This document shows, piece by piece, positions 1 through 64,000 of a stretch of 64,000 bases of DNA. Within the stretch, counting starts at the first letter, position 1; each line of letters starts with the position of its first letter. The DNA lies in IMG/VR virus record IMGVR_UViG_3300037067_013676, positions 24,535 through 88,534 of that record. One strand, written 5' to 3'. The position numbers were made by a program, and so were the translations under genes. Origin of the DNA: a virus. Taxonomy: Duplodnaviria > Caudoviricetes. The notes beneath the pieces are model-generated. The model saw only the letters and a list, made by a program, of their open reading frames with translations. It was not told where the DNA came from and searched no databases.

Positions 1-117
1 TTATATGGATGGTTATTTATGATTTGTGGATTTGGAATAATAGTCTTGTGGATTTATAGAAAACCAAGAAATTGGGATATTCCAAAACCTAAAATTAAAG
101 AAAGCGAGATAAAATGA
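1..117 (+). CDS. C-terminal fragment of a small membrane protein (truncated by window start)
   Basis: Frame 1 is open from base 1: LYGWLFMICGFGIIVLWIYRKPRNW...EIK*. Hydrophobic stretch; its TGA overlaps the next ATG (ATGA at 114-117). Confidence 0.6.
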   Translation, partial: LYGWLFMICGFGIIVLWIYRKPRNWDIPKPKIKESEIK

Positions 118-995
118 TTTTGTCGAATGATCATAATTTGCCTTCAAGTTTAGTATCGGTTTTGACACAAAAGAACTACGATCTAACCAAGTCCGACCCA
201 CTTAGAATTGGAGTAACTACTTTAAACAATCCTCCAAGAATAAGACAGTTAATGGTTAGACATTGGAATGAAATTGAAGAGGATTTGTCGGAACAACTTT
301 TTAGACTTTTAGGCGAAGCAACACACTATGTTTTGGCTCAAACCAATCCACACCAAAAGTTAATAGAAGAAAAACTTACTGAGGAAGTGGATGGAATTAC
401 TTTAGTAGCCAAACCAGACCTCTATGATGACGAGTTAAAATCAATCGAGGATTGGAAAGTAACCTCCTGTTGGTCAGTTAAAAGTGTTAAAAGTGATTGG
501 ATCTCACAATGCAATGCGTACGCTTGGTTTTTGGTAAGGGCTGGGTTTGAGGTCAAAAAAGTCTTTATTAATGCCATTCTAAAGGATTGGAGTAAGATGG
601 AGAAGCTTAGGTTTGGTCCAACCTACCCCCCAATACCCTTTAAACGCATAGAGATACCTCTGTGGTCGTTTGATGAGCAGGAGAAGTATATAAGAGATAG
701 GATAGCTCTATATAAGTCAACCTTGAACCTCAGTGACGAAAATTTACCTATCTGTAGTGAGGAAGAGAGATGGGCTTCGCCAGAAAAATGGGCAATTCAC
801 AAGAATAAAAATAAGACAGCTAAAAAGCTATGTTCTTCTTATGAAGAAGCTAAGGAATATGCGAATAAGATTAAAGATACTAAAAATAAATATAACATTA
901 TAAAAAGAGAAGGTTGTGATACACGTTGTATGAGTTACTGCATTTGTAATAAATTTTGTAGTTATTGGGTCTCAAAGTATGGTGGTAAAAAATGA
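114..995 (+). CDS. Cas4-like PD-(D/E)XK exonuclease (solo, phage type)
   Basis: GEATHYVL, KPDLYD...IEDWKVT (PD-(D/E)XK), QCNAYAWF, and C-terminal Cys cluster (RCMSYCICNKFC). Confidence 0.8.
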   Translation: MILSNDHNLPSSLVSVLTQKNYDLTKSDPLRIGVTTLNNPPRIRQLMVRHWNEIEEDLSEQLFRLLGEATHYVLAQTNPHQKLIEEKLTEEVDGITLVAKPDLYDDELKSIEDWKVTSCWSVKSVKSDWISQCNAYAWFLVRAGFEVKKVFINAILKDWSKMEKLRFGPTYPPIPFKRIEIPLWSFDEQEKYIRDRIALYKSTLNLSDENLPICSEEERWASPEKWAIHKNKNKTAKKLCSSYEEAKEYANKIKDTKNKYNIIKREGCDTRCMSYCICNKFCSYWVSKYGGKK

Positions 996-1600
996 AAATA
1001 ATTAAACCATTAGTAGAGTTATTATGGATTACTCCAAATGCAGAAAAAATAATAGAAATAGCTAGTAGAACATGCTATAAAAGTGAATCTAAAATTACAG
1101 AAGATTCTGCTGGAAATTTTTGTAAGATGATTATAAAAAGAGGTCATCTTGCTATGATTGAACATGGAGTAGCATCTTTAAAATTTATAATTGATCGTGG
1201 GCTTAGTCACGAATTAGTTCGTCATAGACTTTGTTCCTTTGCTCAAGAATCTACAAGATGGGTATCTTATAAAAATGAAATAGAAGTAATAGAACCACTA
1301 AATTTAGATGAATTATCAAGAATTAAATGGATAAGTGCTATTAAATTTGCGGAAAATAGATATAAAGATTTATTAAATAATGGTATTAAACCAGAAATGG
1401 CACGCAGTGTATTACCAACTTGTTTAAAAACTGAAATAGTAGTTACTGCTAATTTTAGAGAATGGCTAAAAATATTTGAACTGCGTATAAGTAATACAGC
1501 ACATCCACAAATAAAATCTATAATGATTGAAGCAAAAGAAATATTAAAAAAACAATGTCCTAATATATTTGGGAATATTAATGAAAACAAAAACAATTAA
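992..1600 (+). CDS. thyX: FAD-dependent thymidylate synthase
   Basis: ThyX signature RGLSHELVRHRLCSFAQESTR; ARSVLP...TEIVVTANFREW; HPQI. Confidence 0.95.
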   Translation: MKIIKPLVELLWITPNAEKIIEIASRTCYKSESKITEDSAGNFCKMIIKRGHLAMIEHGVASLKFIIDRGLSHELVRHRLCSFAQESTRWVSYKNEIEVIEPLNLDELSRIKWISAIKFAENRYKDLLNNGIKPEMARSVLPTCLKTEIVVTANFREWLKIFELRISNTAHPQIKSIMIEAKEILKKQCPNIFGNINENKNN

Positions 1601-1793
1601 AGAATTAAGAGATAAACATAGAAGAGAAATTGAAGAATTCCAAAAGAAATGTAAACATTCTGATATTTCAGGTTGGATTGATGAATGGTGGGCTCCTGGT
1701 CATTCTACTGGTAAACAAGTAAAAGTTTGCAATATATGTGAAAAAGTTGTAGAAGCAACTAAATCTACTTTTGGAGTTATTAAAAGTGAGTAG
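1581..1793 (+). CDS. small hypothetical protein, possible Zn-binding
   Basis: Coupled ORF, likely ATG at 1581; CKH...CNIC. Confidence 0.6.
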   Translation: MKTKTIKELRDKHRREIEEFQKKCKHSDISGWIDEWWAPGHSTGKQVKVCNICEKVVEATKSTFGVIKSE

Positions 1794-2571
1794 AAATAGA
1801 AGAATAGAAAAAATTTGCCCAATCTGTTCTCATAGTTTTACATCATATATAAATAGAAATAGAATTTATTGTAATAATAAATGTTATTTTAAGTGGTTAA
1901 AATTACATCCAAATAAAGGCGCAAAGGGGCATACTTATGTTATGAAAGATGAACATAAACTTAAGATTTCAAAAGCATTGAAAGGTAAAAAAAGAATATT
2001 TAATCATAAACCAGACTGCCCATGTTGTATATGTAAAGCTAAAAGAGGTGAAACTAAAGGAAAAAATGCTAATAATTGGAAAGGAGATAAAGCACTAAGA
2101 AGACAAAAATACTATTGTATAGAACCTAACTGTAAAAACGAAATATCTTATGAAAATTTTAAAAACGGTAATAAAAGATGTAAACCATGCTCTAAAAGTG
2201 GAAATAGAAATTCTTTTTTTAATAAAAAACACAGCAAAGAACAAAAAGAAAAGTGGAGTTTAAATCGTAAATTAGAGTTAAATGCTCATTGGTTAAATGG
2301 TAAATCGTTTGAAGTTTATCCTTTAGGTTGGAACAAAACATTTAAAGAACAAATTCGTTATAGAGATGGTTATAAGTGTCAATTATGTGGTAAAAATCAA
2401 TTAGAAAATGGAAGAAAACTTCACGTACATCATATTGATTATGATAAAAAGAACTTAGATGTAAATAATTTGATAAGTTTATGCACAACTTGCCACACCA
2501 AAACCAACTTTAATAGAAAATATTGGAAAGAATATTTTAATAAATTATGGAAAAGGGAAAAGGTAATATAA
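1786..2571 (+). CDS. free-standing HNH homing endonuclease (family A)
   Basis: CQLCG...LHVHHIDYDKKN...NLISLCTTCH; N-terminal Cys-rich and NUMOD3-like modules; GTG at 1786 after GGAG. Confidence 0.85.
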   Translation: MSRNRRIEKICPICSHSFTSYINRNRIYCNNKCYFKWLKLHPNKGAKGHTYVMKDEHKLKISKALKGKKRIFNHKPDCPCCICKAKRGETKGKNANNWKGDKALRRQKYYCIEPNCKNEISYENFKNGNKRCKPCSKSGNRNSFFNKKHSKEQKEKWSLNRKLELNAHWLNGKSFEVYPLGWNKTFKEQIRYRDGYKCQLCGKNQLENGRKLHVHHIDYDKKNLDVNNLISLCTTCHTKTNFNRKYWKEYFNKLWKREKVI

Positions 2572-3203
2572 TTTTAGTTGGGGGTGGTAGTAGTGTTAGT
2601 GATGGTATTAAATTAGGACTGTGGGATAAAATTAAAAATACTAAGTCGGATATATGGTCAATTAATTTTGCATTTTTAACGATTCCATATCAGATTCAAA
2701 GGGAGATTTGGGTGGATATAAGCTTCTTTAAGAACAATATAGAAGCTATTCAGAAACTATATTCACAAGGTGTTTCTTGCCACGCTAAAAAACATCAATT
2801 TTATAGAAATATACCAGAAATCAATCTTTACGAAACTACCAGAAATCCACAAGAAATGGATAAGAAGTTATATATTGGTAGAATGGGGTTAAGTGGATTT
2901 TTTGCATTGCATTTAGCAGTTAAAGAAGAGTCAGATAATATATTTTTGCTTGGTTACGATTTCTCCGCAATAAATGGAAAAACCCATTACTATCAAGATA
3001 CTCATAAAGTTCAATCTACTGGAATAGGGCATCCAGAGTTATATTTGAAAGGTGATAAACCTAAAGACGAAGTGAAAGACTGGGAAAACTTTTGCTCTCC
3101 AGATATAAAATCTAAGATATATAATGTTAGTCCACAGAGTGCTATTGAATGTTTTTCTAAGATTACATATGAAGAGTTCTTTAATAAATTGGAGGAAAAA
3201 TGA
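2547..3203 (+). CDS. Maf/DUF115 (MptE-like) putative glycosyltransferase
   Basis: IILVGGGSS, WSINFAF, GLSGFFALHLA...IFLLGYDFS, NVSPQSAIECF pattern of the DUF115/CstII-like Rossmann fold. Confidence 0.65.
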   Translation: MEKGKGNIILVGGGSSVSDGIKLGLWDKIKNTKSDIWSINFAFLTIPYQIQREIWVDISFFKNNIEAIQKLYSQGVSCHAKKHQFYRNIPEINLYETTRNPQEMDKKLYIGRMGLSGFFALHLAVKEESDNIFLLGYDFSAINGKTHYYQDTHKVQSTGIGHPELYLKGDKPKDEVKDWENFCSPDIKSKIYNVSPQSAIECFSKITYEEFFNKLEEK

Positions 3204-3385
3204 AATTTGAAATAGATACACAAAGAACCGTAGAATATAATTATATTAGTATTTCTTTGACAAAAAATGATATTTCTGATTTACTTAAATTTGGTGAAAT
3301 TCGTCAATTTACTGAAGGTATGGAAAAATTCGTTAAAAATAATATAATAATAAAATTAGTTGAAAATAATAAAATAAATGAATAA
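3200..3385 (+). CDS. hypothetical protein
   Basis: 61-aa ORF overlapping both neighbours, with SD GGAGG upstream. Confidence 0.6.
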   Translation: MKFEIDTQRTVEYNYISISLTKNDISDLLKFGEIRQFTEGMEKFVKNNIIIKLVENNKINE

Positions 3386-4055
3386 ACCTGAAATTTCAAT
3401 CCTCTTGCCATCTCTAAGACCAGAACTTCTAAAAAGAAGTATTCAAGAGTTTGCTGATACTAATTCTAATGTAGACTATCAAATTGTGGTGGTTAGTCCT
3501 TTTAAAGTTCAATCACCTAAAGTTAAATGGATATTTGAAGGAGAACCAAGAGGTAGTGTTTGGGCAACTAATACTGCTTATACTTATTCAGAAGGTAAAT
3601 ATGCAGTATATTTTAGTGATGATGTAAGCCCAACCAAAGATTGCCTCAAGAATATGTTATCTTTTATGAAAGATAAAGAAACTCCATTTATTGGTGCTTT
3701 TAAGATGCTTACACCAAATAATGCCCAGATCGGCCCCTTTGGTTGTTATGAAAAACTTTATGCCTGCTACGGATGTTTGAGTGAAGAAACTTGTGCCTTA
3801 TTGGAAGGAGTATTTTATCATAAGTTTCTATATAGTTGGTGTGATATTGATTTAGCTATGAGATGTTATTCTAAAGGTGGTAAGATAGAAATTTGCCAAG
3901 ATGCTTGTGTAATACCAAGACAAGTAGAGGATGAAATTTATAAAAATCATAGACAAACATTTAATCAAGATTTTAATACTTTTTGTGATTTGTGGCATCC
4001 AACGTATGGTGGTAATTTACCAAGAGAAATTGGGGCAATAAATCATAAACTATAA
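3378..4055 (+). CDS. GT-A fold (GT2-like) glycosyltransferase
   Basis: ISILLPSLRPE, GKYAVYFSDDV (DD motif), WCDIDLAMR. Confidence 0.8.
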   Translation: MNKPEISILLPSLRPELLKRSIQEFADTNSNVDYQIVVVSPFKVQSPKVKWIFEGEPRGSVWATNTAYTYSEGKYAVYFSDDVSPTKDCLKNMLSFMKDKETPFIGAFKMLTPNNAQIGPFGCYEKLYACYGCLSEETCALLEGVFYHKFLYSWCDIDLAMRCYSKGGKIEICQDACVIPRQVEDEIYKNHRQTFNQDFNTFCDLWHPTYGGNLPREIGAINHKL

Positions 4056-4772
4056 ATGCTTTTACACATTATAATTCCAACACATTTTAGGCATCAAAAA
4101 TTAATGAACTGCCTTGGTTCGATTGAGCAAGCCAGAACACTTTTAGACTGCTATTCTTATGTTTTTGTCTATTATAGTGATAAAGAAGAATTTGAGAAAG
4201 ATTCAATAGGTTTAATTAATTATAAAAACATATTACCTAAACTTTTAGAAAAACCCTACTTCGCTTCTGAGTTTTGGAATGATCATATCAAATCATATAA
4301 TGCAGATATATACATTTATCTTAATGATGATATTGTCTTAGAAATGAATGCGTTAAAAAGAGTAGTAAATATAATGAATGAGAAGTTTAATGATTTAGAT
4401 GGGGTTGTGGCGATAACGCAAGAAAATATTCCTGAAAACCAAGCTTGCCCAACAGCTTTTGGTGCAATAGGAACTAAATTTACAGATAGATTCCCAGATA
4501 GAAAGGTTTTCTGTGAAGATTATGAACGACTATATTTAGATAGTGAACTCGGTGAATATGCTAAAAGTCAGGGGAAATTATTTCATAGTTTAGATAAAAG
4601 CATGGCCCCCCTACTAACACACTTTCATCCTGGATTTTTCCCTAATATGAAAGATTCCACACATGATGATGTTAGAACGCATTTAAGAAAAGATAAAATT
4701 ACTAATAATAGAAGAAAATCTAAAAACCTTCTTTGGGGAAGGGATTTTACATTAATAAATGCTAAAAATTAA
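4056..4772 (+). CDS. GT2-like glycosyltransferase
   Basis: IIIPTHFR..KLMNCLGSI, YIYLNDDIV, YLDSEL, HFHP. Confidence 0.75.
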   Translation: MLLHIIIPTHFRHQKLMNCLGSIEQARTLLDCYSYVFVYYSDKEEFEKDSIGLINYKNILPKLLEKPYFASEFWNDHIKSYNADIYIYLNDDIVLEMNALKRVVNIMNEKFNDLDGVVAITQENIPENQACPTAFGAIGTKFTDRFPDRKVFCEDYERLYLDSELGEYAKSQGKLFHSLDKSMAPLLTHFHPGFFPNMKDSTHDDVRTHLRKDKITNNRRKSKNLLWGRDFTLINAKN

Positions 4773-5487
4773 TCTATTAGTCCCAACAAGAAGTAGACCA
4801 AAATATCTTAAAGAATTGTTTCTTAATTTAGCATATACTATTCCTTCTTTCCGTTCAAATCACATAGAATTATTTTTAAAAATAGACGAAGATGATATAG
4901 AAACAAAAAAAGCTATTTCAATTTTAGAAAGAAATGAATATCCATTTAATTGGCATTATATTTCTAATCAAAAAAGCGATTTCTTAAATAGAGATTATTA
5001 TAACAATTTAAGTAGTATTGTTGCCGAAGGACTTTTGTGGGGAATTGCCGATGATGTTAGATTTTTTACTGATGATTGGTATAAATCATTAACAAATAAG
5101 GTAGAAGAATACTTAAAAGATAAACCAGATAGAATTGCTTATATATCAGTAAATGAAGAAGGAAGCACAGCTAAACATCCTTGTTTCCCCTTAATTACTA
5201 AAGAAGCTTTTCAAGTATTAGGCGAATATCACTGTTCAGAACTATTATCTTGGGGAAGTGATAGAATATTATGGGAGATATATAGTGGAATTGGGCGAAC
5301 CCTACATATACCAGAAATAAGTATTAAGCATTTAAGTTATCATGATGGTTCAGCACCTTTTGATGAAACAGCTAAAAGTATGAAAGAGAGATTCTTTAGA
5401 AATCCAAATGCACATAATCTTATTAGTGAAACTAAAGTTCCCCAACAAATAGAGAAATTAAAAAAATATATTGAGGAGTTTAAATAA
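4759..5487 (+). CDS. GT2-like glycosyltransferase
   Basis: LLVPTRSRP, LWGIADDVRF, CFPLI, WGSDRIL, IKHLSY. Confidence 0.75.
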   Translation: MLKINLLVPTRSRPKYLKELFLNLAYTIPSFRSNHIELFLKIDEDDIETKKAISILERNEYPFNWHYISNQKSDFLNRDYYNNLSSIVAEGLLWGIADDVRFFTDDWYKSLTNKVEEYLKDKPDRIAYISVNEEGSTAKHPCFPLITKEAFQVLGEYHCSELLSWGSDRILWEIYSGIGRTLHIPEISIKHLSYHDGSAPFDETAKSMKERFFRNPNAHNLISETKVPQQIEKLKKYIEEFK

Positions 5488-6614
5488 TGTGTTTAACTAA
5501 TGAATGGTCAGAAAAGAATATTTACAACAGCTTTAATTCTTTCGCTAAGGGGCTAACCTATTACGAATATTATGAAAGTATAAACAATTGGCGATTAGGT
5601 AAAATTAAAACTCCGAGAAGTCCTGTGGAAGTTTCCCTTGATCCGATTCATGCATGTAATTTGAAATGTTCCTGGTGCAATGCCTCTCGTTATTTAAAAG
5701 AAGGATTAGAAAATAGACGTATGAGTGATGAACATTTAATGAAGTTAATTACTTTTTTAGCTAAGTGGGGGGTTCGTGGTACATGTTGGGGAGGTGGCGG
5801 TGAAAGTTTACTCCACTCAAAAATGCAAGATGGTTTAGAGTTGGCATATTCTCTAGGTCTTGAAAATAGCATAGCTACAAACGGAACACTTTTCAATTCT
5901 AATTTAATAAATACTGCAATTAAAACCTGTAAATGGATTGGAATGTCAATAGACGCCGCTACTAAAGAAACATACTTTGAATCTAGAAAAATAGATTTAT
6001 TTGATAAAGCAATTTCTAATTTACAAGAATTATCAGAAAGAAGCAAATCTACTAACTCACAAGTAGATATAGCATATAAATTTTTAATCTTTAAAGAAAA
6101 TCAACATGAAATATATAAAGCTTGCGAATTAGCCAAAAAAATTGGAGTAAAAACATTTCACTGTCGACCAGCTTCTTACACTCACCAAGGGATGGAATTA
6201 AAATTAGATAATCCCTACGATATGAATTTAATAGAAGAAGAATTTGAAAAATGTAGAGAACTTGAAGATAAAAGTTTTAACGTGTTTTTGATTAGACATA
6301 AATTTAATCCTGATTTTTCAGCAAAAAGAGATTTTAGTCAATGTTGGGCGGGACCATTATGTATTCAAATATGTGCAGATAATAATGTATATAATTGCCC
6401 TGATACTCGTCATTTAGAAAGTTTTAAATTAGGAGAACATTATCCAAATCCAGAAAAAATATTAGAATTTTGGGGCAGTAAAAAACATTATAATATTGTA
6501 TTTAATGAAGCTTGTAAAATATGTAACTGGAGATGCACTTTTGGATACTATGCAAAACAATTTCAAGATTTGTTCATTGATAATAACGACCCACTATTCA
6601 GGAACTTTGTATAA
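5487..6614 (+). CDS. radical SAM protein with SPASM/twitch domain
   Basis: CNLKCSWC (CX3CX2C), WGGGGESLL, IATNGT, SIDAA; C-terminal CWAG...VYNC...CKICNWRC. Confidence 0.9.
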   Translation: MCLTNEWSEKNIYNSFNSFAKGLTYYEYYESINNWRLGKIKTPRSPVEVSLDPIHACNLKCSWCNASRYLKEGLENRRMSDEHLMKLITFLAKWGVRGTCWGGGGESLLHSKMQDGLELAYSLGLENSIATNGTLFNSNLINTAIKTCKWIGMSIDAATKETYFESRKIDLFDKAISNLQELSERSKSTNSQVDIAYKFLIFKENQHEIYKACELAKKIGVKTFHCRPASYTHQGMELKLDNPYDMNLIEEEFEKCRELEDKSFNVFLIRHKFNPDFSAKRDFSQCWAGPLCIQICADNNVYNCPDTRHLESFKLGEHYPNPEKILEFWGSKKHYNIVFNEACKICNWRCTFGYYAKQFQDLFIDNNDPLFRNFV

Positions 6615-6641
6615 AAATATGGAACAAGAAAGAAGAATTTA

Positions 6642-7265
6642 ATGGAAAAATCAACTAATAAAGTTGGCAAATATAAAAGAACAGAAAAACATCTTGAAAA
6701 TTTAAGAAAATATGCTTTTAAAAAAGGTATGATTCCTTGGAATAAAGGTTTAACTACAAAAACAGATGAAAGAGTTAAAAAATATGGGGAGAAATCTGGC
6801 AATACTAGAAAAGGTAAATTGGTTGGAATTTTTAGTCCTAATCATGGTAGAAAACACACAGAAGAAGAAATAATAAAAATGAAAAACGCAGCAATTAAAG
6901 ATGGAAGAAAACCACCATCCAGAAAAGACTGTGAAAATATTATTTTTAATTTTAAAAATTTACCAAATAAACCAGAAAAAGTACTTATTAATTTATTAAA
7001 TACTATTTTACCAAACGAATATAAATACATTGGAAACTGTAAATTATGGATTGAAGATTTTAATCCAGATTTTATAAACTGCAATGGGCAAAAGAAAATT
7101 ATAGAATTATTTGGTGATTACTGGCATAGAAATACTCAAGAAAGAGACAAAAATCGTTTAGAAACATATGCTAAATATGGATACAATACCTTAGTTATAT
7201 GGGAACATGAGTTAAAAGATTTACATAATGTGAGAAATAAAATATTAGAATGGAGTAAATTATAA
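6642..7265 (+). CDS. NUMOD3 + Vsr/DUF559-type homing endonuclease (family C)
   Basis: PWNKGLT and GRKHTEE NUMOD3 motifs; NKPEK...FNPDF...IIELFGDYWH...LVIWE. Confidence 0.8.
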   Translation: MEKSTNKVGKYKRTEKHLENLRKYAFKKGMIPWNKGLTTKTDERVKKYGEKSGNTRKGKLVGIFSPNHGRKHTEEEIIKMKNAAIKDGRKPPSRKDCENIIFNFKNLPNKPEKVLINLLNTILPNEYKYIGNCKLWIEDFNPDFINCNGQKKIIELFGDYWHRNTQERDKNRLETYAKYGYNTLVIWEHELKDLHNVRNKILEWSKL

Positions 7266-7642
7266 TGGAAAGAGACCCTGGCGATATTTTGGATCGAGGT
7301 TCTATTGCTAAACTAAAGCATGAAAGAATTAGAAATCCTGAAAATGATAAAGAATGGATTGCTTTTGAAAAAGAGTTAAAAATACTTATTAAAAAATATC
7401 CTAATCTTTTTATAAATGATTTGTTTGAACTATTATATAGTATTAATTCATTTATTTGGGAAAAAGAATCGGATATGAGACAAGGTAAATTAGATGGAAT
7501 TCTTTACGAAGTTGGTATTAGAGCTATAGAAATTCGTAAACTTAATAATTTTAGAATATCAATAAAAAATCTTATAAATAAGTTAACTGAAAGTGGATTT
7601 ATTGACATAAAACATAATCATCTTAGTGAAGGAACTAAATAA
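7265..7642 (+). CDS. DUF6165-like helical protein
   Basis: PGDILDR..I.KLKHERI...INSFIWEKESDMR...LNNFR..IKNLIN resembles DUF6165 proteins, recognised from memory. Confidence 0.5.
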   Translation: MERDPGDILDRGSIAKLKHERIRNPENDKEWIAFEKELKILIKKYPNLFINDLFELLYSINSFIWEKESDMRQGKLDGILYEVGIRAIEIRKLNNFRISIKNLINKLTESGFIDIKHNHLSEGTK

Positions 7643-9900
7643 TGAATAAAGTTTGTGTAATTAAGCCCAACGGAAATTCACAATATTGCCAAGACTTGCA
7701 AGAATACAAGTCAGTGGAGGTTCCTATCTGGCAGTTAGTTTTAGCTTCCCACTATAATACAGATTTACTTATAGATGGAGAAGTTAACAATCTGTCCAAT
7801 CAACAAATAGTAGATAAAGCAATTAACGAGTTTAAGGCTAAAAAAGTAGTTATCATTGCAACCGGAAATCATCCTAGCTCTTTTATACAGCAGCGTGGAG
7901 AAATGATTAAACTTAGTTGTATGTTTGAGAAGTATAAAGATGTTGAAATAATAACTCACAGTAAATTACCAGTAAATCCTTGTCAATATAAAGTTAATTG
8001 GGATTTGATAGATTTTAATAAGTACAGGGCGAGTAATTGGCATTGTGTAGATGAACAAACTGAAATTCTTACAGATCAAGGATGGAAGTTCTTTAAAGAT
8101 TTAGATAAAACAGAAAAAGTAGCTACATTAAACATAAATAAAAATTGTGTTGAATATCAAAAACCAAACAAATACTATAACTATGATTATGATGGAGAAA
8201 TGTATAGTTATAATGGAAGATTTGTAGATATGTTAGTAACATTAAACCATAAGTTATTAGTTAGTGGATATAATAATTATAAATGGAAATTAATAGAAGC
8301 TAATAAGACAAAAAAATGTATTCGTTTTAATAGATGTTTTAATTACGATAAAAAAGATGTTAATGATTTTATATTTCCTCAAATAGATACATATAGACTT
8401 AGAAGAAATGTTAAAAGTTTGTTAATGGATGATTTTTTATTATTTCTTGGAATTTATTTATCTGAAGGAAGTACATATAGAAATAATGTTGCCATTTCTC
8501 AATTAAATAAAGGAAAAAGAAAAGTAATTAAACAATGGATAGAAAAATTAAAATACCGTGTTACAGACAATAAAAAAACACCTTTTTTATCAATAAGTAA
8601 TAAACAGTTAGTTCTCTATTTTAAACAGTTTGGTAAAGCAAAAGATAAGTTTATCCCAAGAGAATTATTAAATTCTTTAAGTAAAAGACAATGTAGAATA
8701 TTATTAAAAGCATTAATGTTTGGAGATGGTTCTTGGGATAAAGAAAAAATAGAAAAAAGTGGATACTATTGTTCAACATCCAAACAACTATCTAACGATG
8801 TACAAGAATTAGCATTAAAAGGTGGCTATATGGCTTCTTTTGTAGAAACAAAATGGCATCTTAATAAGGGTCATTTTGGAAAAAATGTAGTTTACAGTGT
8901 AAATATTTGTGATACTAGAAAATATCCAGCAGTTGATGTTAGAACAAGAAAAACAGAAATTATAAATTACAAAGGAAAAGTTTATTGTGTAGAAGTAGAT
9001 AATCATATTATATATATACGTAGAAATGGCAAGTGTCATTGGACTGGAAATAGTATGACAAACAATTTAAATCCTTCCCCATATGGGGTTAATTATAGTT
9101 CAGTTTCATGCCCACATAAATGTAATTACTGCGTAGTTAAACGCTTTTACGGAAATAAGTATATTGAAAGAGATTTAGAAGATATAACGAGAGATTTTGA
9201 TGAATTAGCAAAAAGAAATGTAATTAATATTAAAATGATGGACGAATTATTTGTATCTAAACCAGAAAGAGTTAAAAAGATATGTCAAGCTATTATAGAT
9301 AAAGGATATAATTTTAATATTTGGGCTTACGCTAGAATAGATATTATGAATGATGAAATCCTAAAAATAATGAGAAAAGCTGGTATTAGGTGGCTGGCAT
9401 TCGGCGTAGAATCAGGAAACGATAAGATTAGAAAAGATGTTCTCAAAGGTAATTTTACCAAAAATAAAATTAAAGAAGTCATAAAAATGACTAAAGATAA
9501 TGATATTTGTGTTATAGGTAATTTTATGTTTGGTTTTTGGGAAGATAATAAAGATACTATGCAAGAAACTTTAGATTTAGCAATAGAGTTAAATTGCGAG
9601 TATGTAAACTTTTATTGCTTGACCGCATTTCCCGAAACAAATTTTCATAATGATTTGTTGTCTAAGGGAGTTCCACTGCCAACGAGCTGGGAACAATATG
9701 CCCAAATAAGCGAACAATTCAAAGCACTCCCAACCAAATACTTAAAAGCTGAAGAAGTATTACGTTTTAGGGACAGAGCTTTCCAAATTTATTTCAGAGA
9801 AAGTACATATATAGATATGATTGAATCTAAATTTGGGGCAAAAACAATAAAACATATAGATACAATGATACATAAAAGAATAGGAAGGTTGTACTGCTAA
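7642..9900 (+). CDS. cobalamin-binding-type radical SAM enzyme interrupted by an intein
   Basis: SCPHKCNYC after the intein; MDELF, WAYARID, FGVESGND, GNFMFG; 416 aa after removing the 336-aa intein. Confidence 0.88.
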   Translation: MNKVCVIKPNGNSQYCQDLQEYKSVEVPIWQLVLASHYNTDLLIDGEVNNLSNQQIVDKAINEFKAKKVVIIATGNHPSSFIQQRGEMIKLSCMFEKYKDVEIITHSKLPVNPCQYKVNWDLIDFNKYRASNWHCVDEQTEILTDQGWKFFKDLDKTEKVATLNINKNCVEYQKPNKYYNYDYDGEMYSYNGRFVDMLVTLNHKLLVSGYNNYKWKLIEANKTKKCIRFNRCFNYDKKDVNDFIFPQIDTYRLRRNVKSLLMDDFLLFLGIYLSEGSTYRNNVAISQLNKGKRKVIKQWIEKLKYRVTDNKKTPFLSISNKQLVLYFKQFGKAKDKFIPRELLNSLSKRQCRILLKALMFGDGSWDKEKIEKSGYYCSTSKQLSNDVQELALKGGYMASFVETKWHLNKGHFGKNVVYSVNICDTRKYPAVDVRTRKTEIINYKGKVYCVEVDNHIIYIRRNGKCHWTGNSMTNNLNPSPYGVNYSSVSCPHKCNYCVVKRFYGNKYIERDLEDITRDFDELAKRNVINIKMMDELFVSKPERVKKICQAIIDKGYNFNIWAYARIDIMNDEILKIMRKAGIRWLAFGVESGNDKIRKDVLKGNFTKNKIKEVIKMTKDNDICVIGNFMFGFWEDNKDTMQETLDLAIELNCEYVNFYCLTAFPETNFHNDLLSKGVPLPTSWEQYAQISEQFKALPTKYLKAEEVLRFRDRAFQIYFRESTYIDMIESKFGAKTIKHIDTMIHKRIGRLYC
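8044..9051 (+). mobile_element. intein with LAGLIDADG homing endonuclease (336 aa)
   Basis: Starts CVDEQTEILTDQGW (block A); VTLNH (block B TxxH); FLGIYLSEGS and LKALMFGDGS LAGLIDADG motifs; ends KVYCVEVDNH...HWTGN followed by Ser +1. Confidence 0.93.
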
Positions 9901-10574
9901 TGAGTATATTCAAACAACCACAATCTACCAATTTTAGTATAGTGCTTCCTTCGCTAAGATGGGAATGGATAAGAACAGTATTAAATTCTATTTATAATAA
10001 TGCTTACTATCCAGATATGATAGATACTCATATAGCCATAAACACTGGAGAAATAAGAATAAAAACTATTCTAGAATCTTATAGGTGGAAAAATAATAAT
10101 GTTCATTTTTATGAAATAGACCCAGCTACAATGACTTTAGCTGGATTAAACTTTGTTGGCATAGTTCCTTATGTTAATCTTCTTACTAAAGAATATGCTA
10201 AAGGTAAGTATATAATGCCAATGAATGACGATGCACTGTTCACTATGAAAAATTGGGATAAGAATGCTTTAGAAAGATTACCAGATGATATAGTATTAGG
10301 TCTTACTAATGATAATATACGCCCAAAGGGATTTGACGGTAGGTCAATACCAGCATGTTCTTTCCCAATAATTTCAAGAAAAGGTATTGAGCGTTTTAGG
10401 CATTTATTTGATCCATATTTTTATCATAACATAGCAGATACACACATTTGTTCAGTTTATTATGATATTGGGAAAACCGTTGATTTAACAGATATAGTAT
10501 ATATAGCTCATAGACCAGATGAACTTTGTAATAATATACCAACAGACTATTTAACAGAAGTAGAAAAATGTTAA
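9900..10574 (+). CDS. GT2-like glycosyltransferase
   Basis: FSIVLPSLR, AKGKYIMPMNDDALF, SFPII, IADTHI. Confidence 0.75.
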   Translation: MSIFKQPQSTNFSIVLPSLRWEWIRTVLNSIYNNAYYPDMIDTHIAINTGEIRIKTILESYRWKNNNVHFYEIDPATMTLAGLNFVGIVPYVNLLTKEYAKGKYIMPMNDDALFTMKNWDKNALERLPDDIVLGLTNDNIRPKGFDGRSIPACSFPIISRKGIERFRHLFDPYFYHNIADTHICSVYYDIGKTVDLTDIVYIAHRPDELCNNIPTDYLTEVEKC

Positions 10575-11146
10575 ACAAAGATCAACTTATTAATTTTGAA
10601 GAAGAAATAGCAGAAATTTATAATCAAGGACTTATTCGTGCTCCAATACATTTGCATGTTGGTGCAGAAGAAGGATTAATAAATATATTCAAAGAACATT
10701 ATAAAGAAAATGATTGGATAGTAAGTACACATAGAGCACATTATCCATGGCTTTTATCAGGTCGTTCTCCAGAAGAACTTAAAAAACAGATATTAGAAGG
10801 TCATTCTATGCAATTATTTGATGATAAGTTTATAACATCATCTATTGTAGCTGGTGGAGCTTCTATCGCAGTTGGAATAGCTTTAGCGTTGCAAAAAGAA
10901 GAAAGTGAGAATAAAGTATTATGCTTTTTAGGTGATGCCGCAAGCGAATGTGGTATAGCTAAAGAAAGTATTAGATATTCAGAAGGACATGACTTACCAA
11001 TTTTATTTATAATTGAAAATAATGAAAAATGTGTAAATACTAATACTTATCAGTCATGGGGTACTAAAAATATTCCAAAAGTAATTAAATTTGATTATTG
11101 TAGAAAGTATCCCCACGCTGGTTGTGGTACTTACATTATGTTCTAA
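10568..11146 (+). CDS. TPP-dependent dehydrogenase E1 alpha-like subunit (minimal, 192 aa)
   Basis: APIHLHVGAE, STHRAHY, SSIVAGG..IAVGIA; TPP motif GDA...ENN. Confidence 0.85.
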   Translation: MLNKDQLINFEEEIAEIYNQGLIRAPIHLHVGAEEGLINIFKEHYKENDWIVSTHRAHYPWLLSGRSPEELKKQILEGHSMQLFDDKFITSSIVAGGASIAVGIALALQKEESENKVLCFLGDAASECGIAKESIRYSEGHDLPILFIIENNEKCVNTNTYQSWGTKNIPKVIKFDYCRKYPHAGCGTYIMF

Positions 11147-12555
11147 TGAAAATTTTATTTGTAATACAACAATTAGATTTTGCTGATCATATAGCAATTT
11201 CATATTTATCAGCAGTAGCTAAAGAATTAGGTCATAATACCTATTTTTGTTCTTTAAGAAGTAACAGTATTGAAAAAATGGTAGATAATATTAAACCAGA
11301 TGTTTTAGCTTATTCTGCTAATATTATGGGATTTGAAGAGTTGGTGGAAGCTAATAAAAAAGCCCAATCTATTCATAAATGTTTTAGTGTTATGGGCGGT
11401 CCACAAGTTACATTTTCTCCAGAAACTTATAAAGAAAGTGGAATAGATGTTTTTGTAATGGGTGAAGGTGAAGGTGCTTTTAGAGATTTATTAGAACGAT
11501 TAAAAGAAGGAAAAAATTATGATGAAGTAGAAAATCTTATTACTCCTAAAGGTATTAATCCTTTGAGAAATTTAATTAGTAATTTAGATGAAATTCCATT
11601 TCCTGATAGAGATTTAGTTTTATCTAATTCTTGGTTAAAGAATATTCCTAAAAAGACATTTTATTCTACTAGAGGATGTTTCTTTAAATGTAATTATTGT
11701 TGTAATGTTAAGTATCATGAACTTTATAAAGATAAAGGACAATTATTTAGACGATTTTCTGTTGAAAGAGTAATTAAAGAAATAGAGTATGTTCAACAAA
11801 GATATAAAATGGATTTTGTTAAAATGGGGGATGATTTATTTGCTATGAAAGCAGATGATTGGTTAATAGAATTTAGTGAAAAATATTCTAAAAGAATAGG
11901 AAAACCTTTTAATTGTTATTTACGTTTTGATAGAATAGATGATGAAGTTTTAAAGTTGCTTAAAAAAGCTGGATGTTATTCTGTTAATTTATCAGTAGAT
12001 AGTTTATCTCAACATGTTAGAGAAAAAGTGTTAAATAGAAGTATGAGAAAAGTAGATATTGAAACTGAATTAAAAAGAATTAATAGATATGATATAAATA
12101 CTTTTGTAAATTTTATGTTAGCCATACCAGAATCTACTTTAGAAGACGATTTAAATACTATAGATGTAGCTAGAAAAGCAAAAATAACTTATGTTAATTA
12201 TACTACTACAGAACCAATGAAAGGAACTAAACTTTATGATTATTGTTTAGAAAAAGGATATATAGATAAAAATACATTTGTAGGAGATATGACTCATATG
12301 TTTCAAAAATCCCCTCTTTCCTGTTTTAGTGAAAAAGAAAAGAATATTAGATATAATATTTATGCTCTTGGTTGTTTAGTATCTAAACTACCTAAATTTT
12401 TACAGGATTTTGGAATGTGGATTATAAAAACCATACCTGCAAATAGATTATTTGGATTTATTAGACAATGTGTATATAACTATCATATAGAAAATAAGAT
12501 TTTTAATTTTTCTAAAAAAGATAAAGAAATAAAAAATGAGAAGCCAGTATCATAA
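11146..12555 (+). CDS. cobalamin-binding radical SAM enzyme
   Basis: VMGGPQVTF, GEGEGA, FPDRDL, TRGCFFKCNYC, GDDLF; start at 11146 from the TAATG overlap. Confidence 0.9.
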   Translation: MKILFVIQQLDFADHIAISYLSAVAKELGHNTYFCSLRSNSIEKMVDNIKPDVLAYSANIMGFEELVEANKKAQSIHKCFSVMGGPQVTFSPETYKESGIDVFVMGEGEGAFRDLLERLKEGKNYDEVENLITPKGINPLRNLISNLDEIPFPDRDLVLSNSWLKNIPKKTFYSTRGCFFKCNYCCNVKYHELYKDKGQLFRRFSVERVIKEIEYVQQRYKMDFVKMGDDLFAMKADDWLIEFSEKYSKRIGKPFNCYLRFDRIDDEVLKLLKKAGCYSVNLSVDSLSQHVREKVLNRSMRKVDIETELKRINRYDINTFVNFMLAIPESTLEDDLNTIDVARKAKITYVNYTTTEPMKGTKLYDYCLEKGYIDKNTFVGDMTHMFQKSPLSCFSEKEKNIRYNIYALGCLVSKLPKFLQDFGMWIIKTIPANRLFGFIRQCVYNYHIENKIFNFSKKDKEIKNEKPVS

Positions 12556-13066
12556 AATAATTAAAGAAAGAATGAATAATTTAGCACTATTGCCTAATTC
12601 TATTTTTATTGGGCAACAGGTCATGGCACCAGAAAATTTTTATGGAACTTTAGTAGATGTTCCAATAGAAAAAAGATTAGAGTTACCAGTTTGTGAAGAG
12701 TTACAGTTAGGTTTAAGTTTAGGTCTATCGTTAAAAGGTTATTTTCCTATTAGTATAATACAGAGATGTGATTTTTTACCAAGATGTTTAGATCAAATTG
12801 TAAATCATTTGAATCTAATGGAAGAATGTTCTCGTAAACGATACGTCCCCCGTATTTTACTTAGAACAACAATAGGAAGTAAAGTTCCATTAAACGTTGG
12901 ACCTCAGCATTCGCAAAATCTTGTGGAATTAATGAAAATAGCTTGTAAATTTCCAGTTTTTTTAGTAGAAACAGTAAAAGAAGTAAATGAAGCATATGAT
13001 TTTGCAATAAAATCAACTAAGTCAACTTTAATTATAGAAAGGCAAGCACTTTATGAAACAATTTAG
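12536..13066 (+). CDS. TPP-dependent E1 beta / transketolase pyrimidine-binding-like subunit (minimal, 176 aa)
   Basis: IFIGQQV, ELPVCEELQLGLSLGLSL.G..PI, LDQIVNH, GPQHSQ. Confidence 0.85.
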   Translation: MRSQYHKIIKERMNNLALLPNSIFIGQQVMAPENFYGTLVDVPIEKRLELPVCEELQLGLSLGLSLKGYFPISIIQRCDFLPRCLDQIVNHLNLMEECSRKRYVPRILLRTTIGSKVPLNVGPQHSQNLVELMKIACKFPVFLVETVKEVNEAYDFAIKSTKSTLIIERQALYETI

Positions 13067-13823
13067 TATTTTGATTACAACAAGACAAAGAGTTGAAATG
13101 CTTCATAATTTATTAGCAAGCATTTATAGAACTACTTCTAATAAAAATGGAGTAGAGATTAGAGTCATTTATGATAATGATGATATTATTACTGATAATT
13201 ATGTTAAACATAAATTTCATATAGAATTTGGAAACCCGCCAAAAATAGAAACTTTTTTTCATATTAGAAAACGATCTCCAAATTTAGTCAACGATTATCA
13301 TAATTGGTGTTCTAGAAAGTTTGCTCAAGGTAAATATATAATATTTTCTAATGACGATGCTCTTTTTGAAATGGATAGGTGGGATGTATTAACTGAAACC
13401 AAACTACTCGAATTTGAAAAAATTCGCCCAGATGGAATTCTTTATGGTATGCCACAGGATTTTGAATATGCTCCCGCTAGAAATGAAAATAATTGGATGG
13501 CATGCTTTCCTCTAATTTCTAAAAAAGTAGTTGAAATATTGGGATTTGCATTTGATCCTTCTTTTCAAAGAGATGGTGCAGATTGGGCTATGGCAAAAAC
13601 ATTTCAACTTATAGATAGAGTAGTTGATTTAAGAGATACTGTTGTGATTAAACATTTGTCTTTTAGATCTGGTAGAAGGAAAAAAGATGATTTAGATTTG
13701 TATGCTCTTAGCTTGGGATTTAGTAATCCACCTATAGAAATATCAGCAAGAAAAAATGCAGAAATACTACAAAGTTATATAAATAAATATAATCAAGTCG
13801 AAAGAATCTTAAAAGGATTATAA
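13053..13823 (+). CDS. GT2-like glycosyltransferase
   Basis: FSILITTRQR, AQGKYIIFSNDDALF, CFPLIS, GADWA, IKHLS. Confidence 0.78.
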   Translation: MKQFSILITTRQRVEMLHNLLASIYRTTSNKNGVEIRVIYDNDDIITDNYVKHKFHIEFGNPPKIETFFHIRKRSPNLVNDYHNWCSRKFAQGKYIIFSNDDALFEMDRWDVLTETKLLEFEKIRPDGILYGMPQDFEYAPARNENNWMACFPLISKKVVEILGFAFDPSFQRDGADWAMAKTFQLIDRVVDLRDTVVIKHLSFRSGRRKKDDLDLYALSLGFSNPPIEISARKNAEILQSYINKYNQVERILKGL

Positions 13824-13824
13824 A

Positions 13825-14634
13825 ATGGATATACAATTTTCATTAATTTGCCCAAGTATTCGCCCACAGTTTTGGAATGAGATATGTAGTTCTTTGTTAG
13901 ATAATAAGTTAAATTGGGAAATTCTATTTATTGGACCACTAAAACCACTTGAATCTTTACCACCACAAGCAAAATATATATATTCACCAACAAAACCAAG
14001 TCAATGCACACACATAGGATTTATGGAATCCAAAGGAGAATATGTTTCAATTACAGCAGATGATGCGGTTTATTTTTCTCCTAACCATAAAGGTGCTCTA
14101 GATAATATGTATAATTTTATTAAGAATTTTCCTAAAGCAGAAATTCATAAACCTTCAGGCAAACCTTTTTACAATAAAAATAAAATAGCATATGGATTTA
14201 GAATGTTTGAAGACCAATTTTGTGCAGAAACTTCGCATACACATTTTTTAACTAACGATGGTAAATCTCCACAATTATTTCCATTTTTTGTTATTGCTAA
14301 TGGGGTATATCAAGAGTTAGGTGGATATGATAATAGATTTATAACTGGGCAAGCTGAAAATGACTTATTATTCAGAATTTCGGTAGCTTATGGTTCAACA
14401 AAAAATAGTTTGTGCCCAACAGCTATGGTTTGGGCATTACATGATAAACATGGAAATAGTGGAAGTTTTAGGAAATATCATTCACAAGATTTTGGATTAT
14501 TAAAAACCTTATGGATTGCTAATGGTTCAAGTGAGAATTTATTTTCTATAACTAGAAATGATACCAGAATTTTTTCTTATATTAATGACGATACATTGTA
14601 TATAAAAAGCCAAGGTGAGGTTGGAGAGTGGTAG
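13825..14634 (+). CDS. GT2-like glycosyltransferase
   Basis: LICPSIRPQ, GEYVSITADDA, LGGYDNRFITGQAEND. Confidence 0.8.
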   Translation: MDIQFSLICPSIRPQFWNEICSSLLDNKLNWEILFIGPLKPLESLPPQAKYIYSPTKPSQCTHIGFMESKGEYVSITADDAVYFSPNHKGALDNMYNFIKNFPKAEIHKPSGKPFYNKNKIAYGFRMFEDQFCAETSHTHFLTNDGKSPQLFPFFVIANGVYQELGGYDNRFITGQAENDLLFRISVAYGSTKNSLCPTAMVWALHDKHGNSGSFRKYHSQDFGLLKTLWIANGSSENLFSITRNDTRIFSYINDDTLYIKSQGEVGEW

Positions 14635-15362
14635 ATTTAACTAATAAAACTATTTGTGTTCTTTTGCATGGTAGTTCTCTAAATGAGTTGGAATCCAAAA
14701 TAGAAGAATTTAGAAATATAAATGTAGTTTGGTGTGGAATTAACTATTTTAATCCAAGCGAAGAAATACTTAAAAAAATAGACAAATCTTTTAATATAAT
14801 ATTTGATTGTTCTACAGTTCAAAACAATGTTGAATATGAAAAAAAAGCCAGACTACCAAGATTAATAGAATTTTTAGAAAGAAAAAACACTACTTACATC
14901 ACACTTAAATCTGGCAGAGATAATCTTTATGATTTAAGAAATAGAATAGGAAGTGATTTTAATGAAAAATACAAAAATCAAATTGTTTATGGAGAAAATC
15001 TTGGATTTGACTGTAATCAGTTTTGTGTTAGTTTACACTTATACCTTACTTGTTTGCTTAAATTAGGTGCCAAAACCATCATTTTATTTGGGGCTGATGG
15101 TGGTGGTAATCTTGGCAATTCTGTATCTTCTTATTATAAACCAGAACTAATGCAAGAAGATAAAGTAATAGCTGGCAACACAAGTTATAATATGACGGGG
15201 GATACCTGCAATGTAAATAATTCGTTTAATTCTATAATGCAATCTATTTTTGGACAGATTCCTACAATACTTAATTGTAGCCCAAATTCACAATATACTG
15301 TATTTAAAAATGTTAATTTTAACCAAGTATTAAAGGAGATAAAAAATGGTGCCAATTATTAA
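14628..15362 (+). CDS. second Maf/DUF115-like putative glycosyltransferase
   Basis: CVLLHGSSL, WCGINYF, LLKLGAKTIILFGADG, ILNCSPNS; GTG start. Confidence 0.55.
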   Translation: MVDLTNKTICVLLHGSSLNELESKIEEFRNINVVWCGINYFNPSEEILKKIDKSFNIIFDCSTVQNNVEYEKKARLPRLIEFLERKNTTYITLKSGRDNLYDLRNRIGSDFNEKYKNQIVYGENLGFDCNQFCVSLHLYLTCLLKLGAKTIILFGADGGGNLGNSVSSYYKPELMQEDKVIAGNTSYNMTGDTCNVNNSFNSIMQSIFGQIPTILNCSPNSQYTVFKNVNFNQVLKEIKNGANY

Positions 15363-15492
15363 AAAAGAAAAAGATAAAATACTTTGTTTCGAATGTGATG
15401 GCGAAGGAACTATAACTAAAGAAGATGGTTCTATAGTGCCGTGTATAGAATGCAAAGGAACTGGTTATCTGACAATAATTAAAACTAAATAA
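15346..15492 (+). CDS. 48-aa DnaJ-type zinc-finger miniprotein (not in ORF track)
   Basis: SD AAGGAG then MVPIIKKEKDKILCFECDGEGTITKEDGSIVPCIECKGTGYLTIIKTK*; two CxxCxGxG motifs; TAATG overlap with the next gene. Confidence 0.8.
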   Translation: MVPIIKKEKDKILCFECDGEGTITKEDGSIVPCIECKGTGYLTIIKTK

Positions 15493-16838
15493 TGAAAATC
15501 TTATTATGTGTTTTAAGTAATTCTAATTTTATACACTACATACCTCTCGGCGTAGCTTATATCGCTAGTGTTTTAAGAAATAATAGTCACGAAGTTATTA
15601 TTTATTCTCAAGATATTCATCACTATCCAGAAGAACATCTAACCAAATATCTTGATAAAAACAAATTTGATGTAGTTGGCATTGGGGCAATTTCTGGGTA
15701 TTTCCCTTATAGAAAATTATTGAAAGCATCAGAATCTATAAATAAGAGTATAAATAGACCTTTTTTTATTTTAGGTGGTCATATGCCTTCTGCTGACCCA
15801 CAATACTTTTTAAGAAAAACTGGTGCAAACTGTGTAATACGTGGAGAAGCAGAATTATCTTTTGTTGAAATATTAAATATGATTAGTAGAAAAGAAGAAG
15901 TACCTAAAGTAGTGGAAGGAAAATTAGTTAACGATTTAGACTACTTACCATTTCCAGCGTATGATATGTTTCTAATGGAGTATTATAGATTACAAAGGTA
16001 TCCCCACATAGAAAATAATGAGTTTTCAATGTCAATGTTAAGTGGTAGGGGATGCTGGGGAAGATGCGTTTTTTGCCAAAGATTAACACCAAATATCAGA
16101 TTAAGAGGAGTTAATAGTATAGTAGAAGAAATTAAACTACTTAAAAAGAATTATAGTATCTCTTATATAGATTTTGCTGATGACTTAACTTTTGCATCAA
16201 AACAAAGAACTGCCGAATTATGTGAATCATTTATTAAGAATAATTTGAATATAAAATGGAGATGTGAGGGTAGATTAAATTTTATAGATTCAGATATACT
16301 TAAATTAATTAGAAAAGCTGGATGTGTTTTTATTAATTATGGTATAGAATCTTTAGATGATGAAGTATTAAAAAATATGAAGAAAGATTTAACAGTTTCT
16401 CAAATAATAAATGGTGTAGAAGCTACTTTAAAAGAAGGTATTAGCCCAGGACTTAATGTTATTTTCGGCAACATTGGAGATAATAAAGAAACTCTTAAAA
16501 AAGCAGTGGATTTCTTATTAAAATATGATGATGGAGCACAAGTAAGAACAATACATCCTGTCATTCCGTTTCCTGGCACGGAACTATTCGAAACTGCCAA
16601 AGAAAAAGGTTTATTAAAAGATACTGAAGATTTTTATGAACACAAGCACACAAACAGCGATTTGTTGACAGTTAATTTTACAGAATTAACAGATGAAGAA
16701 TTTTATAAAGAATTATATAAAGCTAACTTTCAACTTCTATGTAATTATAATAAAAATAGATTATATGATTATGAAAAACAATTAAAAGAAATATATTTAG
16801 AAAAAAACACTAACTTTCGGGGGTTCGGGCATAAATGA
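15492..16838 (+). CDS. cobalamin-binding radical SAM enzyme
   Basis: PLGVAYIAS, ILGGHMPS, IRGEAE, LPFPAYD, GRGCWGRCVFC, FADD, YGIES, PFPGTEL. Confidence 0.92.
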   Translation: MKILLCVLSNSNFIHYIPLGVAYIASVLRNNSHEVIIYSQDIHHYPEEHLTKYLDKNKFDVVGIGAISGYFPYRKLLKASESINKSINRPFFILGGHMPSADPQYFLRKTGANCVIRGEAELSFVEILNMISRKEEVPKVVEGKLVNDLDYLPFPAYDMFLMEYYRLQRYPHIENNEFSMSMLSGRGCWGRCVFCQRLTPNIRLRGVNSIVEEIKLLKKNYSISYIDFADDLTFASKQRTAELCESFIKNNLNIKWRCEGRLNFIDSDILKLIRKAGCVFINYGIESLDDEVLKNMKKDLTVSQIINGVEATLKEGISPGLNVIFGNIGDNKETLKKAVDFLLKYDDGAQVRTIHPVIPFPGTELFETAKEKGLLKDTEDFYEHKHTNSDLLTVNFTELTDEEFYKELYKANFQLLCNYNKNRLYDYEKQLKEIYLEKNTNFRGFGHK

Positions 16839-17689
16839 ACTGTTCAAATTGTGGTGAAAGTCTGCATAAATCAAAAGTAATAGCTAAACAAAATGATATT
16901 AGATTTAATTGCTACAATACTAAAAAAAGAATAGTTCAATGTTCTAAATGCGAATTAGTTCAACTTATTCCACAGTGGTCAGATAAAGAGTTAGATAAAA
17001 TTTACACTACATATAATCAAAAACCTGATTTTATAGGGCAAAAAAATATATCTAAAAGAATAAGTAAATGGATTAAAAAATACTTAGTAAAGGTGGGGCA
17101 AAATTTGGAAGTTGGATGTGGCAATGGTGATACTGTAAAATATTTTAAAACTAAAATGTATAATATAATGGGCATAGATAAAGATAAATCTGTAGAAAAA
17201 TGTTATGAGGGAATATATAATTATGATATTTACGATAAAAAATTTGATAAAGACTTGTATCATGCTAAATTTTATTTTATCTATGGATTACATATATTAG
17301 AACATATGAAAAACCCGATAAAATTTATTGAAAGATTAAAAGAATTGTTATTCTCCGAAGGAACTATACTATTAGAATTTCCAAATTTGGAAGATCCATT
17401 ACTAACCATATATAAATCAAAAGAGTTTGAAAAGTTTTATTATAGACCAGACCATCATTTCTTCTACACACCAAAAACAATAATGGATTTATTGTATAGA
17501 AATAAAGTAGTTAACTGTCAAATAAAAAGAACTCAAACTTATAGTATAGTAAACCATTTAAATTGGTTAATTAGAAAAAAACCAACCAATCTTAAAATAA
17601 ATTTACCTATAATTGATTTTCTATATAAGTGGTGTTTAGTTCATATATTTAAAAAATCTGATACAATACTCTTAATAATTAAAAAATGA
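16835..17689 (+). CDS. class I SAM-dependent methyltransferase with N-terminal Zn ribbon
   Basis: CSNC...CSKC, LEVGCGNG, HILEHMKNP, H.FFYT. Confidence 0.88.
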   Translation: MNCSNCGESLHKSKVIAKQNDIRFNCYNTKKRIVQCSKCELVQLIPQWSDKELDKIYTTYNQKPDFIGQKNISKRISKWIKKYLVKVGQNLEVGCGNGDTVKYFKTKMYNIMGIDKDKSVEKCYEGIYNYDIYDKKFDKDLYHAKFYFIYGLHILEHMKNPIKFIERLKELLFSEGTILLEFPNLEDPLLTIYKSKEFEKFYYRPDHHFFYTPKTIMDLLYRNKVVNCQIKRTQTYSIVNHLNWLIRKKPTNLKINLPIIDFLYKWCLVHIFKKSDTILLIIKK

Positions 17690-18468
17690 GAAAAAAATAT
17701 AAATGTATAGAAAAAGATTGTAAAAATGAAGTTTCTGGCAAAAATAGAAGATGCAGACATCACGCACTAATATTGAGACATAAGTTAACAAATTTTGCTT
17801 TAAAACATGGCAGATATTCCAAAAATTTTAAACCAATTTACTATTGTATAGATGGATGTGGAGCAAAAGTAAGTGAAGAAGGAAATAGATGTTATTCTTG
17901 TTCTAAACTTGGTAACAAAAATCCTCAATTTATAGATGGCAGAACAAATAAAGTATATTATTGTTTAGTAAAAGGATGTAATACTATTGTAAAATCATAT
18001 GGGAAAAAATGTAGGCATCATGCTCAATCAGGGAGAAAAGTTTCAGATAAAACTAAGAAAAAACAAAGTATATCTATGAAAAAAGCTGGTTTTACTCATA
18101 ATAAAGAAATTTGTTCTTGTTTTATTTGCAAAGCTTATAGAGGTGAAACTAAAGGTGAAAACGCAAGCAATTGGATGGATGGAAGAAGTTTTGAAGACTA
18201 TCCAAAAGAATTTAATGCAGAACTTAGAGATAAAATAAGAAAACGTGATGATTATATTTGTCAAAATTGTGGTATGACAGAAGAAGAACATATAATAGTT
18301 TTGGGTTATAATTTGACTATTCATCATATAGATTATAATAAAAATAATAATAAAGAAAGTAATTTAATTACTACCTGTAGTAGTTGTAATTGTAGAGCCA
18401 ATTATAATAGAAATTATTGGAAAGAATATTATCAAAAGAAAATGGAGAAAAAATGCATACAACAATAA
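17686..18468 (+). CDS. free-standing HNH homing endonuclease (family A)
   Basis: RDDYICQNCG...LTIHHIDYNK...NLITTCSSCN; Cys-rich N-terminal repeats. Confidence 0.85.
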   Translation: MRKKYKCIEKDCKNEVSGKNRRCRHHALILRHKLTNFALKHGRYSKNFKPIYYCIDGCGAKVSEEGNRCYSCSKLGNKNPQFIDGRTNKVYYCLVKGCNTIVKSYGKKCRHHAQSGRKVSDKTKKKQSISMKKAGFTHNKEICSCFICKAYRGETKGENASNWMDGRSFEDYPKEFNAELRDKIRKRDDYICQNCGMTEEEHIIVLGYNLTIHHIDYNKNNNKESNLITTCSSCNCRANYNRNYWKEYYQKKMEKKCIQQ

Positions 18469-19292
18469 TTGCAGAAGCAGGTATAAATCATCTTGGGAGT
18501 ATAGATTTATGCATGCAGTTAATTGATGGAGCTGTTTTTGGTGGAGCAGATATTTTTAAATTACAAAAAAGAGATATTAATTCTACTTATACTAAAGAAG
18601 AGTTGAATAAATATAGAGAATCTCCCTTTGGATTGTTGAATCGTGATTTAAAAAAACAATTAGAATTTAATGAAAAAGAATATGATATTATTAAAAAATA
18701 CTGCGATTCTAAAAATATTGAATTAATGGTTTCGGCTTGGGACTTGGCAAGTCAAAATTTTCTCAAAAAATATAATTGCAAGTATAACAAAGTAGCTTCT
18801 GCTAGATTAGGTCATAAAAAACTATTGGAAGAAATAGCCAAAGAAGGTAAATATACGTTCATTTCTACTGGTATGGCAACGATTGACGAAATTGGGGAAG
18901 CTATAAAAATATTTAATAATTTCGGATGCCCATTTGAGTTAATGGCTTGTAATAGTAGCTATCCTTGCCCAGATGAAGATTTGAATTTATTAACTATTAA
19001 AACTTTAAGAGATACTTTTGGGTGTAAAGTTGGGTTCAGTAGTCATTCGCCTGGGATTATTCCTTGTGTATTAGCTGTGGCTTTAGGTGCTACTTCTATA
19101 GAAGCCCATCTGACGACGAATAGAACTCTTTATGGTAGTGACCAAGCTTCTTCAATTGAAATTCACGGATTTAAAAGAATGGTTGATTATGTAAGGGATG
19201 CTGAACTGCAATTGGGCGATGGTATTAAAGTAATAACTGAAACAGAGAAAAAGATAAGAGAAAAACTCTACAGGACTGAAGATATACAATGA
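18453..19292 (+). CDS. neuB: N-acetylneuraminate/nonulosonate synthase family (NeuB/SpsE), lacking C-terminal SAF domain
   Basis: IIAEAGINHLG, GADIFKLQ, YNKVASA, ISTGM, CNSSYP, VGFSSH, IEAHLT; ATG 18453 after GGAG; 279 aa. Confidence 0.9.
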   Translation: MHTTIIAEAGINHLGSIDLCMQLIDGAVFGGADIFKLQKRDINSTYTKEELNKYRESPFGLLNRDLKKQLEFNEKEYDIIKKYCDSKNIELMVSAWDLASQNFLKKYNCKYNKVASARLGHKKLLEEIAKEGKYTFISTGMATIDEIGEAIKIFNNFGCPFELMACNSSYPCPDEDLNLLTIKTLRDTFGCKVGFSSHSPGIIPCVLAVALGATSIEAHLTTNRTLYGSDQASSIEIHGFKRMVDYVRDAELQLGDGIKVITETEKKIREKLYRTEDIQ

Positions 19293-19957
19293 ATGATAAA
19301 ATAGTGATTTGTGGAGCCAGGGGTGGTAGTTCGAGGGTTCTCAACAAAAATATTAGAAAATTAGGAGAAATTCCTCTTATTGAGTATTCTCTATTTACTG
19401 GTGAATTATTAGGATTACCTATTTATGTTTCTTCCGATTCCGATAAAATACTCAAAATTGTAAAAACTCATGGATCTTTAGTAAACATTATTAAAAGACC
19501 TAGTATATTAGCTTCAAATACATCAACTGATATAGATTGGATAAAACATTTATTAAGTATTTATTATGAGCAAAATAGTTCTTATCCTAAACAATTAATA
19601 TTTTTAAGACCAACTACCCCACTTAGGGAAATTTCTATAGTTAAAGAAGCAATTAAAAAATTTAACGGTTCAAAATATACTTCATTAAGAAGTGTAGAAG
19701 AACTAAAAGAAAGTATCTATAAAACATATTTTATAAAAAACTGTATTCTTGAACCATTTAACAAAGATAATAGTAATGTGGCGAACCAAACCTTGCCAAT
19801 TTCCTATGGTGCAAACGGATATATAGATATACTACTTACAGAGCAAATATTAAACTCAAATGATATATATGGTGATAAAATAATGCCATTTATAACTCCA
19901 AGAACAATAGAAATAGATGATGAATTTGATTTTAAACTTGCGGAGAAATTAATATGA
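19289..19957 (+). CDS. neuA: acylneuraminate (CMP-nonulosonate) cytidylyltransferase
   Basis: ARGGSSRVLNKNI, VSSDSD, LRPTTPLR, NGYI, IEIDDEFDF. Confidence 0.9.
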   Translation: MNDKIVICGARGGSSRVLNKNIRKLGEIPLIEYSLFTGELLGLPIYVSSDSDKILKIVKTHGSLVNIIKRPSILASNTSTDIDWIKHLLSIYYEQNSSYPKQLIFLRPTTPLREISIVKEAIKKFNGSKYTSLRSVEELKESIYKTYFIKNCILEPFNKDNSNVANQTLPISYGANGYIDILLTEQILNSNDIYGDKIMPFITPRTIEIDDEFDFKLAEKLI

Positions 19958-21189
19958 AATATGCTAAAGTAGTAACTAAACTACCTCACAAAGCAGATTT
20001 AAAGCTTCTCAGCGATATTAACAAGTATGAAGCTAATAGTATGCAAGGACAAATACCTCTTATCTGGGATAGTGCTAAAGGGTTTTTAGTAAAAGATAGA
20101 CACGGTAATCAATTTTTGGATTTTACATCTGGAATAGCTGTTGCAAACTGTGGTCATGGTAATAATGATATAATGAATGCTATAAGAAGCAAAATAAATA
20201 GACCTTTAGTACATTCTTATACATTTGGAACTGAAATACGATATAAATTCTTAAAAGAATTAGTAGATATATATTACCCAAAAGGAAAAGCATTTTTAGT
20301 AAGTGCCGGAACTGAAGCTACTGAAGTTGCTGTAAAATTAATGCGTAGATATGGTATATCTCATAAAAAAGAAATGATAGGAATAGTGTCTTTTAAAGGA
20401 GCAATGCATGGAAGAACATCTATATCTGAAAATTTAAAGGGAGATAGTTTTCAGACTTCAAAAGATGGGTGGGCTAATAGAGATAATTCCATACTAAACA
20501 TTAATCCTCCTTTTGATAGTGAAAAATTTAACTATAAACATATTCCCGATATTAAAAATATTTGTGGGATTATTATAGAAAGTTATCAAGGTTGGTCTGC
20601 TAGATTTTATAATAAGAAATATATGCAGGATTTAGTAAAATATTGTAAAGAAAATAATATTTTAGTTTGTTTTGATGAAATACAGGGAGGATTTGGAAGA
20701 ACTGGTAAAATGTGGGCTTGGGAACATTACAATATACCACAACCAGATTTAATATGTTTTGGTAAAGGTGTTAGTTCAAGTGTTCCTTTATCTGGAGTGT
20801 TAGGTAGAAAAGATATACTAGATATACTAGAAGTAGGCGGCATGTCATCTACCCATTCAGCAAATCCTATTAGTTGTGCCGCTGGATTGTCTAATTTACA
20901 ATATCTTAAAAAATACAATTTAATAAAAAATTCAAGAATACTTGGTAAAAAAATGATAGATTTTCTTAGAGGTTTGGGTTTAGAAATCAATGGTAATGGG
21001 TTGTTGTGTGCAATTATTACTAAAACTGACGAAGAAGCTGATAGAATAGTTATAGAATGCTTTAAGAAAGGTTTATTACTAATAAGAACACATAAGAACT
21101 CAATTAAGCTCGCACCACCGTTAATTTTAACAGAGGATGCTCTCTTTGAAGGACTAAATATCATAAAAGAGGTTATTAAATCACAATGA
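19954..21189 (+). CDS. class III PLP-dependent aminotransferase
   Basis: FLDFTSGIAV, GTEATE, GAMHGRT, FDEIQGGFGRTG, DLICFGKG (PLP Lys), STHSANP, LAPPL. Confidence 0.92.
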   Translation: MKYAKVVTKLPHKADLKLLSDINKYEANSMQGQIPLIWDSAKGFLVKDRHGNQFLDFTSGIAVANCGHGNNDIMNAIRSKINRPLVHSYTFGTEIRYKFLKELVDIYYPKGKAFLVSAGTEATEVAVKLMRRYGISHKKEMIGIVSFKGAMHGRTSISENLKGDSFQTSKDGWANRDNSILNINPPFDSEKFNYKHIPDIKNICGIIIESYQGWSARFYNKKYMQDLVKYCKENNILVCFDEIQGGFGRTGKMWAWEHYNIPQPDLICFGKGVSSSVPLSGVLGRKDILDILEVGGMSSTHSANPISCAAGLSNLQYLKKYNLIKNSRILGKKMIDFLRGLGLEINGNGLLCAIITKTDEEADRIVIECFKKGLLLIRTHKNSIKLAPPLILTEDALFEGLNIIKEVIKSQ

Positions 21190-21590
21190 GTATATGTAAT
21201 ATTAGACACGTGTGTTTGTGTGTGAGTAATCTACAAAAAGCCGACTACTTTTATAGAAAAGTATTAGGTTTACATTATGTAAATAGTGAAGTAGAAGAAG
21301 GGGATTTCATTAAATCTCTTTTAGGATTAGATTCTCTAACTTGGGTCAAACTGGCTACTGATAGTGGAGATATATTAGAATTATATTGGTTGCCCACAAA
21401 AACCAATGATTCTTTTAATCATATAGCGTTTACTGTAGAAAATGTGCAATATATGAGAAATAAACTAAAAGAGTTTGAAATTGAGTGTTCCGAAATTAAA
21501 TTAGACAAAAGTGGAACTCATAAAGTAATGTTTTGTAGAGACCCCGAAAAAAATATGTTAGAAATTGTTGAGGAGATTAAAAATGTATAA
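21186..21590 (+). CDS. VOC/glyoxalase family protein
   Basis: IRHVCLCVSNL...FY..VLGL, ILELY, NHIAFTVEN, FCRDPE.N.LEIVE. Confidence 0.88.
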   Translation: MSICNIRHVCLCVSNLQKADYFYRKVLGLHYVNSEVEEGDFIKSLLGLDSLTWVKLATDSGDILELYWLPTKTNDSFNHIAFTVENVQYMRNKLKEFEIECSEIKLDKSGTHKVMFCRDPEKNMLEIVEEIKNV

Positions 21591-22386
21591 TTTAGCGGGT
21601 TTAAGTGTAGCATCGGTTGAACTTTCGAGTTTTTGTAATAAGGTTCCAGGGTGCTTCATGTGTGGGAGACGCAAGCTTGAAAAAGAACATCCAGAACTTT
21701 GCCAATGGGGAAATATGGATATTGGATTAGTAGATTTAATTGCAAAACAACTACCTTCAAATATTATAGTGAGTCTCCATGGAAATGGGGATCCTTTGTG
21801 CTATCCTAGGCTAAAAGAAGCACTACATAGATTTAAGCGTCAAATAAGAGTATTTAATACAAATGCAGTGGCTTTATTAGAAAAAGCAGATATTATAATA
21901 AATAACCTTGAATCTTTAACTATTTCAGTAATAGAAAACGATACTTTAGGAGATAAACAGTATGAAGATGTTAAAAAGTTTTTAGAAATAAAAGGTAACA
22001 AAAAACCAATTATGACTTATAGATTACTTGGAAATGTAGAAAATGCCAAAAGATGGTATGAATTACCAGGCAAAGTAGCTACAAGAATACTACACAATCC
22101 ACTGGGCAGTTTTGACTACACTAAAAAAGTAACGTTGCCTGAACACCAAATTTGTATGGACATGTTAACCCATTGTTTTATAGATAGATACGGCGATTTT
22201 TACCCTTGTATTCGGTACAATCCTTATAAAATAAACAAACTCGGTAATATTAAAGAAAATACTTTAGAAGAGTTGTGGAATAGCCCCAAAAGACTAAATC
22301 TACTTAAAGAACATGTAAAAGGAAACCGCAATTGTAGTAAACTTTGTAGTAAATGTGATTTTTATGGGATCCCACGTGGAGATTAA
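21583..22386 (+). CDS. radical SAM/SPASM protein with CX5CX2C motif
   Basis: VELSSFCNKVPGCFMC, LHGNGDPL, FNTNA; CMDML...GDFYPC...GNIKENTLEELWNS...CSKLCSKC. Confidence 0.82.
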   Translation: MYNLAGLSVASVELSSFCNKVPGCFMCGRRKLEKEHPELCQWGNMDIGLVDLIAKQLPSNIIVSLHGNGDPLCYPRLKEALHRFKRQIRVFNTNAVALLEKADIIINNLESLTISVIENDTLGDKQYEDVKKFLEIKGNKKPIMTYRLLGNVENAKRWYELPGKVATRILHNPLGSFDYTKKVTLPEHQICMDMLTHCFIDRYGDFYPCIRYNPYKINKLGNIKENTLEELWNSPKRLNLLKEHVKGNRNCSKLCSKCDFYGIPRGD

Positions 22387-22555
22387 CTATTGTGATTTAA
22401 GTTGTAAATATGCTTCTTTTCCAGATAAGTTATGTGATGGAAGTATGACTTGTAGGACTTTTGTAGGTATATTTTGTAAGAAAGATAAGAAGATTGTTTA
22501 TAAGAATGCTAAATGTAGTAAATTTAAGCCTAGGAGCCTCAAAATTGAAAGATAG
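22376..22555 (+). CDS. small Cys-rich hypothetical protein
   Basis: Likely GTG at 22376; six Cys in 59 aa. Confidence 0.55.
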   Translation: MEINYCDLSCKYASFPDKLCDGSMTCRTFVGIFCKKDKKIVYKNAKCSKFKPRSLKIER

Positions 22556-22658
22556 TATAAAAAGAGTAGATTTACCCACTCTACTTAAAATAATCAAACA
22601 CAGGGTATCACAAACGCAAATTTACCCTATTTGTGAGACTACATGGGAGACAATATGA
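22545..22658 (+). CDS. 37-aa hypothetical protein (not in ORF track)
   Basis: AGGAG at 22532-22536, TTG 8 nt later; MKDSIKRVDLPTLLKIIKHRVSQTQIYPICETTWETI*; ATGA overlap with the next gene. Confidence 0.6.
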   Translation: MKDSIKRVDLPTLLKIIKHRVSQTQIYPICETTWETI

Positions 22659-23404
22659 GTAATAATTGTAAATTTTCACTTTCAGCTTCAGCTATACGAC
22701 CTCAAATTTGGCAACAGTTGTTAGATTCTTTAAGAAGTAATGATTTGAAATATGAAGTAGTTTTGGCTGGAAATGTTAGACCACAATTTGATATATCTAA
22801 ATATCCAGAATTAAAATACATATATTCACCAACAAAGCCGAGTCAGTGTTATCAGATATGTTTTAATGAAAGTGTTGGTGAGTTAGTATCTTGGGGAAGT
22901 GATGACTCCACCTACCCACCTAACGCTTTAGATGAAATGTATGAGTTTTTTAAGTCTTTTAACAATAGAAAATTGGTGGCGGCGTTTAGAACTGTTGAGG
23001 ATGGTAGAGATATTACTGAATGGCATAGATTGAGGGGGCGAGATCCAAATGCTCCAAGAATGGCTCCCTTTGGAGTAATGGATAGGGAGTTTTTTAATGA
23101 ACTGGGTGGATACGATCGTAGATTTATTTGTGGGCAATCTGAAAATGATGTAGTAATGAGAGTGTATGAAGCTGGCGGGGAACTACAAATATCTAAAGTT
23201 CCAGTAATAGTAAATCATCAAAAAGCTCATGATAGCAGTGGAACTGTGTTTAGAAGTGGATATTTCCATGAAGATCGTAGGGTATTAGAATCGGCATGGT
23301 TTAATCCAGATAAAACTATTTCTAATAAACGATTAGTTCCTTTTGAATCTTTTGATAAAACTGATATTTTAACAAAAACTCAATCGCAACGTGGGAAGTG
23401 GTAA
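22655..23404 (+). CDS. GT2-like glycosyltransferase (paralogue of 13825..14634)
   Basis: SASAIRPQ, YIYSPTKPSQC, SWGSDDS, LGGYDRRFICGQSEND. Confidence 0.8.
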   Translation: MSNNCKFSLSASAIRPQIWQQLLDSLRSNDLKYEVVLAGNVRPQFDISKYPELKYIYSPTKPSQCYQICFNESVGELVSWGSDDSTYPPNALDEMYEFFKSFNNRKLVAAFRTVEDGRDITEWHRLRGRDPNAPRMAPFGVMDREFFNELGGYDRRFICGQSENDVVMRVYEAGGELQISKVPVIVNHQKAHDSSGTVFRSGYFHEDRRVLESAWFNPDKTISNKRLVPFESFDKTDILTKTQSQRGKW

Positions 23405-23405
23405 A

Positions 23406-24020
23406 ATGAAACCTTGGATTGTCAGTTGTTTTTATACCGCCCAAACGCCCTACAGAGACATTTTATATTCACAGTTAATCCCAAGTCTTGATAAATTAAA
23501 TATTAAATATAACATAGAAGAAATAGAAAATAAAGGTTCGTGGTTAAAAAATGTTGCCCAAAAACCTCTAACTATACTTCATACTTTAGAAAAGTATCCA
23601 GAATATAATTGCGTGTCAATTGATTCTGATGCGGAAGTGTTAAGTTATCCTAAAATATTTGATGAAATTGGAGAAGAATTTGATATAGGTTTACATGAGT
23701 TAGACTGGGATAGTTGGTATCAAAATAACTCGCATGTTAAAGAAATATTGAGTGGTACTGGTTGGTTTAACAATACTCAAAAAGTAAAAGATTTAGTTAA
23801 AGAGTGGTATGATAGAGCCATAAAAGACTATAAATGGGAGCAAAAGGTGCTTTCGGGTCTGATTTTAGAAAAAAAAGATATTAAAATATTTGAATTGCCA
23901 ATTGAATATGTATGGTTAGAATCACTTCCAGATGGTTCTCCACCAAAAATAAAAGGAACTCCAATCATTCTTCACAAACAAGCATCTCGCCAAATGAAAC
24001 GTAAAATTAGATTATTATAA
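23406..24020 (+). CDS. GT-A nucleotide-diphospho-sugar transferase
   Basis: SCFYT..TPY, GSW.KNVAQKP, SIDSDAE (DxD), SGT.WF, WEQK, ILHKQAS. Confidence 0.72.
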   Translation: MKPWIVSCFYTAQTPYRDILYSQLIPSLDKLNIKYNIEEIENKGSWLKNVAQKPLTILHTLEKYPEYNCVSIDSDAEVLSYPKIFDEIGEEFDIGLHELDWDSWYQNNSHVKEILSGTGWFNNTQKVKDLVKEWYDRAIKDYKWEQKVLSGLILEKKDIKIFELPIEYVWLESLPDGSPPKIKGTPIILHKQASRQMKRKIRLL

Positions 24021-25077
24021 TCCCAAAACTTCTAGCCCCCCCAGTAGTAGCATAACAATTATCAATATAAAAAGTATTAATACTATCTGAATTTACTATA
24101 GTAATTATAATACTATCTATTGCGTCTTTATTAGCATTACTTACACCAGATATATCCCAAATAACTCTCTGGTAGGTGTCAGCCGAAGCTATGTTAGGGG
24201 TAGTTTCTGTCGTCGTCCCCCCGCTATCCCTAATCCCTATCTTGATATTACTTCCGGTCCTGCTTGAGCGAATATCAAATTTAATTGCCCCCTGTCCTGT
24301 CAAATCTATGGGAGAGCCTATTATGCGGGTAAGGGTCTTGTTAAGGCTGTCAGTTTTTACTGCACCGCATTTAAGGGAATACGAGCCTTGAGTTTTGATT
24401 GTGTTTTCAGAGAAACAATCCAACCCCCCGTTAGTCGCTGAACCTGCCTTAAACCAGTCTATATAAGTTAATCTTCCTCCAGTAGTAAAGGCATATTGCG
24501 AAAACCAGATTAAGCCATTTGTGCCTGCACTTGTCCATAAATCCATTTGCGAAGCCTTCAGGGATTTATTCAAATAGACATCAACTTTTTTATTAGTCCA
24601 GTCAATATCAAAACTCCACTCCTGCCAAGTGTCTTGGACTACGAGGTCAGCCCCTGCTTCTACATAAGTAGACCCATTAAAAACGAATAACCCGTCAGAG
24701 GCAAAAGCAACATTTAACTTGGCACTCCCGTCCTGTGCCGACATAAAAAAATAATCATCAGCCGTCATTGTGCCTATGGAGTCGCAGTATACGCTTAGTG
24801 AAATCACCGCCCTTGAGCCAAAACTGCCTATATCCTGTGTTCTTCTTGGTTCGTTAGGGTTAAGGTCGGGGCAGTCAAGTTTCATACAAGACTTACCGTC
24901 AAAGGTTACCTGCGAGGAAACACCTGTGCCTATATCATCGTCCGACCAGTCAGTAATATCCGCCATATCCTCATCGTCTATATCGGCGTTAGAGAGAGTA
25001 GCCCCATCTGTTACATACGCCGCCTGTGCAAGTTCTGGAGTGCTATATTCCATCAGGTCAATATCTATTTGTGCCAT
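24007..25077 (-). CDS. putative virion-associated lectin/carbohydrate-binding (ConA/CBM-like) protein
   Basis: Beta-rich; WQEWSFDIDW and TYIDWF (jelly-roll-like); C-terminal GSYSLK...IKFDIRS...FYIDN CBM-like segment; last gene of the structural operon. Confidence 0.55.
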   Translation of the reverse strand: MAQIDIDLMEYSTPELAQAAYVTDGATLSNADIDDEDMADITDWSDDDIGTGVSSQVTFDGKSCMKLDCPDLNPNEPRRTQDIGSFGSRAVISLSVYCDSIGTMTADDYFFMSAQDGSAKLNVAFASDGLFVFNGSTYVEAGADLVVQDTWQEWSFDIDWTNKKVDVYLNKSLKASQMDLWTSAGTNGLIWFSQYAFTTGGRLTYIDWFKAGSATNGGLDCFSENTIKTQGSYSLKCGAVKTDSLNKTLTRIIGSPIDLTGQGAIKFDIRSSRTGSNIKIGIRDSGGTTTETTPNIASADTYQRVIWDISGVSNANKDAIDSIIITIVNSDSINTFYIDNCYATTGGARSFGIIII

Positions 25078-25721
25078 TTTATATCCATCCTTGTTTTCAT
25101 AGTTAAAGATTTATGATGAGTTTCACAGAAAGTTTGTCCATTATTCACATCCCAAAATGGTTCATATGTAGTGGCAAGTCTAAGTAAAGTTTCTTTATCT
25201 TCTATGGGGCTAAATTGTGAATATGTTTGTAAAAATTCTACAACTAATTTAGTGAACGACTTTATGTGATGAACTTCTAAATTATTTTTAGTAAAACATT
25301 CTTGACATCTAAAATAATCTCTTTTTAAGCAATCCATATGCCATTTTTTATATTCATCAATATTTCTTAAATGATTCATAAGTCTTCTATCTGGAGAAAG
25401 TTCATAAATAGTTTGTGCTTTAGTATAACATTCTCTACTACAATATTTCCCCCTACCTCTATCAACTTGGTCTTTACGAACTTTAAATTCTTTATCACAC
25501 TCTAAACATATTCTATTTACTAAAATTAAAGTTCCTTTATTATGAGGAATTTGTCCTTTTAATCTTCCTTTAATCGCTCCACCAAGCGGTTCATGCCCAA
25601 CTTGGAATCCACACTTTTTAGGATATAATCCCAATTCTTTTGTTTTACCTTTCATTAAACTAGGTTCATCTTTTTTAAATCCATTAGTATTACCTAAATT
25701 CATTCCTTTAATTCCACTCAT
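25065..25721 (-). CDS. free-standing HNH homing endonuclease (family B)
   Basis: RDYFRCQEC...LEVHHIK...WDVNNGQTFCETHH; NUMOD3-like PHNKG. Confidence 0.85.
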   Translation of the reverse strand: MSGIKGMNLGNTNGFKKDEPSLMKGKTKELGLYPKKCGFQVGHEPLGGAIKGRLKGQIPHNKGTLILVNRICLECDKEFKVRKDQVDRGRGKYCSRECYTKAQTIYELSPDRRLMNHLRNIDEYKKWHMDCLKRDYFRCQECFTKNNLEVHHIKSFTKLVVEFLQTYSQFSPIEDKETLLRLATTYEPFWDVNNGQTFCETHHKSLTMKTRMDIKWHK

Positions 25722-25722
25722 T

Positions 25723-27738
25723 TTACAGTATCCTATTTACAAATAAACTTAAAGTACATCTACTTATGGAACTACAACTATCAACATTAAATCTTAATAT
25801 GTCATTAGTATTTATTGTGGTGGTCCAATTGGTTAAAGTCGAACTTTGATTTTTAACATCTGATGTTATATAAGGTATTACATTTCCAGATTCTATAATA
25901 CTATCAGCATTGGTGGGGGGAAAATTTTGATATGAATCCTTCCAAATATCAATAGAAATACTTCCCGTTGTATCCCCCACTAAAGTCCATCTTGTTATTG
26001 TACAGGGAAATGGAATTTCTAAATCCCCCTTTACCCCAGCTGTAATAGCTGAACCACCACCATCTATTACAAATTCTATAACACTGGTAAATGTTTTATT
26101 TGCCCAATAATCATTTTGGTAAGCTAATATTTGCCCAGTAGTAATACCACTTGTAACATCAACATTACTCAAATCATCTAAAGTTGATGGAACGGATAAA
26201 GTTTGAAAAGTAGGAGCACTACCAGCACCATTACTAGTTAATACTTGCCCAGATAAACCTATTGCTATTTGACTAAAAGAAGTAGTGGTATCTGCATAGG
26301 GAATTAAATACTGTGTCCAAGAAGATTTACCTGTACCACCATCTACCACAGCTACATCTCCACCTATAGCAGTAGACAACCCCGCCGAATTAACTAATGC
26401 GGATTGTTTATTATTAAAAGTAGTCCAATCTGTAGAAGATAAATAACCAGACTGTCCACTAGTTGCTAATTTAACTTGAATAGTAGTTCCAGAACCAATC
26501 ACAGCCGAACTTCCCCCAGTAATTGTTAATACTGAAGAAGTTAATTCTGTTAAATTTCCTTTAGCTACTGTTGGTTCAAATCCTGTATGCCCAGCAGAAA
26601 CATAATCTAGTTCAGTTAAAGCAGAGTGATTAGTTACTCCAGCAGAACTAGCTACGTTTCTCCATACCGCATCTCCAGCATCCCAAGTTAATACATCTCC
26701 ATCAGCTAAACCACTATTAACCACTACATCACTTAAATTATCCAAAGTAATCCCCGTACTTATATAAGTAGAATCTTGATAATCAGCAGTAAATTCGTGA
26801 TTATGTATAAAATAGTTTTGTTTGTTAATAGAAGTACTTGAAGATGTTATGTAATAATTTCCTTCATAAGCCGACTGCCCAGCATTTCTTATAGTTACAT
26901 AAATAGAAGTTCCATAACTACACCACGCCCAATCTTCATCTAATATTTCTTCACTAGACATTTTAAGTAAAGAAATTACAGAATTAGCAGGGGTAATTAT
27001 ATAAGCGGTTGCTGTAGTTACTGGAGTGGTTGAAGTTGATATACGAACCCAGTATTTTGTTTGACTATTAACACTTGTGGTTGTCCAGTTTGAAGGAATG
27101 TCCCAATAAATTCTTCCATCACTTTCAAAATTAGAAGTATCATCAGTATAGGTAGCACCAGAAATATCTATACTTGTCCACGCTGTTCCATTCCAATATT
27201 CTCCCTCTAAACTATAATTAGAACCTCTTGTATCAAATTCAAAAGAAATTCCAGCAAAAGTTGAAGAAAGTCCAACATATAAATAATCACTTGTATCATT
27301 CATTAAACTAAAACTAGTACCATCTTCTGTGCCTGCTTCTGTAGTGTTATCAGTAAAAACAGAACCTTCATCTAAAAAGACTTTATCAAAAGTAGTATCA
27401 GATTCGGAATTAGCTTCTCCACGATTTTCTAAATCAATATCATCTAAATAGAGCATATTAACAGAATTGTATGTGTAGTTGGTTGGTGAGTACTTCCACA
27501 GTGAGTAACCCGACTCGGCATGTAAATGCGTCCAGCCACTGTAAGTGGATAAAGTATGACCCAAACTTACATCACGAAGGTATTTTCTGTCCAAATCAAA
27601 ATCTGTAACTAATTGATCTATTTCATTTTTGTCAAACCTAGCTTTTTCTACTAAACCAAAGATTTCAAGCACTTGATCAGATAAATTAGAAATTTTGGTT
27701 GTTGTTGGTAGGTTGGAATTTATCTTACTGATACTCAT
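25723..27738 (-). CDS. tail fibre-like protein
   Basis: S/T/G-rich; repeats LDNLSDVVV and LDDLSNVDV; C-terminal IEFVIDGGGSAITAGVKGD domain; ATG 27738. Confidence 0.7.
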   Translation of the reverse strand: MSISKINSNLPTTTKISNLSDQVLEIFGLVEKARFDKNEIDQLVTDFDLDRKYLRDVSLGHTLSTYSGWTHLHAESGYSLWKYSPTNYTYNSVNMLYLDDIDLENRGEANSESDTTFDKVFLDEGSVFTDNTTEAGTEDGTSFSLMNDTSDYLYVGLSSTFAGISFEFDTRGSNYSLEGEYWNGTAWTSIDISGATYTDDTSNFESDGRIYWDIPSNWTTTSVNSQTKYWVRISTSTTPVTTATAYIITPANSVISLLKMSSEEILDEDWAWCSYGTSIYVTIRNAGQSAYEGNYYITSSSTSINKQNYFIHNHEFTADYQDSTYISTGITLDNLSDVVVNSGLADGDVLTWDAGDAVWRNVASSAGVTNHSALTELDYVSAGHTGFEPTVAKGNLTELTSSVLTITGGSSAVIGSGTTIQVKLATSGQSGYLSSTDWTTFNNKQSALVNSAGLSTAIGGDVAVVDGGTGKSSWTQYLIPYADTTTSFSQIAIGLSGQVLTSNGAGSAPTFQTLSVPSTLDDLSNVDVTSGITTGQILAYQNDYWANKTFTSVIEFVIDGGGSAITAGVKGDLEIPFPCTITRWTLVGDTTGSISIDIWKDSYQNFPPTNADSIIESGNVIPYITSDVKNQSSTLTNWTTTINTNDILRFNVDSCSSISRCTLSLFVNRIL

Positions 27739-27739
27739 A

Positions 27740-28135
27740 TCATTTTTCTCCATTTACTTCTTTTTCTTTTAATTGTTCTTCAAGATTTTTAATTTTATCT
27801 TCTAAAGATTTTATTTTTATTTTATCTACACTTAAAAAATTATTTTCAACCTTACTTATAATTTTAGATTCTTTTTTTAATTTAGTTTTGTTTAAATCTA
27901 GTTGAATTTCTTCATTAGATTTTTTTATTATTTTTTTGTCTATTATTTTATATAATTTATAATCATTATAAAAAGGAAAATCTTTAATTGATATAAAAAA
28001 CTCAGTTAATTTATGTTCATTATTCCAAAAATCCGAAATTGTAGCAGAATTATTTGGGAATCTTTTTTCTAAATAAGATTCATCAGTAAATATAAATTCT
28101 ATTTCCCCAGTTTCTTTTTTATATCCCAAAAGCAT
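27740..28135 (-). CDS. hypothetical protein (fibre-associated, coiled-coil C-terminus)
   Basis: Position between tail genes; KSLEDKIKNLEEQL. Confidence 0.55.
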   Translation of the reverse strand: MLLGYKKETGEIEFIFTDESYLEKRFPNNSATISDFWNNEHKLTEFFISIKDFPFYNDYKLYKIIDKKIIKKSNEEIQLDLNKTKLKKESKIISKVENNFLSVDKIKIKSLEDKIKNLEEQLKEKEVNGEK

Positions 28136-28708
28136 TTAACCAGTCTCCTTTTTATTCATTATTATAGTATAATCTGCCTTTTCTATACCATTTTTACCAA
28201 CTACATAAGAATCTATATATGAAGAAGCACTTGCATCATAAACATTATAACGTATAGCAGCAAATATTTTTACAAATGTTATAGTAGTATCGCTTAATTT
28301 ATCCCAATAAATTTCTGGATAAATACTTGTAATTAAATCCCATTCGCTATCTGTTAATGGATTTTGATTAATACCTGGAGTCCAACTTGTCATAACTCCA
28401 GTACTTAAATTTTTAGTATATTGAGTAGTAAAACTATCTGCAAATGCAGTAGCAGAATAAGAAGTTCCTATACTAGTTACTCCAACATTTATTCTTACAT
28501 TTAATAAAAAAGCATTAATCATAACATTAACATTATCAATCGGAACAGTGGCATAATTTGGTAAGTATACTGGAGCATAATATTTATCTGTGTCAATTAG
28601 TTCATTTGACATAACAACTTGGGAACTATCTACTACATATGGCATATTTGGAGTTATTTTTAAAGTACTTCCATCTGCGTCTTTTATTTTTAATCCATAA
28701 ACAGACAT
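28136..28708 (-). CDS. minor tail protein, repeat-domain copy 3
   Basis: MSVYGLKIKD...YTKNLSTGVMTSWTPG...IYPEIYWDK...IFAA; TAATG overlap. Confidence 0.65.
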   Translation of the reverse strand: MSVYGLKIKDADGSTLKITPNMPYVVDSSQVVMSNELIDTDKYYAPVYLPNYATVPIDNVNVMINAFLLNVRINVGVTSIGTSYSATAFADSFTTQYTKNLSTGVMTSWTPGINQNPLTDSEWDLITSIYPEIYWDKLSDTTITFVKIFAAIRYNVYDASASSYIDSYVVGKNGIEKADYTIIMNKKETG

Positions 28709-30552
28709 TAAAAATCCCACTCCTTTAAAAATACTGCATAATCTACAGAAGTTATCCCGCCAGTATTTCCAATACTGTAAACAGCTTTTATTTCTGAAAG
28801 ACCATCAACAATAATATAACATGTAGCTGCCCATAAACGAACAGAAGTTAAATTTTCTCCAACTCTATCCCATCCAACTATAGGGAATATAGAAACAATC
28901 GCATCCCATGTATTTGGGGTTGACGCTGTATGTGAACCTGGAGTAAATGTTGTCATAACACCAGTTGTTGAATCTTTAGTATAATAAGTATAATCATCAT
29001 CTAAATAAATACTTGGTATATATCGCATTGTGGAAGCTGGGTCTCCCGAAGCCCAACCTAAACCACAACCAAAAGCTTCCCAAGTTATATTACCATGAGG
29101 CAGTATAAATACTCCAATATTAGAAACAGGTATGGATGCGGTTCCTGGTAAATCAATATCAAATCCATAAGTACCATCTCCATTTAAACTATTAGGCATT
29201 GTTGCAGTTCCACTACTAATAACAGTTCCAATTTCAGGAGTTAAAACATTTATATCAGTCCCATCTTTTATTTTTAATCCATACTTAACTACTTCATCAA
29301 TAGAAAAAGATCCTAAATATGCTTTTACTGAACCACTACCAGAACAATAAAATCTAATTTTAATTTTATAAGCCCCCGATGGTGCAACAACATTTTCTAC
29401 ATAAGATTTAGTATAACTTTGATTAGCAGTTAATGCGGCTATAGAGTGACTAGAAATTAAATCTCCATTTGAATCTAACCATTCATATTTAAAATTTACA
29501 TTTGCACTTGCTACATATGATAATATTTTTATGTATCCATTTATGTTAAAAGTAAGATTAGCTATACTTTTTCCAAAATCTACTATTTTATATACTTCAC
29601 AATTTCCAGAACCTTTATATTCCAATTCTTGACATCTATATCCTTTAAATACATCAGTATTATTCCAAACAGAAACAAAATTATAATCGTCTACAGATAA
29701 TACCCAACCATAATAATCATTTGTTTGTGTTATACGTTTTATTCCATTTTTACCATTTCCGCCTGACGCACCATTACCTCCATTATAGGATCTTCCACCA
29801 CCACCGCCACCTCCTCCTCTTACCGTTCCGTTTCCACCTACACTATTCGAACCTCCACTACCATTATTACCATTAATACCTTTACCCCCATTTCCACCAG
29901 CTTCAGCACCATAATATTGATTTGTACCAGTTCCTAAAGATCCTCCAGTACCAGCTAAACCGCCAGAAAAACTTATTGTGCCCAAATTAGTCAAAGAATA
30001 ATAAAATAAATCTATTTGACCAGCATCTCCACCACTGCCACCTCCTCCTCCACCCCCACCCCCACCTCTAAAACCACCCCCATTAGTACCGTTAGAACCA
30101 TTAACACCGTTTTCCCCAGAAGAAGTTATTGTACCTTGATTATTTAAGGTATAAGCGGCTAAAAATAAATCCCCTCTTTTTCTTCCCCCACTTCCCCCAC
30201 TACCTCCAGCACCGCCCGAGTCTCCAGAATCAAATCTTGCACCACTACCACCGCCTCCACCACCAGCTCCATTACCTTCTGTAGCTGATGATGATCCATT
30301 AGTCCCAGGATTACCAGTTTGACCACTGGGGGATGCGCCACCAGCACCACCTATTCCACCACTTCCAATAAAAGATGAACAAATTGTTCCATTATTTAAT
30401 AAAGTTTCAGCAACTCTAACTCTATATCCATCAGTAGTTAAAGTTATTCCACCATTAATAGTTAAATTATTATAACATTTATCAGAAGTTAAAGTAGTGT
30501 TAGATGATATTGTAACATCTCCATTTGTTCCATTACCAAATATTCCTGCCAT
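28708..30552 (-). CDS. glycine-rich minor tail protein with C-terminal repeat-domain copy 2
   Basis: N-terminal GNGTNGDVTISSNTTL plus long GGGGG runs; middle CBM-like part; C-terminal YGLKIKD...YYTKDSTTGVMTTFTPG. Confidence 0.7.
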   Translation of the reverse strand: MAGIFGNGTNGDVTISSNTTLTSDKCYNNLTINGGITLTTDGYRVRVAETLLNNGTICSSFIGSGGIGGAGGASPSGQTGNPGTNGSSSATEGNGAGGGGGGSGARFDSGDSGGAGGSGGSGGRKRGDLFLAAYTLNNQGTITSSGENGVNGSNGTNGGGFRGGGGGGGGGGSGGDAGQIDLFYYSLTNLGTISFSGGLAGTGGSLGTGTNQYYGAEAGGNGGKGINGNNGSGGSNSVGGNGTVRGGGGGGGGRSYNGGNGASGGNGKNGIKRITQTNDYYGWVLSVDDYNFVSVWNNTDVFKGYRCQELEYKGSGNCEVYKIVDFGKSIANLTFNINGYIKILSYVASANVNFKYEWLDSNGDLISSHSIAALTANQSYTKSYVENVVAPSGAYKIKIRFYCSGSGSVKAYLGSFSIDEVVKYGLKIKDGTDINVLTPEIGTVISSGTATMPNSLNGDGTYGFDIDLPGTASIPVSNIGVFILPHGNITWEAFGCGLGWASGDPASTMRYIPSIYLDDDYTYYTKDSTTGVMTTFTPGSHTASTPNTWDAIVSIFPIVGWDRVGENLTSVRLWAATCYIIVDGLSEIKAVYSIGNTGGITSVDYAVFLKEWDF

Positions 30553-30562
30553 TTAACTCCTC

Positions 30563-31150
30563 TTAATAATTATATTTTTTAGTAATAATAGTATAATCTA
30601 TTGTTTCTACTCCATCAGTATAAATTGAATATCTAAATTGATTTACAGGATATGTATTAGGTGGAGTATACGAAGTTTCCGTTGGTATATTTGTACAATA
30701 ACATGTGGCAGCAAATATTTTTATACTATTTACTTCAGTTGCTCCCAATAATTCCCAATAAATAAGAGGATAAGCTGTTATTGATTGATGCCAAGTTGAA
30801 GGATTGGATAAAGTTCTATTACCAGCAGTATGAGTTGTTAATATTCCAGTATCCAAATCTTTAGTATAATAAGTATAAGAAGTACTTAAAAAACTTGATT
30901 GCCAACCATAACCAAAAGAAGATTCTCCACTTTGTCTAACTGTTCGCATAGTCCATTTTACTGGAGTAGCAAAAACAGCTAAACTAGAAACTGGAATTGT
31001 GTCTGGAAGATTTATTGTAGTATAATACTTATTTGTATCAACTAACCCAGAAGGCATTGTAACTCTTCCAGAACTTATTATAGTGCCTATGTTAGATGTT
31101 ATTTTACAACTATTACCTAATACATCAGTTACTCTTACTCCGTAACTCAT
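30563..31150 (-). CDS. minor tail protein, repeat-domain copy 1
   Basis: MSYGVRVTD...YYTKDLDTGILTTHTAG...YPLIYWE...IFAA. Confidence 0.65.
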   Translation of the reverse strand: MSYGVRVTDVLGNSCKITSNIGTIISSGRVTMPSGLVDTNKYYTTINLPDTIPVSSLAVFATPVKWTMRTVRQSGESSFGYGWQSSFLSTSYTYYTKDLDTGILTTHTAGNRTLSNPSTWHQSITAYPLIYWELLGATEVNSIKIFAATCYCTNIPTETSYTPPNTYPVNQFRYSIYTDGVETIDYTIITKKYNY

Positions 31151-33351
31151 GACAAGAGTCCTAATTCTACACGAAGATTACCAGAATCATCATATACTTT
31201 AATTATTTTATTTGATCCATCCAACACTACTTTTCCCCCACTGCCAACATTAATAGCTTCGTCAATAGTTAAACTGCCAGTATTAATCGCAATTGCATCT
31301 AATTGTGTTACATTAAGTTTATCGGCAGATATACTATCAGCTTGTATTCTGGCAGAATTTATATAGCCAGTTACTATTCCAGAAGCGTCAATGGTAGTTC
31401 CAAACCCTCTACCAATACTTATTATTGGTGCAACACTACTACTTTCACCTGGATCGCACATTGCCAATAAAACTTTACCAGAACCAACTGAGTCACTGTA
31501 AGTTGTGCTAGTTTGTAACACTGTTTGAGATACAGCATCATCGTAATAAATATATGTAATATTTCCTACATCTCCAGTATTTCCAGCAACTATAGTTTTA
31601 GTAGTTCCATCAGAGAATTCTATATTACCTGAAGTCCATTCTACAGTATTATAATCTACATTAGAAAAAACTATAGTAGTTACATAATTTCTATCTCCTA
31701 AACTAACGCTGTCTGCGAGTATATCTCCACGAACTATTAGTGAATGTATAGATTCATCCCATTTAATATAGTTTTCACTACCCATATCACCTATAATAAC
31801 ATCACCAGTATCAGCACTTCCACTAACACTTTCTAAAAATACACTAAATTTTCTAGTGCTGGAATCATCATATAAAAACAATCCTTCATCCGATAACTCT
31901 ATTCTTCTTCCAGTTATGGCAGTTTTTATATCTGGGGCATATAGTTTACCTCTTAAATATACATTATCAGAATATAAACCATATCCAGAAAGTGTTCCAT
32001 ATAAATCATCGGTTATACCAGCCAAATTACCTAATCTAACTTTAGTAGTCCAATCATTATAAGTGGTAGAGTTTCTTAAATTTATATCTATAAAAGGAGC
32101 ATAATTAGATACAGCATCTAAAGAAATAAATCCATTATTAGTGGTTCCCGAAGAAACAATAGCAGTTCCTTCAGTCCATGTAGGATTTGTAGTATATGAA
32201 TTTGAAATATCTCTAGTTACTGTGTAGGTTGGAGCATTAGAAACATTTGTAACTAACATCCATTCTTGATTTATTCCACTTTTTATTGTTAATACTTCAT
32301 TCAGAGAAAATACAGCTTCTTCAACAGTTATTGTTGTATCACTTGCGGATACATCTAAGGCTAAAACTGAAGCATTGCCAATATATACCTTCCCGCCTAC
32401 TGCCGATATTTGATCATATTCAAATACAGAAGAACTTATTATTCCTCTAATTCTAACATTTTCAAATTCGGCATATCCTCCATCCTCAATTCGAAAACCA
32501 CGTGATTCACTAACAAAATTCCCACTTCCAATACTATTTTTAGTAACTAAAATGTTACCTATTTTTGCATCATCAGTAGTAAATCGTGCTATTTCTATTC
32601 CATTATCATCATAAAAGAATGTTCCATTTCTATTAAATTTAGCTAAAGTAGTATCATTTGTAGAAAGTAATCTTAATTCAGAACTATCTAATTCAAGTGT
32701 TCCTTGTGTATTAATTATTTTTAAATTTTCGCTCAGTCTAATATTACCTATTAAATTATCAGCTAAAATAGGAGATATGTTATCTCTTAATAATTCTATA
32801 GTATCTTCTTCAAATCTGTTATTATATCCATATAATTTATATTCTTTAAAATTAACTATATAAGCATTCCAAGAACTATCCTTATTATCTTGTATTAAAG
32901 AAGTGGTTCCAGGTTGAGGAACAATTATTTTAGCCATAGTTAATTTTTTAGCATCGTAGGTTTTTTCTACCATGACCATATCTCTATATAAAACTATATA
33001 AAACACAGAACAGGTATTATCAAAAGGTATTTGTAATGTTAAATTTTCTGTAAGTTCATATAAAACTCCACCTACAGCACCTTTACCGGAACTAATATTA
33101 ACACTACTAGAAATAGGGCTGGTTTCTACAACCTCCAATCCATTTATTATAGTTGAGGGAAGAGTTTCTTCTAATAAATTTTGTACTCCAGAAATTATTT
33201 CTGCTGTAGTAGCGTTTGATGCATTACTAAAACCCAGAGTACCTGTTCTACTAGTTTGATTATTATAAGAAGATTTAGTATTATAAGATACTCTCTTTTC
33301 AATTTCTTTTACAATTTGAGAGTAAATATTTTTTGTAGTGAGTTTGTTCAC
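31147..33351 (-). CDS. tail tip / central fibre-like protein
   Basis: VRLGNLAGI, IQADSISADKL (Gp58-like), ends LRVELGLLS; beta-rich. Confidence 0.7.
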   Translation of the reverse strand: MNKLTTKNIYSQIVKEIEKRVSYNTKSSYNNQTSRTGTLGFSNASNATTAEIISGVQNLLEETLPSTIINGLEVVETSPISSSVNISSGKGAVGGVLYELTENLTLQIPFDNTCSVFYIVLYRDMVMVEKTYDAKKLTMAKIIVPQPGTTSLIQDNKDSSWNAYIVNFKEYKLYGYNNRFEEDTIELLRDNISPILADNLIGNIRLSENLKIINTQGTLELDSSELRLLSTNDTTLAKFNRNGTFFYDDNGIEIARFTTDDAKIGNILVTKNSIGSGNFVSESRGFRIEDGGYAEFENVRIRGIISSSVFEYDQISAVGGKVYIGNASVLALDVSASDTTITVEEAVFSLNEVLTIKSGINQEWMLVTNVSNAPTYTVTRDISNSYTTNPTWTEGTAIVSSGTTNNGFISLDAVSNYAPFIDINLRNSTTYNDWTTKVRLGNLAGITDDLYGTLSGYGLYSDNVYLRGKLYAPDIKTAITGRRIELSDEGLFLYDDSSTRKFSVFLESVSGSADTGDVIIGDMGSENYIKWDESIHSLIVRGDILADSVSLGDRNYVTTIVFSNVDYNTVEWTSGNIEFSDGTTKTIVAGNTGDVGNITYIYYDDAVSQTVLQTSTTYSDSVGSGKVLLAMCDPGESSSVAPIISIGRGFGTTIDASGIVTGYINSARIQADSISADKLNVTQLDAIAINTGSLTIDEAINVGSGGKVVLDGSNKIIKVYDDSGNLRVELGLLS

Positions 33352-33359
33352 TTATGTGT

Positions 33360-33512
33360 TTATTCCTTCACTTCTGTTTTTACTTCTTCTGGTTCTTTAA
33401 CTAAATCTTCAATTAAAGCAATCTGCCCAACTATTTGATCGTAAATTCTAGCTGTTCTGTCTCTTAATTCTTGTTTTTCCTTTAATAACTTGATTAAACC
33501 TTCTCTGTTCAT
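33360..33512 (-). CDS. 50-aa coiled-coil hypothetical protein (not in ORF track)
   Basis: SD AAGGAG; MNREGLIKLLKEKQELRDRTARIYDQIVGQIALIEDLVKEPEEVKTEVKE*. Confidence 0.7.
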   Translation of the reverse strand: MNREGLIKLLKEKQELRDRTARIYDQIVGQIALIEDLVKEPEEVKTEVKE

Positions 33513-33514
33513 TT

Positions 33515-34006
33515 TTACTCCTTTCTTTTTTCTGCTATTAATTTAATTCCCCAGTTTTGGCATAAATCATCAAACAAACTCTGGGGGAATGATACCCCAC
33601 TAACTTCTTTTGTCCCAATTTTAATTATAGCACCACAAAATCTACCGCCATCAAAATTAGTATTTGCATAGGACACTTTGCTTACATCTGCATTAGAAAA
33701 ATTACAAAACTTAGCATCGCAATCTCTAATCCAAGATATACCTACAAATCTAGCACCTTCAAAATTACAGTGATTCATTTTGCAATGAATTAAACTAAAA
33801 GAAAGTTTGGCGTTTTCATCGCCTAATACACAATTAGAAAAATTACATCCAGATATATCTCTATCTCTAACATTAAGTTTCTTTATGATAGCTCTTGAAA
33901 GATTCACATTTCTTAAATCTACATTCTCCACTAATGAAGATATATCTAAACCATTTTTTATTGCTGTATCAATTTTAGTTTTAAGAATATTTGTATATGG
34001 TAGCAT
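33515..34006 (-). CDS. pentapeptide repeat protein
   Basis: VDLRN VNLSR..DISGC NFSNC..KMNHC NFEGA RFVG..DAKFC NFSNA DVSKV SYANT NFDGG. Confidence 0.85.
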   Translation of the reverse strand: MLPYTNILKTKIDTAIKNGLDISSLVENVDLRNVNLSRAIIKKLNVRDRDISGCNFSNCVLGDENAKLSFSLIHCKMNHCNFEGARFVGISWIRDCDAKFCNFSNADVSKVSYANTNFDGGRFCGAIIKIGTKEVSGVSFPQSLFDDLCQNWGIKLIAEKRKE

Positions 34007-34017
34007 TTTATTTCCTT

Positions 34018-34731
34018 TTATGAAGATGGATAGTTATATTGATTTAAATATTTAGTTTTTTTATGACATTTTTTGCATAATATTTGACCGCTATTTATAT
34101 TCCAGAAAGGTTCATATGTAGTGGCAAGTCTAAGTAAAGTTTCTTTATCTTCCATCGGACTGAATTGTGAATAAATACTTAAAAATTCATTAAATATAAT
34201 AATAAATTCTTTTATATGATGACATTCTATAGGTCTACCAATATGACCACATTCTTGGCAGGTATAGTTATCTCTTTTAAATATTTGATTTCTCCAAGTT
34301 TTATATTCTGGTAAATGTCTAATTGCTTTATAAAGAGGATATTTAACTTTAAAATTTTTCCAATTATAATTTTTATCACCTTTTCCTAAACCCAATCTAA
34401 TTCTTGTTTCACTTAGTTTTTTCCTATGTTCTGGAGATAATTTTTTATTTTTATTAGAAGACCAATATTTATTTTTTCTTATATATTTTCTTGAACAAGA
34501 AGGACATCGTGAAGCATATGAATTAGATAGTTTTTTACCACAATCAATACATATTGGATTTCTTCTATAAGTTTTATTTTTACTGATTTTATTCCTAGCT
34601 TTTATTTTATTACTACAAGACATACATCTAGTACTTCCTACACTTATTTCTTTCCCACAGTCTATACAATAATATTTTTTACAGTATTTACCATTTTTAT
34701 AATTAAAATTATCTTTGCCCTTTTTATACAT
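34018..34731 (-). CDS. free-standing HNH homing endonuclease (family B)
   Basis: RDNYTCQECG...IECHHIK...GQILCKKCH; repeated CIDCGK..CxxC modules. Confidence 0.87.
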   Translation of the reverse strand: MYKKGKDNFNYKNGKYCKKYYCIDCGKEISVGSTRCMSCSNKIKARNKISKNKTYRRNPICIDCGKKLSNSYASRCPSCSRKYIRKNKYWSSNKNKKLSPEHRKKLSETRIRLGLGKGDKNYNWKNFKVKYPLYKAIRHLPEYKTWRNQIFKRDNYTCQECGHIGRPIECHHIKEFIIIFNEFLSIYSQFSPMEDKETLLRLATTYEPFWNINSGQILCKKCHKKTKYLNQYNYPSS

Positions 34732-34739
34732 TTATTCTC

Positions 34740-36317
34740 CTAAGAAGATGGATAAAAACTTAACAAAATTGTGTAATAGCCGTTATTATCTTTTATCGAT
34801 TCACAAAAATAATTCCTATTTATATTTGTAAATTCGTCAACTACTCTTATTGTATCACCAACACTTAAATGTGGGGAATATAATACATCAACTTGTATTT
34901 TAGTATGGTTTTTAACAAATTCCTTCAAAAACTCTTTAGTTACATAGTCTAATTGTGTTTTACTATATAAAGTGTTATCATCTACTTTGTTTGCTTTATA
35001 TAATCTATCCCCTAACTTATGCTTTAACCCTTTATAATCGTAAAGAGTATTATCACCTTCAATTTCTTCAACTACCAAAGAATCTATGCTATGTGATTCA
35101 CTTAAACCACTTACTCCACTAAAAGAAGTTGATGTGGTATCTGTATAAGTAAATACATCAAAAGTTCCATCACTATTCTTTATGTAGGCAGTTTTTGAAG
35201 TTTCGCCAGAATCTAGTTCAAATCCTTCAGTAGAATCAACTAATATAGATGTTGGATATTCTCCAGATGTTAAAGCAGTTAAGTCTATAGCAGAAGATAA
35301 ATAGGTTACGGGTATAAGTTTAGCTTCAGATTTTATTATTATGTCATCGTACGCAGATATTTCAGTCAGAGCAACTACCCAAACTCCAGACTGTGTAGTA
35401 ATTATAGTTCCATTCGCAGTACCCGAATCTATAGTTCCATAATCAATTAACTGTTGTCTATTAGAATCACTTACAGTTACTTTTGTAGAACTATATTCTA
35501 TTTTTTCTACATTTTCCAATACTAATTTTAAATATCTAGCAGTAAATCCCACACCTAAATCACTTTCTTCAAAACTTTTAGAACTTCCACCATTTAAAGA
35601 AAAACTATTGGTTTTATCAGAAATTTCATAGTAATTACTTCCATCTGTGGAATATTGTATAGTAGCAGTAAAATTAATGTCAAATTTCCTATTTTCATCT
35701 GGTCTAAAAAATCCAGCAAGTATGTCAAGTGCTTGAATAGTTTTAACCGCCCCCAAATCTATTATAGCGTAATTATATCCAGTTGGAGGTTCGCCATAAA
35801 ATATAGTTTGAACTTGAGTGTCCCATCTACCATCTATAACAGCAGCTACATCGGTAAACACTGTTACTACACTGTAGTACTGATAAGTAGCTTTAACTGT
35901 AGCTTGTGCAGGAACTTTTATTAGTTTTTTAGCTATCTTAAATTCTGCTTTATCATAATCTATTATTAAATCATCTGTAGAATAAAATACATAATACGTT
36001 GCTGTAGCAACACTTTCTACATCTGTATTCTTTTCTGAACCTGGCACATTTAAAATTCCAGCACCATAATCCATAAATTCATAATATGGTGCTAAAGTGT
36101 AAACTTCCTCTCCAAAAGAATCATAAAATATAATAGATTTAGAAGGATCAATACTAGAATGGGCGAATTTTATCCTGTAGTATGTGTAGGTATGTGAAGT
36201 TACTTCCGTACCACCACCGCCACCCCTTATTCTATAAGAAACATTTATAATGGGATTTTTATGAGAATACCAAAATATAATCTCCCACAATAATAAAGAA
36301 AATAAAATAAATAACAC
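34740..36317 (-). CDS. tail/baseplate protein, downstream part (same frame as 36318..38126)
   Basis: Discoidin/F5-8-like segment (AVIDGRWDT...IIDLG...IQYSTDG..Y...ARYLKL); C-terminal SPHLSVGDTIRV typical of hub proteins; hydrophobic N-terminal 31 aa. Confidence 0.7.
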   Translation of the reverse strand: MLFILFSLLLWEIIFWYSHKNPIINVSYRIRGGGGGTEVTSHTYTYYRIKFAHSSIDPSKSIIFYDSFGEEVYTLAPYYEFMDYGAGILNVPGSEKNTDVESVATATYYVFYSTDDLIIDYDKAEFKIAKKLIKVPAQATVKATYQYYSVVTVFTDVAAVIDGRWDTQVQTIFYGEPPTGYNYAIIDLGAVKTIQALDILAGFFRPDENRKFDINFTATIQYSTDGSNYYEISDKTNSFSLNGGSSKSFEESDLGVGFTARYLKLVLENVEKIEYSSTKVTVSDSNRQQLIDYGTIDSGTANGTIITTQSGVWVVALTEISAYDDIIIKSEAKLIPVTYLSSAIDLTALTSGEYPTSILVDSTEGFELDSGETSKTAYIKNSDGTFDVFTYTDTTSTSFSGVSGLSESHSIDSLVVEEIEGDNTLYDYKGLKHKLGDRLYKANKVDDNTLYSKTQLDYVTKEFLKEFVKNHTKIQVDVLYSPHLSVGDTIRVVDEFTNINRNYFCESIKDNNGYYTILLSFYPSS

Positions 36318-38126
36318 TTATTTGCCCCCTCCACTCTTAGTTACGGTCGTGTTCGTAATTTCAATTGCGATCGCCTGCCCAGCTACTACATGTGAAGTAT
36401 TGTCTATTGCAACTTCATTTATATATATTGTGGGTTTCATAGTTTCTACCGTTATAGCTCCAATTCCAGAAACGGGCGACCCATAGACATAATAATTATC
36501 TTCTTCTCTTAAATTAGTTAATTCTGAAGCAGTTGCGGTTGCTTTATAAGATTCTCCAGTACCTACAAATGTAACTCCATCGCCATACATTAAATTAGTT
36601 GGATTTTTATTTTTTCCATAAAATACAGTTCTTGTATACAAGTCATCATCTTCCATGAACGTTAATGCAGTTGCTAATTTTAATGTATAATCTTCATTTA
36701 CTCTCTGTGAATAGTAATTAGCCCAAATTTTATTATTGCCTTTAGTTCTAACCAAAAAGTTGGGAGCGACATACTCTTTGACCTTTTTTAATGCTTCATA
36801 TCTATTCTCAACTTCTCTTGAACGAAAACTAATTCTATTTAGTGAAATACCAGAAGCTTGTAAAGTTTTGAAGAAATAATCCCTATTACATGTAATCAAT
36901 GATTGAGTGGAAATAGCATTTTCTATTATTATTCTACCATATCTTTTATCAACATAAACTAAACCTCCTCCATCATGTGGTATAGTAAAATCGCCTGAAA
37001 CTAAATCTGTTACAAGATTAGAAAAATAGAGGTACCAAACCCTACCTGCGGCATAACTATTAGTATATTCAAAATAACTACTTATTGCATGATTTTTTAA
37101 TGAATTATTACCTGTAGTTGGTATTCCTTGTAATGTAGTACCACTAATAGACGACCAAGTAAAAGTATCTCCATTAACATTACCTTCACCTGAAGTTGGC
37201 AGTCCTTCAACTGAATCTAAAGTTAAAGTACTATTTCCAGCGGTAAAAGCTGAAGATAATTGATGATATATAGTAATGTTTGTAGAAGTGTAGTTGGGCA
37301 CTAGGGTATCAATCGTAGTTCCCATTTCATCATAAAAAGCTGTGGTTAAATGATTGTCAATTACTTTTTGAGCATTAGATTCATTAAACATAAATTTCCC
37401 ATAGCCATCTGCGGCAGTGAGTATATCTTCTATTATGTCTTCTACATAAACGCCATGAACATAAAAAGAATAGGTGGCGACTAAATCATAATTATCTTTT
37501 GCATTTAAAACACTCCCAAGTTTTACTTGTCCATTCTCATACATCACAGTGTAACCGTCCCACTGTGGATCTTCTACATCAGTATTTTTATTCCTAATAA
37601 CTAAAATAGGTAAAGGATTATCTGCAATATTATTATTTGCAAAATTAAATACTTGTGCTAATGTATTGTTTGGTGAAGATAAATAATTTGGAGTTAATAC
37701 TTCTTCTACCACTTGTATTTTAGTGCCTTCTACTTCTAAGTCTATGTCAGTAAATTGAAGTTCAGATATAGCGTCTAGTCCAACAATAGTAACAGTTCTA
37801 TCTGTTGCAGATTCCCCAAAAGAACGTTGATTTACTTTTCCATAAAACTTTTTAAATTCTTTACTTGAACCTTCAAAATATTCACTAAATTCTATTACAT
37901 CACCAACTTCTATTTTACTAGCACCATTATCACCAAATATATTAGCATTATTATTTAACACAAAAGTAGCAGACATGGAACCAAAACTAATGTCACTACT
38001 CAATCCCCAACTAATTAAATAATCAGAAATGTCTACAGAATCTATCTTTAGAATAAATTTAACCTTTACATCTTTATTATTTAATTGATTTTCTATAGTT
38101 ACTGGTAGTAAAGTTTCTTTAGACAT
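36318..38126 (-). CDS. tail/baseplate hub-like protein, upstream part
   Basis: Follows the Dit-like gene; ATFVLNN...IEVGDVI...KFYGKVN...TIVGLDAISEL hub pattern. Confidence 0.72.
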   Translation of the reverse strand: MSKETLLPVTIENQLNNKDVKVKFILKIDSVDISDYLISWGLSSDISFGSMSATFVLNNNANIFGDNGASKIEVGDVIEFSEYFEGSSKEFKKFYGKVNQRSFGESATDRTVTIVGLDAISELQFTDIDLEVEGTKIQVVEEVLTPNYLSSPNNTLAQVFNFANNNIADNPLPILVIRNKNTDVEDPQWDGYTVMYENGQVKLGSVLNAKDNYDLVATYSFYVHGVYVEDIIEDILTAADGYGKFMFNESNAQKVIDNHLTTAFYDEMGTTIDTLVPNYTSTNITIYHQLSSAFTAGNSTLTLDSVEGLPTSGEGNVNGDTFTWSSISGTTLQGIPTTGNNSLKNHAISSYFEYTNSYAAGRVWYLYFSNLVTDLVSGDFTIPHDGGGLVYVDKRYGRIIIENAISTQSLITCNRDYFFKTLQASGISLNRISFRSREVENRYEALKKVKEYVAPNFLVRTKGNNKIWANYYSQRVNEDYTLKLATALTFMEDDDLYTRTVFYGKNKNPTNLMYGDGVTFVGTGESYKATATASELTNLREEDNYYVYGSPVSGIGAITVETMKPTIYINEVAIDNTSHVVAGQAIAIEITNTTVTKSGGGK

Positions 38127-38515
38127 TAAGAATCAGACTCCTTAAAAGTAACGGAAATGTCAAACATTGAAACATTGCCCGCAAACCAAATTCTTCTGTA
38201 ACTCATAAATCTTCCAAATATTGTTTGATTGTCATGAGTAACTATTTTTACTTTTTCGCCAAAATTTATATATTCTTCTATTTGATTTCTAAAAGCAGCA
38301 GTAGTATCAGCCCAGAAGAATTCTATAGAACCTTTATTTCTTCTTACTTCTGGAGTAACATAAGCTTCGCCACCATTAGCTAAAGTAATGGTTTGAATAG
38401 TAGAATTAATTTGTTTTTCTATATCACTATTTGGTCTTGGTAGAGAAGTATCTACCACCCAACTTATTCCATCCGACTCAATTGTGAACACTGTCCAATC
38501 ATAGGTTTTTGACAT
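38126..38515 (-). CDS. distal tail protein-like
   Basis: Small beta-rich gene immediately after the tape measure gene. Confidence 0.55.
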   Translation of the reverse strand: MSKTYDWTVFTIESDGISWVVDTSLPRPNSDIEKQINSTIQTITLANGGEAYVTPEVRRNKGSIEFFWADTTAAFRNQIEEYINFGEKVKIVTHDNQTIFGRFMSYRRIWFAGNVSMFDISVTFKESDS

Positions 38516-38527
38516 TGTTTATTCCTT

Positions 38528-41500
38528 TTACTCTACCGAAGCCATGCGACTTGAAATTGAAAATTCTTCATCAAGAGAACTTTTTGCTGAAAAATAAGAG
38601 CTGCTGGGAAGTATATACGTGCGAATATCAGTTCTGAGGGCTATTAGATTACGATTTACCAATTCTAACTGTTTATTTGTTACATTTATTTTAGAAGAAA
38701 TAGTATTAGTAGAAGTTCTACTTTCAGTTGAGGTTTTTTCCCCTCCACTACTAAACATAGTAAGAGCTAAACCAGCTGCAACAGCGGCTAAAGCAATCCA
38801 TCCAACTGGACCAATTGCAGCTAAACCAGCCCCAATACCACCCATTAAACTACCTCCACCAAGTCCAGCGGCAGCACCCCCCATAGAAGCTGCCATGGCA
38901 GCATTTGTAGCCATATATCCACCAAACCCAGCTCCAAAAGAACTTAAAGCTCCCATAGCTCCTAAAGCTCCAACTCCCATTAATCCTTGTCCAATAGCAC
39001 CTCGCTGATTTGATCCACTACTTCTAGCAGAAGAATAAGCAGAATATCCTAACATACCCCCTGCCATCATAGAATTTGCAGTTTGATTTTTTCCACTTAA
39101 AAGATTTCCCCAGAAACCTCCGCTAGTGTTAGGAGTAACAGTTCCAGTATCAGGATTATAAAATGCAGTTTGTCCAAGCGAACCAACGGTACTTTGAAAC
39201 ATTGGTTGTCCTTTTATTGTACTAGAAGTACCACTCCAACCAGCAATCCTAGCAGCTACACCACCTTTAGTTACATTTAATCCATCAACATGTCCTCTTT
39301 TAATTAAATCATACACTACTTTATGACCATTTTCAATTTGACCTTTAAGTCCCTGCATTGTTTCACCAAAAAACTCACCAAGACCAGTATCCCTGACTAA
39401 AAACTTGCCCATAGATTCTGCTATTGTGGTTCTAAAACTTTCTCCCATAGCATTAACTATACTGGTAAACACATTACCATCTTTACCAGATAATATATCT
39501 TTAAAGGTAGAAGTAGCAGCTGATTCTAATAAATCACTTTGTTCTTTAATTTTCTCAGCAATTTTTTCTTGTAATTCATAAACAAGTTTTAATTGTTCAT
39601 ATCTGGATTTTTCAGAACTTTGTAATAATTCATCAGTTTTATATTGTTCAATTTTCCATTTTAAAATTTGTTCTTCTGTATAACCGTTTAAACTTAACAT
39701 TTTAGCTTGATGATTAAGTAAAGTAGTACGTTCTTTTATATCTTCTTCAGCTTTTTTTTGTATTTCTTCAGCTTTTGTTATTAACTCCAATTCTTTCTCA
39801 GATAAACCAATAACAGCTAAACGGCTTTCTATTTCTTTATTAAATCTAGATTCTATTTTATCACGTATTTTTTCTAGATTTTCTATTTCTTTAGGAGCTT
39901 CTTCTTTATTATATTTACTAAGAGCAACCAACCAAGAATCTTTACCAACTGTTTTTCTTAAATTCATTAACTTAATTTCTATATTAGCTAAATCATTGCT
40001 TTCTTTAGTAAAATCTAATCTAACTTCTTCAGAGATTCTAGATTTTATAGCACCTTGCAAATCAAGTGGATCAAATGTTTTACCCCCAATAGCAGTATTA
40101 ATTTGTGAAAGAAATTTATTTATTTGTTCTTTCTGAGTTTCTGGAGCTTCCTGTAATTTTTTATTATATTTATCTCTGAGTTCTATTAATTTTTGTAATG
40201 ATATTAATTCGTTTTCCCTAGCCTGTTTTAATAGTAGGGCTTCAGTTAAACGTTCTTTTTCTTGATTTATTAAAGATTGGTTTTTATCTACAAAATAAGA
40301 AATTCCATCAGCAAGCCCCTTTAACATATCTATTGCATTTTTAAAAGGTGTTGTATCCCCAATAGTATTAACTAAAGAAATCCAACTGCTTTGCATTTGT
40401 TTCATTTTTATTGTTGTAGTATTCTGCATAATCTGGAAATCTCTATAAGCTTCCCCAGATGATTTTAAACTAGTTATTTCAGCGGATATAGCTTTTTTAT
40501 AATTTTGCATTAAAGCTATGAAAGGAGTTAATTGTCTTCTAGAACCAACTTGAGTAGCTAAAGTTATTTTTTGTGATTCATTTAAAGTATCCCATGATAA
40601 CGCCAAATCATCTATAACATCACTAGCAGATCTAAAAATATGAGTTGTTTCCATAACAGCTTTACCAGTTGCGGTTTGATAAATAGGAACTTTAGCGGTA
40701 ATCTGAATAGTTTCTTTAGCTACTGTCAACAAGCGAGAATAAATCATTTGTAAAGCGTTAGCAGCTTGGGATCCAGTTTTTCTTGTAACTTCTATTATAG
40801 CTGTAACATGTCCAAGAAATTTATCATATGAAATTCCCAATGCAGATGCAGAAGCTCCCGCTGTTTTAGTAGCCTCCGCCAAATCTTTTGAAGTTACAGC
40901 AAATTCTTTTTGAACTGCTTGCCATTTATCTACAATAGACAAACTACTGCTTATATGTAGATTATAAGCTTTAGTAGCTGCGGTTAAATCTTCACTAACT
41001 TCCACTATACTTTTACCAAGAATAACTGAAGCTATCATACTATTTCTAGTCATATTTATAGTTTCATTTATAGTAAGACCCTGTTGAGCAAATATTTTTG
41101 CCGCATTTAATGCTTCAGTTGCAGAAACACCAAACATTTTACTCATAGTTAATAAAGAAGAACCTAAATTTTTATATTCTTCCTCCGTACCTTTTCCAAC
41201 TATTCTAATTTGAGCCATTGCTGTTTCAAATTCTATTAAAAATTTAACACTGCCAGAAATACCATTTATTAAACCCATAAAAACACTTCTAAGAGCCATC
41301 CAGATAGGAATAACCGCAATAGCTCTCATTGCAAGTTTAGATTGTGTAGCTAATAAAGAACCATGACTTTTATCTAATTTATTTACATCTAATACTGATT
41401 TTTGATAAGTTAACTGTAAGTTAGTTAGAGCTTTTCTATAAGAACCAACTGTCATACTGCCACTAGCAAAATTTTTCTGTATGTTAGCTAAAGAAGCTTC

Positions 41501-41764
41501 ATAAGATTTGCCTATTTGTGCTGATACCTGACCTTCAGCAGTTGCTTTAGTTATATAACCATATCTTCCAGAAGGCTGATAACCCATATAACTAGTTGAA
41601 GCAGTTTGAACAGTACTGCCTCTATGAAAAGCCTTAACTCCAAGAGCTTCTCGTGCTTGTGCTTGGAATCTACCTAAATCAGCTCTAGCCTGTTCTAATC
41701 CTTTATTTTTATATTCAGTGACAAAATTAATTACATAATTTAATTGTTCAGTATTTGCTGGCAT
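38528..41764 (-). CDS. tape measure protein
   Basis: 1078 aa, helical; TP901-like core (FETAMAQIR...MFGVSATEAL...DKWQAV..EFAVTSKDLAEA...GHVTA..EVTR.TGSQAANAL); Gly/Ala-rich hydrophobic C-terminus. Confidence 0.92.
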   Translation of the reverse strand: MPANTEQLNYVINFVTEYKNKGLEQARADLGRFQAQAREALGVKAFHRGSTVQTASTSYMGYQPSGRYGYITKATAEGQVSAQIGKSYEASLANIQKNFASGSMTVGSYRKALTNLQLTYQKSVLDVNKLDKSHGSLLATQSKLAMRAIAVIPIWMALRSVFMGLINGISGSVKFLIEFETAMAQIRIVGKGTEEEYKNLGSSLLTMSKMFGVSATEALNAAKIFAQQGLTINETINMTRNSMIASVILGKSIVEVSEDLTAATKAYNLHISSSLSIVDKWQAVQKEFAVTSKDLAEATKTAGASASALGISYDKFLGHVTAIIEVTRKTGSQAANALQMIYSRLLTVAKETIQITAKVPIYQTATGKAVMETTHIFRSASDVIDDLALSWDTLNESQKITLATQVGSRRQLTPFIALMQNYKKAISAEITSLKSSGEAYRDFQIMQNTTTIKMKQMQSSWISLVNTIGDTTPFKNAIDMLKGLADGISYFVDKNQSLINQEKERLTEALLLKQARENELISLQKLIELRDKYNKKLQEAPETQKEQINKFLSQINTAIGGKTFDPLDLQGAIKSRISEEVRLDFTKESNDLANIEIKLMNLRKTVGKDSWLVALSKYNKEEAPKEIENLEKIRDKIESRFNKEIESRLAVIGLSEKELELITKAEEIQKKAEEDIKERTTLLNHQAKMLSLNGYTEEQILKWKIEQYKTDELLQSSEKSRYEQLKLVYELQEKIAEKIKEQSDLLESAATSTFKDILSGKDGNVFTSIVNAMGESFRTTIAESMGKFLVRDTGLGEFFGETMQGLKGQIENGHKVVYDLIKRGHVDGLNVTKGGVAARIAGWSGTSSTIKGQPMFQSTVGSLGQTAFYNPDTGTVTPNTSGGFWGNLLSGKNQTANSMMAGGMLGYSAYSSARSSGSNQRGAIGQGLMGVGALGAMGALSSFGAGFGGYMATNAAMAASMGGAAAGLGGGSLMGGIGAGLAAIGPVGWIALAAVAAGLALTMFSSGGEKTSTESRTSTNTISSKINVTNKQLELVNRNLIALRTDIRTYILPSSSYFSAKSSLDEEFSISSRMASVE

Positions 41765-41765
41765 T

Positions 41766-42128
41766 TTACTTCTTCTTTTGGTTCATTTTAGATTTAAAAA
41801 TCCATTTACTCCCACCTATAACTTCTCTATCATTCTTTATATTGGTTTTTGGACTAATATTCTTTTCTTTTTTAGTTTTGTATAACATGTATGCATCTGT
41901 ATAGATGTCGTTATCCAAAACAATTTCATCTACATCTCCTAAAGCTATATCTAATAATACCGCAGAATAATAATTCAAAAATCTAAGAAATGACATCTGT
42001 ATATCAGTAAAGTTTCTGTCATTATCAAAAATCCTAATTGAAGGCATGTCTTTAGATAGAGAATAAATATTCTGAAAGTAGTTTGATTTTGAAAGTAATC
42101 TTAAATATTTATAAACGTCATTTAACAT
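41766..42128 (-). CDS. putative second tail assembly chaperone
   Basis: Position directly before the tape measure gene; 120 aa. Confidence 0.55.
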   Translation of the reverse strand: MLNDVYKYLRLLSKSNYFQNIYSLSKDMPSIRIFDNDRNFTDIQMSFLRFLNYYSAVLLDIALGDVDEIVLDNDIYTDAYMLYKTKKEKNISPKTNIKNDREVIGGSKWIFKSKMNQKKK

Positions 42129-42136
42129 TGTGGAGT

Positions 42137-42784
42137 TTACTCCAGCGACGACATAAGCGTTGTGTAATATGAGATTCTATTAGCTATTTTATCTTTATCA
42201 TTTTCAAATTCTTCCCAAGAATTCCAAATTCTAACCCAATTCTCTCCTTCTTTCTTTTCACCAATCAAATACGTAAGATAGGAGTAAGTATGTATCATAA
42301 CCTGTTGTTCTATTGATGCTTCCAAGTATTTGGTTTTTTCTATAGATAAGTCTTGAATTTCTTCATTTAGACTCTGGATTTCTTTTTTGAAAGTTTCTAA
42401 ATCAGGTATTGGGGCTTTATTTTTAATAGCTTCCCCCAACCTAAACATTAAATCATCTCTACTATTCATTTTTTCTCTAATTTTCTTAGTCATTCCATCA
42501 ATATCTATACCTCTCTTTAGATACAGTTCTTTTAAGTCTTTTTCAAGAACAAATTTATCATTTCTAAGAAGTTCGGTAAACTTCTCTATTTTCTTCTCAT
42601 AGGTTTCTTTCTTTTGTTTAGCATCTGGTTTTTTAACTCTATAAGTTATACCATTTTCCTCAAAAATCTTTTCATTACTTTTAATTAGTTCTTCTACTTC
42701 ACCAATATTAAGTATTTCAGTAATCTTATCTTTTACTTCTTTGATTTCTAATTCTTTTTTCTGTTCTTCAGTTAAATTCTCCAT
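42137..42784 (-). CDS. putative tail assembly chaperone
   Basis: Acidic/helical; likely ATG 42784 (MENLTEEQ) after AGGAG; lies between tail tube and tape measure. Confidence 0.6.
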   Translation of the reverse strand: MENLTEEQKKELEIKEVKDKITEILNIGEVEELIKSNEKIFEENGITYRVKKPDAKQKKETYEKKIEKFTELLRNDKFVLEKDLKELYLKRGIDIDGMTKKIREKMNSRDDLMFRLGEAIKNKAPIPDLETFKKEIQSLNEEIQDLSIEKTKYLEASIEQQVMIHTYSYLTYLIGEKKEGENWVRIWNSWEEFENDKDKIANRISYYTTLMSSLE

Positions 42785-42785
42785 A

Positions 42786-43049
42786 TTAAGACTTCTCCTT
42801 ATTTTGTGGTTTGTTAAAATGAAAAAAGGACATTTCCATCCCTTCACTGTAGGACTTAAATATTTCCATAAGATCCCTTGAGTTCTCATATATAAGTTCT
42901 TTTAATTCTTTTTTTAGAAGTTCTTTGTCGTCAAATAAGTCAAAACGCTTGAGCATTTTTCCTGACAATTTGGATGCAAAAAATGGAAGGACTTGTAGTG
43001 CGTAGTTTACGAATAGTTCTTTTTCTGTGAGGATCTTATTTGTGTCCAT
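42786..43049 (-). CDS. hypothetical protein
   Basis: 87-aa ORF with SD AAGGA. Confidence 0.6.
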   Translation of the reverse strand: MDTNKILTEKELFVNYALQVLPFFASKLSGKMLKRFDLFDDKELLKKELKELIYENSRDLMEIFKSYSEGMEMSFFHFNKPQNKEKS

Positions 43050-43068
43050 ATTTTTTCCTTATTTTTGT

Positions 43069-43098
43069 GGAGGGGAAAGTTTTTAGGCAATCCCCTCC
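43069..43098. terminator. GC-rich stem-loop after the tail tube gene
   Basis: GGAGGGGA (43069-76) / TCCCCTCC (43091-98). The T-rich tail is on the + side only, so it is either a + strand terminator or a 3' stabiliser of tail tube mRNA. Confidence 0.5.
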
Positions 43099-43128
43099 GT
43101 TTATTAATTAAATCTTACTTAACTAAAA

Positions 43129-44361
43129 TTAAGCGTCTATAGTAGCAGAAGAATTACTTATCGTTAAATTATCCGATTCTAATGTTACATTACGTTGGCT
43201 ATATGCATTTAATGGCACAGAAGCATCAAAAGAAGTTGGAGCCAAACCTGTAACTTTATAACCAATGTTAAAACTAGTTTTAGCAGAATTACCAAAAAGT
43301 TTTACTCTTAAAGTAGTATTATCAGTATATTCACGAATACTTAATTTACCATAACCAGCAGCTTTACCTCTCAAAACTTCTTCAACAGTATAAGCTTCCA
43401 AAATCCTACCCAAAGTAACTCTAACAGTTTTATCATTTACACCTCTTTGCACAACTTCTTTATTACCAATTTCATAATAATCACTTCTATCAAAAGACAC
43501 GTCTATTGCAACACTTTGCAATCTATATACATAATTATTAGCGGAAACATAAAGATATATACTTGCATTTTCAGCAACTAAAGTAGCGGCGTCTGTATCG
43601 TTGTTTGTGAATGGAGTTAGTCCAGTCATATAAGCCCCAGCAGAATAATAAACTTTATAAATATCTGTAGCGGCAGAAGCATAAACAGTTAAAGTTCCAG
43701 CAGAATAAGTATAAGTATCAGAACCAGAAGTGGGTTGAACTGAAGAATAAGTTAATTCCGTAGTAGTTCCATCAGCAATTACTCTCAAAACTCTAAACAA
43801 ATATTGTCCAGAATTATCTGGGTCTGCAACTGGCGTAGGATTTTCTATTGTAACTGTTTGAACTCCAGAACCAGAAACAGTGCCTCTTTTATAATTAAAA
43901 TATTTATTATCGCCCTGAAGAACAATTTCATCTTCACCTATAAAACTAAAATTTCTCTCAATATTAGCTTGGGTATCTCCAATATTTATACCAAAACCAG
44001 AAGTTCTTAATTTTGGATACCAAACACTACCAAGAAAAGTTCCACTATCATTAGTTTTATAACCAACTATATCAATCATTGAGGTTTTAAAATCATTCAA
44101 ATCAATACTTGTTTCGTTATCACTAACATTAGCAACTTTTCTCCAAAAGTTTAAAGTACCATATTCTAATTGTCTAGCGGTTACAGTAGTAGAAGGAATT
44201 CTTTGTCTCCAATCTACAATTCCATCTCTGCCGACTTCTCTTATTTTTTCCCTATTTGATGTTGGTGTTGCTGTGAGATCCTGAAGTCTATCAATTTGTG
44301 CAGGAGCAATATCTCCATTAAATGGATAAACGGAAAGTTCGAAGTTACTCGTGTGAATCAT
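43129..44361 (-). CDS. major tail tube protein
   Basis: 410 aa, beta-rich, after the tail terminator gene; strong SD AGGAGG; followed by a stem-loop and chaperone genes. Confidence 0.75.
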   Translation of the reverse strand: MIHTSNFELSVYPFNGDIAPAQIDRLQDLTATPTSNREKIREVGRDGIVDWRQRIPSTTVTARQLEYGTLNFWRKVANVSDNETSIDLNDFKTSMIDIVGYKTNDSGTFLGSVWYPKLRTSGFGINIGDTQANIERNFSFIGEDEIVLQGDNKYFNYKRGTVSGSGVQTVTIENPTPVADPDNSGQYLFRVLRVIADGTTTELTYSSVQPTSGSDTYTYSAGTLTVYASAATDIYKVYYSAGAYMTGLTPFTNNDTDAATLVAENASIYLYVSANNYVYRLQSVAIDVSFDRSDYYEIGNKEVVQRGVNDKTVRVTLGRILEAYTVEEVLRGKAAGYGKLSIREYTDNTTLRVKLFGNSAKTSFNIGYKVTGLAPTSFDASVPLNAYSQRNVTLESDNLTISNSSATIDA

Positions 44362-44443
44362 TTTTTATACGACCTCCTAAGTCGTTGAGTATTTTTAGCC
44401 TTTATCTCTCCATAGATAAAAACTACTCAATTATTTTGTTAAT

Positions 44444-45085
44444 TTATGAACTAAAAGATTCTTTAAACCTCTTAGCCATAGTTAGTATCTCAATAGAAAA
44501 AACCTTAGCCATTTCATTTAAATAATACATTGGTGTAAATGTTCGTGGTTTGATATAATAGGTTCTATCGCTACCATATTTACCTCTTCTAGCACTGTAA
44601 GGTGAATGATGAAAAGCTTCTCCCCTAATACCACTATTAGGTCCTTTTCCTCTACCAAAATAACCTACTGTTGGTGGTGGAAGAAATCTGCCACCGTTAT
44701 ACTTAGAACCGTAATTGAGAACATACCAATAACCACAGTAAGTATTTAAAAATCTTTTTTCTCCAATTCCTAATTTATAACCTTCGTTAGTTTTAATTAT
44801 ATTAGTACTTTTTTCAAAACAATTGTATAAATTATTCTTTAATGTAAATCTAAATCCTTCTTTTTTACCAAACATAGTATGTTCTTCAGCTTTTCTTTGT
44901 CTATGATTATTTATATACATCTGCAAATGTTTCAAAACCTTTTTTTCTAAAGCCGTTAGACTAACATTATTTGGTAGTTTCGCTTCAATAGTTTTAATAA
45001 ATTTCTCTATACTTCTACCACGTTTTTCAGTAACTTTAATACGAAAATCCAAACGTCCAGCTGGCATAGGATAAGTTACGGACAT
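44444..45085 (-). CDS. tail completion/neck protein (HK97 gp10-like position)
   Basis: Basic protein with YWYVLNYGS; position in the head-tail block. Confidence 0.5.
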   Translation of the reverse strand: MSVTYPMPAGRLDFRIKVTEKRGRSIEKFIKTIEAKLPNNVSLTALEKKVLKHLQMYINNHRQRKAEEHTMFGKKEGFRFTLKNNLYNCFEKSTNIIKTNEGYKLGIGEKRFLNTYCGYWYVLNYGSKYNGGRFLPPPTVGYFGRGKGPNSGIRGEAFHHSPYSARRGKYGSDRTYYIKPRTFTPMYYLNEMAKVFSIEILTMAKRFKESFSS

Positions 45086-45549
45086 TAATCTTTCCTCATA
45101 TTCACAGAAACGTGGAATCTATGCTGATCCCATTTATCTGCGTCTTCACCAAAGTCTAGTGCAGTATTACTTAAATAGTCTTTTACGTGTAACCTACCAT
45201 TAGCTACTTTAGTTAAGGTTTCGGGTGCCCCACTCGTTTGGCTAAAATCATAATAAACGCATCCGTCTTTTAATTTATCCATAATAAAATAAGCTAAATC
45301 ATTTTTTTGCCCTTCCGAATTAGCGAAAATGTCTATAACTATATTATAATCATATAACAAAGTATTACTACCAACTTCTAGTCTAGTTGGGGGGAATTCC
45401 CTCAATCTAACACACACTACAGGTAGAGTAGTTTTATAAGCTTGAGTAAATGATTTAATTGTTGTAACATTTGACCAACTACTATTAATAGATTCTTTGA
45501 TATAATCTATTACTGATAATTCTACACATCTAGCTGGTTGAAAGTACAT
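45085..45549 (-). CDS. tail terminator-like protein
   Basis: LPVVCV...LEVGS...IVIDIFA.SEGQKNDL..FI pattern; position. Confidence 0.6.
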   Translation of the reverse strand: MYFQPARCVELSVIDYIKESINSSWSNVTTIKSFTQAYKTTLPVVCVRLREFPPTRLEVGSNTLLYDYNIVIDIFANSEGQKNDLAYFIMDKLKDGCVYYDFSQTSGAPETLTKVANGRLHVKDYLSNTALDFGEDADKWDQHRFHVSVNMRKD

Positions 45550-45951
45550 TTATTCGTTTTTCCTTAATACCACTCTTAGTAATCTGAATGGTCTTTTTGT
45601 TATTAAAGCACGCTTACCCGTAGCTTCTCTAAAAATACTGTAGTCTTTACTATCTATTACTATTCTATTACAATTTCTAAAATAATCTTCGTACTTATCT
45701 TCCACCAAAATTTCCACCAAACCCTGTTCACTAAGTCCATACTGCTTATATATTAATTTGGTGCTATCCACTTCACGTACATATCCACGTATTGTATGAG
45801 AATTCAAATTAGTATATGTGTAATTTTGTTCCTCTGAATCAAAATCTTCACCAATTTGTTTTTGTGCAAAATAAACGTTTATTTTTGTTGCAATATAGCT
45901 ATGGCTTAATAAATCACTTATAAATTTATTTTTTTTATGAATATTAATCAT
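45550..45951 (-). CDS. head closure/stopper-like protein
   Basis: IRGYVRE...KQYGL.EQG.VEILV...IVID.KDY.I; position. Confidence 0.6.
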   Translation of the reverse strand: MINIHKKNKFISDLLSHSYIATKINVYFAQKQIGEDFDSEEQNYTYTNLNSHTIRGYVREVDSTKLIYKQYGLSEQGLVEILVEDKYEDYFRNCNRIVIDSKDYSIFREATGKRALITKRPFRLLRVVLRKNE

Positions 45952-46636
45952 AAATTAAACTCCAAGTTTGTTTTTTAAGTTTATAATGGCATTTTTTACA
46001 TAGTGTTTGACCATTATTTATATCCCAAAAAGATTTGTATGTAATAGCAAGTCTTATAAGAGTTTCTTTGTCTTCAAGAGGCGAAAACTGTGAATAACTT
46101 TGTAAAAAATTGTCTAGTAATTTAGCAAATGGAATCTTATGATGACACTCTAAATTACCACCTTTAGCATCACCACATTCTTGGCAAGTGTAGTTATCTC
46201 TTTTATAAACTTGGTTTCTCCATTGTTTAAATTCATTTAAGGTTTTTATTAGTTGACCTAAAGAAGTCTTCCAATTTTTAAAATTTGGATTTAATTCGCC
46301 ATTTCTCTTAATCCCAAACATAGGATTTTTTTCTCCATCATATTCACCTCTATGAGCTTTGCAAGCACAACATTGACAGTTTGGCTTATGAATAGTGATT
46401 CTTATTTTAGCATTATAAATATTACTACATTTAACACACCTTTTAGACATATACCCAACTTCTTTTCCACAGTTTACACAGTAATGTTTTTTTAATGTTT
46501 CTCCGTGTTTTAAAGAACTAATTTTTCTTGCACAACTATTACACCTTTTATGTCTATAATAATAAGCATTTCTAGATAATTGTTTTCCACAATCCATACA
46601 ATAAATTATTTTACTTTTTTTGTGTATATTAAGCAT
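45944..46636 (-). CDS. free-standing HNH homing endonuclease (family B)
   Basis: RDNYTCQECG..GGNLECHHK...WDINNGQTLCKKCH. Confidence 0.87.
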   Translation of the reverse strand: MLNIHKKSKIIYCMDCGKQLSRNAYYYRHKRCNSCARKISSLKHGETLKKHYCVNCGKEVGYMSKRCVKCSNIYNAKIRITIHKPNCQCCACKAHRGEYDGEKNPMFGIKRNGELNPNFKNWKTSLGQLIKTLNEFKQWRNQVYKRDNYTCQECGDAKGGNLECHHKIPFAKLLDNFLQSYSQFSPLEDKETLIRLAITYKSFWDINNGQTLCKKCHYKLKKQTWSLIYD

Positions 46637-46742
46637 ATTTTGACTTTGTGATACTCTATTTTCAATTATTTCTATTTATAAGTAACTTTCTACACTTACA
46701 GTATAATCGTTGAACCTTGGGGCTTCTGTGTTAAAAAAATGA

Positions 46743-47267
46743 CTACTTTATAAGAAGAAGGAGTCTTGTTCCAGCAGAAATTCCGCCACGACCAAATTCT
46801 TCAAGAGTTGCCTTTCCAGTTCTTTCACTTATCCACATCATTAATAAACCACTAAATAAAGCATTAATTAAAACATTATACCAAGCAATTCCGGCAAAAA
46901 TGAATGGGAAAAATGATAGACCTACAAAAAAACCATGCAAAAACCAATTTTCCCAGTATTCTGATTCATCACCACGCCACAGTTTAGTTAATTTATCCCA
47001 GTAAGTGCTTAAAGTTCCCCCCATTAATCCATATGACGGTATACTTAATAAGTATCCATAGTTAGAATCTGGTTTCCACCAAGTAAATAGTATAATCAAA
47101 GAAAATGCTGGTAAAACCCAATCTCTAATCCAAGATTGCCTTAGAAACAACGGTATCCATTTTTCTTCTTTTTTTTCTTCTTCTGTGATAGAACCAAGAC
47201 CGCCACAACGATAAAAAAACCCACTTAAACTTATACTGAGTAGCGTTAAAAGAATCTTAATAAACAT
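46743..47267 (-). CDS. multi-pass membrane protein
   Basis: Four to five hydrophobic segments. Confidence 0.7.
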   Translation of the reverse strand: MFIKILLTLLSISLSGFFYRCGGLGSITEEEKKEEKWIPLFLRQSWIRDWVLPAFSLIILFTWWKPDSNYGYLLSIPSYGLMGGTLSTYWDKLTKLWRGDESEYWENWFLHGFFVGLSFFPFIFAGIAWYNVLINALFSGLLMMWISERTGKATLEEFGRGGISAGTRLLLLIK

Positions 47268-47572
47268 TATTTACCAACTTTAAAATCAAGAAACAATAAT
47301 TTAATATGAACCCCAGCATATTTAAATTTTTCTAGTAAATTATTAATCGTGCCCACACTACCATATGTTGGGTGATCGGTTAAGGCCTGGCTATAACCTT
47401 TTTTATATCCTTCATTATATAAGTTTAGTTTAAAAGCATTAAATTTCATTAAAATAACTACTATAACTAATCCCACTAAGAATACACTCCAAAATCTTCG
47501 TATGGCGTGCCATACAATGTTTAGAATTGGTAATCCGTATTTAGATAAAATTGGTAATAGCCAAGCAATCAT
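47267..47572 (-). CDS. single-pass membrane protein (spanin/holin-like)
   Basis: FWSVFLVGLVIVVILM followed by a soluble tail. Confidence 0.55.
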   Translation of the reverse strand: MIAWLLPILSKYGLPILNIVWHAIRRFWSVFLVGLVIVVILMKFNAFKLNLYNEGYKKGYSQALTDHPTYGSVGTINNLLEKFKYAGVHIKLLFLDFKVGK

Positions 47573-47582
47573 GTTATTCCTC

Positions 47583-47711
47583 TTATTTTTTTACTTTCCA
47601 AATTAGAGTAGAACCAGTAGAATACAAATATCCTACAACAGCCAAAATTGCAATTACAACTCCAACATAAAATCCTCCATTAAACAGAGTTAATTTTAAT
47701 AAACTAATCAT
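47583..47711 (-). CDS. 42-aa membrane miniprotein (not in ORF track)
   Basis: SD AGGAG; MISLLKLTLFNGGFYVGVVIAILAVVGYLYSTGSTLIWKVKK*. Confidence 0.72.
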   Translation of the reverse strand: MISLLKLTLFNGGFYVGVVIAILAVVGYLYSTGSTLIWKVKK

Positions 47712-47721
47712 ATTTCTCCTA

Positions 47722-47976
47722 TTAAGGTATTAAGTTTAAATAATTAAGAATCTTCTCTTTATTTGCACCAATCCAAGTATAAATTGATTCCACGACCGCT
47801 CTTATCTTTGTAACTATAACTTTAAAAGTAGCATTAGGAATTATCGGATATAAAACATCTACAACCAATGTTATAAGTTCTTTAATAAACTTCACCACAG
47901 ATTCAGCTATACCCAATATAGTTGGAACAAACACCAATATTCTACTTTTAAGAAAATTTAATATTTTGGTTATCAT
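47722..47976 (-). CDS. amphipathic/membrane-associated protein
   Basis: 84 aa, hydrophobic helical pattern; SD GGAG. Confidence 0.6.
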   Translation of the reverse strand: MITKILNFLKSRILVFVPTILGIAESVVKFIKELITLVVDVLYPIIPNATFKVIVTKIRAVVESIYTWIGANKEKILNYLNLIP

Positions 47977-48132
47977 CTATTTCTCCTTTTTTGAAGCTTT
48001 TTCTAATAATTCTTTAACGTCATTAATGTCTTTAATCAATATCTCTTTAATCGGTAATACTTTTGAATTCAACATTAAAAGTAGTTTACTGTGATTATCA
48101 AGTATGTTAGTTATCTCTCTAAATTTATTCAT
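47977..48132 (-). CDS. hypothetical protein
   Basis: Likely start ATG 48132 (MNKFREI), overlapping the upstream miniprotein stop. Confidence 0.5.
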   Translation of the reverse strand: MNKFREITNILDNHSKLLLMLNSKVLPIKEILIKDINDVKELLEKASKKEK

Positions 48133-48271
48133 TAAAAATGTCACTAAGTTTATGCGTCGGTTGACTCTCAAATACCGTGAAACAGTTTAAACATTCGCAA
48201 GTAACTTTATCAACTTCTGTTTTTATACATTTAACGTTCTTGCTTTTACATTTGGGGCATGGTAAATACAT
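48125..48271 (-). CDS. 48-aa zinc-ribbon miniprotein (not in ORF track)
   Basis: MYLPCPKCKSKNVKCIKTEVDKVTCECLNCFTVFESQPTHKLSDIFNE*; CPKC...CLNC. Confidence 0.72.
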   Translation of the reverse strand: MYLPCPKCKSKNVKCIKTEVDKVTCECLNCFTVFESQPTHKLSDIFNE

Positions 48272-48274
48272 AAA

Positions 48275-48571
48275 TTATTTTTTCTTTTTATTTATTTTAG
48301 AATACTGTTTAACTTTCAAATATAATAAATAAAATCCAGATAAAACACCTATTCCTTGAATTAATCTTAATAAACTAACAAAAACTAAGGAAAGCCCGTA
48401 AAAATCTACTGTTGTATTAAATAGAGATAAAAGCATTCTAGAAAAAAGAGCAATAGTAAATAATATAACCACCCATCCATCATTTAAAATTTTAGATGTT
48501 TTTCTTAAATACCAAAAAGCTCCCATAAAACATAAAACATTAAATATTGCAGTAATAAAATTTATATCCAT
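48275..48571 (-). CDS. three-TM membrane protein (holin-like)
   Basis: Three hydrophobic segments and a basic C-terminus (KINKKKK). Confidence 0.65.
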   Translation of the reverse strand: MDINFITAIFNVLCFMGAFWYLRKTSKILNDGWVVILFTIALFSRMLLSLFNTTVDFYGLSLVFVSLLRLIQGIGVLSGFYLLYLKVKQYSKINKKKK

Positions 48572-48574
48572 TAA

Positions 48575-48886
48575 TTATTTTCCTATTTTTTCTGAAATTT
48601 TTTCCGATTCTTTTTGAATCGTTATCTGATTTTTAAGTATTTCTTTGTGTTCTTCTCTTTGATATTTATGAGCTTCATTATTTTGTTCGCACATATTTCT
48701 TAATTCCATCGACTGTTCTTGTATTCTAGATGAAAAAGACTGTATTAAAGTTTGCCACGCTTGTCTTTCTTCTTTTGAATCTGTCATAACTCTATCATGT
48801 AATTTAGTCATCCATTTTAATAAGAAAAATAAAGCCCCAAATATTACTCCAGCAATACCCAATTGAGTTATGAGTGGAAAATCCAT
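48575..48886 (-). CDS. BhlA/UviB-like holin candidate
   Basis: N-terminal TM (QLGIAGVIFGALFFLLKW) followed by a coiled coil. Confidence 0.6.
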   Translation of the reverse strand: MDFPLITQLGIAGVIFGALFFLLKWMTKLHDRVMTDSKEERQAWQTLIQSFSSRIQEQSMELRNMCEQNNEAHKYQREEHKEILKNQITIQKESEKISEKIGK

Positions 48887-48920
48887 AAAAATCCCTTCTA
48901 GTTTAATTTTTTAATAAATT

Positions 48921-49199
48921 CTAGTCTATGTCTACTAAAGTAAAGGTTGTTTGTTCTGTAGCTGTATAACTTCCATACACAGCTTTAATAGTAACTTTGT
49001 ATAATCCATCTGTATCACTTGAAACACTTTGATATACATATTCATAAATATTTGCCGCCACTTGAGTCATAGCAACATAATCAACTTTAACAATATCAGA
49101 TGGATCTTCAATTTCTATAGTAACGTTATCTGGATTATCTCTATCTAATCTAGTTTGAATTTTAACTGCGGTTGTAATGTAAAAAGTTTTAATAGCCAC
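48921..49199 (-). CDS. small Ig-like putative virion protein
   Basis: TIEIEDPS...YEYVYQ...GLYKVTIKA; GTG start. Confidence 0.5.
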   Translation of the reverse strand: MAIKTFYITTAVKIQTRLDRDNPDNVTIEIEDPSDIVKVDYVAMTQVAANIYEYVYQSVSSDTDGLYKVTIKAVYGSYTATEQTTFTLVDID

Positions 49200-49201
49200 T
49201 A

Positions 49202-52144
49202 TTATCTCACTTTAATTTTCTGTTTTGAATAATCTTTTAATATAATTTTCTGTTTTGAATAATCTTTTAATATAATTTTCTGTTTTGAATAATCTTTTAA
49301 TATAATAGCAATTATTTTACCAAAACCATAGGTAGTTATTTTATTAATATTTAATACAGAACTAATTAAAGATAATAATTCTGCTGTAACTGTTGCATCT
49401 AATTTTGCCGATACAATTGCATCTAAAGAATTAACAGTTAAATTCAACAAATCCATTAATATCTTTATTTCCCCCGTTATACTAACATCCAAAACAGAAC
49501 TGTTTAATTCTGAAGGAGAAATAGAAATAATCACACCATTACCAGTAGATACAGTATTATTTAGAGTTTCTAGATCTAGTTTTTCAGTAGAAGGTAAAAC
49601 TAAAGCATCACCAAAAGTATTAATTTCATATAAAGAAGCAGTTAACTCCGATGTTATTAATACTACAGTAGTATTAACTATTGCAGAGGGAATCGGAGAT
49701 AAAATCGAAAGTAAGGTTTCTAAACTTGTTAAAGAAACATTAACATTTGTAATTGAAGAAGCTATAGCATCTAATGGGGTTAAGGAAGCATTTAATAAAT
49801 TTATTGGTATTGAAATGTTAACTGAAGTTATAACTGACCCACTTAAAATATTACTTACTAAATCAAGTAAAGTAGTGGAAACTGAAATAGAGGAAGTGGT
49901 TGTTAAACTTGGGGATAAATCATTTAATATTAAATTTAAAACATTTACAATAGCAGTAGTACTGGTATCAGAAGATGCTATTGCTGATAAAGTTTCAGAT
50001 AATAAAGCAACTGTTTCTAAAGATAAAGAAACATTAGCCGAGGCTAAAACTGAATTACTTAAAATGCTATTAAGTAAATTTATTAAATCTACTGAAACAG
50101 TACTACCAGTAGACAGAGTAGAAGATAAGTTATTTAATAATATTTCTACAACTTCAGGAATAAAAGTTACATTGGTAGCAGATGATGTTGTTGCTTCTAA
50201 AATTTGAGATAATAAATCAATAACTTCTAAAGAAATTAATATATTTTTATCCGATGTAGTAGTATTAGACAATATATTACTTAAAATATCTAACAAATTT
50301 TGTGGTATAGAAACATTAGTTGCTGCCGTTGCCTGCCAATTCGTAGCATTATCCGCACTTCCGTTAGCCCCGTAGTAAAAAGTGTTTTCTTGTGTGGCGG
50401 TGATGTCTATTACATTAAGATAATCACATTCATTCGTTCCACCGTTAGCGTCAGAGATTGTAGCGATAGAGTCGGCGGTTGTTGATTGCAGGGTTATTTC
50501 GTTTCCTGCTGTGCCTGTGGCTACTAAAGAGTTGACGGTTGTGGTTGTGCCGGAGGTGAATTTTACTGTCTTGGGGGCGTTGATGGTGAAGGTGTCAAAC
50601 GCATTAGAACCCCCAAAGGTTACTATTTGTGTTCCACCCCCACTAATTGTTATGTTTTTATTAAAATCTAAGCCTCCACCGCTTATTGAATAATTATTAT
50701 TATCTGTTGCCGTAAAATTCATATTTCCCGAAGTGGAAGAAAAAGTTAAATTGGTAGCATTTATTACTAAAGTATTGCCACCGCCATTGTTCCAGAAAGA
50801 CCAATCTCCAGTTCCCATATCTAATGTTCTTATTGAAGTCAAGTTATTCGTATACGACCGCACGCTTACATTGTATGAATTAGAGTCAAAATTTCCTGCA
50901 TTACAAGTAAAGTTAAATGATGCAAAATTTCCTGTGCAATTTATAGTTCCACCTATCATATCTTGGGTTGTCGTATAAGGTGATTTTCCGTTCAAATTAA
51001 AGTTAAAAGTGCCTCTACCTTGATATGAAGTGCCAACATAATTATGAGTAAATGTATTAACGCTACTAAAATCTAATCCCTGAAAAGCAGACCAACTTAC
51101 AGATGTGCTTAAATTAAATGAACTTGCTCCAGTAGTATCTATTCCACCCACTCTTGGTATATCTATTGCTATCGTCGTCGCTGCGTCTATACTATCCCCA
51201 TTGATATAGCAAGTATCTTGTGGAAGAGGGCAACGGGTCGAAGCCATCTGCGTTCCACCGCCGTTAGTCGCTGTATACCAGTAAGTATAATCAGAGAAGT
51301 TTTGAGTGCCGGAGCCGTTCCAATACCAGTCATCGGCGGTGGTGAAGGTTATGCCTGTATTCCCTCCGCAGTCGCCTGAACCGCCTGTGATGGCGGATAA
51401 ATCCCAAGAAGCCGACCCTGCTCCTGTAATATCCCTAAAGTCCACATTGGAAGCGGTTACTGTGCCGTTACAGGTGATTGTGCGAGCTGTGCCGAGGGAA
51501 GAAGAATAAACTAAAAGGCGGTTAACGCCTGAATTGCCATTGATAGTTAAATTATTAGAAACAGTAATATTTGAATCGCCGAAGTAAAAGGTATGTGTTT
51601 TTACTGCACTGCCAGTTATGGTTACATCATAAAGGGTTAATGCACTTGCTGAACTTATACTTGCTCCTGAACCAGTAAAGGTAATTCCGTTTGTTCCGGC
51701 GGCTATTGTGCTACCTGCGTGCTGTTGACTAATCGAGCCCGAAATCGTAAGGTCGTCCCCCAAAGTAAATGTTTTACCAGTTACATTAAAATATAAAACT
51801 AACTGTGTCGGAACAACAATCCCATTAGAAGTAAAGGTGCAGTTATCTCTTATCCTTATGCCAGTTGTTCCGCCTCCAGTAGCAAAGGTCATTCCGGAGC
51901 CAAGAGTAACATTTCCTTTTACATTTAAATATTTCCCATAATTGATAGTAAATGTTCCTGTATAATTAGTAAAATCCAAGCTTCCAAGTTCTGCGGAGTC
52001 AGCGTTTAGCTCACAATTACCAGTTGAAGCGGGAAATATTACAACATCATTGACAGCAGGCACAGTTCCAGTATCCCAATTATCTGCGTCGTTCCAATAG
52101 GTTGGATTGGTTAGGTCATCGCCTTGCCAAGTAATTGTTGCCAT
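49202..52144 (-). CDS. 980-aa adhesin-like virion protein (beta-helix-like N-terminus, Ser/Thr/Leu-rich repeat C-terminus)
   Basis: TWQG...WNDADNWDTGTVPAVNDVVIF passenger-type start, repeated at WYWNGSG...PLPQDTCYI; low-complexity S/T/L/I C-terminal third. Confidence 0.65.
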   Translation of the reverse strand: MATITWQGDDLTNPTYWNDADNWDTGTVPAVNDVVIFPASTGNCELNADSAELGSLDFTNYTGTFTINYGKYLNVKGNVTLGSGMTFATGGGTTGIRIRDNCTFTSNGIVVPTQLVLYFNVTGKTFTLGDDLTISGSISQQHAGSTIAAGTNGITFTGSGASISSASALTLYDVTITGSAVKTHTFYFGDSNITVSNNLTINGNSGVNRLLVYSSSLGTARTITCNGTVTASNVDFRDITGAGSASWDLSAITGGSGDCGGNTGITFTTADDWYWNGSGTQNFSDYTYWYTATNGGGTQMASTRCPLPQDTCYINGDSIDAATTIAIDIPRVGGIDTTGASSFNLSTSVSWSAFQGLDFSSVNTFTHNYVGTSYQGRGTFNFNLNGKSPYTTTQDMIGGTINCTGNFASFNFTCNAGNFDSNSYNVSVRSYTNNLTSIRTLDMGTGDWSFWNNGGGNTLVINATNLTFSSTSGNMNFTATDNNNYSISGGGLDFNKNITISGGGTQIVTFGGSNAFDTFTINAPKTVKFTSGTTTTVNSLVATGTAGNEITLQSTTADSIATISDANGGTNECDYLNVIDITATQENTFYYGANGSADNATNWQATAATNVSIPQNLLDILSNILSNTTTSDKNILISLEVIDLLSQILEATTSSATNVTFIPEVVEILLNNLSSTLSTGSTVSVDLINLLNSILSNSVLASANVSLSLETVALLSETLSAIASSDTSTTAIVNVLNLILNDLSPSLTTTSSISVSTTLLDLVSNILSGSVITSVNISIPINLLNASLTPLDAIASSITNVNVSLTSLETLLSILSPIPSAIVNTTVVLITSELTASLYEINTFGDALVLPSTEKLDLETLNNTVSTGNGVIISISPSELNSSVLDVSITGEIKILMDLLNLTVNSLDAIVSAKLDATVTAELLSLISSVLNINKITTYGFGKIIAIILKDYSKQKIILKDYSKQKIILKDYSKQKIKVR
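49213..49306. repeat. perfect 30-bp tandem repeat x3 (encodes IILKDYSKQK)
   Basis: TAATTTTCTGTTTTGAATAATCTTTTAATA at 49213, 49243 and 49273. Confidence 0.95.
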
Positions 52145-52644
52145 TATTTAATTACCTCTTTAACAGTCTTTAATGTAATCTCTGCTTTTTGTGTTTGAAG
52201 TTGCTCTAATTCCTGCTGTTTATCGGCAATCATTCTATCGTAGTCCTCAACTTTTGGCGGTGTATAAATTGGCGGATTTTTAAAGGCATAGTGTTGTTTG
52301 TCTGCATAATTTTGCTTATCTTGCATAACTTTTTGTGAAGTACCAATTTTCTTGAATATACCAATTATTACATCTTTAGCCGTATTTATGTCTTTAAGTG
52401 CATCCACATCTTCTTGTGTAATAATTAACTCGTCCCTTAATTCTTCCAGTGTGTAGCTATTATTTCCGTTATACTCTCTCATCGCCCCGCAAGACTGATT
52501 AAAAGACTTTCCACAGGAGCAGGTGTGGACATAAGAATCCCCACCTTCCATATTCCTGTCCTCAAATTCCTCTTTCTTGCAAAAGGGGCAAATCCATAAG
52601 ACTTTCTTAAATTGTATTTGAATTTTTATTCGTTCATATGCCAT
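52144..52644 (-). CDS. hypothetical protein with Zn-binding motif and coiled coil
   Basis: CPFC...HTCSCG; C-terminal coiled coil. Confidence 0.6.
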   Translation of the reverse strand: MAYERIKIQIQFKKVLWICPFCKKEEFEDRNMEGGDSYVHTCSCGKSFNQSCGAMREYNGNNSYTLEELRDELIITQEDVDALKDINTAKDVIIGIFKKIGTSQKVMQDKQNYADKQHYAFKNPPIYTPPKVEDYDRMIADKQQELEQLQTQKAEITLKTVKEVIK

Positions 52645-52663
52645 AGTTAGTTTTTAGAATTAA

Positions 52664-53095
52664 TTAACTTAATGTAATAATACCACTTGCATTCCATTGT
52701 ACAGTAAAGTTACCATTAGAACTAGAATAATCAGAACCAAAATCAAAACATGCTATTAAATTAGTTCCTTGTGTAACATCATATAAAACAGCATATTTAG
52801 CAGTAATAGTTGAACTCGACCAAGTTACATCATCTGCATCAAAAACTGCTTTATTATTAACATTGTCCTGAGTTACTACTAGATTACTAATTATTGCTCC
52901 TCCGGTAGTATATCCTGCTCCAGAAGCTTCATTTGCTGAAATCTCTCCCCACTCGTTGTGATCAGTATCAAAACTATGTGCATTTGTTAATAAAGCACAT
53001 TTAATAGTATCAACACCATCCCCAGATACTTCATCTAAATCAGCTTTCGCTACCATTAGGTTATACTTAAAACGATTATATATTCCCGAACTCAT
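52664..53095 (-). CDS. conserved phage structural protein
   Basis: DTIKCALLT...GAGYTTGG..L...FDADDVTW...TITAKYAVLY...LIACFDFG...NGNFTVQW. Confidence 0.7.
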   Translation of the reverse strand: MSSGIYNRFKYNLMVAKADLDEVSGDGVDTIKCALLTNAHSFDTDHNEWGEISANEASGAGYTTGGAIISNLVVTQDNVNNKAVFDADDVTWSSSTITAKYAVLYDVTQGTNLIACFDFGSDYSSSNGNFTVQWNASGIITLS

Positions 53096-53211
53096 GATTT
53101 TCTCCTTTAATACTTCTTTTCAAACATTCTACTGATTTTTTAATAATAACGAATTATCTCTAAAATATCCTATAGTTTTAAATTTACATCTGATAACTTT
53201 TTTCAACCATA

Positions 53212-53373
53212 TTAAGAATTCTCTTTGTTAAATTTATTTATTAAAGAAAGTGATGGAGCATGAACAACTACATCTTTACTACCATCTTCTCTTATTATTT
53301 CTTCCACTGTTGGATAAATAACTAAAGTTTTTTTCCCATTTATCATTTTATATTCTGCTTTAAATTTAGACAT
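53212..53373 (-). CDS. 53-aa hypothetical protein (not in ORF track)
   Basis: SD AGGAG; MSKFKAEYKMINGKKTLVIYPTVEEIIREDGSKDVVVHAPSLSLINKFNKENS*. Confidence 0.65.
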   Translation of the reverse strand: MSKFKAEYKMINGKKTLVIYPTVEEIIREDGSKDVVVHAPSLSLINKFNKENS

Positions 53374-53937
53374 TTATTCTCCTATCACTTCACCCAATCC
53401 TCTATTGTCTACTTTAAAGGACGATATTAGTTTTTTAATTTTTATATCCACTGGATCATTTTTGGGAAAATTTATTGTTATATCAGGCAGTCTCAAAGTA
53501 TCCATTGGTTTTTCTATTAATACAGCTGTAACCGCCGCTACTAAATTTTCTTCTCTATCTTCTAAATCAGGATAAATTGCATCATCGGCACTATCATATT
53601 CAAACTCCCCATAATTATTTATGGTTAAATAAATTAAAGTTGATTGTATATATTGTAATAATTCTGAATCTGAATAATTAGGATAATAAGTATAGTCTAC
53701 TTGTATAATATCTCCTGAAGTTAAAGAGGAAGTTATAGTTACTTTATTAGTAGTAGAACTATAAGAATATACTACTCCGATTGTGGAATCATTATTATAT
53801 ACAGTTGTAATAGAAATAACATTAGATTCACTTAAAGTAAAAACAGAACTAGAACCATAAGTAAATATATCTGAAGTTGAGGAAGAAAAATCTCCTAACA
53901 TTTGTCTTATTCTAGTTTTTATAGTAGTTACTGACAT
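53374..53937 (-). CDS. head-tail adaptor-like protein
   Basis: IKTRIRQMLGD...YSDSELLQYI; position after the capsid gene. Confidence 0.6.
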   Translation of the reverse strand: MSVTTIKTRIRQMLGDFSSSTSDIFTYGSSSVFTLSESNVISITTVYNNDSTIGVVYSYSSTTNKVTITSSLTSGDIIQVDYTYYPNYSDSELLQYIQSTLIYLTINNYGEFEYDSADDAIYPDLEDREENLVAAVTAVLIEKPMDTLRLPDITINFPKNDPVDIKIKKLISSFKVDNRGLGEVIGE

Positions 53938-54404
53938 TAAATTTCCTTATTTTTTCTTATTGTTATTTTTTTGTATTTAGAATACATCATAAGTATTTCC
54001 GAGTTATTAAATTTTTCTGATTCTAAATATTCAAATTTTTTGTTTCTTAAAATATATAAAAAGTTTGAACTCTTCCTAACTTTAATAAACAAATCTTTTT
54101 TAGTATTCCAAATATTAACCACTAATAATTTTTCAAATATATTACTATTAATAGCATTTATTTTTAAATATTCTTTAATAGTATTATTATCATTAAACTT
54201 CCAAATTCCACTTACACCTAAAACATCTCCTTTATCTTCAATAATTCTAACATCTTTGCTTTGCTTTAAAAACAGTTTCAAAGTCTTTTCATCATTAATA
54301 AGTTTCCTGCGACCATCTTTTATAACATAAAAATCGGAATCAATGTTATTTTTTATAAAATAAGCAAGACCAAACTTATGTTTATTCCTATAATCTTCTA
54401 CCAT
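53937..54404 (-). CDS. hypothetical protein
   Basis: 155-aa ORF overlapping both neighbours. Confidence 0.6.
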   Translation of the reverse strand: MVEDYRNKHKFGLAYFIKNNIDSDFYVIKDGRRKLINDEKTLKLFLKQSKDVRIIEDKGDVLGVSGIWKFNDNNTIKEYLKINAINSNIFEKLLVVNIWNTKKDLFIKVRKSSNFLYILRNKKFEYLESEKFNNSEILMMYSKYKKITIRKNKEI

Positions 54405-55083
54405 TTAATACTTTCAGTTTAAGGTTAGTAAAATAATCAATCCAATAATTACGATTATAATTAGTTCTTCTATGACAATGTAAACACAAAGTTATTAAAT
54501 TCTCTTCTATGCACTTCTTCTTATCATAGTCTATGTGGTGAACTTCTAAATCTTTACCGTAAACTATTAGATTTTCTTCTTCTGTCATGCCACAAAGTTG
54601 GCAGGTATAATTATCTCTTTGTCGAATGAATTCTTTTAATTTCTCAGTCCATTCTTCCGAATAAGCTCGTTTTCCTTCGTAGGGAATACCACTTCCACCA
54701 CGTTGTAAACTAAACAGTTTTTTAGTTTCTTCTTCATGATGTTTATTATGAAACCCGTTTTTAGAACCAGAACAATCAAAGTGAGTTTTTGAAAAAGTTT
54801 CTGCACCCTTTAATACTCTTTTGTCTGTTTCTTTTGTGAGACCTAAATTCCAAGGAATTTTACCTTTATTGGCTTTACTGATTTTATTCTTATGATTATC
54901 AGAACAAGGAATATTCTTATTCCAAGGAACATGTTTTTTTATGGAAATATTTAAATCTTTTAATCGTTTCCAAATTGTAACTGATCCACATTTTAAAATC
55001 TTAGCTATTTCATGTATTGATTTATTTTGTATAATATATAAATTATAAAGAACTTCTTTAGAAATATTTTTTCTACTTTTCAT
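54388..55083 (-). CDS. NUMOD3 + HNH homing endonuclease (family A)
   Basis: PWNKN, PWNLGLT; RDNYTCQLCG...LEVHHIDYDKK...NLITLCLHCH. Confidence 0.87.
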   Translation of the reverse strand: MKSRKNISKEVLYNLYIIQNKSIHEIAKILKCGSVTIWKRLKDLNISIKKHVPWNKNIPCSDNHKNKISKANKGKIPWNLGLTKETDKRVLKGAETFSKTHFDCSGSKNGFHNKHHEEETKKLFSLQRGGSGIPYEGKRAYSEEWTEKLKEFIRQRDNYTCQLCGMTEEENLIVYGKDLEVHHIDYDKKKCIEENLITLCLHCHRRTNYNRNYWIDYFTNLKLKVLNGRRL

Positions 55084-55085
55084 TT

Positions 55086-55171
55086 TATTCTCCTATACAG
55101 AATACATTTGGGGAACTATTTGTTAGTATAGGTAACAAAAGAAGATTACTCTCTTTTCATTCCCTCAAATG
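55086..55171 (-). ncRNA. candidate structured cis-regulatory RNA (three-way junction plus kissing loop over SD)
   Basis: Complementary segments read by eye: P1 55105-115/55160-171, GUAA-capped P2, P3 55119-125/55133-139 (loop CCUAUAC), SD hairpin 55086-91/55099-104 (loop GUAUAGG). Confidence 0.5.
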
Positions 55172-55211
55172 ATATTTATATCAACTCAAAAAAGTTATAA
55201 CTTGTTTAGTG

Positions 55212-56150
55212 TTAAGCCCTTATGAATCGACTCACGGCGTAAGGATTTACACAAGCAGCAACTATATTTTCGTACCCAGTAAGACCAACAGCCAAATATC
55301 TAGTACCAGAAGAACCAGCAGTAGTAATCGGATTTGGAGAAGCAAAAACTAATCTTTGAGGTTTAGTACCATCTTGTTTCAAAGCAGCGCCTAACAAATC
55401 AATATCATTTAATTTCTTACGAACAAATAACATAGGTTTGCCAACAGTAGTAGAAGTACCAACTAAATAAGCAGTATTGGAAGTAAGTGGTCTCGCAGCT
55501 GTAGCACCATCAATACTTAAATCCCCATGACCCATACGAATCTTGGTAACACCCAAATCTTTAAATGCATCTAAAATTGATTGATACTTATTATCATTCC
55601 AATTCCACAATAACATATCTCTATCAATAGTAGAACCAACAAATAAAGTGTAATTGTCAGCATAATCCACTATATCCTGAAGCATATAAATTAAATTTTG
55701 ATAATTAAACGTCATAGTAGCAGAAGTTAAAGTGTGTTGAAAACCACTAGTACCTGAAGCGGTAGACATTAAACTAAACATATAAGAATTTTCATACATA
55801 TCAAGAGCATTATTGATTGTTCTTAACTTACGAGCTAAAGTTGCTTCTTTTGCATTAGCTAAAGCGGGTAGACTAACAGTAAACTCTTTAGTACCTATAT
55901 CAACAAAAGTAAAAAGAGTAGGAGTATCAGGAGTTACAGCCTCAGTAGTAATTGCACCAGTAGAAGCTAATAAGTAAACTTCATTGGTTGGAGCTAATAC
56001 ATCAAAATAATAAACATATTCATTTGGTTCAGCAGTATCCGTTTCAGCAATTATTGAAACAATATGTGTAAACGGTTTCAAGGGATCTAGGGGTTCACCT
56101 ATAATCCTTGAAATTTCTAGAGCACTATATTTAGAAACTAAATTTTCCAT
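55212..56150 (-). CDS. major capsid protein (probable HK97 fold)
   Basis: 312 aa directly after protease/scaffold; SD GGAGG, ATG 56150; followed by an intergenic gap. Call is positional. Confidence 0.75.
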   Translation of the reverse strand: MENLVSKYSALEISRIIGEPLDPLKPFTHIVSIIAETDTAEPNEYVYYFDVLAPTNEVYLLASTGAITTEAVTPDTPTLFTFVDIGTKEFTVSLPALANAKEATLARKLRTINNALDMYENSYMFSLMSTASGTSGFQHTLTSATMTFNYQNLIYMLQDIVDYADNYTLFVGSTIDRDMLLWNWNDNKYQSILDAFKDLGVTKIRMGHGDLSIDGATAARPLTSNTAYLVGTSTTVGKPMLFVRKKLNDIDLLGAALKQDGTKPQRLVFASPNPITTAGSSGTRYLAVGLTGYENIVAACVNPYAVSRFIRA

Positions 56151-56182
56151 TATATTTTTCAATCCTCCCAGATTGTATTATT

Positions 56183-57871
56183 TTATTTTTGAAAAGCTTT
56201 ATCGTGTATAGATTTTTGTTCTGTAAAAATTGTTTCTTCTTTAACAGTAATTTTTTGCCCGCCTTCAAGTCCTTGAATAGACGAAACTTCAACTTTATTA
56301 TCTTTAAGAGCTTTCTTAAGCTTTGCATTCTCAAACTTCAGATCATTCATTATATCTTCATCAGTCATAGCTTTATTAAACTCTTCGTCTAACTCTTTTC
56401 TACGATTAGCAATAGCAATAGCCTGTTCTGCAACTATTTTAGCATCTAACTGATCTTTTACTGCTTTAGCTTCATTTTTAACTTTTTCTAATTCTAGATT
56501 AGAATTTTCAATCTTTAATTTACTATCCTCAACTTCTTTCTTAAGTGAAGCTAGTTCTGTATCTTTAGCCGTCACAGAGGCAGAAACCTCATCAATAAAT
56601 TTAATAAGCTCCTCAACCGAAGCTTTATTGTATTTAGCTAATAATTCGTTCACTTCCGTGCCTCCTTCTTGGTGACGTTTTAATAAGTCCGTCATTTTTA
56701 ATTCTTTCGCTCTATTTAAAATCTTTTTAATAACTTCATCACTAGAAACTTCTAATTTTTTAAAAGTTTCTGAAGCTTTATTTAATCTTCCAAGAGCATT
56801 TTTTATATTACATTCATCGTGAATTGGATATATTCTAATTTTTTTCTTAGTTTTATCTTTTTTACTTATAACAAAAGTAGATACAGCAAAATGTTCATCC
56901 GCAAGTTCCTGCCTTTCTTTGTAAGAAAGTTTTTTAGCTTTTTCAATTACTTTACCATCTTCATCTATAAAATCAGAACCTTCTAATTGATAAGCATAAC
57001 ACATTTCTATTTTTTCTTCCGTATCTTCATAATCTTCAAAAGAAGCTCCCTCTAGTTTTTTGCCTTTTTTAACTATACTTGATGTAGGCATTAAATCATA
57101 CATATTAATTCCTTGACAAGCTGGACATCTACTTTTAACTTTACTATCTTCAAAATCAATCATTTGAACATCATGCCAACCTTTCATTTTACAAGAAGGA
57201 CATTCTGTTTCATATAAAATTCTGGCAATTGTTTCGTTATCATAATTAAAACTTAATTTGGCTTCTTCCATTTCTTCTTTACCTTCTTCTTCCATTATTT
57301 TTGCAAATTCTAGAACCTTTCCTCTAAATTTACTAAATTCCAGAACTTCCGCATCTGGAAAGGCTGGTTTAGTATTAAATAATAAAGCCCCACCAGCAAA
57401 TTCACAATCTTTTAAATTATATGTTTTATCATCAATAAACTCTCGGTTGCCCCATGCTTCAAAGGATACGCAGAGGTCTTTACTTTTCATTTTTTCTTTA
57501 ACAGTATCATAATCTTCTGGGAAATTGCTTTTCCAAAAACATCCATAAGCAATTATATCATCTTCTTCCAAACTGCCTTCTAACCAAAATCCCACAGTGG
57601 ATTTTCTTAAATGGTCTTTATCTATTGGCTTGCCCGCTAATGTGCCTAGAGCTTTTTTTACTTCTTTTCTAGGTAAAATACATCCATTAAGATTTCTTTC
57701 ATCAACCATTGCATATTTGCATTTAAAAAAAGCAAAATCATGTTCAGAATACTGCATACCTTTTTTCGATAGAATTTCTTTTAATTTATCTTTTTCTTTT
57801 CCTTCTTCAAGAAATTCATAACTTGCGTTAAAAGTCAAATCTTCAAAAAGTATTTTTACATTATCTTTCAT
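56183..57871 (-). CDS. prohead protease fused to scaffold-like coiled coil
   Basis: NLNG..L...EV..AL.TL.GKPIDKDH, VSFEA, FAGGALL; internal CPSC...CPAC; C-terminal acidic coiled coil. Confidence 0.75.
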   Translation of the reverse strand: MKDNVKILFEDLTFNASYEFLEEGKEKDKLKEILSKKGMQYSEHDFAFFKCKYAMVDERNLNGCILPRKEVKKALGTLAGKPIDKDHLRKSTVGFWLEGSLEEDDIIAYGCFWKSNFPEDYDTVKEKMKSKDLCVSFEAWGNREFIDDKTYNLKDCEFAGGALLFNTKPAFPDAEVLEFSKFRGKVLEFAKIMEEEGKEEMEEAKLSFNYDNETIARILYETECPSCKMKGWHDVQMIDFEDSKVKSRCPACQGINMYDLMPTSSIVKKGKKLEGASFEDYEDTEEKIEMCYAYQLEGSDFIDEDGKVIEKAKKLSYKERQELADEHFAVSTFVISKKDKTKKKIRIYPIHDECNIKNALGRLNKASETFKKLEVSSDEVIKKILNRAKELKMTDLLKRHQEGGTEVNELLAKYNKASVEELIKFIDEVSASVTAKDTELASLKKEVEDSKLKIENSNLELEKVKNEAKAVKDQLDAKIVAEQAIAIANRRKELDEEFNKAMTDEDIMNDLKFENAKLKKALKDNKVEVSSIQGLEGGQKITVKEETIFTEQKSIHDKAFQK

Positions 57872-57874
57872 TTA

Positions 57875-58669
57875 TTAATCCTTCTTTTGAAATTCTATAA
57901 TTTTTTTTCTAATTTCGTCTATATTTTTTAATTCCTTCTCCCATATAATTAAAGTATTATATCCATATTTACTATATGTTTCTAAACGTTCTTTATCTCT
58001 TTGTTGTGTATTTCTATGCCAATAGTCTCCAAACATTTCTATTATCTTCTTTTGACCATTACAGTTTATAAAGTCAGGATTAAACCTTTCTATCCAAAAT
58101 CTACCATCCCCCACAAATTTATATTCATTGGGAAACTGTTTATTTAACAAGGTTCTAATTAATTTTTCAGGTTTATTTGGTTTAATTTGTAATCCTTCTT
58201 TGCGTCCTTTTTTTACTTTATTAACATAATTATTATCTTTCCACAGAAAACTACTACTATTTTTCATATTATTTTTATAATCTTCTTTTTGTCTAGAAGA
58301 ATATATTGCTTTTTGATAAGAAACATCATAAAGAAATTTATTTTTTATAGATTTACTTATATTTTTACTCGTTGTATCTTTATAAATTTTATCACTCCAT
58401 CTTAATTTATTCGAACATGAAGTACAAGAATTAGAATATAATCTAATCATTTTTTCTTTACATATTGGGCATGGTTTTTTTGATTTTTTAGAATAAATTC
58501 CATTCCTATACACTAATTTTCTGATAGGTATGTTAAATTTTAAACAGTAAGCATATACTGTACCATAACATACTCCTGTATTTTTGGCAATTTCAAAAAG
58601 AGATTTACCATTTTTTCTTTCGTTTAATAAAAATTCTTTAGTAAAATTAAATTTTATCTTATTTGCCAT
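57875..58669 (-). CDS. Vsr/DUF559-type homing endonuclease (family C)
   Basis: N-terminal HTH-like part; KPNKPEK...FNPDFINCNGQKKIIEMFGDYWH...LIIWE. Confidence 0.8.
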   Translation of the reverse strand: MANKIKFNFTKEFLLNERKNGKSLFEIAKNTGVCYGTVYAYCLKFNIPIRKLVYRNGIYSKKSKKPCPICKEKMIRLYSNSCTSCSNKLRWSDKIYKDTTSKNISKSIKNKFLYDVSYQKAIYSSRQKEDYKNNMKNSSSFLWKDNNYVNKVKKGRKEGLQIKPNKPEKLIRTLLNKQFPNEYKFVGDGRFWIERFNPDFINCNGQKKIIEMFGDYWHRNTQQRDKERLETYSKYGYNTLIIWEKELKNIDEIRKKIIEFQKKD

Positions 58670-58676
58670 TATTCCT

Positions 58677-58949
58677 TTACGGAGTTACATATACTAATGC
58701 AGTACAGTTAGTTATAGTTGTCACTTCAAAACCAGTAGACTGAAAAGGAACGCAGGGAGGCATACCGCCAAGATTTCCTACATTATTTGCCGAAAATTTA
58801 GTATTACCAGCACCATCTTTTATAATTATAGCCCAAGTTGCATTGCTTGGTGTTACCATAATACCACTAACCATAATTTCTGTATTAGGATTTACTAATC
58901 CTCCAGTACTATCTACATAAAATGGGTTAACCCTACTATTATTTGCCAT
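58677..58949 (-). CDS. small beta-rich putative head decoration protein
   Basis: 90 aa between portal and protease; positional call. Confidence 0.45.
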   Translation of the reverse strand: MANNSRVNPFYVDSTGGLVNPNTEIMVSGIMVTPSNATWAIIIKDGAGNTKFSANNVGNLGGMPPCVPFQSTGFEVTTITNCTALVYVTP

Positions 58950-58963
58950 ATTTCTTTCCTTTA

Positions 58964-60709
58964 TTATTTATTTTTGTAAAATTCAATTTGTTTTAATCTG
59001 GCTAAAGCCTCTTTACGAGTTTTGTACGGTCCACCCAAACTTTTTCCAGTTTTTTCTGATAACACATACCATCCATCTTTCTTTTTTGTAATTACCCCAC
59101 TTTCTAAATCTTCTTCAGAAGCTACGATTGTTTTTATAAAATCAATATCGTCATCAGTTAAAGTTTCAGAACAATGTGGGCATTTGGTTCCCCCCATACA
59201 AGATTCTGGAGTTTTTTCATAATCAAATTCTTCATTACATTTTTTACATTTAACTAAACTTATTTCTAAAGTTCCTTTAAAATTTTTAGCCTCCGGTCCT
59301 TGTTTTTTAACTGGAATAGAATCTGATTTTTTAAATGGAGTTATGTCAGCTGGTTTGTTTTCAGTATTTTGTATTACTGGTGCATACATAATTTTATCTA
59401 AATCTTCTTTAGTTTCTGATTTTCTTCTCTTAACTTCTATGTCTAAATCCACTCCACCAACCACTTCTCCATAAGTTTCTTTTGAAAGAACTCCTCTATC
59501 ATACATGGAACGTAAATGATCTCTTATACTATCATTTATAAAGTCTCTAATTGGAGAATAATGAAGCTGTATGTTTGCATTTTCGCCAAACAGTTTAGGA
59601 TGATTTTTAACATTTTTATCTATAATAACTTTCATTACATCTTCTAATAAACTGATAAAATCATTAACTCCACTTTCTACTTCTTTTATAAATGGTCTTG
59701 GGTTAAGTATAGCCTCACGTCTTGAACTAGAAGTTCCTTCAATGATTTCAATTAAACCAAGTCCTGACAAGATTCTTTTTTCTACATTTGTATAGAGAGA
59801 TTGATCTAAAATTCTCTTATACTCTGGAATTAAATGTTCTATCTCAGTATCAAAATTAGAAACATAAGTAGGGGTTCCTTTTTCAGTATTAGATTTAGTT
59901 ACTATATCCTTAATTTTATTTTTAACTTCCTCTAAGTCTGTAGCACTATAAATAAAATCAGGTAAACCTTTAAGAGCTAGATTTTCCGAACCTTTTTTTA
60001 ATAACATTAAATATTCTAAAGCTTTACCAACAATTCTTTCAGATTTTTTATTAATTAATTCATAATTTTTAAGATTTCTATAAAGTCCTCTACGAATTAA
60101 AAATGGAATTGGATATAAACTTGACCAATTTTCATAAGGTTTTTGAATAAAAATTAGTTCATTATTTGTAGCTGGGAGAAGTTTATCATCTTTTTCTTGG
60201 TTGTTTATTTTTAGATAATATTTTTCTTCTCCAATTATTCTTGATTCTCCACCATTTTCAACTCTAATATTAATCCCATCAATAAACCACATTTTAGTTG
60301 GGAGATTAAAAGTACTTCCACCAATTTCAATATTGTTCCATTCACTTCTTAAAAGTAATAAAGATGAATTTTTCCATCTTTCTTTATAATTTTCTTTAGA
60401 AAGAGCTTTTACCCCTACTGGAATTTTACCAATCAAAGAATAATTAATTTTATTAAACCATTCATTAATAAATGAAGTTAAATTCTCATTATTAGATTCT
60501 ATAGTAAAATCTACAGAAGCAGAATTAACTGCAAAATCAAGTATAGAATTAACAACACCAGAAATATCACTAGATAAAACACTTTTTACTTCTAACACTT
60601 GTTCTTTAAAAAGAGTTGGGACTTTTATTTCATCATTACTAGATAATGAAATCATATTCCAAAGCCATGCAAGTGTTGAATTAAATACTGTTCTACTGTC
60701 TTTTGACAT
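58964..60709 (-). CDS. portal protein with C-terminal accessory domains
   Basis: Follows TerL; ~480-aa helical core, then CKKC...CPHC and GWYVLSEKTGKSLGGPYKT.KEALARLKQIEF. Confidence 0.75.
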   Translation of the reverse strand: MSKDSRTVFNSTLAWLWNMISLSSNDEIKVPTLFKEQVLEVKSVLSSDISGVVNSILDFAVNSASVDFTIESNNENLTSFINEWFNKINYSLIGKIPVGVKALSKENYKERWKNSSLLLLRSEWNNIEIGGSTFNLPTKMWFIDGINIRVENGGESRIIGEEKYYLKINNQEKDDKLLPATNNELIFIQKPYENWSSLYPIPFLIRRGLYRNLKNYELINKKSERIVGKALEYLMLLKKGSENLALKGLPDFIYSATDLEEVKNKIKDIVTKSNTEKGTPTYVSNFDTEIEHLIPEYKRILDQSLYTNVEKRILSGLGLIEIIEGTSSSRREAILNPRPFIKEVESGVNDFISLLEDVMKVIIDKNVKNHPKLFGENANIQLHYSPIRDFINDSIRDHLRSMYDRGVLSKETYGEVVGGVDLDIEVKRRKSETKEDLDKIMYAPVIQNTENKPADITPFKKSDSIPVKKQGPEAKNFKGTLEISLVKCKKCNEEFDYEKTPESCMGGTKCPHCSETLTDDDIDFIKTIVASEEDLESGVITKKKDGWYVLSEKTGKSLGGPYKTRKEALARLKQIEFYKNK

Positions 60710-60721
60710 TTTTTTCTATTT

Positions 60722-62341
60722 TTATATTCCTATTTTTGAAAATTCTTTTTTAATTATTTTTGGGGTATTTACAAATTCATTTTGCCATTGTGAAATAGCA
60801 AATACTCTCCAAGCTGCAAGTAAGTGATCTTCTTGACATATTGCTTGGTAAGTAGTTCTATTTCCAGACTGAATTGCAACTATAGAGTTAAGTTGTTGGT
60901 CTAATTTAAAATCGTTAGCTGGGATTTCAACCCTTCCAGGTTCATACAATAAGTCTTTTAACCTTTTAATAGACCACGCTTCAACATACTCTTCTTTATA
61001 AACCATTTTACCATCTTCAAAAATAATATTACCATTATTATCTTTTTCTACTTCTACTGGTATCTTTTCTGCAAAGTGAACCCAACTCAAATGCTCTTTA
61101 GGTATTATTTCTTCTAAAGAACGAAAAATAGCTCTGGAAGTTCCCTCAGTGGTATCTAGTCCAATAAAATTTGCTTCTAATAAAAAAGCTAAATACTTGA
61201 ATATTTTAAACTGTTCTTTATCTATTAAATTGTGTAATGTTATATTATGTGTATATTTAAAACACTTATCCACTTCTTGCAAAACTATTATTTCTGTAGG
61301 TGCTGATTCACCAATATCTGCAGCAATATAAAGATAGTCTGCATTTTTAATTCTCTCTAAAATTAAAATACTTTCAAAGTTATAAAACTTATCTTTATCT
61401 ATTTCAAATGTTTTGAGTATTTTTTTAGGATTATAGTTATTTCTAACTCTATCCATATCCATAACACTTACAGCATCTTCTATTACTTCTCCCAAAACAA
61501 ATACTTTATAACTTGCGGAATCTTCTCCGCCCCTTTCTTTAATTGCTTTCTCTTTTTCTTTTTCATCCCACTTAGGGCTTACAAATTGTGGATAATTAAC
61601 TATAAGATTCTTATTGGCTAAATCATAAAAGGTTTTACCAGCAGGTTTATATCTAGTAAAATCTGTCATGCCCGATGTGCGTAAAACACATCCATTTTCA
61701 GATACAGCATCCAATCTCTTATCATATACTTCTTGGATTTCTTGTGATGCTTCTTCAATATACAATCTATTAAAATGTTGCTGATAAAATCCAGAACCAG
61801 GAGTAGAGCCCTGCAAATTCATGTTTATGCCAAGCACCCTACTGCCGTTTTTCTTTAAGTATATATAATAAGGGTTTCTTTTTACTCTTGAATCAAACAC
61901 CTTTAAAAATGGATGATTTTCAAATGCTTGTATCTCAACTTCCATAATGCTTTCAATATGTCTTGCATCATAAGAAGTGAAACCAATGTTTTCTCCATTA
62001 TTAAGTATCATATCAAGAATTAAATCTATTTGTTCTGTTACAAGTGTTTTTCCATAACGCCTAGCACCAAAACTTATTACTGAACCACTTCTTTCTCTTA
62101 ATTTAAAGTTTAATTTTTTGTTTTCATCAAAAAGAGGACTTAAATTATGTTGTTCAGAATCTACTAAATACTCAAAAGAAAGCATTGGGTACTGGTACAA
62201 TCTTACGTGGCTAAATTTATCTTCTTCAAATCTTGCTAGATTACAATTCTCTAAATCACTAAAAAGACATTCTGTTAAACATACTGGATTGTATAAACAT
62301 TCAACAGCAGACAACTCTTCTTCTGTGATTTTTTCTAACAT
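60722..62341 (-). CDS. terminase large subunit
   Basis: Walker A GARRYGKT, Walker B LYIEEAS, coupling TSG, nuclease IAADIG, GLDTT, DHLLAA. Confidence 0.88.
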   Translation of the reverse strand: MLEKITEEELSAVECLYNPVCLTECLFSDLENCNLARFEEDKFSHVRLYQYPMLSFEYLVDSEQHNLSPLFDENKKLNFKLRERSGSVISFGARRYGKTLVTEQIDLILDMILNNGENIGFTSYDARHIESIMEVEIQAFENHPFLKVFDSRVKRNPYYIYLKKNGSRVLGINMNLQGSTPGSGFYQQHFNRLYIEEASQEIQEVYDKRLDAVSENGCVLRTSGMTDFTRYKPAGKTFYDLANKNLIVNYPQFVSPKWDEKEKEKAIKERGGEDSASYKVFVLGEVIEDAVSVMDMDRVRNNYNPKKILKTFEIDKDKFYNFESILILERIKNADYLYIAADIGESAPTEIIVLQEVDKCFKYTHNITLHNLIDKEQFKIFKYLAFLLEANFIGLDTTEGTSRAIFRSLEEIIPKEHLSWVHFAEKIPVEVEKDNNGNIIFEDGKMVYKEEYVEAWSIKRLKDLLYEPGRVEIPANDFKLDQQLNSIVAIQSGNRTTYQAICQEDHLLAAWRVFAISQWQNEFVNTPKIIKKEFSKIGI

Positions 62342-63084
62342 TTTTTAAGAAGTTTCCACTTTTCCACTAACCAATTCACAAAATCTGGGCTAGTGCCAAG
62401 TATTAGAGACACATCTTCTTTAGTTATTTTGCCTTCTTGATAAAGTTTTACTAAGTGTTGGTTGCCAAAGATGGGATCTGAAAAATAACTATGTTTTTGT
62501 GCTTCCCAAGCATCTGTCCTTATTCTAAGCATAATCATCTTAGAACATTCTGGGCAACGTAAACTACGTGTTGCCTGATTTTGCTCACGCCAAATCTTAG
62601 CTTTTTTTAAGAGTATTTCAAATGCTTTAAAAGCATCATTCTTTTCACTTTGAGAATCACTAGTAAGCCCAAGTGAAGTCTTAAGTTCTCTTATTTTGTC
62701 TAAATTTTTATGGATTGCATCTAGGATTTGTAGAGGTACTGAACCATTTTCTTTTTGAAATAGATCGGCTGAGGTTTGTAATCTCATTTTCTGAAACACT
62801 TCTAAGTATATTAGATCTTTAAGCAGTGCTTTATCAGATATATTATCTAAACTGAAGTCTTCCAAGTACTTATCTAGTAAAGCTCTTCCCATTCTCCTCT
62901 CTTTAACATCGGAGAATTGGGACTCTATATTCATTAATTCAGCCGCAGCCACTCTTTCTTCTTTCTGAGTAGTCTTATCTGCTTGTTGCTTTACATGTGC
63001 TTCTATTTCCACTTCACTCTTATTTCTATATTGTGGTAAATTTTTAAGCTTCGCCACCCTGCCTGCTACTTCTTCTTTATTCAT
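62335..63084 (-). CDS. terminase small subunit candidate
   Basis: First gene of the late operon, overlaps the TerL start; helical with CPEC motif. Positional call. Confidence 0.45.
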   Translation of the reverse strand: MNKEEVAGRVAKLKNLPQYRNKSEVEIEAHVKQQADKTTQKEERVAAAELMNIESQFSDVKERRMGRALLDKYLEDFSLDNISDKALLKDLIYLEVFQKMRLQTSADLFQKENGSVPLQILDAIHKNLDKIRELKTSLGLTSDSQSEKNDAFKAFEILLKKAKIWREQNQATRSLRCPECSKMIMLRIRTDAWEAQKHSYFSDPIFGNQHLVKLYQEGKITKEDVSLILGTSPDFVNWLVEKWKLLKKC

Positions 63085-63591
63085 TATTAGTTAGTATTTA
63101 GTATTTTAAGATAAAAAGATCCTCACCACTCCCCACACACCCTCCCATAATGACATATATACATAAAGTGTCATTTTATACAACCATTATTTTTAAAAAC
63201 CTCACATTTAATCTTATTTATTATTTCTTTTTCTAATCATTTTATAAATCACTTGATAATAATTAACATAAATAAAGTATAATAAGAAATAAAGAACAGT
63301 AATAGTTACTTTTCACCATAAATAAATGAATAAGAATATTAATGTAACATATTGAAACTATTGAAGTTAGATATAAAATAAGTAATAAAGAATCGCAAAT
63401 GTGTATATAGAAACAATCGTAAATGTGTATAGTCGGTATCTTCTCCTACCCCTCTATCTATTTTTGCGAAATACTACCCGCCCTATTCTACCTGTTTATC
63501 GACGAGGATTTAAGTATTAGGTTTTTTGATATTTTTTAATCGCCGGATAAACTACCTAGCTTAAAGCACTCAAGTAATAAGAGAATTTAAC

Positions 63592-63619
63592 TTGACGGAT
63601 TGCAGAATTGAGTTATAAT
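63592..63619 (+). promoter_or_regulatory. sigma70-type promoter P1
   Basis: TTGACG (63592-97), N16, TATAAT (63614-19). Confidence 0.75.
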
Positions 63620-63715
63620 TTAGTTAAGAAGGTGGCTTACCCGCCCGCAAGTTGTAAAGACTTCTTAAGCGTAGCTAATACAAGCCTTCTTATCTAAAAA
63701 TAAACAAAAAAAGAC

Positions 63716-63743
63716 TTGACAAAATTTATTACTGCCTTATAAT
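63716..63743 (+). promoter_or_regulatory. sigma70-type promoter P2 with A-tract UP element
   Basis: TTGACA (63716-21), N16, TATAAT (63738-43); AAAAATAAACAAAAAAAG upstream. Confidence 0.85.
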
Positions 63744-63894
63744 GTAGTCAGAAGTTTAGATTTATTGTTATTTGACAAGTTAGGGAGTTAGGCAAAACTA
63801 AGGTAAGTATCTGACAGCTTAAACTACTTTTTAAGAGTAGAGGGGGCAAATTATCCGAAGTTAAGCCGAAAGGATTAACCGAAAGGAAATCCGA

Positions 63895-64000
63895 ATGAAT
63901 AGATGCCTTTTAATTATTCTATTAGTATTGGCTTTTAGTTTACCTTGCAATAAGGTTAAGGCGGAGCTGATAGACCTTGAAGCGATAGCCAAAATAGAAA
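63895..64000 (+). CDS. signal-peptide protein, probable lytic transglycosylase (truncated by window end)
   Basis: SD AAAGGA; MNRCLLIILLVLAFSLPCNKVKA|ELIDLEAIAKIE. The AIAKIE(S) segment resembles the SLT catalytic Glu motif. Confidence 0.55.
   Translation, partial: MNRCLLIILLVLAFSLPCNKVKAELIDLEAIAKIE

Follow-up and report, generated by a model that had tools for sequence, protein, structure and literature searches.

The locus examined here raises the question of why a tailed phage would carry a large set of enzymes for making and joining sugars, and what the resulting glycan would be attached to. The window is the whole 64,000-nucleotide stretch that was analyzed, positions 24,535 to 88,534 of the 88.5-kb IMG/VR record IMGVR_UViG_3300037067_013676, and all coordinates refer to it. 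Within it, positions 2547-24020 form one tightly packed + strand block of overlapping or abutting genes. This uncultured phage spends about a fifth of its genome on these enzymes, which all look soluble and appear to make a tailored sialic-acid-like sugar and to string sugars into a chain. This is unusually elaborate for a phage. The original prediction listed ten transferases (eight GT-A/GT2-like and two Maf/DUF115-like), five radical SAM enzymes, a TPP E1 pair, a methyltransferase, NeuB, NeuA, a class III aminotransferase, and a VOC protein. This inventory and its counts were reproduced, and the observation holds. The genes are as follows.

2547-3203 (+), transferase 1, 218 aa, with a predicted sialyltransferase/Maf (MptE-like) fold; candidate CMP-ulosonate transferase
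3378-4055 (+), GT2 glycosyltransferase, 225 aa
4056-4772 (+), GT2 glycosyltransferase, 238 aa
4759-5487 (+), GT-A/GT2 transferase, paralogue family A, 242 aa
5487-6614 (+), radical SAM enzyme, 375 aa, no reaction assigned
6642-7265 (+), DUF559 endonuclease-like gene, probably a selfish insertion and not part of the pathway
7265-7642 (+), DUF6165-like small protein, 125 aa, conserved between the two radical SAM genes, no role assigned
7642-9900 (+), radical SAM enzyme (class-B-like core) interrupted by a LAGLIDADG intein, 752 aa
9900-10574 (+), GT-A/GT2 transferase, family A, 224 aa
10568-11146 (+), TPP-binding E1 alpha-like half, 192 aa
11122-12555 (+), B12-binding-domain radical SAM enzyme, 477 aa
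12536-13066 (+), E1 beta-like pyrimidine-binding half, 176 aa
13053-13823 (+), GT-A/GT2 transferase, family A, 256 aa
13825-14634 (+), GT2-like transferase, family B, 269 aa
14628-15362 (+), transferase 2, 244 aa, with a predicted sialyltransferase (GT42/Maf) fold; candidate CMP-ulosonate transferase
15346-15492 (+), 48-aa protein with two CxxCxGxG motifs (DnaJ-type zinc finger), conserved in relatives
15492-16838 (+), B12-binding-domain radical SAM enzyme, 448 aa, first gene of the ulosonate cassette
16835-17689 (+), class I SAM methyltransferase, 284 aa
17686-18468 (+), HNH homing-endonuclease-like gene, a selfish insertion
18417-19292 (+), short NeuB-family ulosonic acid synthase without a SAF domain (true start probably near 18453, giving 279 aa as in orthologues)
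19289-19957 (+), CMP-ulosonate synthetase (cytidylyltransferase), 222 aa
19954-21189 (+), class III (omega) aminotransferase, 411 aa
21186-21590 (+), VOC/glyoxalase-fold protein, 134 aa
21565-22386 (+), small radical SAM/SPASM enzyme, 273 aa, BtrN-sized
22355-22555 (+), 66-aa cysteine-rich ORF, conserved in relatives, no role assigned
22643-23404 (+), GT2-like transferase, family B, 253 aa
23391-24020 (+), GT-A transferase of the Nucleotid_trans (PF03407) type, 209 aa

The eight GT-A/GT2 genes are supported to different degrees. The protein at 3378-4055 scores 28.5 bits for PF00535 against a cut-off of 23.3 and has orthologues of 57-72% identity in the relatives L005, L010, and L011. The protein at 4056-4772 has no Pfam hit itself. 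However, 27 of 37 homologues carry PF00535, and the family profile hits TarP, TarS, chondroitin synthase, and PglI-like chains. This family has 369 representative clusters. In family A, BLASTP to 13053-13823 gives E 1.5e-13 over the full length for 4759-5487, which is included in alignment A4, and E 1.5e-17 for 9900-10574, whose orthologues share 72-81% identity. Homologues of 13053-13823 carry PF00535. Its AlphaFold model has a pLDDT of 93.5, and the nearest folds are TarP, TarS, RmlT, chondroitin polymerase, and SpsA. In family B, 13825-14634 has only a Glyco_tranf_2_2 hit below cut-off (E 3.9e-4) but is 36% identical to 22643-23404 (E 1e-44). The latter has a weak PF00535 hit, is distantly paralogous to 3378-4055, and has orthologues in L005 and L010 and, at 36-42% identity, in the distant relatives L061 and L068. 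The protein at 23391-24020 has a weak PF03407 hit (E 4.6e-3), while its orthologue on the JGI 3300069122 contig has a confident precomputed hit. Its orthologues in L061 and L068 share 38-40% identity.

Two further transferases are predicted to have the sialyltransferase/Maf fold. The AlphaFold model of 14628-15362 has a pLDDT of 92.9. In a Foldseek search of the PDB, ranks 1-11 are CstII and Cst-I (probability 0.99-1.00, TM about 0.5), followed by ST8SiaIII, Maf 5mu5, and MptE. Its BFVD neighbours are MptE-like/DUF115 viral proteins. The Atlas model of 2547-3203 has a pTM of 0.86 and a TM of 0.74-0.78 to clusters carrying PF01973 and WaaZ_KDO_III. PHROG 4603 'alpha-2,3-sialyltransferase' scores E 1.3e-12, although the PF01973 HMM itself gives no hit. 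Orthologues of this gene at 43-48% identity open the cluster in L061 and L068.

The radical SAM enzyme at 5487-6614 scores 57.9 bits for PF04055. Its best NCBIfam hits (tungsten-cofactor maturase, prokaryotic viperin, AhbC/D, and NirJ) are all far below their cut-offs, and it has no PDB relative by sequence. The enzyme at 7642-9900 scores 64.7 bits for PF04055, with weak Intein_splicing and LAGLIDADG_3 hits, and its best NCBIfam hits, HpnJ and PhpK, are below cut-off. Its orthologues in L005 and L010 are intein-less at 414 aa, and the one in L011 carries an intein. The enzyme at 11122-12555 scores 49 bits for PF02310 and 54.4 bits for PF04055, and its orthologues share 75-88% identity. It lies between the two halves of the split TPP enzyme. 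The alpha-like half scores 66 bits for PF00676, with a PDH E1 alpha NCBIfam hit below its cut-off, and the beta-like half scores 26.5 bits for PF02779 (Transket_pyr), just under the cut-off of 27. Full-length E1 alpha and beta genes lie in the bacterial glycan locus L009.

The genes at 15492-22386 form a cassette, and its recognition is new here. The B12-domain enzyme at 15492-16838 scores 60 bits for PF02310 and 69.2 bits for PF04055. Its closest solved relative is AprD4, and it is 50-55% identical to a gene next to NeuB in many bacterial loci. The methyltransferase scores 49.7 bits for PF13489, and the same type is present in 17 of 22 bacterial type 1 cassettes. NeuB scores 214 bits for PF03102. 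NeuB_NnaB scores 227 bits against a cut-off of 399.65, and the match ends at model position 274 of 329. The catalytic positions are kept, with the His, Glu, and Lys positions aligning with those of N. meningitidis NeuB, and the protein is about 50% identical to the short NeuB of the bacterial cassettes. The cytidylyltransferase scores 39.7 bits for PF02348 (CTP_transf_3), and the PseF model scores 79.7 bits over the full length, below its cut-off. The aminotransferase scores 247.5 bits for PF00202, and its nearest solved relatives are acetylornithine, ornithine, and GABA aminotransferases. The VOC protein scores 45.5 bits for PF00903 and co-occurs with the class III aminotransferase in 22 of 22 bacterial cassettes. 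The SPASM enzyme scores 45.4 bits for PF13186. Its CxxxCxxC cysteines are invariant in alignment A3, its only PDB relative is BtrN at E 2.8e-4, and relatives are carried by 46 bacterial or archaeal loci and 23 viral loci.

The cassette recurs in the same order in surface-polysaccharide loci of bacteria from many phyla and in about 20 other viral contigs. The order NeuB, cytidylyltransferase, class III aminotransferase, VOC, and SPASM radical SAM was found in 22 bacterial genomes, where it is flanked by DegT, epimerase, and NTP-transferase genes, so its product is a glycan building block. A SIS sugar-phosphate isomerase directly precedes NeuB in 7 of those 22. In contrast, the transferases are phage-specific, and none has a close homologue in the 48 bacterial loci that hold the cassette.

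The remaining genes are small or are likely to be insertions. The DUF559 gene (PF04480, 27.9 bits) has no orthologue at this place in L005, L010, or L011. The HNH gene (PF01844, 26.5 bits) is a paralogue of 1771-2571 and is absent at this place in L005 and L010. The DUF6165-like protein scores 23.7 bits for PF19662, below the cut-off of 27. It has orthologues in L005, L010, and L011, and its Atlas neighbours are almost all viral. ORFs of 46-54 aa equivalent to that at 15346-15492 occur in L005, L010, and the JGI 3300069122 contig, and the L005 one has a weak CHP02642 hit. ORFs of 67-68 aa lie at the place of the cysteine-rich ORF in L005 and the JGI 3300069122 contig.

The phage context is real. 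Tape measure and virion proteins lie downstream, and PolB, RNR, RecA-like, and primase-helicase genes lie upstream. The block is conserved gene for gene in related phages, at 44-88% identity for core genes and down to about 27% for DUF6165, in relatives from five other samples, including a complete 109-kb genome. Relatives add a TylF-type sugar O-methyltransferase. No cluster protein has a membrane-helix-like segment, and no ORF with four or more such segments exists in the contig or in the complete relative. No thymidylate-synthase-type hydroxymethylase, TET enzyme, or integrase was found in the contig. The complete relative, which was checked for all of these except integrase, also has none. 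This argues against known DNA glycosylation and against gtr-type conversion.

The interpretation given in the original prediction is only partly supported. It is supported that this is a phage-borne, soluble, multi-enzyme system, an integral and conserved part of the genome, that makes a CMP-activated ulosonic (sialic-acid-like) sugar, tailors it, and has ten transferases to build a glycan. The step from all enzymes being soluble, with no flippase, to the host surface not being the target is not supported as argued. Most O-antigen and teichoic-acid transferases are soluble and work on lipid-linked acceptors that the host exports, and the nearest structural neighbours of the phage GT2 enzymes are such enzymes. 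The suggestion of Ser/Thr-rich virion proteins as acceptors is weak, as the fibre-like proteins have 18-27% S+T but no S/T tracts. The choice of virion proteins is thus a reasonable guess and not a finding. The term nonulosonate is also not certain. The NeuB lacks the SAF domain and no Neu/Pse/Leg precursor enzymes are present, so a Kdn-like or other 3-deoxy-ulosonic acid is equally possible.

The best explanation is a phage-encoded, wholly cytoplasmic glycosylation system. Family membership of the cassette enzymes and the folds of the transferases are what the analysis shows, while the chemistry, the tailoring of further sugars, and the acceptors are inferred, and the final target is a guess. 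In this view, the cassette would make a tailored 3-deoxy-2-ulosonic acid. The SAF-less NeuB would condense PEP with an aldose, possibly a host sugar phosphate as in the Kdn route. The BtrN-like enzyme would oxidize a hydroxyl, and the omega-aminotransferase would turn the resulting carbonyl into an amine. The VOC protein would isomerize or epimerize, the B12-domain radical SAM enzyme and the methyltransferase would add methyl groups or remove a hydroxyl, and the cytidylyltransferase would make the CMP donor. This chemistry rests on distant family resemblance only, and every NCBIfam equivalog hit is below its cut-off. The other two or three radical SAM enzymes and the split E1 pair could tailor further sugars, for example by C-methylation, deoxygenation, or a two-carbon branch. 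The eight GT-A enzymes would extend a heteroglycan from host NDP-sugars, and the two sialyltransferase-fold enzymes would add the ulosonate.

The acceptor is, tentatively, the phage's own virion proteins (fibres, tail, or head) before lysis. This would give a glycan coat that protects the particle or tunes its adhesion. The contig has no integrase, so there is no sign of lysogeny in which host conversion would pay. Neither the contig nor the complete relative has a membrane partner, and in both the cluster ends back to back with the tail-fibre genes. However, nothing links the enzymes to a virion protein, and no S/T-rich or low-complexity acceptor tract was found. The one markedly S/T-rich 980-aa protein is missing from the relative that has the full cluster. 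The cluster is transcribed with the replication and nucleotide-metabolism genes, on the opposite strand to the structural genes. The nearest structural relatives of the GT2 enzymes act on cell-wall polymers and not on proteins, and the short Maf-like proteins lack the flanking domains that Maf has in its roughly 600 residues. This reading is the best guess, but it is held with less than even confidence.

Remodelling of the host envelope is a serious rival, although it is considered somewhat less likely. The phage enzymes would work at the inner face of the membrane on the host's own lipid-linked or polymer intermediates (O-antigen, capsule, teichoic acid, S-layer, or flagellin/pilin glycans), and the host's initiating transferase, flippase, or ABC exporter would do the rest. 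The changed surface would block superinfection or stop progeny being lost on cell debris. The ulosonate cassette is at home in bacterial surface-polysaccharide loci. CstII and WaaZ, the neighbours of the two sialyltransferase-fold proteins, act on lipo-oligosaccharide. Against this, besides the lack of an integrase in the contig, no membrane protein, initiating phosphoglycosyl transferase, flippase, polymerase, or ligase was found in the contig or in the complete relative. Ten transferases and a private sugar pathway are also a heavy investment for a surface change during a lytic cycle, and the transferases lack close homologues in the bacterial loci.

DNA hypermodification appears unlikely. 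The glycan would be built on a base of the phage DNA, as in the oligosaccharide-bearing thymidines of SP-15, YerA41, and Carin-5, with radical SAM, TPP, and PLP enzymes making the linker. The cluster directly follows the dCMP deaminase, pyrophosphatase, exonuclease, and ThyX genes on the same strand, and this order is kept in L061 and L068. Oligosaccharide-modified thymidine, with a gene block of sugar-modifying enzymes and transferases near the polymerase gene, is documented, and its linker chemistry is unsolved (PMC12686479). Radical SAM and PLP enzymes occur in thymidine hypermodification pathways (Lee et al. 2022, as cited in PMC12686479). However, no thymidylate-synthase-family hydroxymethylase or hydroxylase and no TET/JBP enzyme is present in the contig or the complete relative, and all characterized phage DNA glycosylation starts from one of these (PMC13326640; bioRxiv 10.1101/2023.12.21.572611). 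The ThyX has the canonical RHR motif and sits with a dCMP deaminase, a normal dTMP supply line, and two ordinary N6/N4 DNA methyltransferases are present. Long contigs of this lineage were assembled from several shotgun metagenomes, whereas Carin-5 DNA resisted standard sequencing (PMC12686479). There is no sequence match to any GenBank phage, which would include the known hypermodified ones if they are in that collection.

A free or lipid-bound small glycoconjugate, such as an aminoglycoside-like or other specialized metabolite, is also unlikely, because, although several enzymes have their only solved relatives in aminoglycoside pathways (BtrN for the SPASM enzyme and AprD4 for the B12-domain enzyme) and class III aminotransferases and B12 radical SAM methylases also tailor aminoglycoside sugars, the NeuB, the CMP-transferase, and the two sialyltransferase-fold proteins point to a glycoconjugate, the cassette's bacterial neighbours are polysaccharide genes and not antibiotic clusters, and no cyclitol synthase, exporter, or resistance gene was seen.

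Known systems offer precedents for both of the leading readings. For the host envelope, the GT2 enzymes are structurally closest to TarP, a prophage enzyme that glycosylates wall teichoic acid, and to TarS, RmlT, and chondroitin polymerase. Prophage genes that re-tailor a nonulosonate of the host capsule are documented (PMC12053666), and glycosyltransferase and radical SAM cassettes beside the tail-fibre genes of pelagimyophages have been read as envelope remodelling (PMC7029224). For the virion, virus-encoded cytoplasmic glycosylation has precedent in mycobacteriophages (Freeman 2023, as cited in PMC12619734) and in chloroviruses and giant viruses (PMC9614988).

The window is bases 24535-88534 of an 88.5-kb IMG/VR virus record estimated to be 81% complete. 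Upstream on the + strand are an RNA ligase, two N6/N4 DNA methyltransferases, a primase-polymerase/helicase, a RecA-like protein, a family B DNA polymerase with an intein, and a class II ribonucleotide reductase. These are followed by a polymerase-exonuclease-like protein, a MazG-like pyrophosphatase, a dCMP deaminase, an exonuclease (114-995), and a canonical ThyX with the RHR motif. From 24007 onward, the - strand carries fibre-like proteins, a tape measure protein, and further structural genes. Candidate virion proteins include the fibres at 24007-33351, a 410-aa ORF at 43129-44361, and a 316-aa ORF at 55212-56162. The block under study is therefore inside a tailed-phage genome. No integrase was found in the contig and no tRNA genes were found. 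Pfam and PHROG searches of the large structural ORFs gave almost nothing beyond the tape measure. The ORF 49202-52144 on the - strand encodes a 980-aa protein with 27% Ser+Thr and locally raised G+C (0.39 against about 0.30). It has a beta-helix-like N-terminal part and a repetitive LLxxILS C-terminal part, and it ends in three copies of a 10-residue repeat. It is possibly a fibre or decoration protein.

Between 2547 and 24020 there are 25 + strand ORFs of 125 aa or more, mostly overlapping or abutting, plus three small ORFs, two of them conserved in relatives. Scans for promoters and terminators found no more sites than in shuffled sequence, and the operon structure is inferred from gene spacing only. 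Pfam and NCBIfam searches confirmed five radical SAM enzymes (two with B12-binding domains, one with a SPASM domain, and one interrupted by a LAGLIDADG intein), a split TPP E1-like pair, a class I methyltransferase, NeuB, a CTP_transf_3 cytidylyltransferase, a class III aminotransferase, and a VOC protein. The features that are located individually here are as follows.

2547-3203, + strand: protein of 218 aa with a predicted sialyltransferase/Maf-type fold
3378-4055, + strand: GT2 glycosyltransferase with PF00535, the only transferase that passes Pfam on its own
4056-4772, + strand: GT2-type transferase
Starting at 4759 and at 9900, and 13053-13823, + strand: transferases of paralogue family A
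6642-7265, + strand: DUF559 endonuclease-like gene
7642-9900, + strand: radical SAM enzyme interrupted by a LAGLIDADG intein
11122-12555, + strand: radical SAM enzyme with a B12-binding domain
Starting at 13825 and at 22643, + strand: transferases of paralogue family B, with 3378-4055 more distant
14628-15362, + strand: protein of 244 aa with a predicted sialyltransferase/Maf-type fold
15346-15492, + strand: 48-aa ORF with two CxxCxGxG motifs (DnaJ-type zinc finger), conserved just before the B12 radical SAM gene in all relatives seen
15492-16838, + strand: radical SAM enzyme with a B12-binding domain
17686-18468, + strand: HNH endonuclease gene, paralogous to a second one at 1771-2571
22355-22555, + strand: 66-aa ORF with seven cysteines, conserved after the SPASM gene in relatives, that could be a small metal or iron-sulfur protein serving the radical SAM enzymes
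23391-24020, + strand: Nucleotid_trans-type GT-A transferase

As only 3378-4055 passes Pfam on its own, the other transferases were tested separately. Families A and B were recognized by BLAST. Homologues of family A carry PF00535, and the AlphaFold model of this family (pLDDT 93.5) is closest to TarP, TarS, RmlT, chondroitin polymerase, and SpsA. For 4056-4772, 27 of 37 homologues carry PF00535, and the profile hits GT2 structures. GT-A enzymes have an N-terminal nucleotide-binding motif and an acidic DD/DxD motif, and the family A alignment (A4) has invariant D101 D102 while the alignment of the 4056-4772 family (A2) has invariant D91 D92. The GT-A fold is thus supported for these transferases. 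Single-protein scans of IMG/VR with 13053-13823 and with the aminotransferase found nothing useful, and another alignment (A1) was too variable to scan with.

Two proteins were called Maf-like in the original prediction. Neither matches the PF01973 (DUF115/MptE-like) profile, for which there is no match at E <= 1 anywhere in the 88.5-kb genome, and at 218 and 244 aa they do not have the Maf architecture of about 600 aa with flanking domains. The fold had to be shown by structure instead. For 14628-15362, a model with pLDDT 92.9 ranks CstII and Cst-I first in Foldseek, followed by ST8SiaIII, Maf (5mu5), and MptE. For 2547-3203, the Atlas model matches PF01973 and WaaZ Kdo-transferase clusters at TM 0.74-0.78, and there is also a match to a PHROG annotated as alpha-2,3-sialyltransferase. 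The original observation of eight GT-A/GT2-like and two Maf-like transferases therefore holds. None of the proteins in the cluster has a membrane-helix-like segment.

The same gene order occurs on a 109-kb contig found in both ENA and JGI data (L005/L006), on a 108.7-kb JGI contig, and on the Logan contigs L010 and L011. Orthologue identities are mostly 44-88%, falling to about 27% for DUF6165, for which an Atlas look-up was uninformative. Identical proteins occur on a 419-kb contig, a possible host link. The IMG/VR copy of the 109-kb genome (G001; 109,385 bp) has a 127-bp terminal repeat and is thus complete. In it the cluster runs from the fibre genes to the genome end and continues into the exonuclease gene. 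About 35 ORFs of G001 (roughly 20-55 kb) have no counterpart in the contig under study, and part of that is the missing fifth of this genome. Bacterial contamination of the contig was considered and rejected, as the block is flanked by phage genes and lies inside this terminally redundant relative.

The relatives lack the HNH and DUF559 genes at the same places, and two of them also lack the intein, so these are selfish insertions. The two HNH genes and the DUF559 gene sit between pathway genes, and the cluster is heavily invaded by selfish elements without being disrupted. Both the radical SAM enzyme at 7642-9900 and the family B DNA polymerase (L003:16602-19694) carry LAGLIDADG inteins. The radical SAM orthologues in L005 and L010 are intein-less (414 aa), while L011 has an intein-bearing version of 848 aa. 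Two relatives add a TylF/Methyltransf_24-type sugar O-methyltransferase that this window lacks, between the E1 alpha and B12 radical SAM genes in L010 (7447-8094) and between the B12 radical SAM and E1 beta genes in L011 (8765-9487). More distant phages, L061 and L068, keep a reduced version of the cluster in the same place after the polymerase and exonuclease genes. It contains the Maf-like gene, the Nucleotid_trans-type glycosyltransferase, the SPASM enzyme, a family B glycosyltransferase, and the aminotransferase. L061 additionally shows a methyltransferase, VOC, a B12 radical SAM enzyme, a cytidylyltransferase, and NeuB.

The SPASM enzyme has over 250 homologues. A scan of species-representative genomes found 46 loci in Omnitrophota, Saccharibacteria, Syntrophorhabdaceae, Desulfobacterales (including Desulfobacter curvatus DSM 3379), Planctomycetota, Nitrospirota, Elusimicrobiota, Chloroflexota, and two archaea. 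In 22 of these loci the order is NeuB, cytidylyltransferase, class III aminotransferase, VOC, SPASM enzyme, as in the phage, whose cassette lies at 15492-22386, and the aminotransferase and VOC always occur together in these loci. One or two methyltransferases are present in 17 of these loci, a B12-domain radical SAM enzyme in 13, and a SIS sugar-phosphate isomerase directly before NeuB in 7. Fourteen further loci have a class IV aminotransferase instead and no VOC. The neighbours are DegT aminotransferases, NAD epimerases/dehydratases, NTP transferases, and heptose genes, that is, surface-polysaccharide loci. Across the loci L013-L058, L008, and L009, a conserved bacterial cassette comes in two forms and is spread over many mostly anaerobic phyla and two archaeal MAGs, with a sugar product that appears to be uncharacterised. 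Two low-G+C contigs (0.33) from MAGs labelled Saccharibacteria, L013 and L015, give some of the best matches among the genome-collection loci to the phage SPASM enzyme (50-56%). These might be phage fragments binned with a bacterial genome, although no other phage gene of this lineage was found on them.

The phage NeuB, SPASM enzyme, and B12-domain enzyme are about 50% identical to the bacterial ones. None of the phage transferases, the other two radical SAM enzymes, or the E1 beta-like half is found in those loci, and the E1 alpha-like half has a weak match in only 3 of them. About 20 other IMG/VR contigs carry parts of the cassette. A nucleotide search of GenBank phages with the NeuB-aminotransferase segment gave no match. 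Protein searches of GenBank phages with ORF 60722-62341, 4056-4772, 14628-15362, and the SPASM enzyme also gave no match, and NeuB gave three weak hits only.

NeuB scores 214.3 bits against the PF03102 cut-off of 22.1 and covers model positions 1-241 of 241. A metal-binding histidine pair and a Glu and Lys that bind PEP and substrate are features of the Neisseria meningitidis enzyme. The phage NeuB keeps the residues that align with these metal and substrate ligands. In the alignment to 1xuu, SSHS/EAH of the phage protein aligns with SDHT/ERH of the chain, AEAGINH aligns with CEIGINH, and the lysines of KLQ and NKV align with those of KHQ and YKI. However, the protein (279-291 aa) lacks the C-terminal SAF (antifreeze-like) domain and fails the equivalog cut-offs. 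It scores 227.3 bits against 399.65 for NeuB_NnaB, with the match ending at model position 274 of 329, and 171.5 against 340.25 for PseI. No Neu, Pse, or Leg precursor enzyme is present, as no Epimerase_2, Polysacc_synt_2, DegT, or hexapeptide-transferase hit was found on any cluster ORF. Together with the SIS isomerase in the bacterial versions, this suggests a sugar-phosphate substrate, as in the Kdn route. A phosphonate pathway, suggested by the split TPP enzyme, cytidylyltransferase, and B12 radical SAM enzyme, was considered and dropped when a search for PEP mutase gave no match.

The only PDB relative of the SPASM enzyme is BtrN, which oxidises a sugar hydroxyl, but the match is only at E 2.8e-4 over the C-terminal 70 residues. 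The aminotransferase is of the omega type. Oxidation followed by transamination to an amino-ulosonate is therefore a reasonable reading. Both 11122-12555 and 15492-16838 have PF02310 and PF04055 above their cut-offs. The nearest solved structure to the B12-domain enzyme is AprD4, a sugar diol dehydratase, so that methylation and deoxygenation are both possible. The activities of the enzymes (including any BtrN-like oxidation), the sugar that is made, and the presence of glycans on any acceptor are inferred.

Glycosylation of virion proteins is ranked first, although only tentatively. It fits the apparently lytic lifestyle, the self-contained soluble machinery, and the position next to the fibre genes, as the cluster ends at 24020, head to head with the tail-fibre block, both in the window and in G001. 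It also has precedent in mycobacteriophages and in algal and giant viruses (PMC12619734, PMC9614988). However, no acceptor signature was found, and the one strongly S/T-rich protein (49202-52144) is absent from the relative that has the whole cluster. The original interpretation is partly supported, in that this is a phage-borne, soluble, multi-enzyme system, while the choice of Ser/Thr-rich virion proteins as the most plausible target is a reasonable guess. Remodelling of host envelope polymers from the cytoplasmic side is not excluded and is ranked second, with somewhat less confidence. The closest folds are exactly such enzymes, one of them phage-borne, and prophage re-tailoring of a capsule nonulosonate is known (PMC12053666). 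Conversion of the gtr type, with the membrane proteins GtrA (flippase), GtrB, and a polytopic GtrC, is excluded by the lack of any polytopic membrane protein, as no ORF with four or more membrane-like segments exists in the contig or the complete relative.

Modification of the phage DNA appears unlikely. Known DNA glycosylation needs a ThyA-family or TET enzyme (PMC13326640; bioRxiv 10.1101/2023.12.21.572611). PF00303 and PF12851 are absent from the contig and from G001, and the phage encodes a normal dTMP supply with a ThyX that looks canonical. The SP-15/YerA41/Carin-5 type, with its unsolved linker chemistry, cannot be excluded (PMC12686479), but that DNA resists sequencing while this lineage assembles readily. 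An unlikely but not excluded possibility is that an oligosaccharide with a sialic-acid-like cap is built on a base without any thymidylate-synthase-type or TET-type hydroxylation, with a radical SAM, TPP, or PLP enzyme creating the attachment point after replication. This would be a new entry route into DNA hypermodification and the first ulosonate-bearing DNA. A free metabolite is ranked last and is also unlikely.

Literature searches found no description of this enzyme combination in a phage. Virus-encoded glycosylation is itself known, and what is new is the scale for a 109-kb phage, the radical-SAM-rich tailoring, and the cassette. Tailed phages are known to carry one to a few glycosyltransferases. 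A conserved 25-gene system with ten transferases, five radical SAM enzymes, and a private ulosonic-acid pathway is on the scale of giant-virus glycosylation machinery, yet it sits in a roughly 109-kb phage. It also points to an uncharacterised, oxygen-independent route to an amino-ulosonic acid, through a SAF-less NeuB, a cytidylyltransferase, an omega-aminotransferase, a VOC protein, and a BtrN-like radical SAM enzyme. This cassette occurs in surface-glycan loci of bacteria from many, mostly anaerobic, phyla and in many uncultured phages. If the target is the virion, this would be the first sialic-acid-like coat on a tailed phage, with consequences for particle stability, adhesion, and recognition. 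If it is the host surface or DNA, it would be a new form of superinfection exclusion or of anti-restriction. The enzymes are also candidates for new sugar chemistry.

Chlorovirus PBCV-1 and the giant viruses (Mimivirus, Megavirinae) also carry their own soluble glycosyltransferases, methyltransferases, and rare-sugar pathways, in clusters spanning many kilobases, and build complex glycans in the cytoplasm independently of host secretory machinery (PMC9614988). In the phage, by comparison, the target is putative. Those are eukaryotic viruses with genomes of 300 kb to over 1 Mb, and radical SAM tailoring enzymes or a NeuB/sialyltransferase-fold pair of this type are not known to have been described for them. 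In mycobacteriophages, a tailed phage encodes transferases that O-glycosylate its own capsid and tail proteins in the cytoplasm (Freeman et al. 2023, cited in PMC12619734 and PMC12801897). Those cassettes hold a few transferases and sometimes a methyltransferase, with no sugar-biosynthesis pathway. The lack of a match to any GenBank phage for the three cluster proteins tested, two transferases and the SPASM enzyme, argues against homology but not against analogy.

The Maf/CstII-type nonulosonate transfer with the Pse/Leg/Neu pathways of Campylobacter and relatives likewise combines a NeuB-family synthase, a CMP-activating enzyme, and transferases of the same predicted fold. In the phage, the precursor enzymes (PseB/C/H/G, LegB/C/H/G, NeuC) are absent, NeuB lacks the SAF domain, the aminotransferase is class III and not DegT, the transferases are short and fail the PF01973 model, there is no flagellin in the contig, and radical SAM enzymes would take part. 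The phages SP-15, YerA41, and Carin-5, with oligosaccharide-hypermodified thymidine, also have a block of sugar-modifying enzymes and transferases close to the replication genes (PMC12686479). Those phages have family A polymerases with a UDG-like domain and DNA that resists sequencing, while no base-hydroxylating enzyme was found here and a normal thymidylate supply is encoded.

TarP of Staphylococcus aureus phages (PDB 6h1j and others) and EpaA/EpaB of Acinetobacter prophages (PMC12053666) are soluble phage enzymes that act on cytoplasmic intermediates of host wall or capsule glycans, and EpaAB re-tailors a nonulosonate. Those are one or two genes in temperate phages, while here there are 25 genes, no integrase was found, and the pathway is self-contained. 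Finally, there are large blocks of LPS-like transferases and radical SAM cassettes, of untested function, next to the fibre genes of uncultured marine T4-like cyanophages and pelagimyophages (PMC7029224). The phage described here is of a different lineage, with a family B polymerase, a tape-measure-bearing tail, and no similarity to GenBank phages for the terminase-position ORF 60722-62341. Its ulosonate cassette is defined, and its gene order is conserved rather than hypervariable.

Follow-up and report, generated by a model that had tools for sequence, protein, structure and literature searches.

A minimal E1-like ThDP enzyme pair encoded in sugar-building gene clusters of phages and small-genome microbes

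Introduction

E1-type ThDP enzymes have large subunits that are bound to multienzyme complexes. To our knowledge, the E1-like pairs of sugar pathways are few, full-size and barely studied biochemically. The window analyzed here, a 64,000-nucleotide stretch (positions 24,535 to 88,534) of the Caudoviricetes virus record IMGVR_UViG_3300037067_013676, carries two short E1-like genes, alpha and beta, with a radical SAM gene lying between them. What can so reduced a pair do, and does the gene between its subunits reveal it? The initial annotation had proposed a stripped-down carboligase that branches an NDP-4-keto-sugar, perhaps at a ketone generated by the bracketed radical SAM enzyme. In the literature on a ThDP-plus-radical-SAM sugar pathway or on the cyanophage 'transketolase central region' gene, we found no study of this family.

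Alpha and beta are minimal E1-like subunits

The genes considered in this study are the following.

5487 to 6614, plus strand: SPASM-type radical SAM enzyme that accompanies alpha/beta in ulosonate-type cassettes (Pfam Radical_SAM)
7265 to 7642, plus strand: DUF6165-like small protein, co-inherited with the cassette (Pfam DUF6165, E = 4.3e-5)
7642 to 9900, plus strand: conserved partner, a class-B radical SAM enzyme with a LAGLIDADG intein at about 8044-9051 (tree, identity)
9900 to 10574, plus strand: glycosyltransferase-like gene between the partner and alpha (phrog_14945 glycosyltransferase, E = 2e-4)
10568 to 11146, plus strand: alpha, minimal E1alpha-like ThDP diphosphate-binding (PP) subunit, 192 aa (Pfam, PDB, AF2, motif)
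11146 to 12555, plus strand: rSAM1, class-B (cobalamin-binding-domain) radical SAM enzyme, 469 aa, between alpha and beta (Pfam, AF2, Foldseek)
12536 to 13066, plus strand: beta, minimal E1beta-like pyrimidine-binding (Pyr) subunit, 176 aa, without the transketolase-C domain (Pfam, PDB profile)
13053 to 13823, plus strand: glycosyltransferase-like gene after beta (phrog_14945, E = 2.6e-10)
15492 to 17689, plus strand: second phage-lineage class-B radical SAM enzyme (15492-16838) and SAM methyltransferase (16835-17689) (Pfam)
18417 to 21189, plus strand: NeuB-like synthase, CMP-ulosonate cytidylyltransferase and class III aminotransferase (Pfam, NCBIfam)

The initial annotation had described a short alpha with a GDA...NN motif, a beta reduced to the pyrimidine domain and a radical SAM gene between them; all three ORFs were found on the plus strand, and the translations, Pfam and profile searches bore out both subunit descriptions. 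Pfam E1_dh matched alpha with E = 3.7e-18 over profile positions 6-178 of 300, and the closest solved relative was human PDH E1alpha (residues 46-210 of 365, E = 2e-15), which was also the best Foldseek match (TMq 0.70) of the AF2 model (pLDDT 87.5). The GDA-X26-NN motif occupies residues 122-152 of the translation (G122-D123-A124 to N151-N152) and falls on the GDG...ENN of human PDH E1alpha in the profile alignment. Among 25 orthologues, which share 40 invariant alpha columns, G122 was invariant and D123 and N152 were nearly so. Inteins are typically located at essential, conserved sites, and one homologue (P0173) carries an intein placed exactly before the GD motif. Among database proteins, P0005 is an 81% relative.

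The Pfam Transket_pyr match to beta (residues 6-172, 26.5 bits) fell half a bit below the gathering score. A profile of 16 orthologues matched E1beta structures in the PDB (1ik6, E = 1.6e-15), over the Pyr domain only. E54, within PVxEE, and Q124-H125 were invariant in beta orthologues, and E54, at the position of the cofactor-activating Glu, aligned with the PLNE of 1ik6; 21 beta columns were invariant among distant orthologues. Conservation of this degree in both subunits marks the pair as neither a chance nor a decayed feature. In PHROG 34187, a fused alpha-beta family of 405 positions, alpha corresponds to positions 8-199 and beta to 238-404.

Both subunits are truncated relative to E1, and every family member is truncated likewise. 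Alpha is without the C-terminal half of E1alpha, which holds the active-site/regulatory loops; because the loop bearing the second catalytic His of E1 is among the missing parts, catalysis may differ from that of E1. Beta stops at the end of the Pyr domain, and the C-terminal E2-docking domain is gone. Nothing suggests that the two genes are exons split from a single gene: each has a start and a stop of its own, both lie in frame 2, and elsewhere they mostly occur as separate neighbors. Neither an RNA element nor an intron was detected in the window by ARAGORN or by Rfam at its gathering thresholds.

A predicted heteromer without the parts that couple E1 to E2

Structure prediction points to an alpha-beta heteromer. 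The predicted complex scored 0.86 versus 0.00 for the best of three controls, a difference that may reflect likeness to solved E1 complexes. A score of 0.86 was attained by 58 of 80 solved complexes and by 2 of 110 mismatched pairs, which are rough counts for which own alignments were used. Contacts agreed by at least 88% between runs, with a partner pLDDT of at least 92, and the predicted interface joins alpha 79-111 and 130-137 to beta 51-69 and 86-103, the cofactor-site helices.

Heterotetrameric E1 (human PDH E1, 1ni4/3exe; Pyrobaculum E1beta, 1ik6) and the phage pair have the PP and Pyr folds in common, together with the Mg/diphosphate motif GDx...NN, the activating Glu and QH(S); the alpha-beta interface predicted for the phage pair lies at the cofactor helices. 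In contrast to heterotetrameric E1, the phage pair lacks an E2-binding domain and the active-site loop region and has neither E2 nor E3 as a partner. No match to 2-oxoacid_dh (E2, PF00198), Biotin_lipoyl (PF00364) or Transketolase_C (PF02780) was obtained in the whole 88.5-kb virus record, so that size and domain searches agree with the earlier observation of subunits far shorter than those of PDH and unaccompanied by E2 or E3. Likewise, no E2 above the cut-off was found when five small and possibly incomplete CPR/DPANN genomes encoding the pair were searched. The loss of the E2-docking domain, of the C-terminal half of alpha and of E2/E3 supports the conclusion that the pair is not a PDH E1.

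Sugar-building gene clusters and a conserved radical SAM partner

We collected 358 short homologues (105-336 aa), and a threshold of E<=1e-3 gave 2253 cluster representatives. In the ESM Atlas, the nearest clusters were 80-98% viral, and the family is mostly viral but is also present in Omnitrophota, CPR and DPANN. Megablast of positions 10000-14000 against deposited phages gave no match. Fused alpha-beta forms occur in the cyanophages S-SM2 and P-TIM68 and elsewhere; the cyanophage forms are without a radical SAM neighbor and directly follow a Zn-alcohol dehydrogenase.

The family sits in sugar-building gene clusters, which are of the NDP-heptose type or, as in the window, of the NeuB/NeuA ulosonate type, and usually lies beside a radical SAM enzyme. 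Among 43 loci, 14 were heptose-type and 9 NeuB/NeuA-type, and none was both. L047 contains a compact cassette. Locus L005 reads Wzx, GT2, SDR, HddA-like kinase, HddC-like guanylyltransferase, class-B radical SAM, alpha, beta, DegT/RfbH-like enzyme and GDP-fucose-synthase-like enzyme. The last two types and extended-SDR (epimerase/dehydratase-type) enzymes are encoded in the nucleotide-sugar clusters of the relatives, and for this reason a sugar-tailoring ThDP role like that of AviB1/AviB2, the avilamycin pair to which the initial annotation had pointed, is the best analogy.

In the window itself, the neighboring genes bear out the location of the pair in a sugar/glycan operon. The glycosyltransferase-like gene at 9900-10574 overlaps the alpha start by 7 nt and is paralogous to 4759-5487 and 13053-13823. 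The genes at 18417-21189 are the sole sugar-activating genes of the virus record, and the local pathway is of the NeuB/NeuA (CMP-ulosonate) type. The record encodes no NDP-hexose or NDP-heptose machinery, and neither an NDP-sugar dehydratase nor any SDR was found in it. Because this machinery is missing, the NDP-4-keto-sugar substrate proposed earlier is not indicated here.

The radical SAM enzyme that travels with the pair is the intein-bearing one at 7642-9900 and not the one between alpha and beta. Its orthologue occurred in 26 of 43 loci, in 21 of them within 1.5 kb of alpha. The extein groups with the bacterial and archaeal radical SAM enzymes that neighbor alpha/beta (clade SH-aLRT 100) and shares 41-46% identity with them over its C-terminal 270 aa; the intein is missing in L030, L023 and L025. 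The DUF6165-like protein was found in 10 of 43 loci. In 13 of 43 loci, an orthologue (>=35% identity) of the SPASM enzyme, which has no solved relative by sequence, was no more than 4 kb away from alpha. Near alpha, an SDR was present in 8 loci, the SPASM enzyme in 13 and both in 0 of 43, a pattern too weak to weigh. The class-B enzyme at 15492-16838 forms a separate clade in the tree.

For both the partner and rSAM1, the closest solved relative was AprD4, the apramycin radical SAM 1,2-diol dehydratase, at an identity of only 16-17%. AprD4 has the same Rossmann-plus-rSAM architecture and similar size; its substrate is a sugar, its product a deoxy-keto sugar (title of 6fd2), and it is a non-methylating dehydratase. 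The cobalamin methylases CysS, MgmA, TsrM and TokK scored almost as high as AprD4, and for the partner NCBIfam ranked HpnJ and BchE higher. No NCBIfam model reached its cut-off, and none of NCBIfam, PDB sequence search and Foldseek was decisive between methylase and dehydratase. The earlier suggestion of a radical-SAM-made carbonyl stays plausible in view of the AprD4 relationship and of a record without an SDR dehydrogenase, with the methylases scoring nearly as well.

A putative carboligase and its alternatives

Pairs with a comparable setting are known. AviB1/AviB2 (avilamycin) and Pau11/Pau12 (paulomycin) are PDH-E1-like pairs for which the addition of a pyruvate-derived C2 branch to a 4-keto sugar has been proposed (PMC4425429, PMC4753412). 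They resemble the phage pair in that an E1alpha-like and an E1beta-like protein occur together in a sugar-tailoring cluster without E2/E3, and acyl-anion chemistry of ThDP at a sugar carbonyl is the presumed role of both. By the published descriptions, they are set apart by size, Pau11 (325 aa) and Pau12 (345 aa) being full-size E1 subunits (PMC4425429) whereas the phage subunits have 192 and 176 aa. They also differ in host (actinomycete versus phage or uncultured lineage) and in context (TDP-deoxyhexose versus heptose or ulosonate), and linkage to a class-B radical SAM enzyme is not reported for them (PMC4425429, PMC4753412). An analogous step in an O-antigen sugar pathway is that of YerE (yersiniose), which uses ThDP/FAD to transfer C2 from pyruvate onto CDP-3,6-dideoxy-4-keto-glucose (PMC4753412); genes for SDRs and for an RfbH/DegT-like enzyme adjoin the cellular relatives of the pair, as would be expected of a yersiniose-like route. 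However, YerE is an acetolactate-synthase-like single chain that belongs to the POX/AHAS family, in which Pyr precedes PP, and is not a family-level homologue of the E1-type pair.

Our preferred reading, to which we give slightly less than an even chance, is that the pair is a minimal heteromeric ThDP enzyme that would decarboxylate a 2-oxo acid and pass the acyl-anion unit to a sugar carbonyl. Alpha would give the diphosphate/Mg site and beta the aminopyrimidine site and the activating glutamate, with the cofactor at the alpha-beta interface as in PDH E1, and all parts coupling E1 to lipoyl-E2 have been removed. The 2-oxo acid would most likely be pyruvate; after decarboxylation, a sugar intermediate of the phage glycan/ulosonate pathway may receive the ThDP-bound unit at a carbonyl that is probably the product of a neighboring radical SAM enzyme. 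Against this reading, the record has no NDP-sugar dehydratase or SDR for a classical 4-keto acceptor. In addition, the family is found alongside two sugar types, heptose and ulosonate, that are unrelated to each other, and a side-chain chemistry common to both, or a co-substrate that is not a sugar, would explain this as well as ring branching does.

The cyanophage forms beside a Zn-alcohol dehydrogenase also fit a plain decarboxylase-plus-reductase pair, and in the alternative that survives best, although we consider it rather unlikely, the pair is a plain 2-oxo-acid decarboxylase. It would remove CO2 from the NeuB-made 3-deoxy-2-ulosonic acid or from a small keto acid and release an aldehyde, which might then undergo reduction, be the target of the class III aminotransferase in a transamination, or serve NeuB as its aldehyde substrate. 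Decarboxylation is the first step of E1-type enzymes, ulosonic acids are 2-oxo acids, and a class III (omega-type) aminotransferase lies within the cassette. However, NeuA requires an intact ulosonate, so that decarboxylating the NeuB product would be a waste, both NeuB and a class III aminotransferase are missing from the heptose-type loci, and the known E1-like pairs of sugar clusters are proposed carboligases (PMC4425429).

It is quite improbable that the pair is a transketolase-/DXS-like ketol or acyloin synthase that builds the sugar backbone, for example a ketose phosphate for the heptose or ulosonate pathway. Weak matches to DXP_synthase_N and transketolase models, the GmhA of the heptose-type loci, which requires a ketose phosphate, and a homologue in which an APH kinase is fused to alpha (P0151) are consistent with such a role. 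PDH E1alpha/E1beta are nevertheless by far the best matches, the record lacks a TKC domain, sedoheptulose 7-phosphate is normally host-supplied, and the 1-deoxy product of pyruvate addition would probably not be isomerizable by GmhA.

Gene order around the bracketed radical SAM gene

We selected the ATG at 11146, which overlaps the alpha stop (TAATG), as the true start of rSAM1 in favor of a TTG at 11122. Pfam identified a B12-binding domain (PF02310, E = 6.6e-13) and a Radical_SAM domain (PF04055, E = 2.3e-14), and C178/C182/C185 of the CxxxCxxC motif were invariant. The AF2 model (pLDDT 83.5) best matched AprD4 6fd2 in Foldseek (E = 1.4e-18), with CysS, MgmA, TsrM, OxsB and TokK near. Orthologues were found only in the phage-type loci L023, L025, L030 and L076. 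A single-sequence pattern scan of viral contigs returned the contig of L023 alone with rSAM1 and nothing with alpha.

If the bracketing, on which the initial annotation placed weight, were functional, alpha, rSAM1 and beta would form an obligatory three-protein machine whose gene order serves co-translational assembly. TAATG and 20-nt overlaps link the three genes, the same order recurs in L025 and L076, rSAM1 abuts beta every time, and the subunit genes of L046 and of the 735-kb phage L003 are likewise separated by radical SAM genes. We consider such a machine very unlikely, because nothing lies between alpha and beta in 59 of 71 related loci, where the two are direct neighbors or one fused gene, rSAM1 is missing in 38 of 43, the bracketed radical SAM enzymes belong to different families, and the same junction holds HNH endonuclease or glycosyltransferase (GT2) genes in other phages. 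The closest relatives have beta-rSAM1 (L030, L023), the full order in L030 being alpha-beta-rSAM1, and alignment of its DNA with the window placed the breakpoints at gene boundaries, a clean swap of two cassettes. Given this nearest relative, the bracketing is a lineage-specific cassette swap. The sugar context of the short E1 homologues was upheld by their neighborhoods and the bracketing as a conserved feature was not: the order is a by-product of cassette shuffling and shows only that the three genes share one tightly co-translated operon. The radical SAM gene inside the pair is an unreliable functional clue, and a different neighbor gene is the useful one.

That the pair is a genuine pyruvate or acetoin dehydrogenase E1 using host E2/E3, as closest families by sequence might suggest, or a decaying functionless remnant is extremely unlikely, since the truncations occur in every member, E2 was found neither in the phage record nor in the five small genomes, and strong conservation over hundreds of sequences excludes decay. 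A phosphonate route (phosphonopyruvate decarboxylase plus PhpK-like P-methylase) was rejected; it involves the wrong ThDP family, and the Pfam-scanned genes of L005 and of the window operon included no PEP mutase. Split decarboxylases of this type (sulfopyruvate ComDE, phosphonopyruvate decarboxylase) have TPP_enzyme_N and TPP_enzyme_C domains with Pyr ahead of PP, whereas E1_dh and Transket_pyr were the best Pfam families of the pair and TPP_enzyme_C was only a weak secondary match in some homologues.

Significance

A bolder proposal, which we hold to be distinctly unlikely, is that the class-B radical SAM enzyme and the minimal E1alpha and E1beta form a portable module for an undescribed sugar chemistry, in which a diol would become a carbonyl and the carbonyl would receive an acyl-anion side-chain extension or branch. 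If so, the exocyclic vicinal diol that heptoses and nonulosonic acids have in common would be converted to a carbonyl by the radical SAM enzyme in an AprD4-like manner, higher-carbon sugars would be made anaerobically without NAD-dependent dehydrogenases, and phages would spread the module, remodeling host or virion glycans.

The family is a natural minimal version of E1, of about 190 + 175 residues, with hundreds of members, mostly in phages and small-genome bacteria and archaea. The pair is a small, tractable system for what the E1 core does alone and a handle on the higher-sugar structures of phage or host surfaces, and it could serve biocatalysis as a compact carboligase scaffold.

Anatomy of the pair and of the gene between its subunits

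The initial annotation described a minimal E1-like pair on either side of a radical SAM gene, and its account of the three genes agreed with our domain searches:

10568-11146, plus strand: alpha, 192 aa, matching Pfam E1_dh (E 3.7e-18) over only profile positions 6-178 of 300
11146-12555, plus strand: rSAM1, starting at ATG 11146, whose radical SAM core (CxxxCxxC invariant) is accompanied by a B12-binding domain
12536-13066, plus strand: beta, 176 aa, matching Pfam Transket_pyr at residues 6-172 (26.5 bits, slightly below the cut-off)

The start of rSAM1 overlaps the alpha stop as TAATG, and the beta ATG lies within the last 20 nt of rSAM1. The nearest solved relative of alpha was human PDH E1alpha, residues 46-210 (E 2e-15), and the AlphaFold model of alpha (pLDDT 87.5) superposed best on the same human chain (TMq 0.70). 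The GDA...NN form of the ThDP motif, noted previously, is present in the translation as G122-D123-A124 ... N151-N152 and paired with the human GDG...ENN in the profile alignment. Beta is the pyrimidine-binding domain alone, as had been proposed; a profile of 16 beta orthologues matched E1beta structures at 1.6e-15, in the first domain only. Its invariant E54 (in PVxEE) aligned with the cofactor-activating Glu, and Q124-H125 with the YHS motif of E1beta. Both ThDP half-sites are intact, and 40 columns in alpha and 21 in beta were invariant in the orthologue alignments. Domain searches of the phage record detected no E2, lipoyl or transketolase-C domain, in line with the reported absence of E2.

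Complex prediction gave 0.86 for alpha plus beta and 0.00 for the best of three controls, a pass that may only mirror likeness to solved E1 complexes. Among solved complexes 58 of 80 attained the score mark used, as did 2 of 110 mismatched pairs, counts that are rough because own alignments were used. Contact agreement between runs was at least 88% and partner pLDDT at least 92. The predicted interface, formed by alpha 79-111 and 130-137 with beta 51-69 and 86-103, coincides with the cofactor helices.

Size and spread of the family

Alpha matched the first half and beta the second half of PHROG 34187 (405 positions, function not assigned). Cyanophages S-SM2 and P-TIM68 carry a fused 402-aa alpha-beta gene within 'LPS' sugar clusters, whose function has been stated as unknown (PMC3037559). 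The fused gene directly follows that of a Zn-alcohol dehydrogenase (locus L001, 7963-10185, in S-SM2; L002, 7970-10194, in P-TIM68), with kinase, nucleotidyltransferase, GmhA and epimerase genes nearby. The fused form with its Zn-alcohol dehydrogenase appears to be an aerobic form of the module.

A word-indexed search returned 358 short homologues and an exhaustive search 2253 cluster representatives at E<=1e-3, and the viral share of the nearest ESM Atlas clusters was 80-98%. The family is unnamed because none of the NCBIfam models reached its cut-off. Pattern scans yielded 18 MAG, 5 IMG/VR and 80 metagenome loci, the MAG loci belonging to Omnitrophota, Desulfosudaceae, Planctomycetota, Verrucomicrobiota, CPR bacteria, Pace-/Woesearchaeota and Methylocystis. 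Our neighbourhood statistics are based on these ~100 loci, a sample biased to close relatives.

In one alpha homologue (P0173) an intein immediately precedes the GD of the ThDP motif; inteins are usually located at essential, conserved sites. Among other alpha homologues, P0167 has a LAGLIDADG region ahead of alpha, and P0151 is an APH-type kinase fused to alpha.

The phage record and its operon

The 64-kb window comes from an 88.5-kb linear IMG/VR virus record of 81% estimated completeness, and its GC content is ~29%. A tape-measure gene at 38528-41764 on the minus strand identifies the source as a tailed phage. One operon, all on the plus strand, spans ~114-24020 and includes the following genes:

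ThyX
two HNH endonucleases
several GT-A glycosyltransferases
2547-3203, sialyltransferase-like (phrog_4603, alpha-2,3-sialyltransferase, E 1.3e-12)
two SPASM radical SAM enzymes, one at 5487-6614
three class-B radical SAM enzymes (7642-9900, rSAM1, and 15492-16838, called rSAM2)
a SAM methyltransferase
a short NeuB
a CMP-ulosonate cytidylyltransferase
a class III aminotransferase
a VOC (glyoxalase-family) protein

The sialyltransferase-like gene is consistent with the NeuB/NeuA genes of the operon. Searches of the phage record for a SIS isomerase, NTP_transferase, extended SDR and GHMP kinase found none of the four; a CMP-ulosonate is the sole nucleotide sugar that this record can activate by itself.

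On the 419,765-bp contig JGI24729J20445_1000001, one locus occurs four times (L050, L036, L037 and L038) at a spacing of exactly 109,258 bp. This contig consists of concatenated copies of a ~109-kb relative phage, which is also present as IMGVR_UViG_3300029959_000004. The ratio 88.5/109.3 is 0.81, which agrees with the completeness estimate for the record of the window.

The alpha/beta junction is occupied by different genes

Alpha, beta and the reference neighbours were placed on all loci by tblastn. Among 71 non-redundant loci showing both subunits, they were adjacent or fused in 59 and interrupted in 12, and the gap in cellular loci was 6-42 nt. The insertions at or beside the junction were:

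rSAM1: the window, L076 and L025, the last also with a second class-B radical SAM gene
a different class-B radical SAM gene: L046
a SPASM radical SAM gene, in the order beta-rSAM-alpha: L003 7959-13880 (735-kb phage LR756501)
a free-standing HNH endonuclease gene: L023 7210-8166, L072 6545-7141 and L079 872-1324
an HNH endonuclease gene directly after alpha: L035 6351-6908
GT2-like genes: L063 and L080

The trio in LR756501 lies between two genes for TylC3-type sugar C-methyltransferases (Methyltransf_14). Aligned as DNA, the window and its nearest relative, L030, are colinear, at 80-89% identity, except in two places. One is an intein, window 8043-9057 having no counterpart in L030; in the other, the beta and rSAM1 cassettes have cleanly changed places, with breakpoints at gene boundaries, both L030 and L023 having the order alpha-(HNH)-beta-rSAM1. 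Between window 10568-13066 and L030 2675-5174, amino-acid identity was 67% for alpha and 56% for beta; the flanking radical SAM proteins (that of 7642-9900, rSAM1 and rSAM2) reached 86-91%. Alpha and beta are thus far more diverged than their neighbours, a mosaic suggestive of recombination having replaced cassettes.

From the inserts and the L030 exchange, the phage alpha/beta junction looks like a permissive site visited by homing endonucleases, a hot spot for homing or insertion; shuffling has, among other results, placed a radical SAM gene between the subunits. The weight previously placed on bracketing was therefore not sustained by a survey in which the subunits were mostly contiguous and rSAM1 could follow beta.

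A class-B radical SAM partner

In cellular loci, a class-B radical SAM gene adjoins alpha/beta. Its products shared 41-46% identity with the C-terminal part of the 7642-9900 protein but only 25-28% with rSAM1. In a maximum-likelihood tree, the 7642-9900 extein and these cellular neighbours formed one clade (SH-aLRT 100), and rSAM1 fell in a separate clade of only phage-type loci. The LAGLIDADG intein of 7642-9900 occupies about residues 135-470 (window 8044-9051), between NWH|C and HWTGN|S, ~20 residues before CxxxCxxC; the orthologues in L023, L025 and L030 lack it. In a set of 43 non-redundant loci measuring 6 kb or more, 26 contained an orthologue of this partner, within 1.5 kb of alpha in 21, and 36 contained a radical SAM gene of any kind.

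Sugar genes around the pair

The Omnitrophota locus L005 encodes, in order, a Wzx flippase, GT2, extended SDR, HddA-like heptose-7-phosphate kinase, HddC-like guanylyltransferase, the partner radical SAM enzyme, alpha, beta, a DegT/RfbH-like enzyme and a GDP-fucose-synthase-like SDR. Further loci contain GmhA with an RfaE-domain-II-like adenylyltransferase, and the cyanophage clusters an annotated phosphoheptose isomerase with an RfaE-domain-II-like nucleotidyltransferase, so two non-homologous heptose-activation routes go with the pair. The S-SM2 and P-TIM68 clusters are of this heptose type and lack a radical SAM gene.

Heptose-type genes were found in 14 of the 43 loci and NeuB/NeuA in 9, including the window; none had both. 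Locus L047 resembles a compact version of the window operon: GT2, GT2, SPASM radical SAM, DUF6165, methyltransferase, partner radical SAM, alpha, beta, two unknown genes, NeuB, NeuA and class III aminotransferase. The neighbourhood analysis proposed for short E1 homologues thus bore out a sugar context; bracketing of a radical SAM gene was not conserved.

At distances of up to 4 kb from alpha, the extended SDR (heptose-type) occurred in 8 of 43 loci, the SPASM orthologue of 5487-6614 in 13 and both in none, a statistically weak pattern. The two enzymes may be alternative routes to the same carbonyl.

Proposed function

The pair lacks the parts by which E1 is coupled to E2, and five small CPR/DPANN genomes carrying it contained no E2 above the cut-off; we therefore read it as what would be a free-standing E1 core. 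Together with the gene context, the missing coupling parts support the sugar-tailoring, non-PDH reading given earlier. The pair would decarboxylate a 2-oxo acid, tentatively and most likely pyruvate since PDH E1 is the closest family, and would pass the carbanion bound to ThDP on to a carbonyl of sugar origin. Such a transfer has been proposed for AviB1/AviB2 and Pau11/Pau12 (PMC4425429, PMC4753412), both pairs being full-size (Pau11 325 aa, Pau12 345 aa), whereas the present subunits have 192 and 176 aa. At its C-terminus alpha has an invariant tail (W164, G165, R179, H183) that may substitute for the E1 active-site loops absent from this subunit.

No SDR was found in the phage record, and in the phage the carbonyl acceptor could come from a radical SAM enzyme. 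By both sequence and fold, the nearest solved relative of the two class-B enzymes was AprD4, a sugar 1,2-diol dehydratase; cobalamin methylases scored nearly equal, and HpnJ and BchE ranked top in NCBIfam for the partner.

Alternatively, the pair could be a plain decarboxylase feeding an aminotransferase or reductase, or a backbone synthase resembling DXS or transketolase. A genuine three-protein machine, in which gene order aids assembly, is disfavoured by the distribution data; these data and the missing domains also disfavour a host-E2-dependent E1 or a decaying remnant. Preferring carbanion transfer to a sugar, we filed the pair, on its sequence and gene context, as a putative new and minimal form among the E1-like ThDP enzymes of sugar tailoring, one that would be coupled to a class-B radical SAM enzyme and spread mainly by phages.

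What the first reader, a model, noticed from the sequence alone, without database searches (positions are those of the whole stretch)
18453..22386. Non-canonical nonulosonate module: short NeuB, NeuA, class III aminotransferase, VOC, SPASM radical SAM
NeuB is 279 aa and lacks the C-terminal SAF domain. No NeuC, NeuD or PseB/LegB-type dehydratase appears, and the aminotransferase is class III rather than the DegT type of the Pse/Leg pathways. Known: BtrN-type radical SAM dehydrogenases oxidise a sugar hydroxyl, which a PLP enzyme then aminates. Inference: host hexose or hexosamine is condensed with PEP, CMP-activated and then amino-modified, giving a possibly new ulosonic acid.
Basis: partly seen in the sequence, partly recalled or inferred. 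Interest (0 to 1): 0.75.

Follow-up and report, generated by a model that had tools for sequence, protein, structure and literature searches.

The report
Phage radical-SAM amino-ulosonic acid cassette
A phage carries a tightly coupled operon, shared with many uncultured bacteria, archaea and other phages but apparently never studied, that most likely builds a CMP-activated, aminated and methylated sialic-acid-like sugar by oxygen-sensitive radical chemistry, and it encodes its own sialyltransferase-like enzymes to attach that sugar.

Summary
At 18453-22386, five translationally coupled genes encode:
- a 279-aa NeuB-type synthase without a SAF domain;
- a NeuA-type cytidylyltransferase;
- a class III aminotransferase;
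- a VOC protein;
- a small radical SAM enzyme.

The 88.5-kb phage contig has no NeuC, DegT, NAD-dependent dehydratase, acetyltransferase, isomerase or phosphatase.

Corrections:
- The "SPASM" enzyme has one auxiliary cluster and is a BtrN/SpeY-like Twitch dehydrogenase. BtrN is its best match by sequence profile and by fold.
- The module starts at 15492, with a B12 radical SAM gene and a methyltransferase. The HNH gene at 17686-18468 is an insertion.

The cassette is not unique. SAF-less NeuB forms a large clade (133 viral contigs, 541 species genomes), separate from SAF-bearing paralogs in the same loci. The aminotransferase and VOC genes travel together, a link that survives a phylogenetic control, and always with NeuA. 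The aminotransferase carries Lys where ornithine and acetylornithine aminotransferases carry a conserved Arg.

Two sialyltransferase-like genes lie in the same block.

Best reading: a CMP-ulosonic acid that is oxidised, aminated and methylated. The sugar's identity, the step order and the acceptor are inferred. I found no publication on it. This scan noted the same cassette earlier on other DNA.

The parts
15492..16838 (+). B12-binding (class B) radical SAM enzyme; probable C-methylase or other radical tailoring enzyme of the module
   Evidence: Pfam B12-binding E 2.6e-16 and Radical_SAM E 6.4e-19. It scores below every NCBIfam equivalog cut-off. Homologs at 49-57% identity lie beside short NeuB in phage and cellular loci. 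Raw co-occurrence with the Twitch radical SAM gene has odds ratio 11.7, which is not significant in the phylogenetic test.
16835..17689 (+). Class I SAM-dependent methyltransferase
   Evidence: Methyltransf_23 E 4.5e-13. It overlaps the B12 radical SAM gene by 4 nt. In L002 it lies directly upstream of NeuB.
17686..18468 (+). HNH homing-endonuclease gene inserted between the methyltransferase and NeuB; not part of the pathway
   Evidence: HNH E 7.2e-6. It is absent from this position in L002, where its homolog lies between the E1-alpha and E1-beta genes.
18453..19292 (+). SAF-less NeuB-type PEP:aldose condensing synthase (279 aa)
   Evidence: PF03102 E 2.3e-63. NeuB model 227 bits against a 399.65 cut-off; PseI model 171 bits against 340.25. 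Catalytic and metal residues align with N. meningitidis NeuB: E8, K36, K113, H198, E217, H219, D230. The best solved relative is 6ncs, a 290-aa chain. In the tree it falls in the short clade, apart from SAF-bearing paralogs.
19289..19957 (+). NeuA-type cytidylyltransferase (CMP activation of the ulosonic acid)
   Evidence: CTP_transf_3 E 5.9e-10. PseF model 79.7 bits against a 205.7 cut-off. The only PDB relatives are CMP-Neu5Ac synthetases: 6ifd E 1.4e-18 and 1eyr E 7.7e-10. A homolog lies beside short NeuB in 102 of 134 dereplicated loci.
19954..21189 (+). Cassette-specific class III (omega-type) aminotransferase
   Evidence: Aminotran_3 E 2.5e-73. It scores below all 69 matching NCBIfam cut-offs. 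The PLP Lys is K271. K385 replaces the Arg of the R..PPL motif of AcOAT and OAT; this position is Lys in 91% of 47 cassette homologs. In related loci it always occurs with NeuA (42/42) and with VOC in 35/42.
21186..21590 (+). VOC (glyoxalase-fold) metalloprotein; proposed isomerase or epimerase partner of the aminotransferase
   Evidence: Glyoxalase E 1.2e-11. H8, E65, H79 and E126 are conserved in at least 85% of 46 homologs. It co-occurs with the aminotransferase at odds ratio 52, p 1e-17. Independent pairs: 12.2 in the same direction against 0, p 0.0005. It never occurs with the class IV aminotransferase.
21583..22386 (+). Twitch-type radical SAM enzyme related to BtrN and SpeY (proposed sugar hydroxyl dehydrogenase)
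   Evidence: Invariant C18, C24 and C27 form the radical SAM motif, which is CX5CX2C here and CX3CX2C in most homologs. Four further invariant Cys are C191, C209, C255 and C258. AF2 model pLDDT 91.8. Top Foldseek PDB hits are BtrN 4m7t (E 2.4e-11), then SpeY 7wzv. Profile against PDB: BtrN E 1.2e-16 over both the core and the auxiliary-cluster region.
14628..15362 (+). CstII/Maf-like (GT42 / MptE-like fold) candidate CMP-ulosonate transferase
   Evidence: No Pfam or PHROG hit. AF2 model pLDDT 94.4. The ten best Foldseek PDB hits are all C. jejuni CstII sialyltransferase (E 3.7e-5, TM about 0.5), followed by Cst-I, ST8SiaIII and Maf. The ESM Atlas neighbours are viral clusters of which 17-25% carry PF01973.
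2547..3203 (+). Second sialyltransferase-like protein in the same co-directional block
   Evidence: phrog_4603 'alpha-2,3-sialyltransferase', E 1.3e-12.
22643..24020 (+). Two weakly GT-A-like genes that close the block, next to the convergent tail genes
   Evidence: Weak Glycos_transf_2 (E 0.0048) and Nucleotid_trans (E 0.0046) hits. Both genes are conserved in L002 at 65% and 55% identity.

Best explanation
The genes from 15492 to 22386 are the phage's copy of a widespread, modular and so far uncharacterised pathway for a CMP-activated, tailored 3-deoxy-2-ulosonic (sialic-acid-like) sugar.

Proposed steps:
1. The SAF-less NeuB condenses phosphoenolpyruvate with an aldose or aldose phosphate from the host. 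The phage encodes no enzyme that could make that aldose.
2. The NeuA-like enzyme forms the CMP-sugar.
3. The BtrN-like Twitch radical SAM enzyme oxidises one hydroxyl to a carbonyl.
4. The cassette-specific class III aminotransferase converts the carbonyl to an amine. Its constant partner, the VOC metalloprotein, probably isomerises or epimerises the keto intermediate.
5. The B12 radical SAM enzyme and the SAM methyltransferase add methyl groups.
6. The two CstII/Maf-like transferases and the GT-A enzymes of the same block then build the sugar into a glycan. The acceptor could be a virion protein or the infected cell's surface.

Shown: gene identities, operon structure, conservation, the aminotransferase-VOC-NeuA linkage, the BtrN relationship, and the absence of the Neu, Leg and Pse precursor enzymes.

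Inferred: the substrate, the order of steps, the position aminated, the role of VOC, and the acceptor.
For: - Domains and catalytic residues.
- Gene overlaps of 4-16 nt from the B12 radical SAM gene to the Twitch enzyme.
- The whole order B12rSAM-MT-NeuB-NeuA-AT3-VOC-Twitch-GT-GT is kept in phage L002 at 55-77% identity. The NeuB-NeuA-AT3-VOC(-Twitch) order recurs in Omnitrophota, Planctomycetota, Methanoperedens, SAR86, Thiobacillus and other genomes.
- Short NeuB occurs in 133 viral contigs and 541 species genomes. It forms a clade apart from nine SAF-bearing paralogs found in the same loci, one of which passes the NeuB equivalog cut-off.
- AT3-VOC odds ratio 52; AT3 with NeuA in 42/42 loci. 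The AT3-VOC link survives independent contrasts, p 0.0005.
- 56 of 61 loci with a class III or IV aminotransferase carry the Twitch enzyme or an SDR.
- BtrN is the best profile hit (E 1.2e-16) and the best fold hit, followed by the SpeY dehydrogenase. From established knowledge, BtrN oxidises a secondary alcohol of 2-deoxy-scyllo-inosamine to a ketone that a PLP aminotransferase then aminates.
- Sialyltransferase-like proteins in the block.
- No NeuC, DegT, dehydratase, acetyltransferase, SIS, cupin or HAD gene in the contig.
Against: - No enzyme was assayed. Nothing fixes the carbon number of the sugar or the position of the amine.
- The aminotransferase's closest characterised relatives act on terminal amines and aldehydes of amino acids, so it could act on something other than the sugar.
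- The Twitch versus SDR/xylose-isomerase-like exclusion and the Twitch-B12 association are not significant once relatedness is controlled.
- BtrN-like folds also occur in peptide-modifying and other radical SAM enzymes among the lower hits.
- The contig is about 81% complete, so precursor genes could lie on the missing part.
- Some 'viral' contigs used for context may be misclassified cellular DNA.
Confidence: 0.6

Rival explanations
1. The aminotransferase works upstream of NeuB. It deaminates a primary amine to an aldehyde, which NeuB then condenses with PEP. The product would be a non-carbohydrate 2-keto-3-deoxy acid rather than a tailored sugar.
For: The enzyme belongs to the omega-aminotransferase group, whose members interconvert terminal amines and aldehydes. 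The phage encodes no aldose-forming enzyme. A missing SAF domain could mean a smaller substrate.
Against: Two thirds of short-NeuB loci have no class III aminotransferase (92 of 134), so the synthase does not depend on it. The aminotransferase tracks NeuA (42/42) and an oxidoreductase (37/42 with Twitch or SDR). Many sister loci carry sugar-phosphate isomerases and KdsC-like phosphatases. Sialyltransferase-like enzymes are present.
Confidence: 0.1
2. The pathway makes an ordinary known sugar, Kdn or Neu5Ac, from host mannose or ManNAc. The aminotransferase, VOC and radical SAM genes serve unrelated metabolism.
For: NeuB and NeuA alone suffice for CMP-Kdn or CMP-Neu5Ac. Sister loci with an isomerase and a HAD phosphatase resemble the Kdn-9-P route.
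Against: All genes overlap in one operon. The AT3-VOC-NeuA linkage recurs across phyla and phages. The aminotransferase has the Arg-to-Lys change and scores below every equivalog cut-off. NeuB scores below the NeuB equivalog cut-off and lacks the SAF domain. That domain supplies substrate-binding residues in N. meningitidis NeuB and is required in Caulobacter NeuB (PMC7591256).
Confidence: 0.07
3. The sugar decorates the phage's DNA (base hypermodification) rather than a protein or polysaccharide.
For: The block begins next to thyX, and the contig encodes a dCMP deaminase, DNA methylases and a class II RNR. Phage glycosyltransferases that hypermodify DNA are known (10.1101/2023.12.21.572611; PMC13326640).
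Against: Pfam scans covered the genes at window 114-24020 and the ten largest genes of the first 24.5 kb of the contig. They found no dCMP or dUMP hydroxymethylase, TET/5mYOX enzyme or hydroxymethyl-base kinase. Those two papers do not mention NeuB, sialic or nonulosonic acids, or radical SAM. The candidate transferases resemble CstII and Maf, whose known acceptors are glycans and proteins.
Confidence: 0.07

Closest known systems
Kdn pathway via Kdn-9-phosphate (B. thetaiotaomicron BT1714 synthase, BT1713 HAD phosphatase, BT1715 CMP-Kdn synthetase; Prymnesium parvum enzymes, PMC6200933)
   Same: A NeuB-family synthase plus a NeuA-family cytidylyltransferase, with no NeuC, dehydratase or DegT precursor steps. 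Sister loci of the same short-NeuB clade carry a sugar-phosphate isomerase (SIS or cupin) and a KdsC-like HAD phosphatase.
   Different: This phage has neither an isomerase nor a phosphatase. It adds a radical SAM dehydrogenase-like enzyme, a class III aminotransferase, a VOC protein, a B12 radical SAM enzyme and a methyltransferase. I could not test whether BT1714 belongs to the short clade: no sequence was available and the paper is not held.
Canonical bacterial nonulosonic acid pathways (Neu5Ac: NeuC/NeuB/NeuA; pseudaminic acid: PseB,C,H,G,I,F; legionaminic acid: LegB,C,H,G,I,F)
   Same: PEP condensation by a NeuB-fold TIM barrel with the same catalytic residues. CMP activation by a CTP_transf_3 enzyme whose only solved relatives are CMP-Neu5Ac synthetases. 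Transfer by CstII/Maf-like enzymes.
   Different: No SAF domain. The contig has no NeuC, PseB/LegB, DegT-type aminotransferase or acetyltransferase. Amino groups would be introduced by a class III enzyme after radical oxidation, not on a nucleotide-hexose 4-keto intermediate.
BtrN (butirosin) and SpeY (spectinomycin) Twitch radical SAM dehydrogenases with their partner aminotransferases
   Same: Similar size. A radical SAM Cys triad plus one auxiliary cluster region whose Cys align. BtrN is the best sequence-profile hit and the best fold hit. An aminotransferase is encoded alongside.
   Different: The context is a CMP-ulosonic acid operon rather than an aminocyclitol pathway. The partner aminotransferase is class III or class IV rather than DegT-type. 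The radical SAM loop is lengthened to CX5CX2C in this phage.
Kdo8N formation in Shewanella (KdnB oxidase plus KdnA aminotransferase; from my own knowledge, Gattis et al. 2013, papers not held)
   Same: An ulosonic acid hydroxyl is oxidised and then transaminated to give an amino-ulosonic acid.
   Different: The oxidase there is an iron-type alcohol dehydrogenase homolog, and the sugar is the eight-carbon Kdo made by KdsA. There is no NeuB, radical SAM or VOC component.

Membership tests
NeuB / sialic acid synthase family | NeuB TIM-barrel domain with the PEP, metal and catalytic residues | tested here: met
   PF03102 E 2.3e-63 over the full model. E8, K36, K113, H198, E217, H219 and D230 align with the N. 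meningitidis NeuB residues.
NeuB / sialic acid synthase family | C-terminal SAF (antifreeze-like) domain that completes the neighbouring subunit's active site | tested here: not met
   The protein ends at residue 279 with no SAF hit. No SAF domain occurs anywhere in the contig.
N-acetylneuraminate synthase (TIGR03569) and pseudaminic acid synthase (TIGR03586) equivalogs | Score above NCBIfam's curated cut-off | tested here: not met
   227.3 bits against 399.65, and 171.5 bits against 340.25. A SAF-bearing paralog in locus L104 scores 508.5 bits.
Neu5Ac, legionaminic and pseudaminic acid pathways | Precursor enzymes: NeuC-type epimerase, PseB/LegB-type dehydratase, DegT-type aminotransferase, N-acetyltransferase | tested here: not met
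   No Epimerase_2, DegT, Epimerase or Hexapep match in the 88.5-kb contig. The contig is about 81% complete.
Kdn-9-phosphate route | HAD (KdsC-like) phosphatase and an aldose-phosphate-forming isomerase next to the synthase | tested here: not met
   No Hydrolase_3, SIS_2 or Cupin_2 match in the contig. These genes are present in 27, 34 and 27 of 134 related loci.
Kdn-9-phosphate route | Synthase orthologous to BT1714, specific for mannose 6-phosphate | not testable with these tools
   No BT1714 sequence could be fetched, and the describing paper is not held. Substrate specificity needs an assay.
CMP-nonulosonate synthetases (CTP_transf_3) | Cytidylyltransferase fold with the N-terminal GxRGGS..KN nucleotide motif | tested here: met
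   CTP_transf_3 E 5.9e-10. The motif GARGGSSRVLNKN is present. PDB hits are CMP-Neu5Ac synthetases only. It scores below the PseF equivalog cut-off, 79.7 bits against 205.7.
BtrN-type Twitch radical SAM dehydrogenases | Radical SAM Cys triad plus a single auxiliary [4Fe-4S] site in a short C-terminal domain | tested here: met
   Invariant C18/C24/C27 and C191/C209/C255/C258 in 26 homologs. The BtrN alignment covers the core and the auxiliary region, with Cys aligned.
BtrN-type Twitch radical SAM dehydrogenases | Overall fold closest to BtrN/SpeY | tested here: met
   Foldseek rank 1-2 is BtrN (E 2.4e-11, TM 0.59/0.64). Ranks 3, 4, 7 and 10 are SpeY.
BtrN-type Twitch radical SAM dehydrogenases | Oxidation of a substrate hydroxyl to a carbonyl | not testable with these tools
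   This needs anaerobic reconstitution.
SPASM radical SAM enzymes (two auxiliary clusters) | Seven or eight conserved C-terminal Cys | tested here: not met
   Only four C-terminal Cys are invariant. The Pfam SPASM model still matches (E 1e-11).
Acetylornithine, ornithine and GABA aminotransferases (class III) | Class III fold with the PLP lysine | tested here: met
   Aminotran_3 E 2.5e-73. K271 aligns with the catalytic Lys.
Acetylornithine, ornithine and GABA aminotransferases (class III) | Equivalog score and the conserved Arg of the R..PPL motif | tested here: not met
   It scores below every NCBIfam cut-off. K385 aligns with this Arg in 2eh6, 2ord and 3ruy. The position is Lys in 91% of 47 cassette homologs.
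VOC metalloenzymes | Paired beta-alpha-beta-beta-beta modules with His/Glu metal ligands | tested here: met
   Glyoxalase E 1.2e-11. H8, E65, H79 and E126 are conserved. Their role as ligands is inferred from position. The closest solved structure is E. coli glyoxalase I, E 9.3e-5.
GT42 / Maf-like sialyltransferases (for 14628-15362) | CstII-like fold | tested here: met
   The top ten Foldseek hits are all CstII. There is no sequence-level Pfam hit, so family membership by sequence is not shown.

The most novel reading that the evidence does not exclude
The cassette makes a structurally new ulosonic acid, aminated at a position reached only by radical oxidation and carrying C-methyl groups added by a cobalamin radical SAM enzyme. 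In effect it applies aminoglycoside-type radical tailoring to a sialic-acid-like sugar. The phage would use its own CstII/Maf-like transferases to put this sugar on its virion, or on the infected cell's surface, in an anoxic, B12-replete host.
Probability: 0.35. Interest if true: 0.8.

Novelty: new variant of a known kind. Interest (0 to 1): 0.62.

Why it matters
Sialic-acid-like sugars govern recognition at microbial surfaces. Their known biosynthesis follows a few textbook routes. This cassette would add a route that is widespread in uncultured bacteria, archaea and more than a hundred viral contigs. In it the amino group is installed after radical or NAD-dependent oxidation by a non-DegT aminotransferase, with cobalamin-dependent methylation.

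Carried by a phage next to its own sialyltransferase-like genes, it raises two possibilities: phages may decorate their particles, or they may remodel the host envelope, with an acidic sugar of their own making. Either would bear on host range, superinfection exclusion and particle stability.

The five-gene core is small enough for direct reconstitution.

Tried and rejected
I took genomic context from the search for related loci and my own ORF clustering instead.
- A single-sequence scan of viral contigs with the window's NeuB found nothing. The alignment-based scan worked.
- blastn of the module against GenBank phages found no match. tblastn gave only three distant hits.
- Literature searches found no paper that combines N-acetylneuraminate synthase, cytidylyltransferase, glyoxalase, radical SAM and aminotransferase, or radical SAM with nonulosonic acid gene clusters. 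Kdo8N papers and the BT1714 paper are not held, so I could not check whether BT1714 is a SAF-less form.
- The two phage DNA-glycosylation papers do not mention this chemistry.
- An earlier idea was that the radical SAM enzyme replaces the phosphatase of sister operons. The raw odds ratio is 0.11, but the exclusion is stronger against SDR and xylose-isomerase-like genes, and none of these exclusions is significant in the independent-pairs test. I therefore treat 'Twitch enzyme as the oxygen-sensitive alternative to an SDR' as a lead only.
- I sent no complex prediction, because I do not claim that any two proteins bind.
- PHROG annotation of the large minus-strand structural genes was mostly empty. 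The tail module is therefore identified mainly by the tape-measure match.

Full report
**What is there.** The window is bases 24535-88534 of an 88.5-kb IMG/VR phage contig, about 30% G+C and estimated 81% complete. The contig encodes a family B DNA polymerase with an intein, a Prim-Pol helicase, RecA, a B12-dependent class II ribonucleotide reductase, a dCMP deaminase, ThyX and a tail tape-measure protein.

From about 2.5 kb to 24 kb of the window, one co-directional block holds glycosyltransferase-like genes, five radical SAM genes, a split TPP E1-like pair, and the finding itself.

- NeuB, 18453-19292: PF03102 E 2.3e-63.
- A CTP_transf_3 cytidylyltransferase, 19289-19957.
- A class III aminotransferase, 19954-21189: E 2.5e-73.
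- A VOC protein, 21186-21590.
- A radical SAM protein, 21583-22386, matched by the SPASM model.

All neighbours from 15492 to 22386 overlap by 4-16 nt.

**The stated absences.** NeuB stops after the TIM barrel. Six-frame searches of the whole contig found no SAF domain, NeuC-type epimerase, DegT aminotransferase, NAD-dependent epimerase/dehydratase, hexapeptide acetyltransferase, HAD phosphatase, SIS isomerase or cupin. About a fifth of the genome may be missing, so this is not absolute.

**NeuB.** The protein keeps the residues that bind PEP and metal and stabilise the intermediate in N. meningitidis NeuB. It scores far below NCBIfam's cut-offs for N-acetylneuraminate synthase and pseudaminic acid synthase.

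The SAF domain matters. In N. meningitidis NeuB it reaches into the partner subunit's active site, and an Arg in it is required in Caulobacter NeuB (PMC7591256). A SAF-less enzyme must therefore hold its sugar differently.

The short form is not a truncation peculiar to this phage:
- The 120 best database relatives are all 275-303 aa, and those outside the closest phage relatives (54-66% identical) include proteins named from at least five different bacterial and archaeal phyla.
- An alignment-based scan found it on 133 viral contigs and in 541 species genomes.
- The best solved relative, 6ncs, is a 290-aa chain.
- In a FastTree of 171 sequences, the short forms sit apart from nine SAF-bearing paralogs encoded in the same loci. 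One of those paralogs passes the NeuB equivalog cut-off.

The short NeuB is thus a separate paralog with its own job. The window's copy groups with phages L002 (77% identity) and L003.

**The cassette.** I called ORFs within 8 kb of short NeuB in 158 loci, clustered them, and annotated the cluster representatives. I then dereplicated to 134 loci at 90% NeuB identity. The numbers of loci carrying each neighbour are:

| Neighbour | Loci (of 134) |
|---|---|
| NeuA | 102 |
| SDR | 70 |
| Xylose-isomerase-like TIM barrel | 49 |
| GDP-mannose-dehydratase-like | 49 |
| VOC | 43 |
| Class III aminotransferase | 42 |
| DegT | 41 |
| GmhA-like SIS isomerase | 34 |
| Twitch radical SAM | 29 |
| Mannose-6-P-isomerase-like cupin | 27 |
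| KdsC-like HAD phosphatase | 27 |
| B12 radical SAM | 26 |
| Class IV aminotransferase | 19 |

Linkages:
- The class III aminotransferase always comes with NeuA (42/42) and nearly always with VOC (35/42; odds ratio 52, p 1e-17). It never comes with the class IV aminotransferase.
- The Twitch enzyme never co-occurs with the xylose-isomerase-like gene (0/29), rarely with an SDR (4/29), and often with a B12 radical SAM gene (16/29).
- Of 61 loci with a class III or IV aminotransferase, 56 have either the Twitch enzyme or an SDR, and only one has both.

Related loci share gene content by descent, so I repeated the tests with phylogenetically independent pairs on the NeuB tree:
- The aminotransferase-VOC link survives clearly: 12.2 pairs in the same direction against 0, median p 0.0005.
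- The exclusions go in the expected direction but lack power: Twitch versus xylose-isomerase-like 0 against 3.9, p 0.125; Twitch versus SDR 1.1 against 4.2; class III versus class IV 0 against 5, p 0.06.
- The accessory genes change state 21-33 times on the tree, so the cassette is modular and mobile.

The order NeuB-NeuA-AT3-VOC(-Twitch) recurs in Omnitrophota, Planctomycetota, Methanoperedens, SAR86, Thiobacillus and other genomes, and in many phages.

**Boundaries.** In L002 the order B12rSAM-MT-NeuB-NeuA-AT3-VOC-Twitch-GT-GT is conserved at 55-77% identity, with the methyltransferase abutting NeuB. The window's HNH gene (17686-18468) is therefore an inserted homing endonuclease. L002 carries its homolog between the two E1 genes instead. 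The functional module is 15492-22386.

**The radical SAM enzyme.**
- Twenty-six homologs share three N-terminal Cys. The motif is CX3CX2C in most, lengthened to CX5CX2C here and to CX10CX2C in one other phage.
- They share exactly four more invariant Cys, which is enough for one auxiliary cluster.
- A profile of these sequences finds BtrN as by far the best solved relative (E 1.2e-16; the next is NifB at 3.6e-8). The alignment covers both the core and the auxiliary-cluster region.
- A confident AlphaFold model (pLDDT 91.8) has BtrN as its first Foldseek hit (E 2.4e-11). The Twitch dehydrogenase SpeY follows.

**The aminotransferase.**
- Its nearest characterised relatives are acetylornithine, ornithine and GABA aminotransferases, but it scores below every equivalog cut-off.
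- K385 occupies the position of the Arg in the R..PPL motif of acetylornithine and ornithine aminotransferases. From my own knowledge, that Arg binds the alpha-carboxylate of glutamate or 2-oxoglutarate.
- Lys is found there in 91% of 47 cassette homologs.

Together with the operon structure and the linkage to NeuA and VOC, this argues against a housekeeping role.

**VOC.** It keeps a His/Glu/His/Glu set. Its chemistry is unknown. VOC enzymes such as glyoxalase I and methylmalonyl-CoA epimerase move protons next to carbonyls. By that analogy I propose that it isomerises or epimerises the keto intermediate. This is the weakest step of the model.

**Use of the product.**
- The gene at 2547-3203 matches a PHROG annotated as alpha-2,3-sialyltransferase (E 1.3e-12).
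- The gene at 14628-15362 has no sequence-level family. Its model (pLDDT 94.4) has C. jejuni CstII as all ten best PDB matches, followed by Cst-I, ST8SiaIII and Maf.

So donor synthesis and candidate transferases are encoded together, next to the tail genes. Whether the acceptor is a virion protein, a host surface polymer or, less likely, DNA is open. The Pfam scans of the block and of the ten largest genes of the first 24.5 kb found no hydroxymethylase, TET-like enzyme or base kinase.

**Comparison with known systems.** The backbone logic is that of CMP-ulosonic acid pathways. Sister loci with an isomerase and a phosphatase resemble the Kdn-9-phosphate route (PMC6200933). I could not test whether B. 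thetaiotaomicron BT1714 is a member of the short clade.

The tailoring logic, radical oxidation followed by transamination plus cobalamin-dependent methylation, is that of aminoglycoside pathways. From my own knowledge, the oxidise-then-aminate sequence on an ulosonic acid has one precedent, Kdo8N, which uses unrelated enzymes. I found no paper linking radical SAM enzymes to nonulosonic acid clusters.

This scan's earlier notes record the same cassette on other DNA, both phage and cellular. I treated them as leads and tested the Maf-like claim, the module extent and the 'replaces a phosphatase' idea myself.

**Verdict.** It is best filed as a new variant of a known kind: an uncharacterised, modular branch of CMP-ulosonic acid biosynthesis, here in its radical SAM version and carried by a phage. 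The substrate, product structure, step order and acceptor remain inferences.

Noticed in passing
window 17686-18468 and 1771-2571; L002:2669: HNH homing-endonuclease genes sit at different places in the glycan block of the two related phages. In the window one lies between the methyltransferase and NeuB. In L002 the homolog lies between the E1-alpha and E1-beta genes. A second HNH/NUMOD3 gene follows thyX.
   Followed up: partly
window 10568-13066 versus L002:1765-5400: The small TPP E1-alpha-like and E1-beta-like genes are separated by a B12 radical SAM gene in the window but by an HNH gene in L002, so the gene order differs. E1 pairs also lie within 8 kb of short NeuB in about nine other viral loci.
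   Followed up: no
window 21634-21663 (Cys motif of the Twitch radical SAM enzyme): The loop between the first two cluster Cys varies in length among homologs: CX3CX2C in most, CX5CX2C here and in three other phage loci, and CX10CX2C in L048. All three Cys stay invariant.
   Followed up: partly
window 7642-9900; contig 16602-19694 (L162): A LAGLIDADG-type intein interrupts a radical SAM gene of the glycan block. Another intein interrupts the family B DNA polymerase.
   Followed up: no
contig 20364-22280 (L163:2364-4280) and window 11122-12555, 15492-16838: The phage encodes a B12-dependent class II ribonucleotide reductase and at least two B12-binding radical SAM enzymes, five radical SAM genes in all. 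This points to an anoxic, cobalamin-replete host.
   Followed up: no
loci L012, L026, L029, L035, L104, L150, L153, L156, L158: These loci carry a SAF-bearing NeuB-family paralog a few kb from the short NeuB. Two ulosonic acid synthases therefore often coexist in one locus.
   Followed up: partly
related loci: The GmhA-like SIS isomerase and the mannose-6-P-isomerase-like cupin almost never co-occur next to short NeuB: 1 locus against 34 and 27, odds ratio 0.09. The cupin is almost confined to viral loci. They may be alternative suppliers of the aldose phosphate.
   Followed up: partly
window 22355-22555: A 66-aa GTG-start ORF overlaps the end of the Twitch radical SAM gene by 32 nt and fills most of the only gap in the block. 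It was not searched against Pfam and had no tblastn match in the related loci, and may not be a gene.
   Followed up: no
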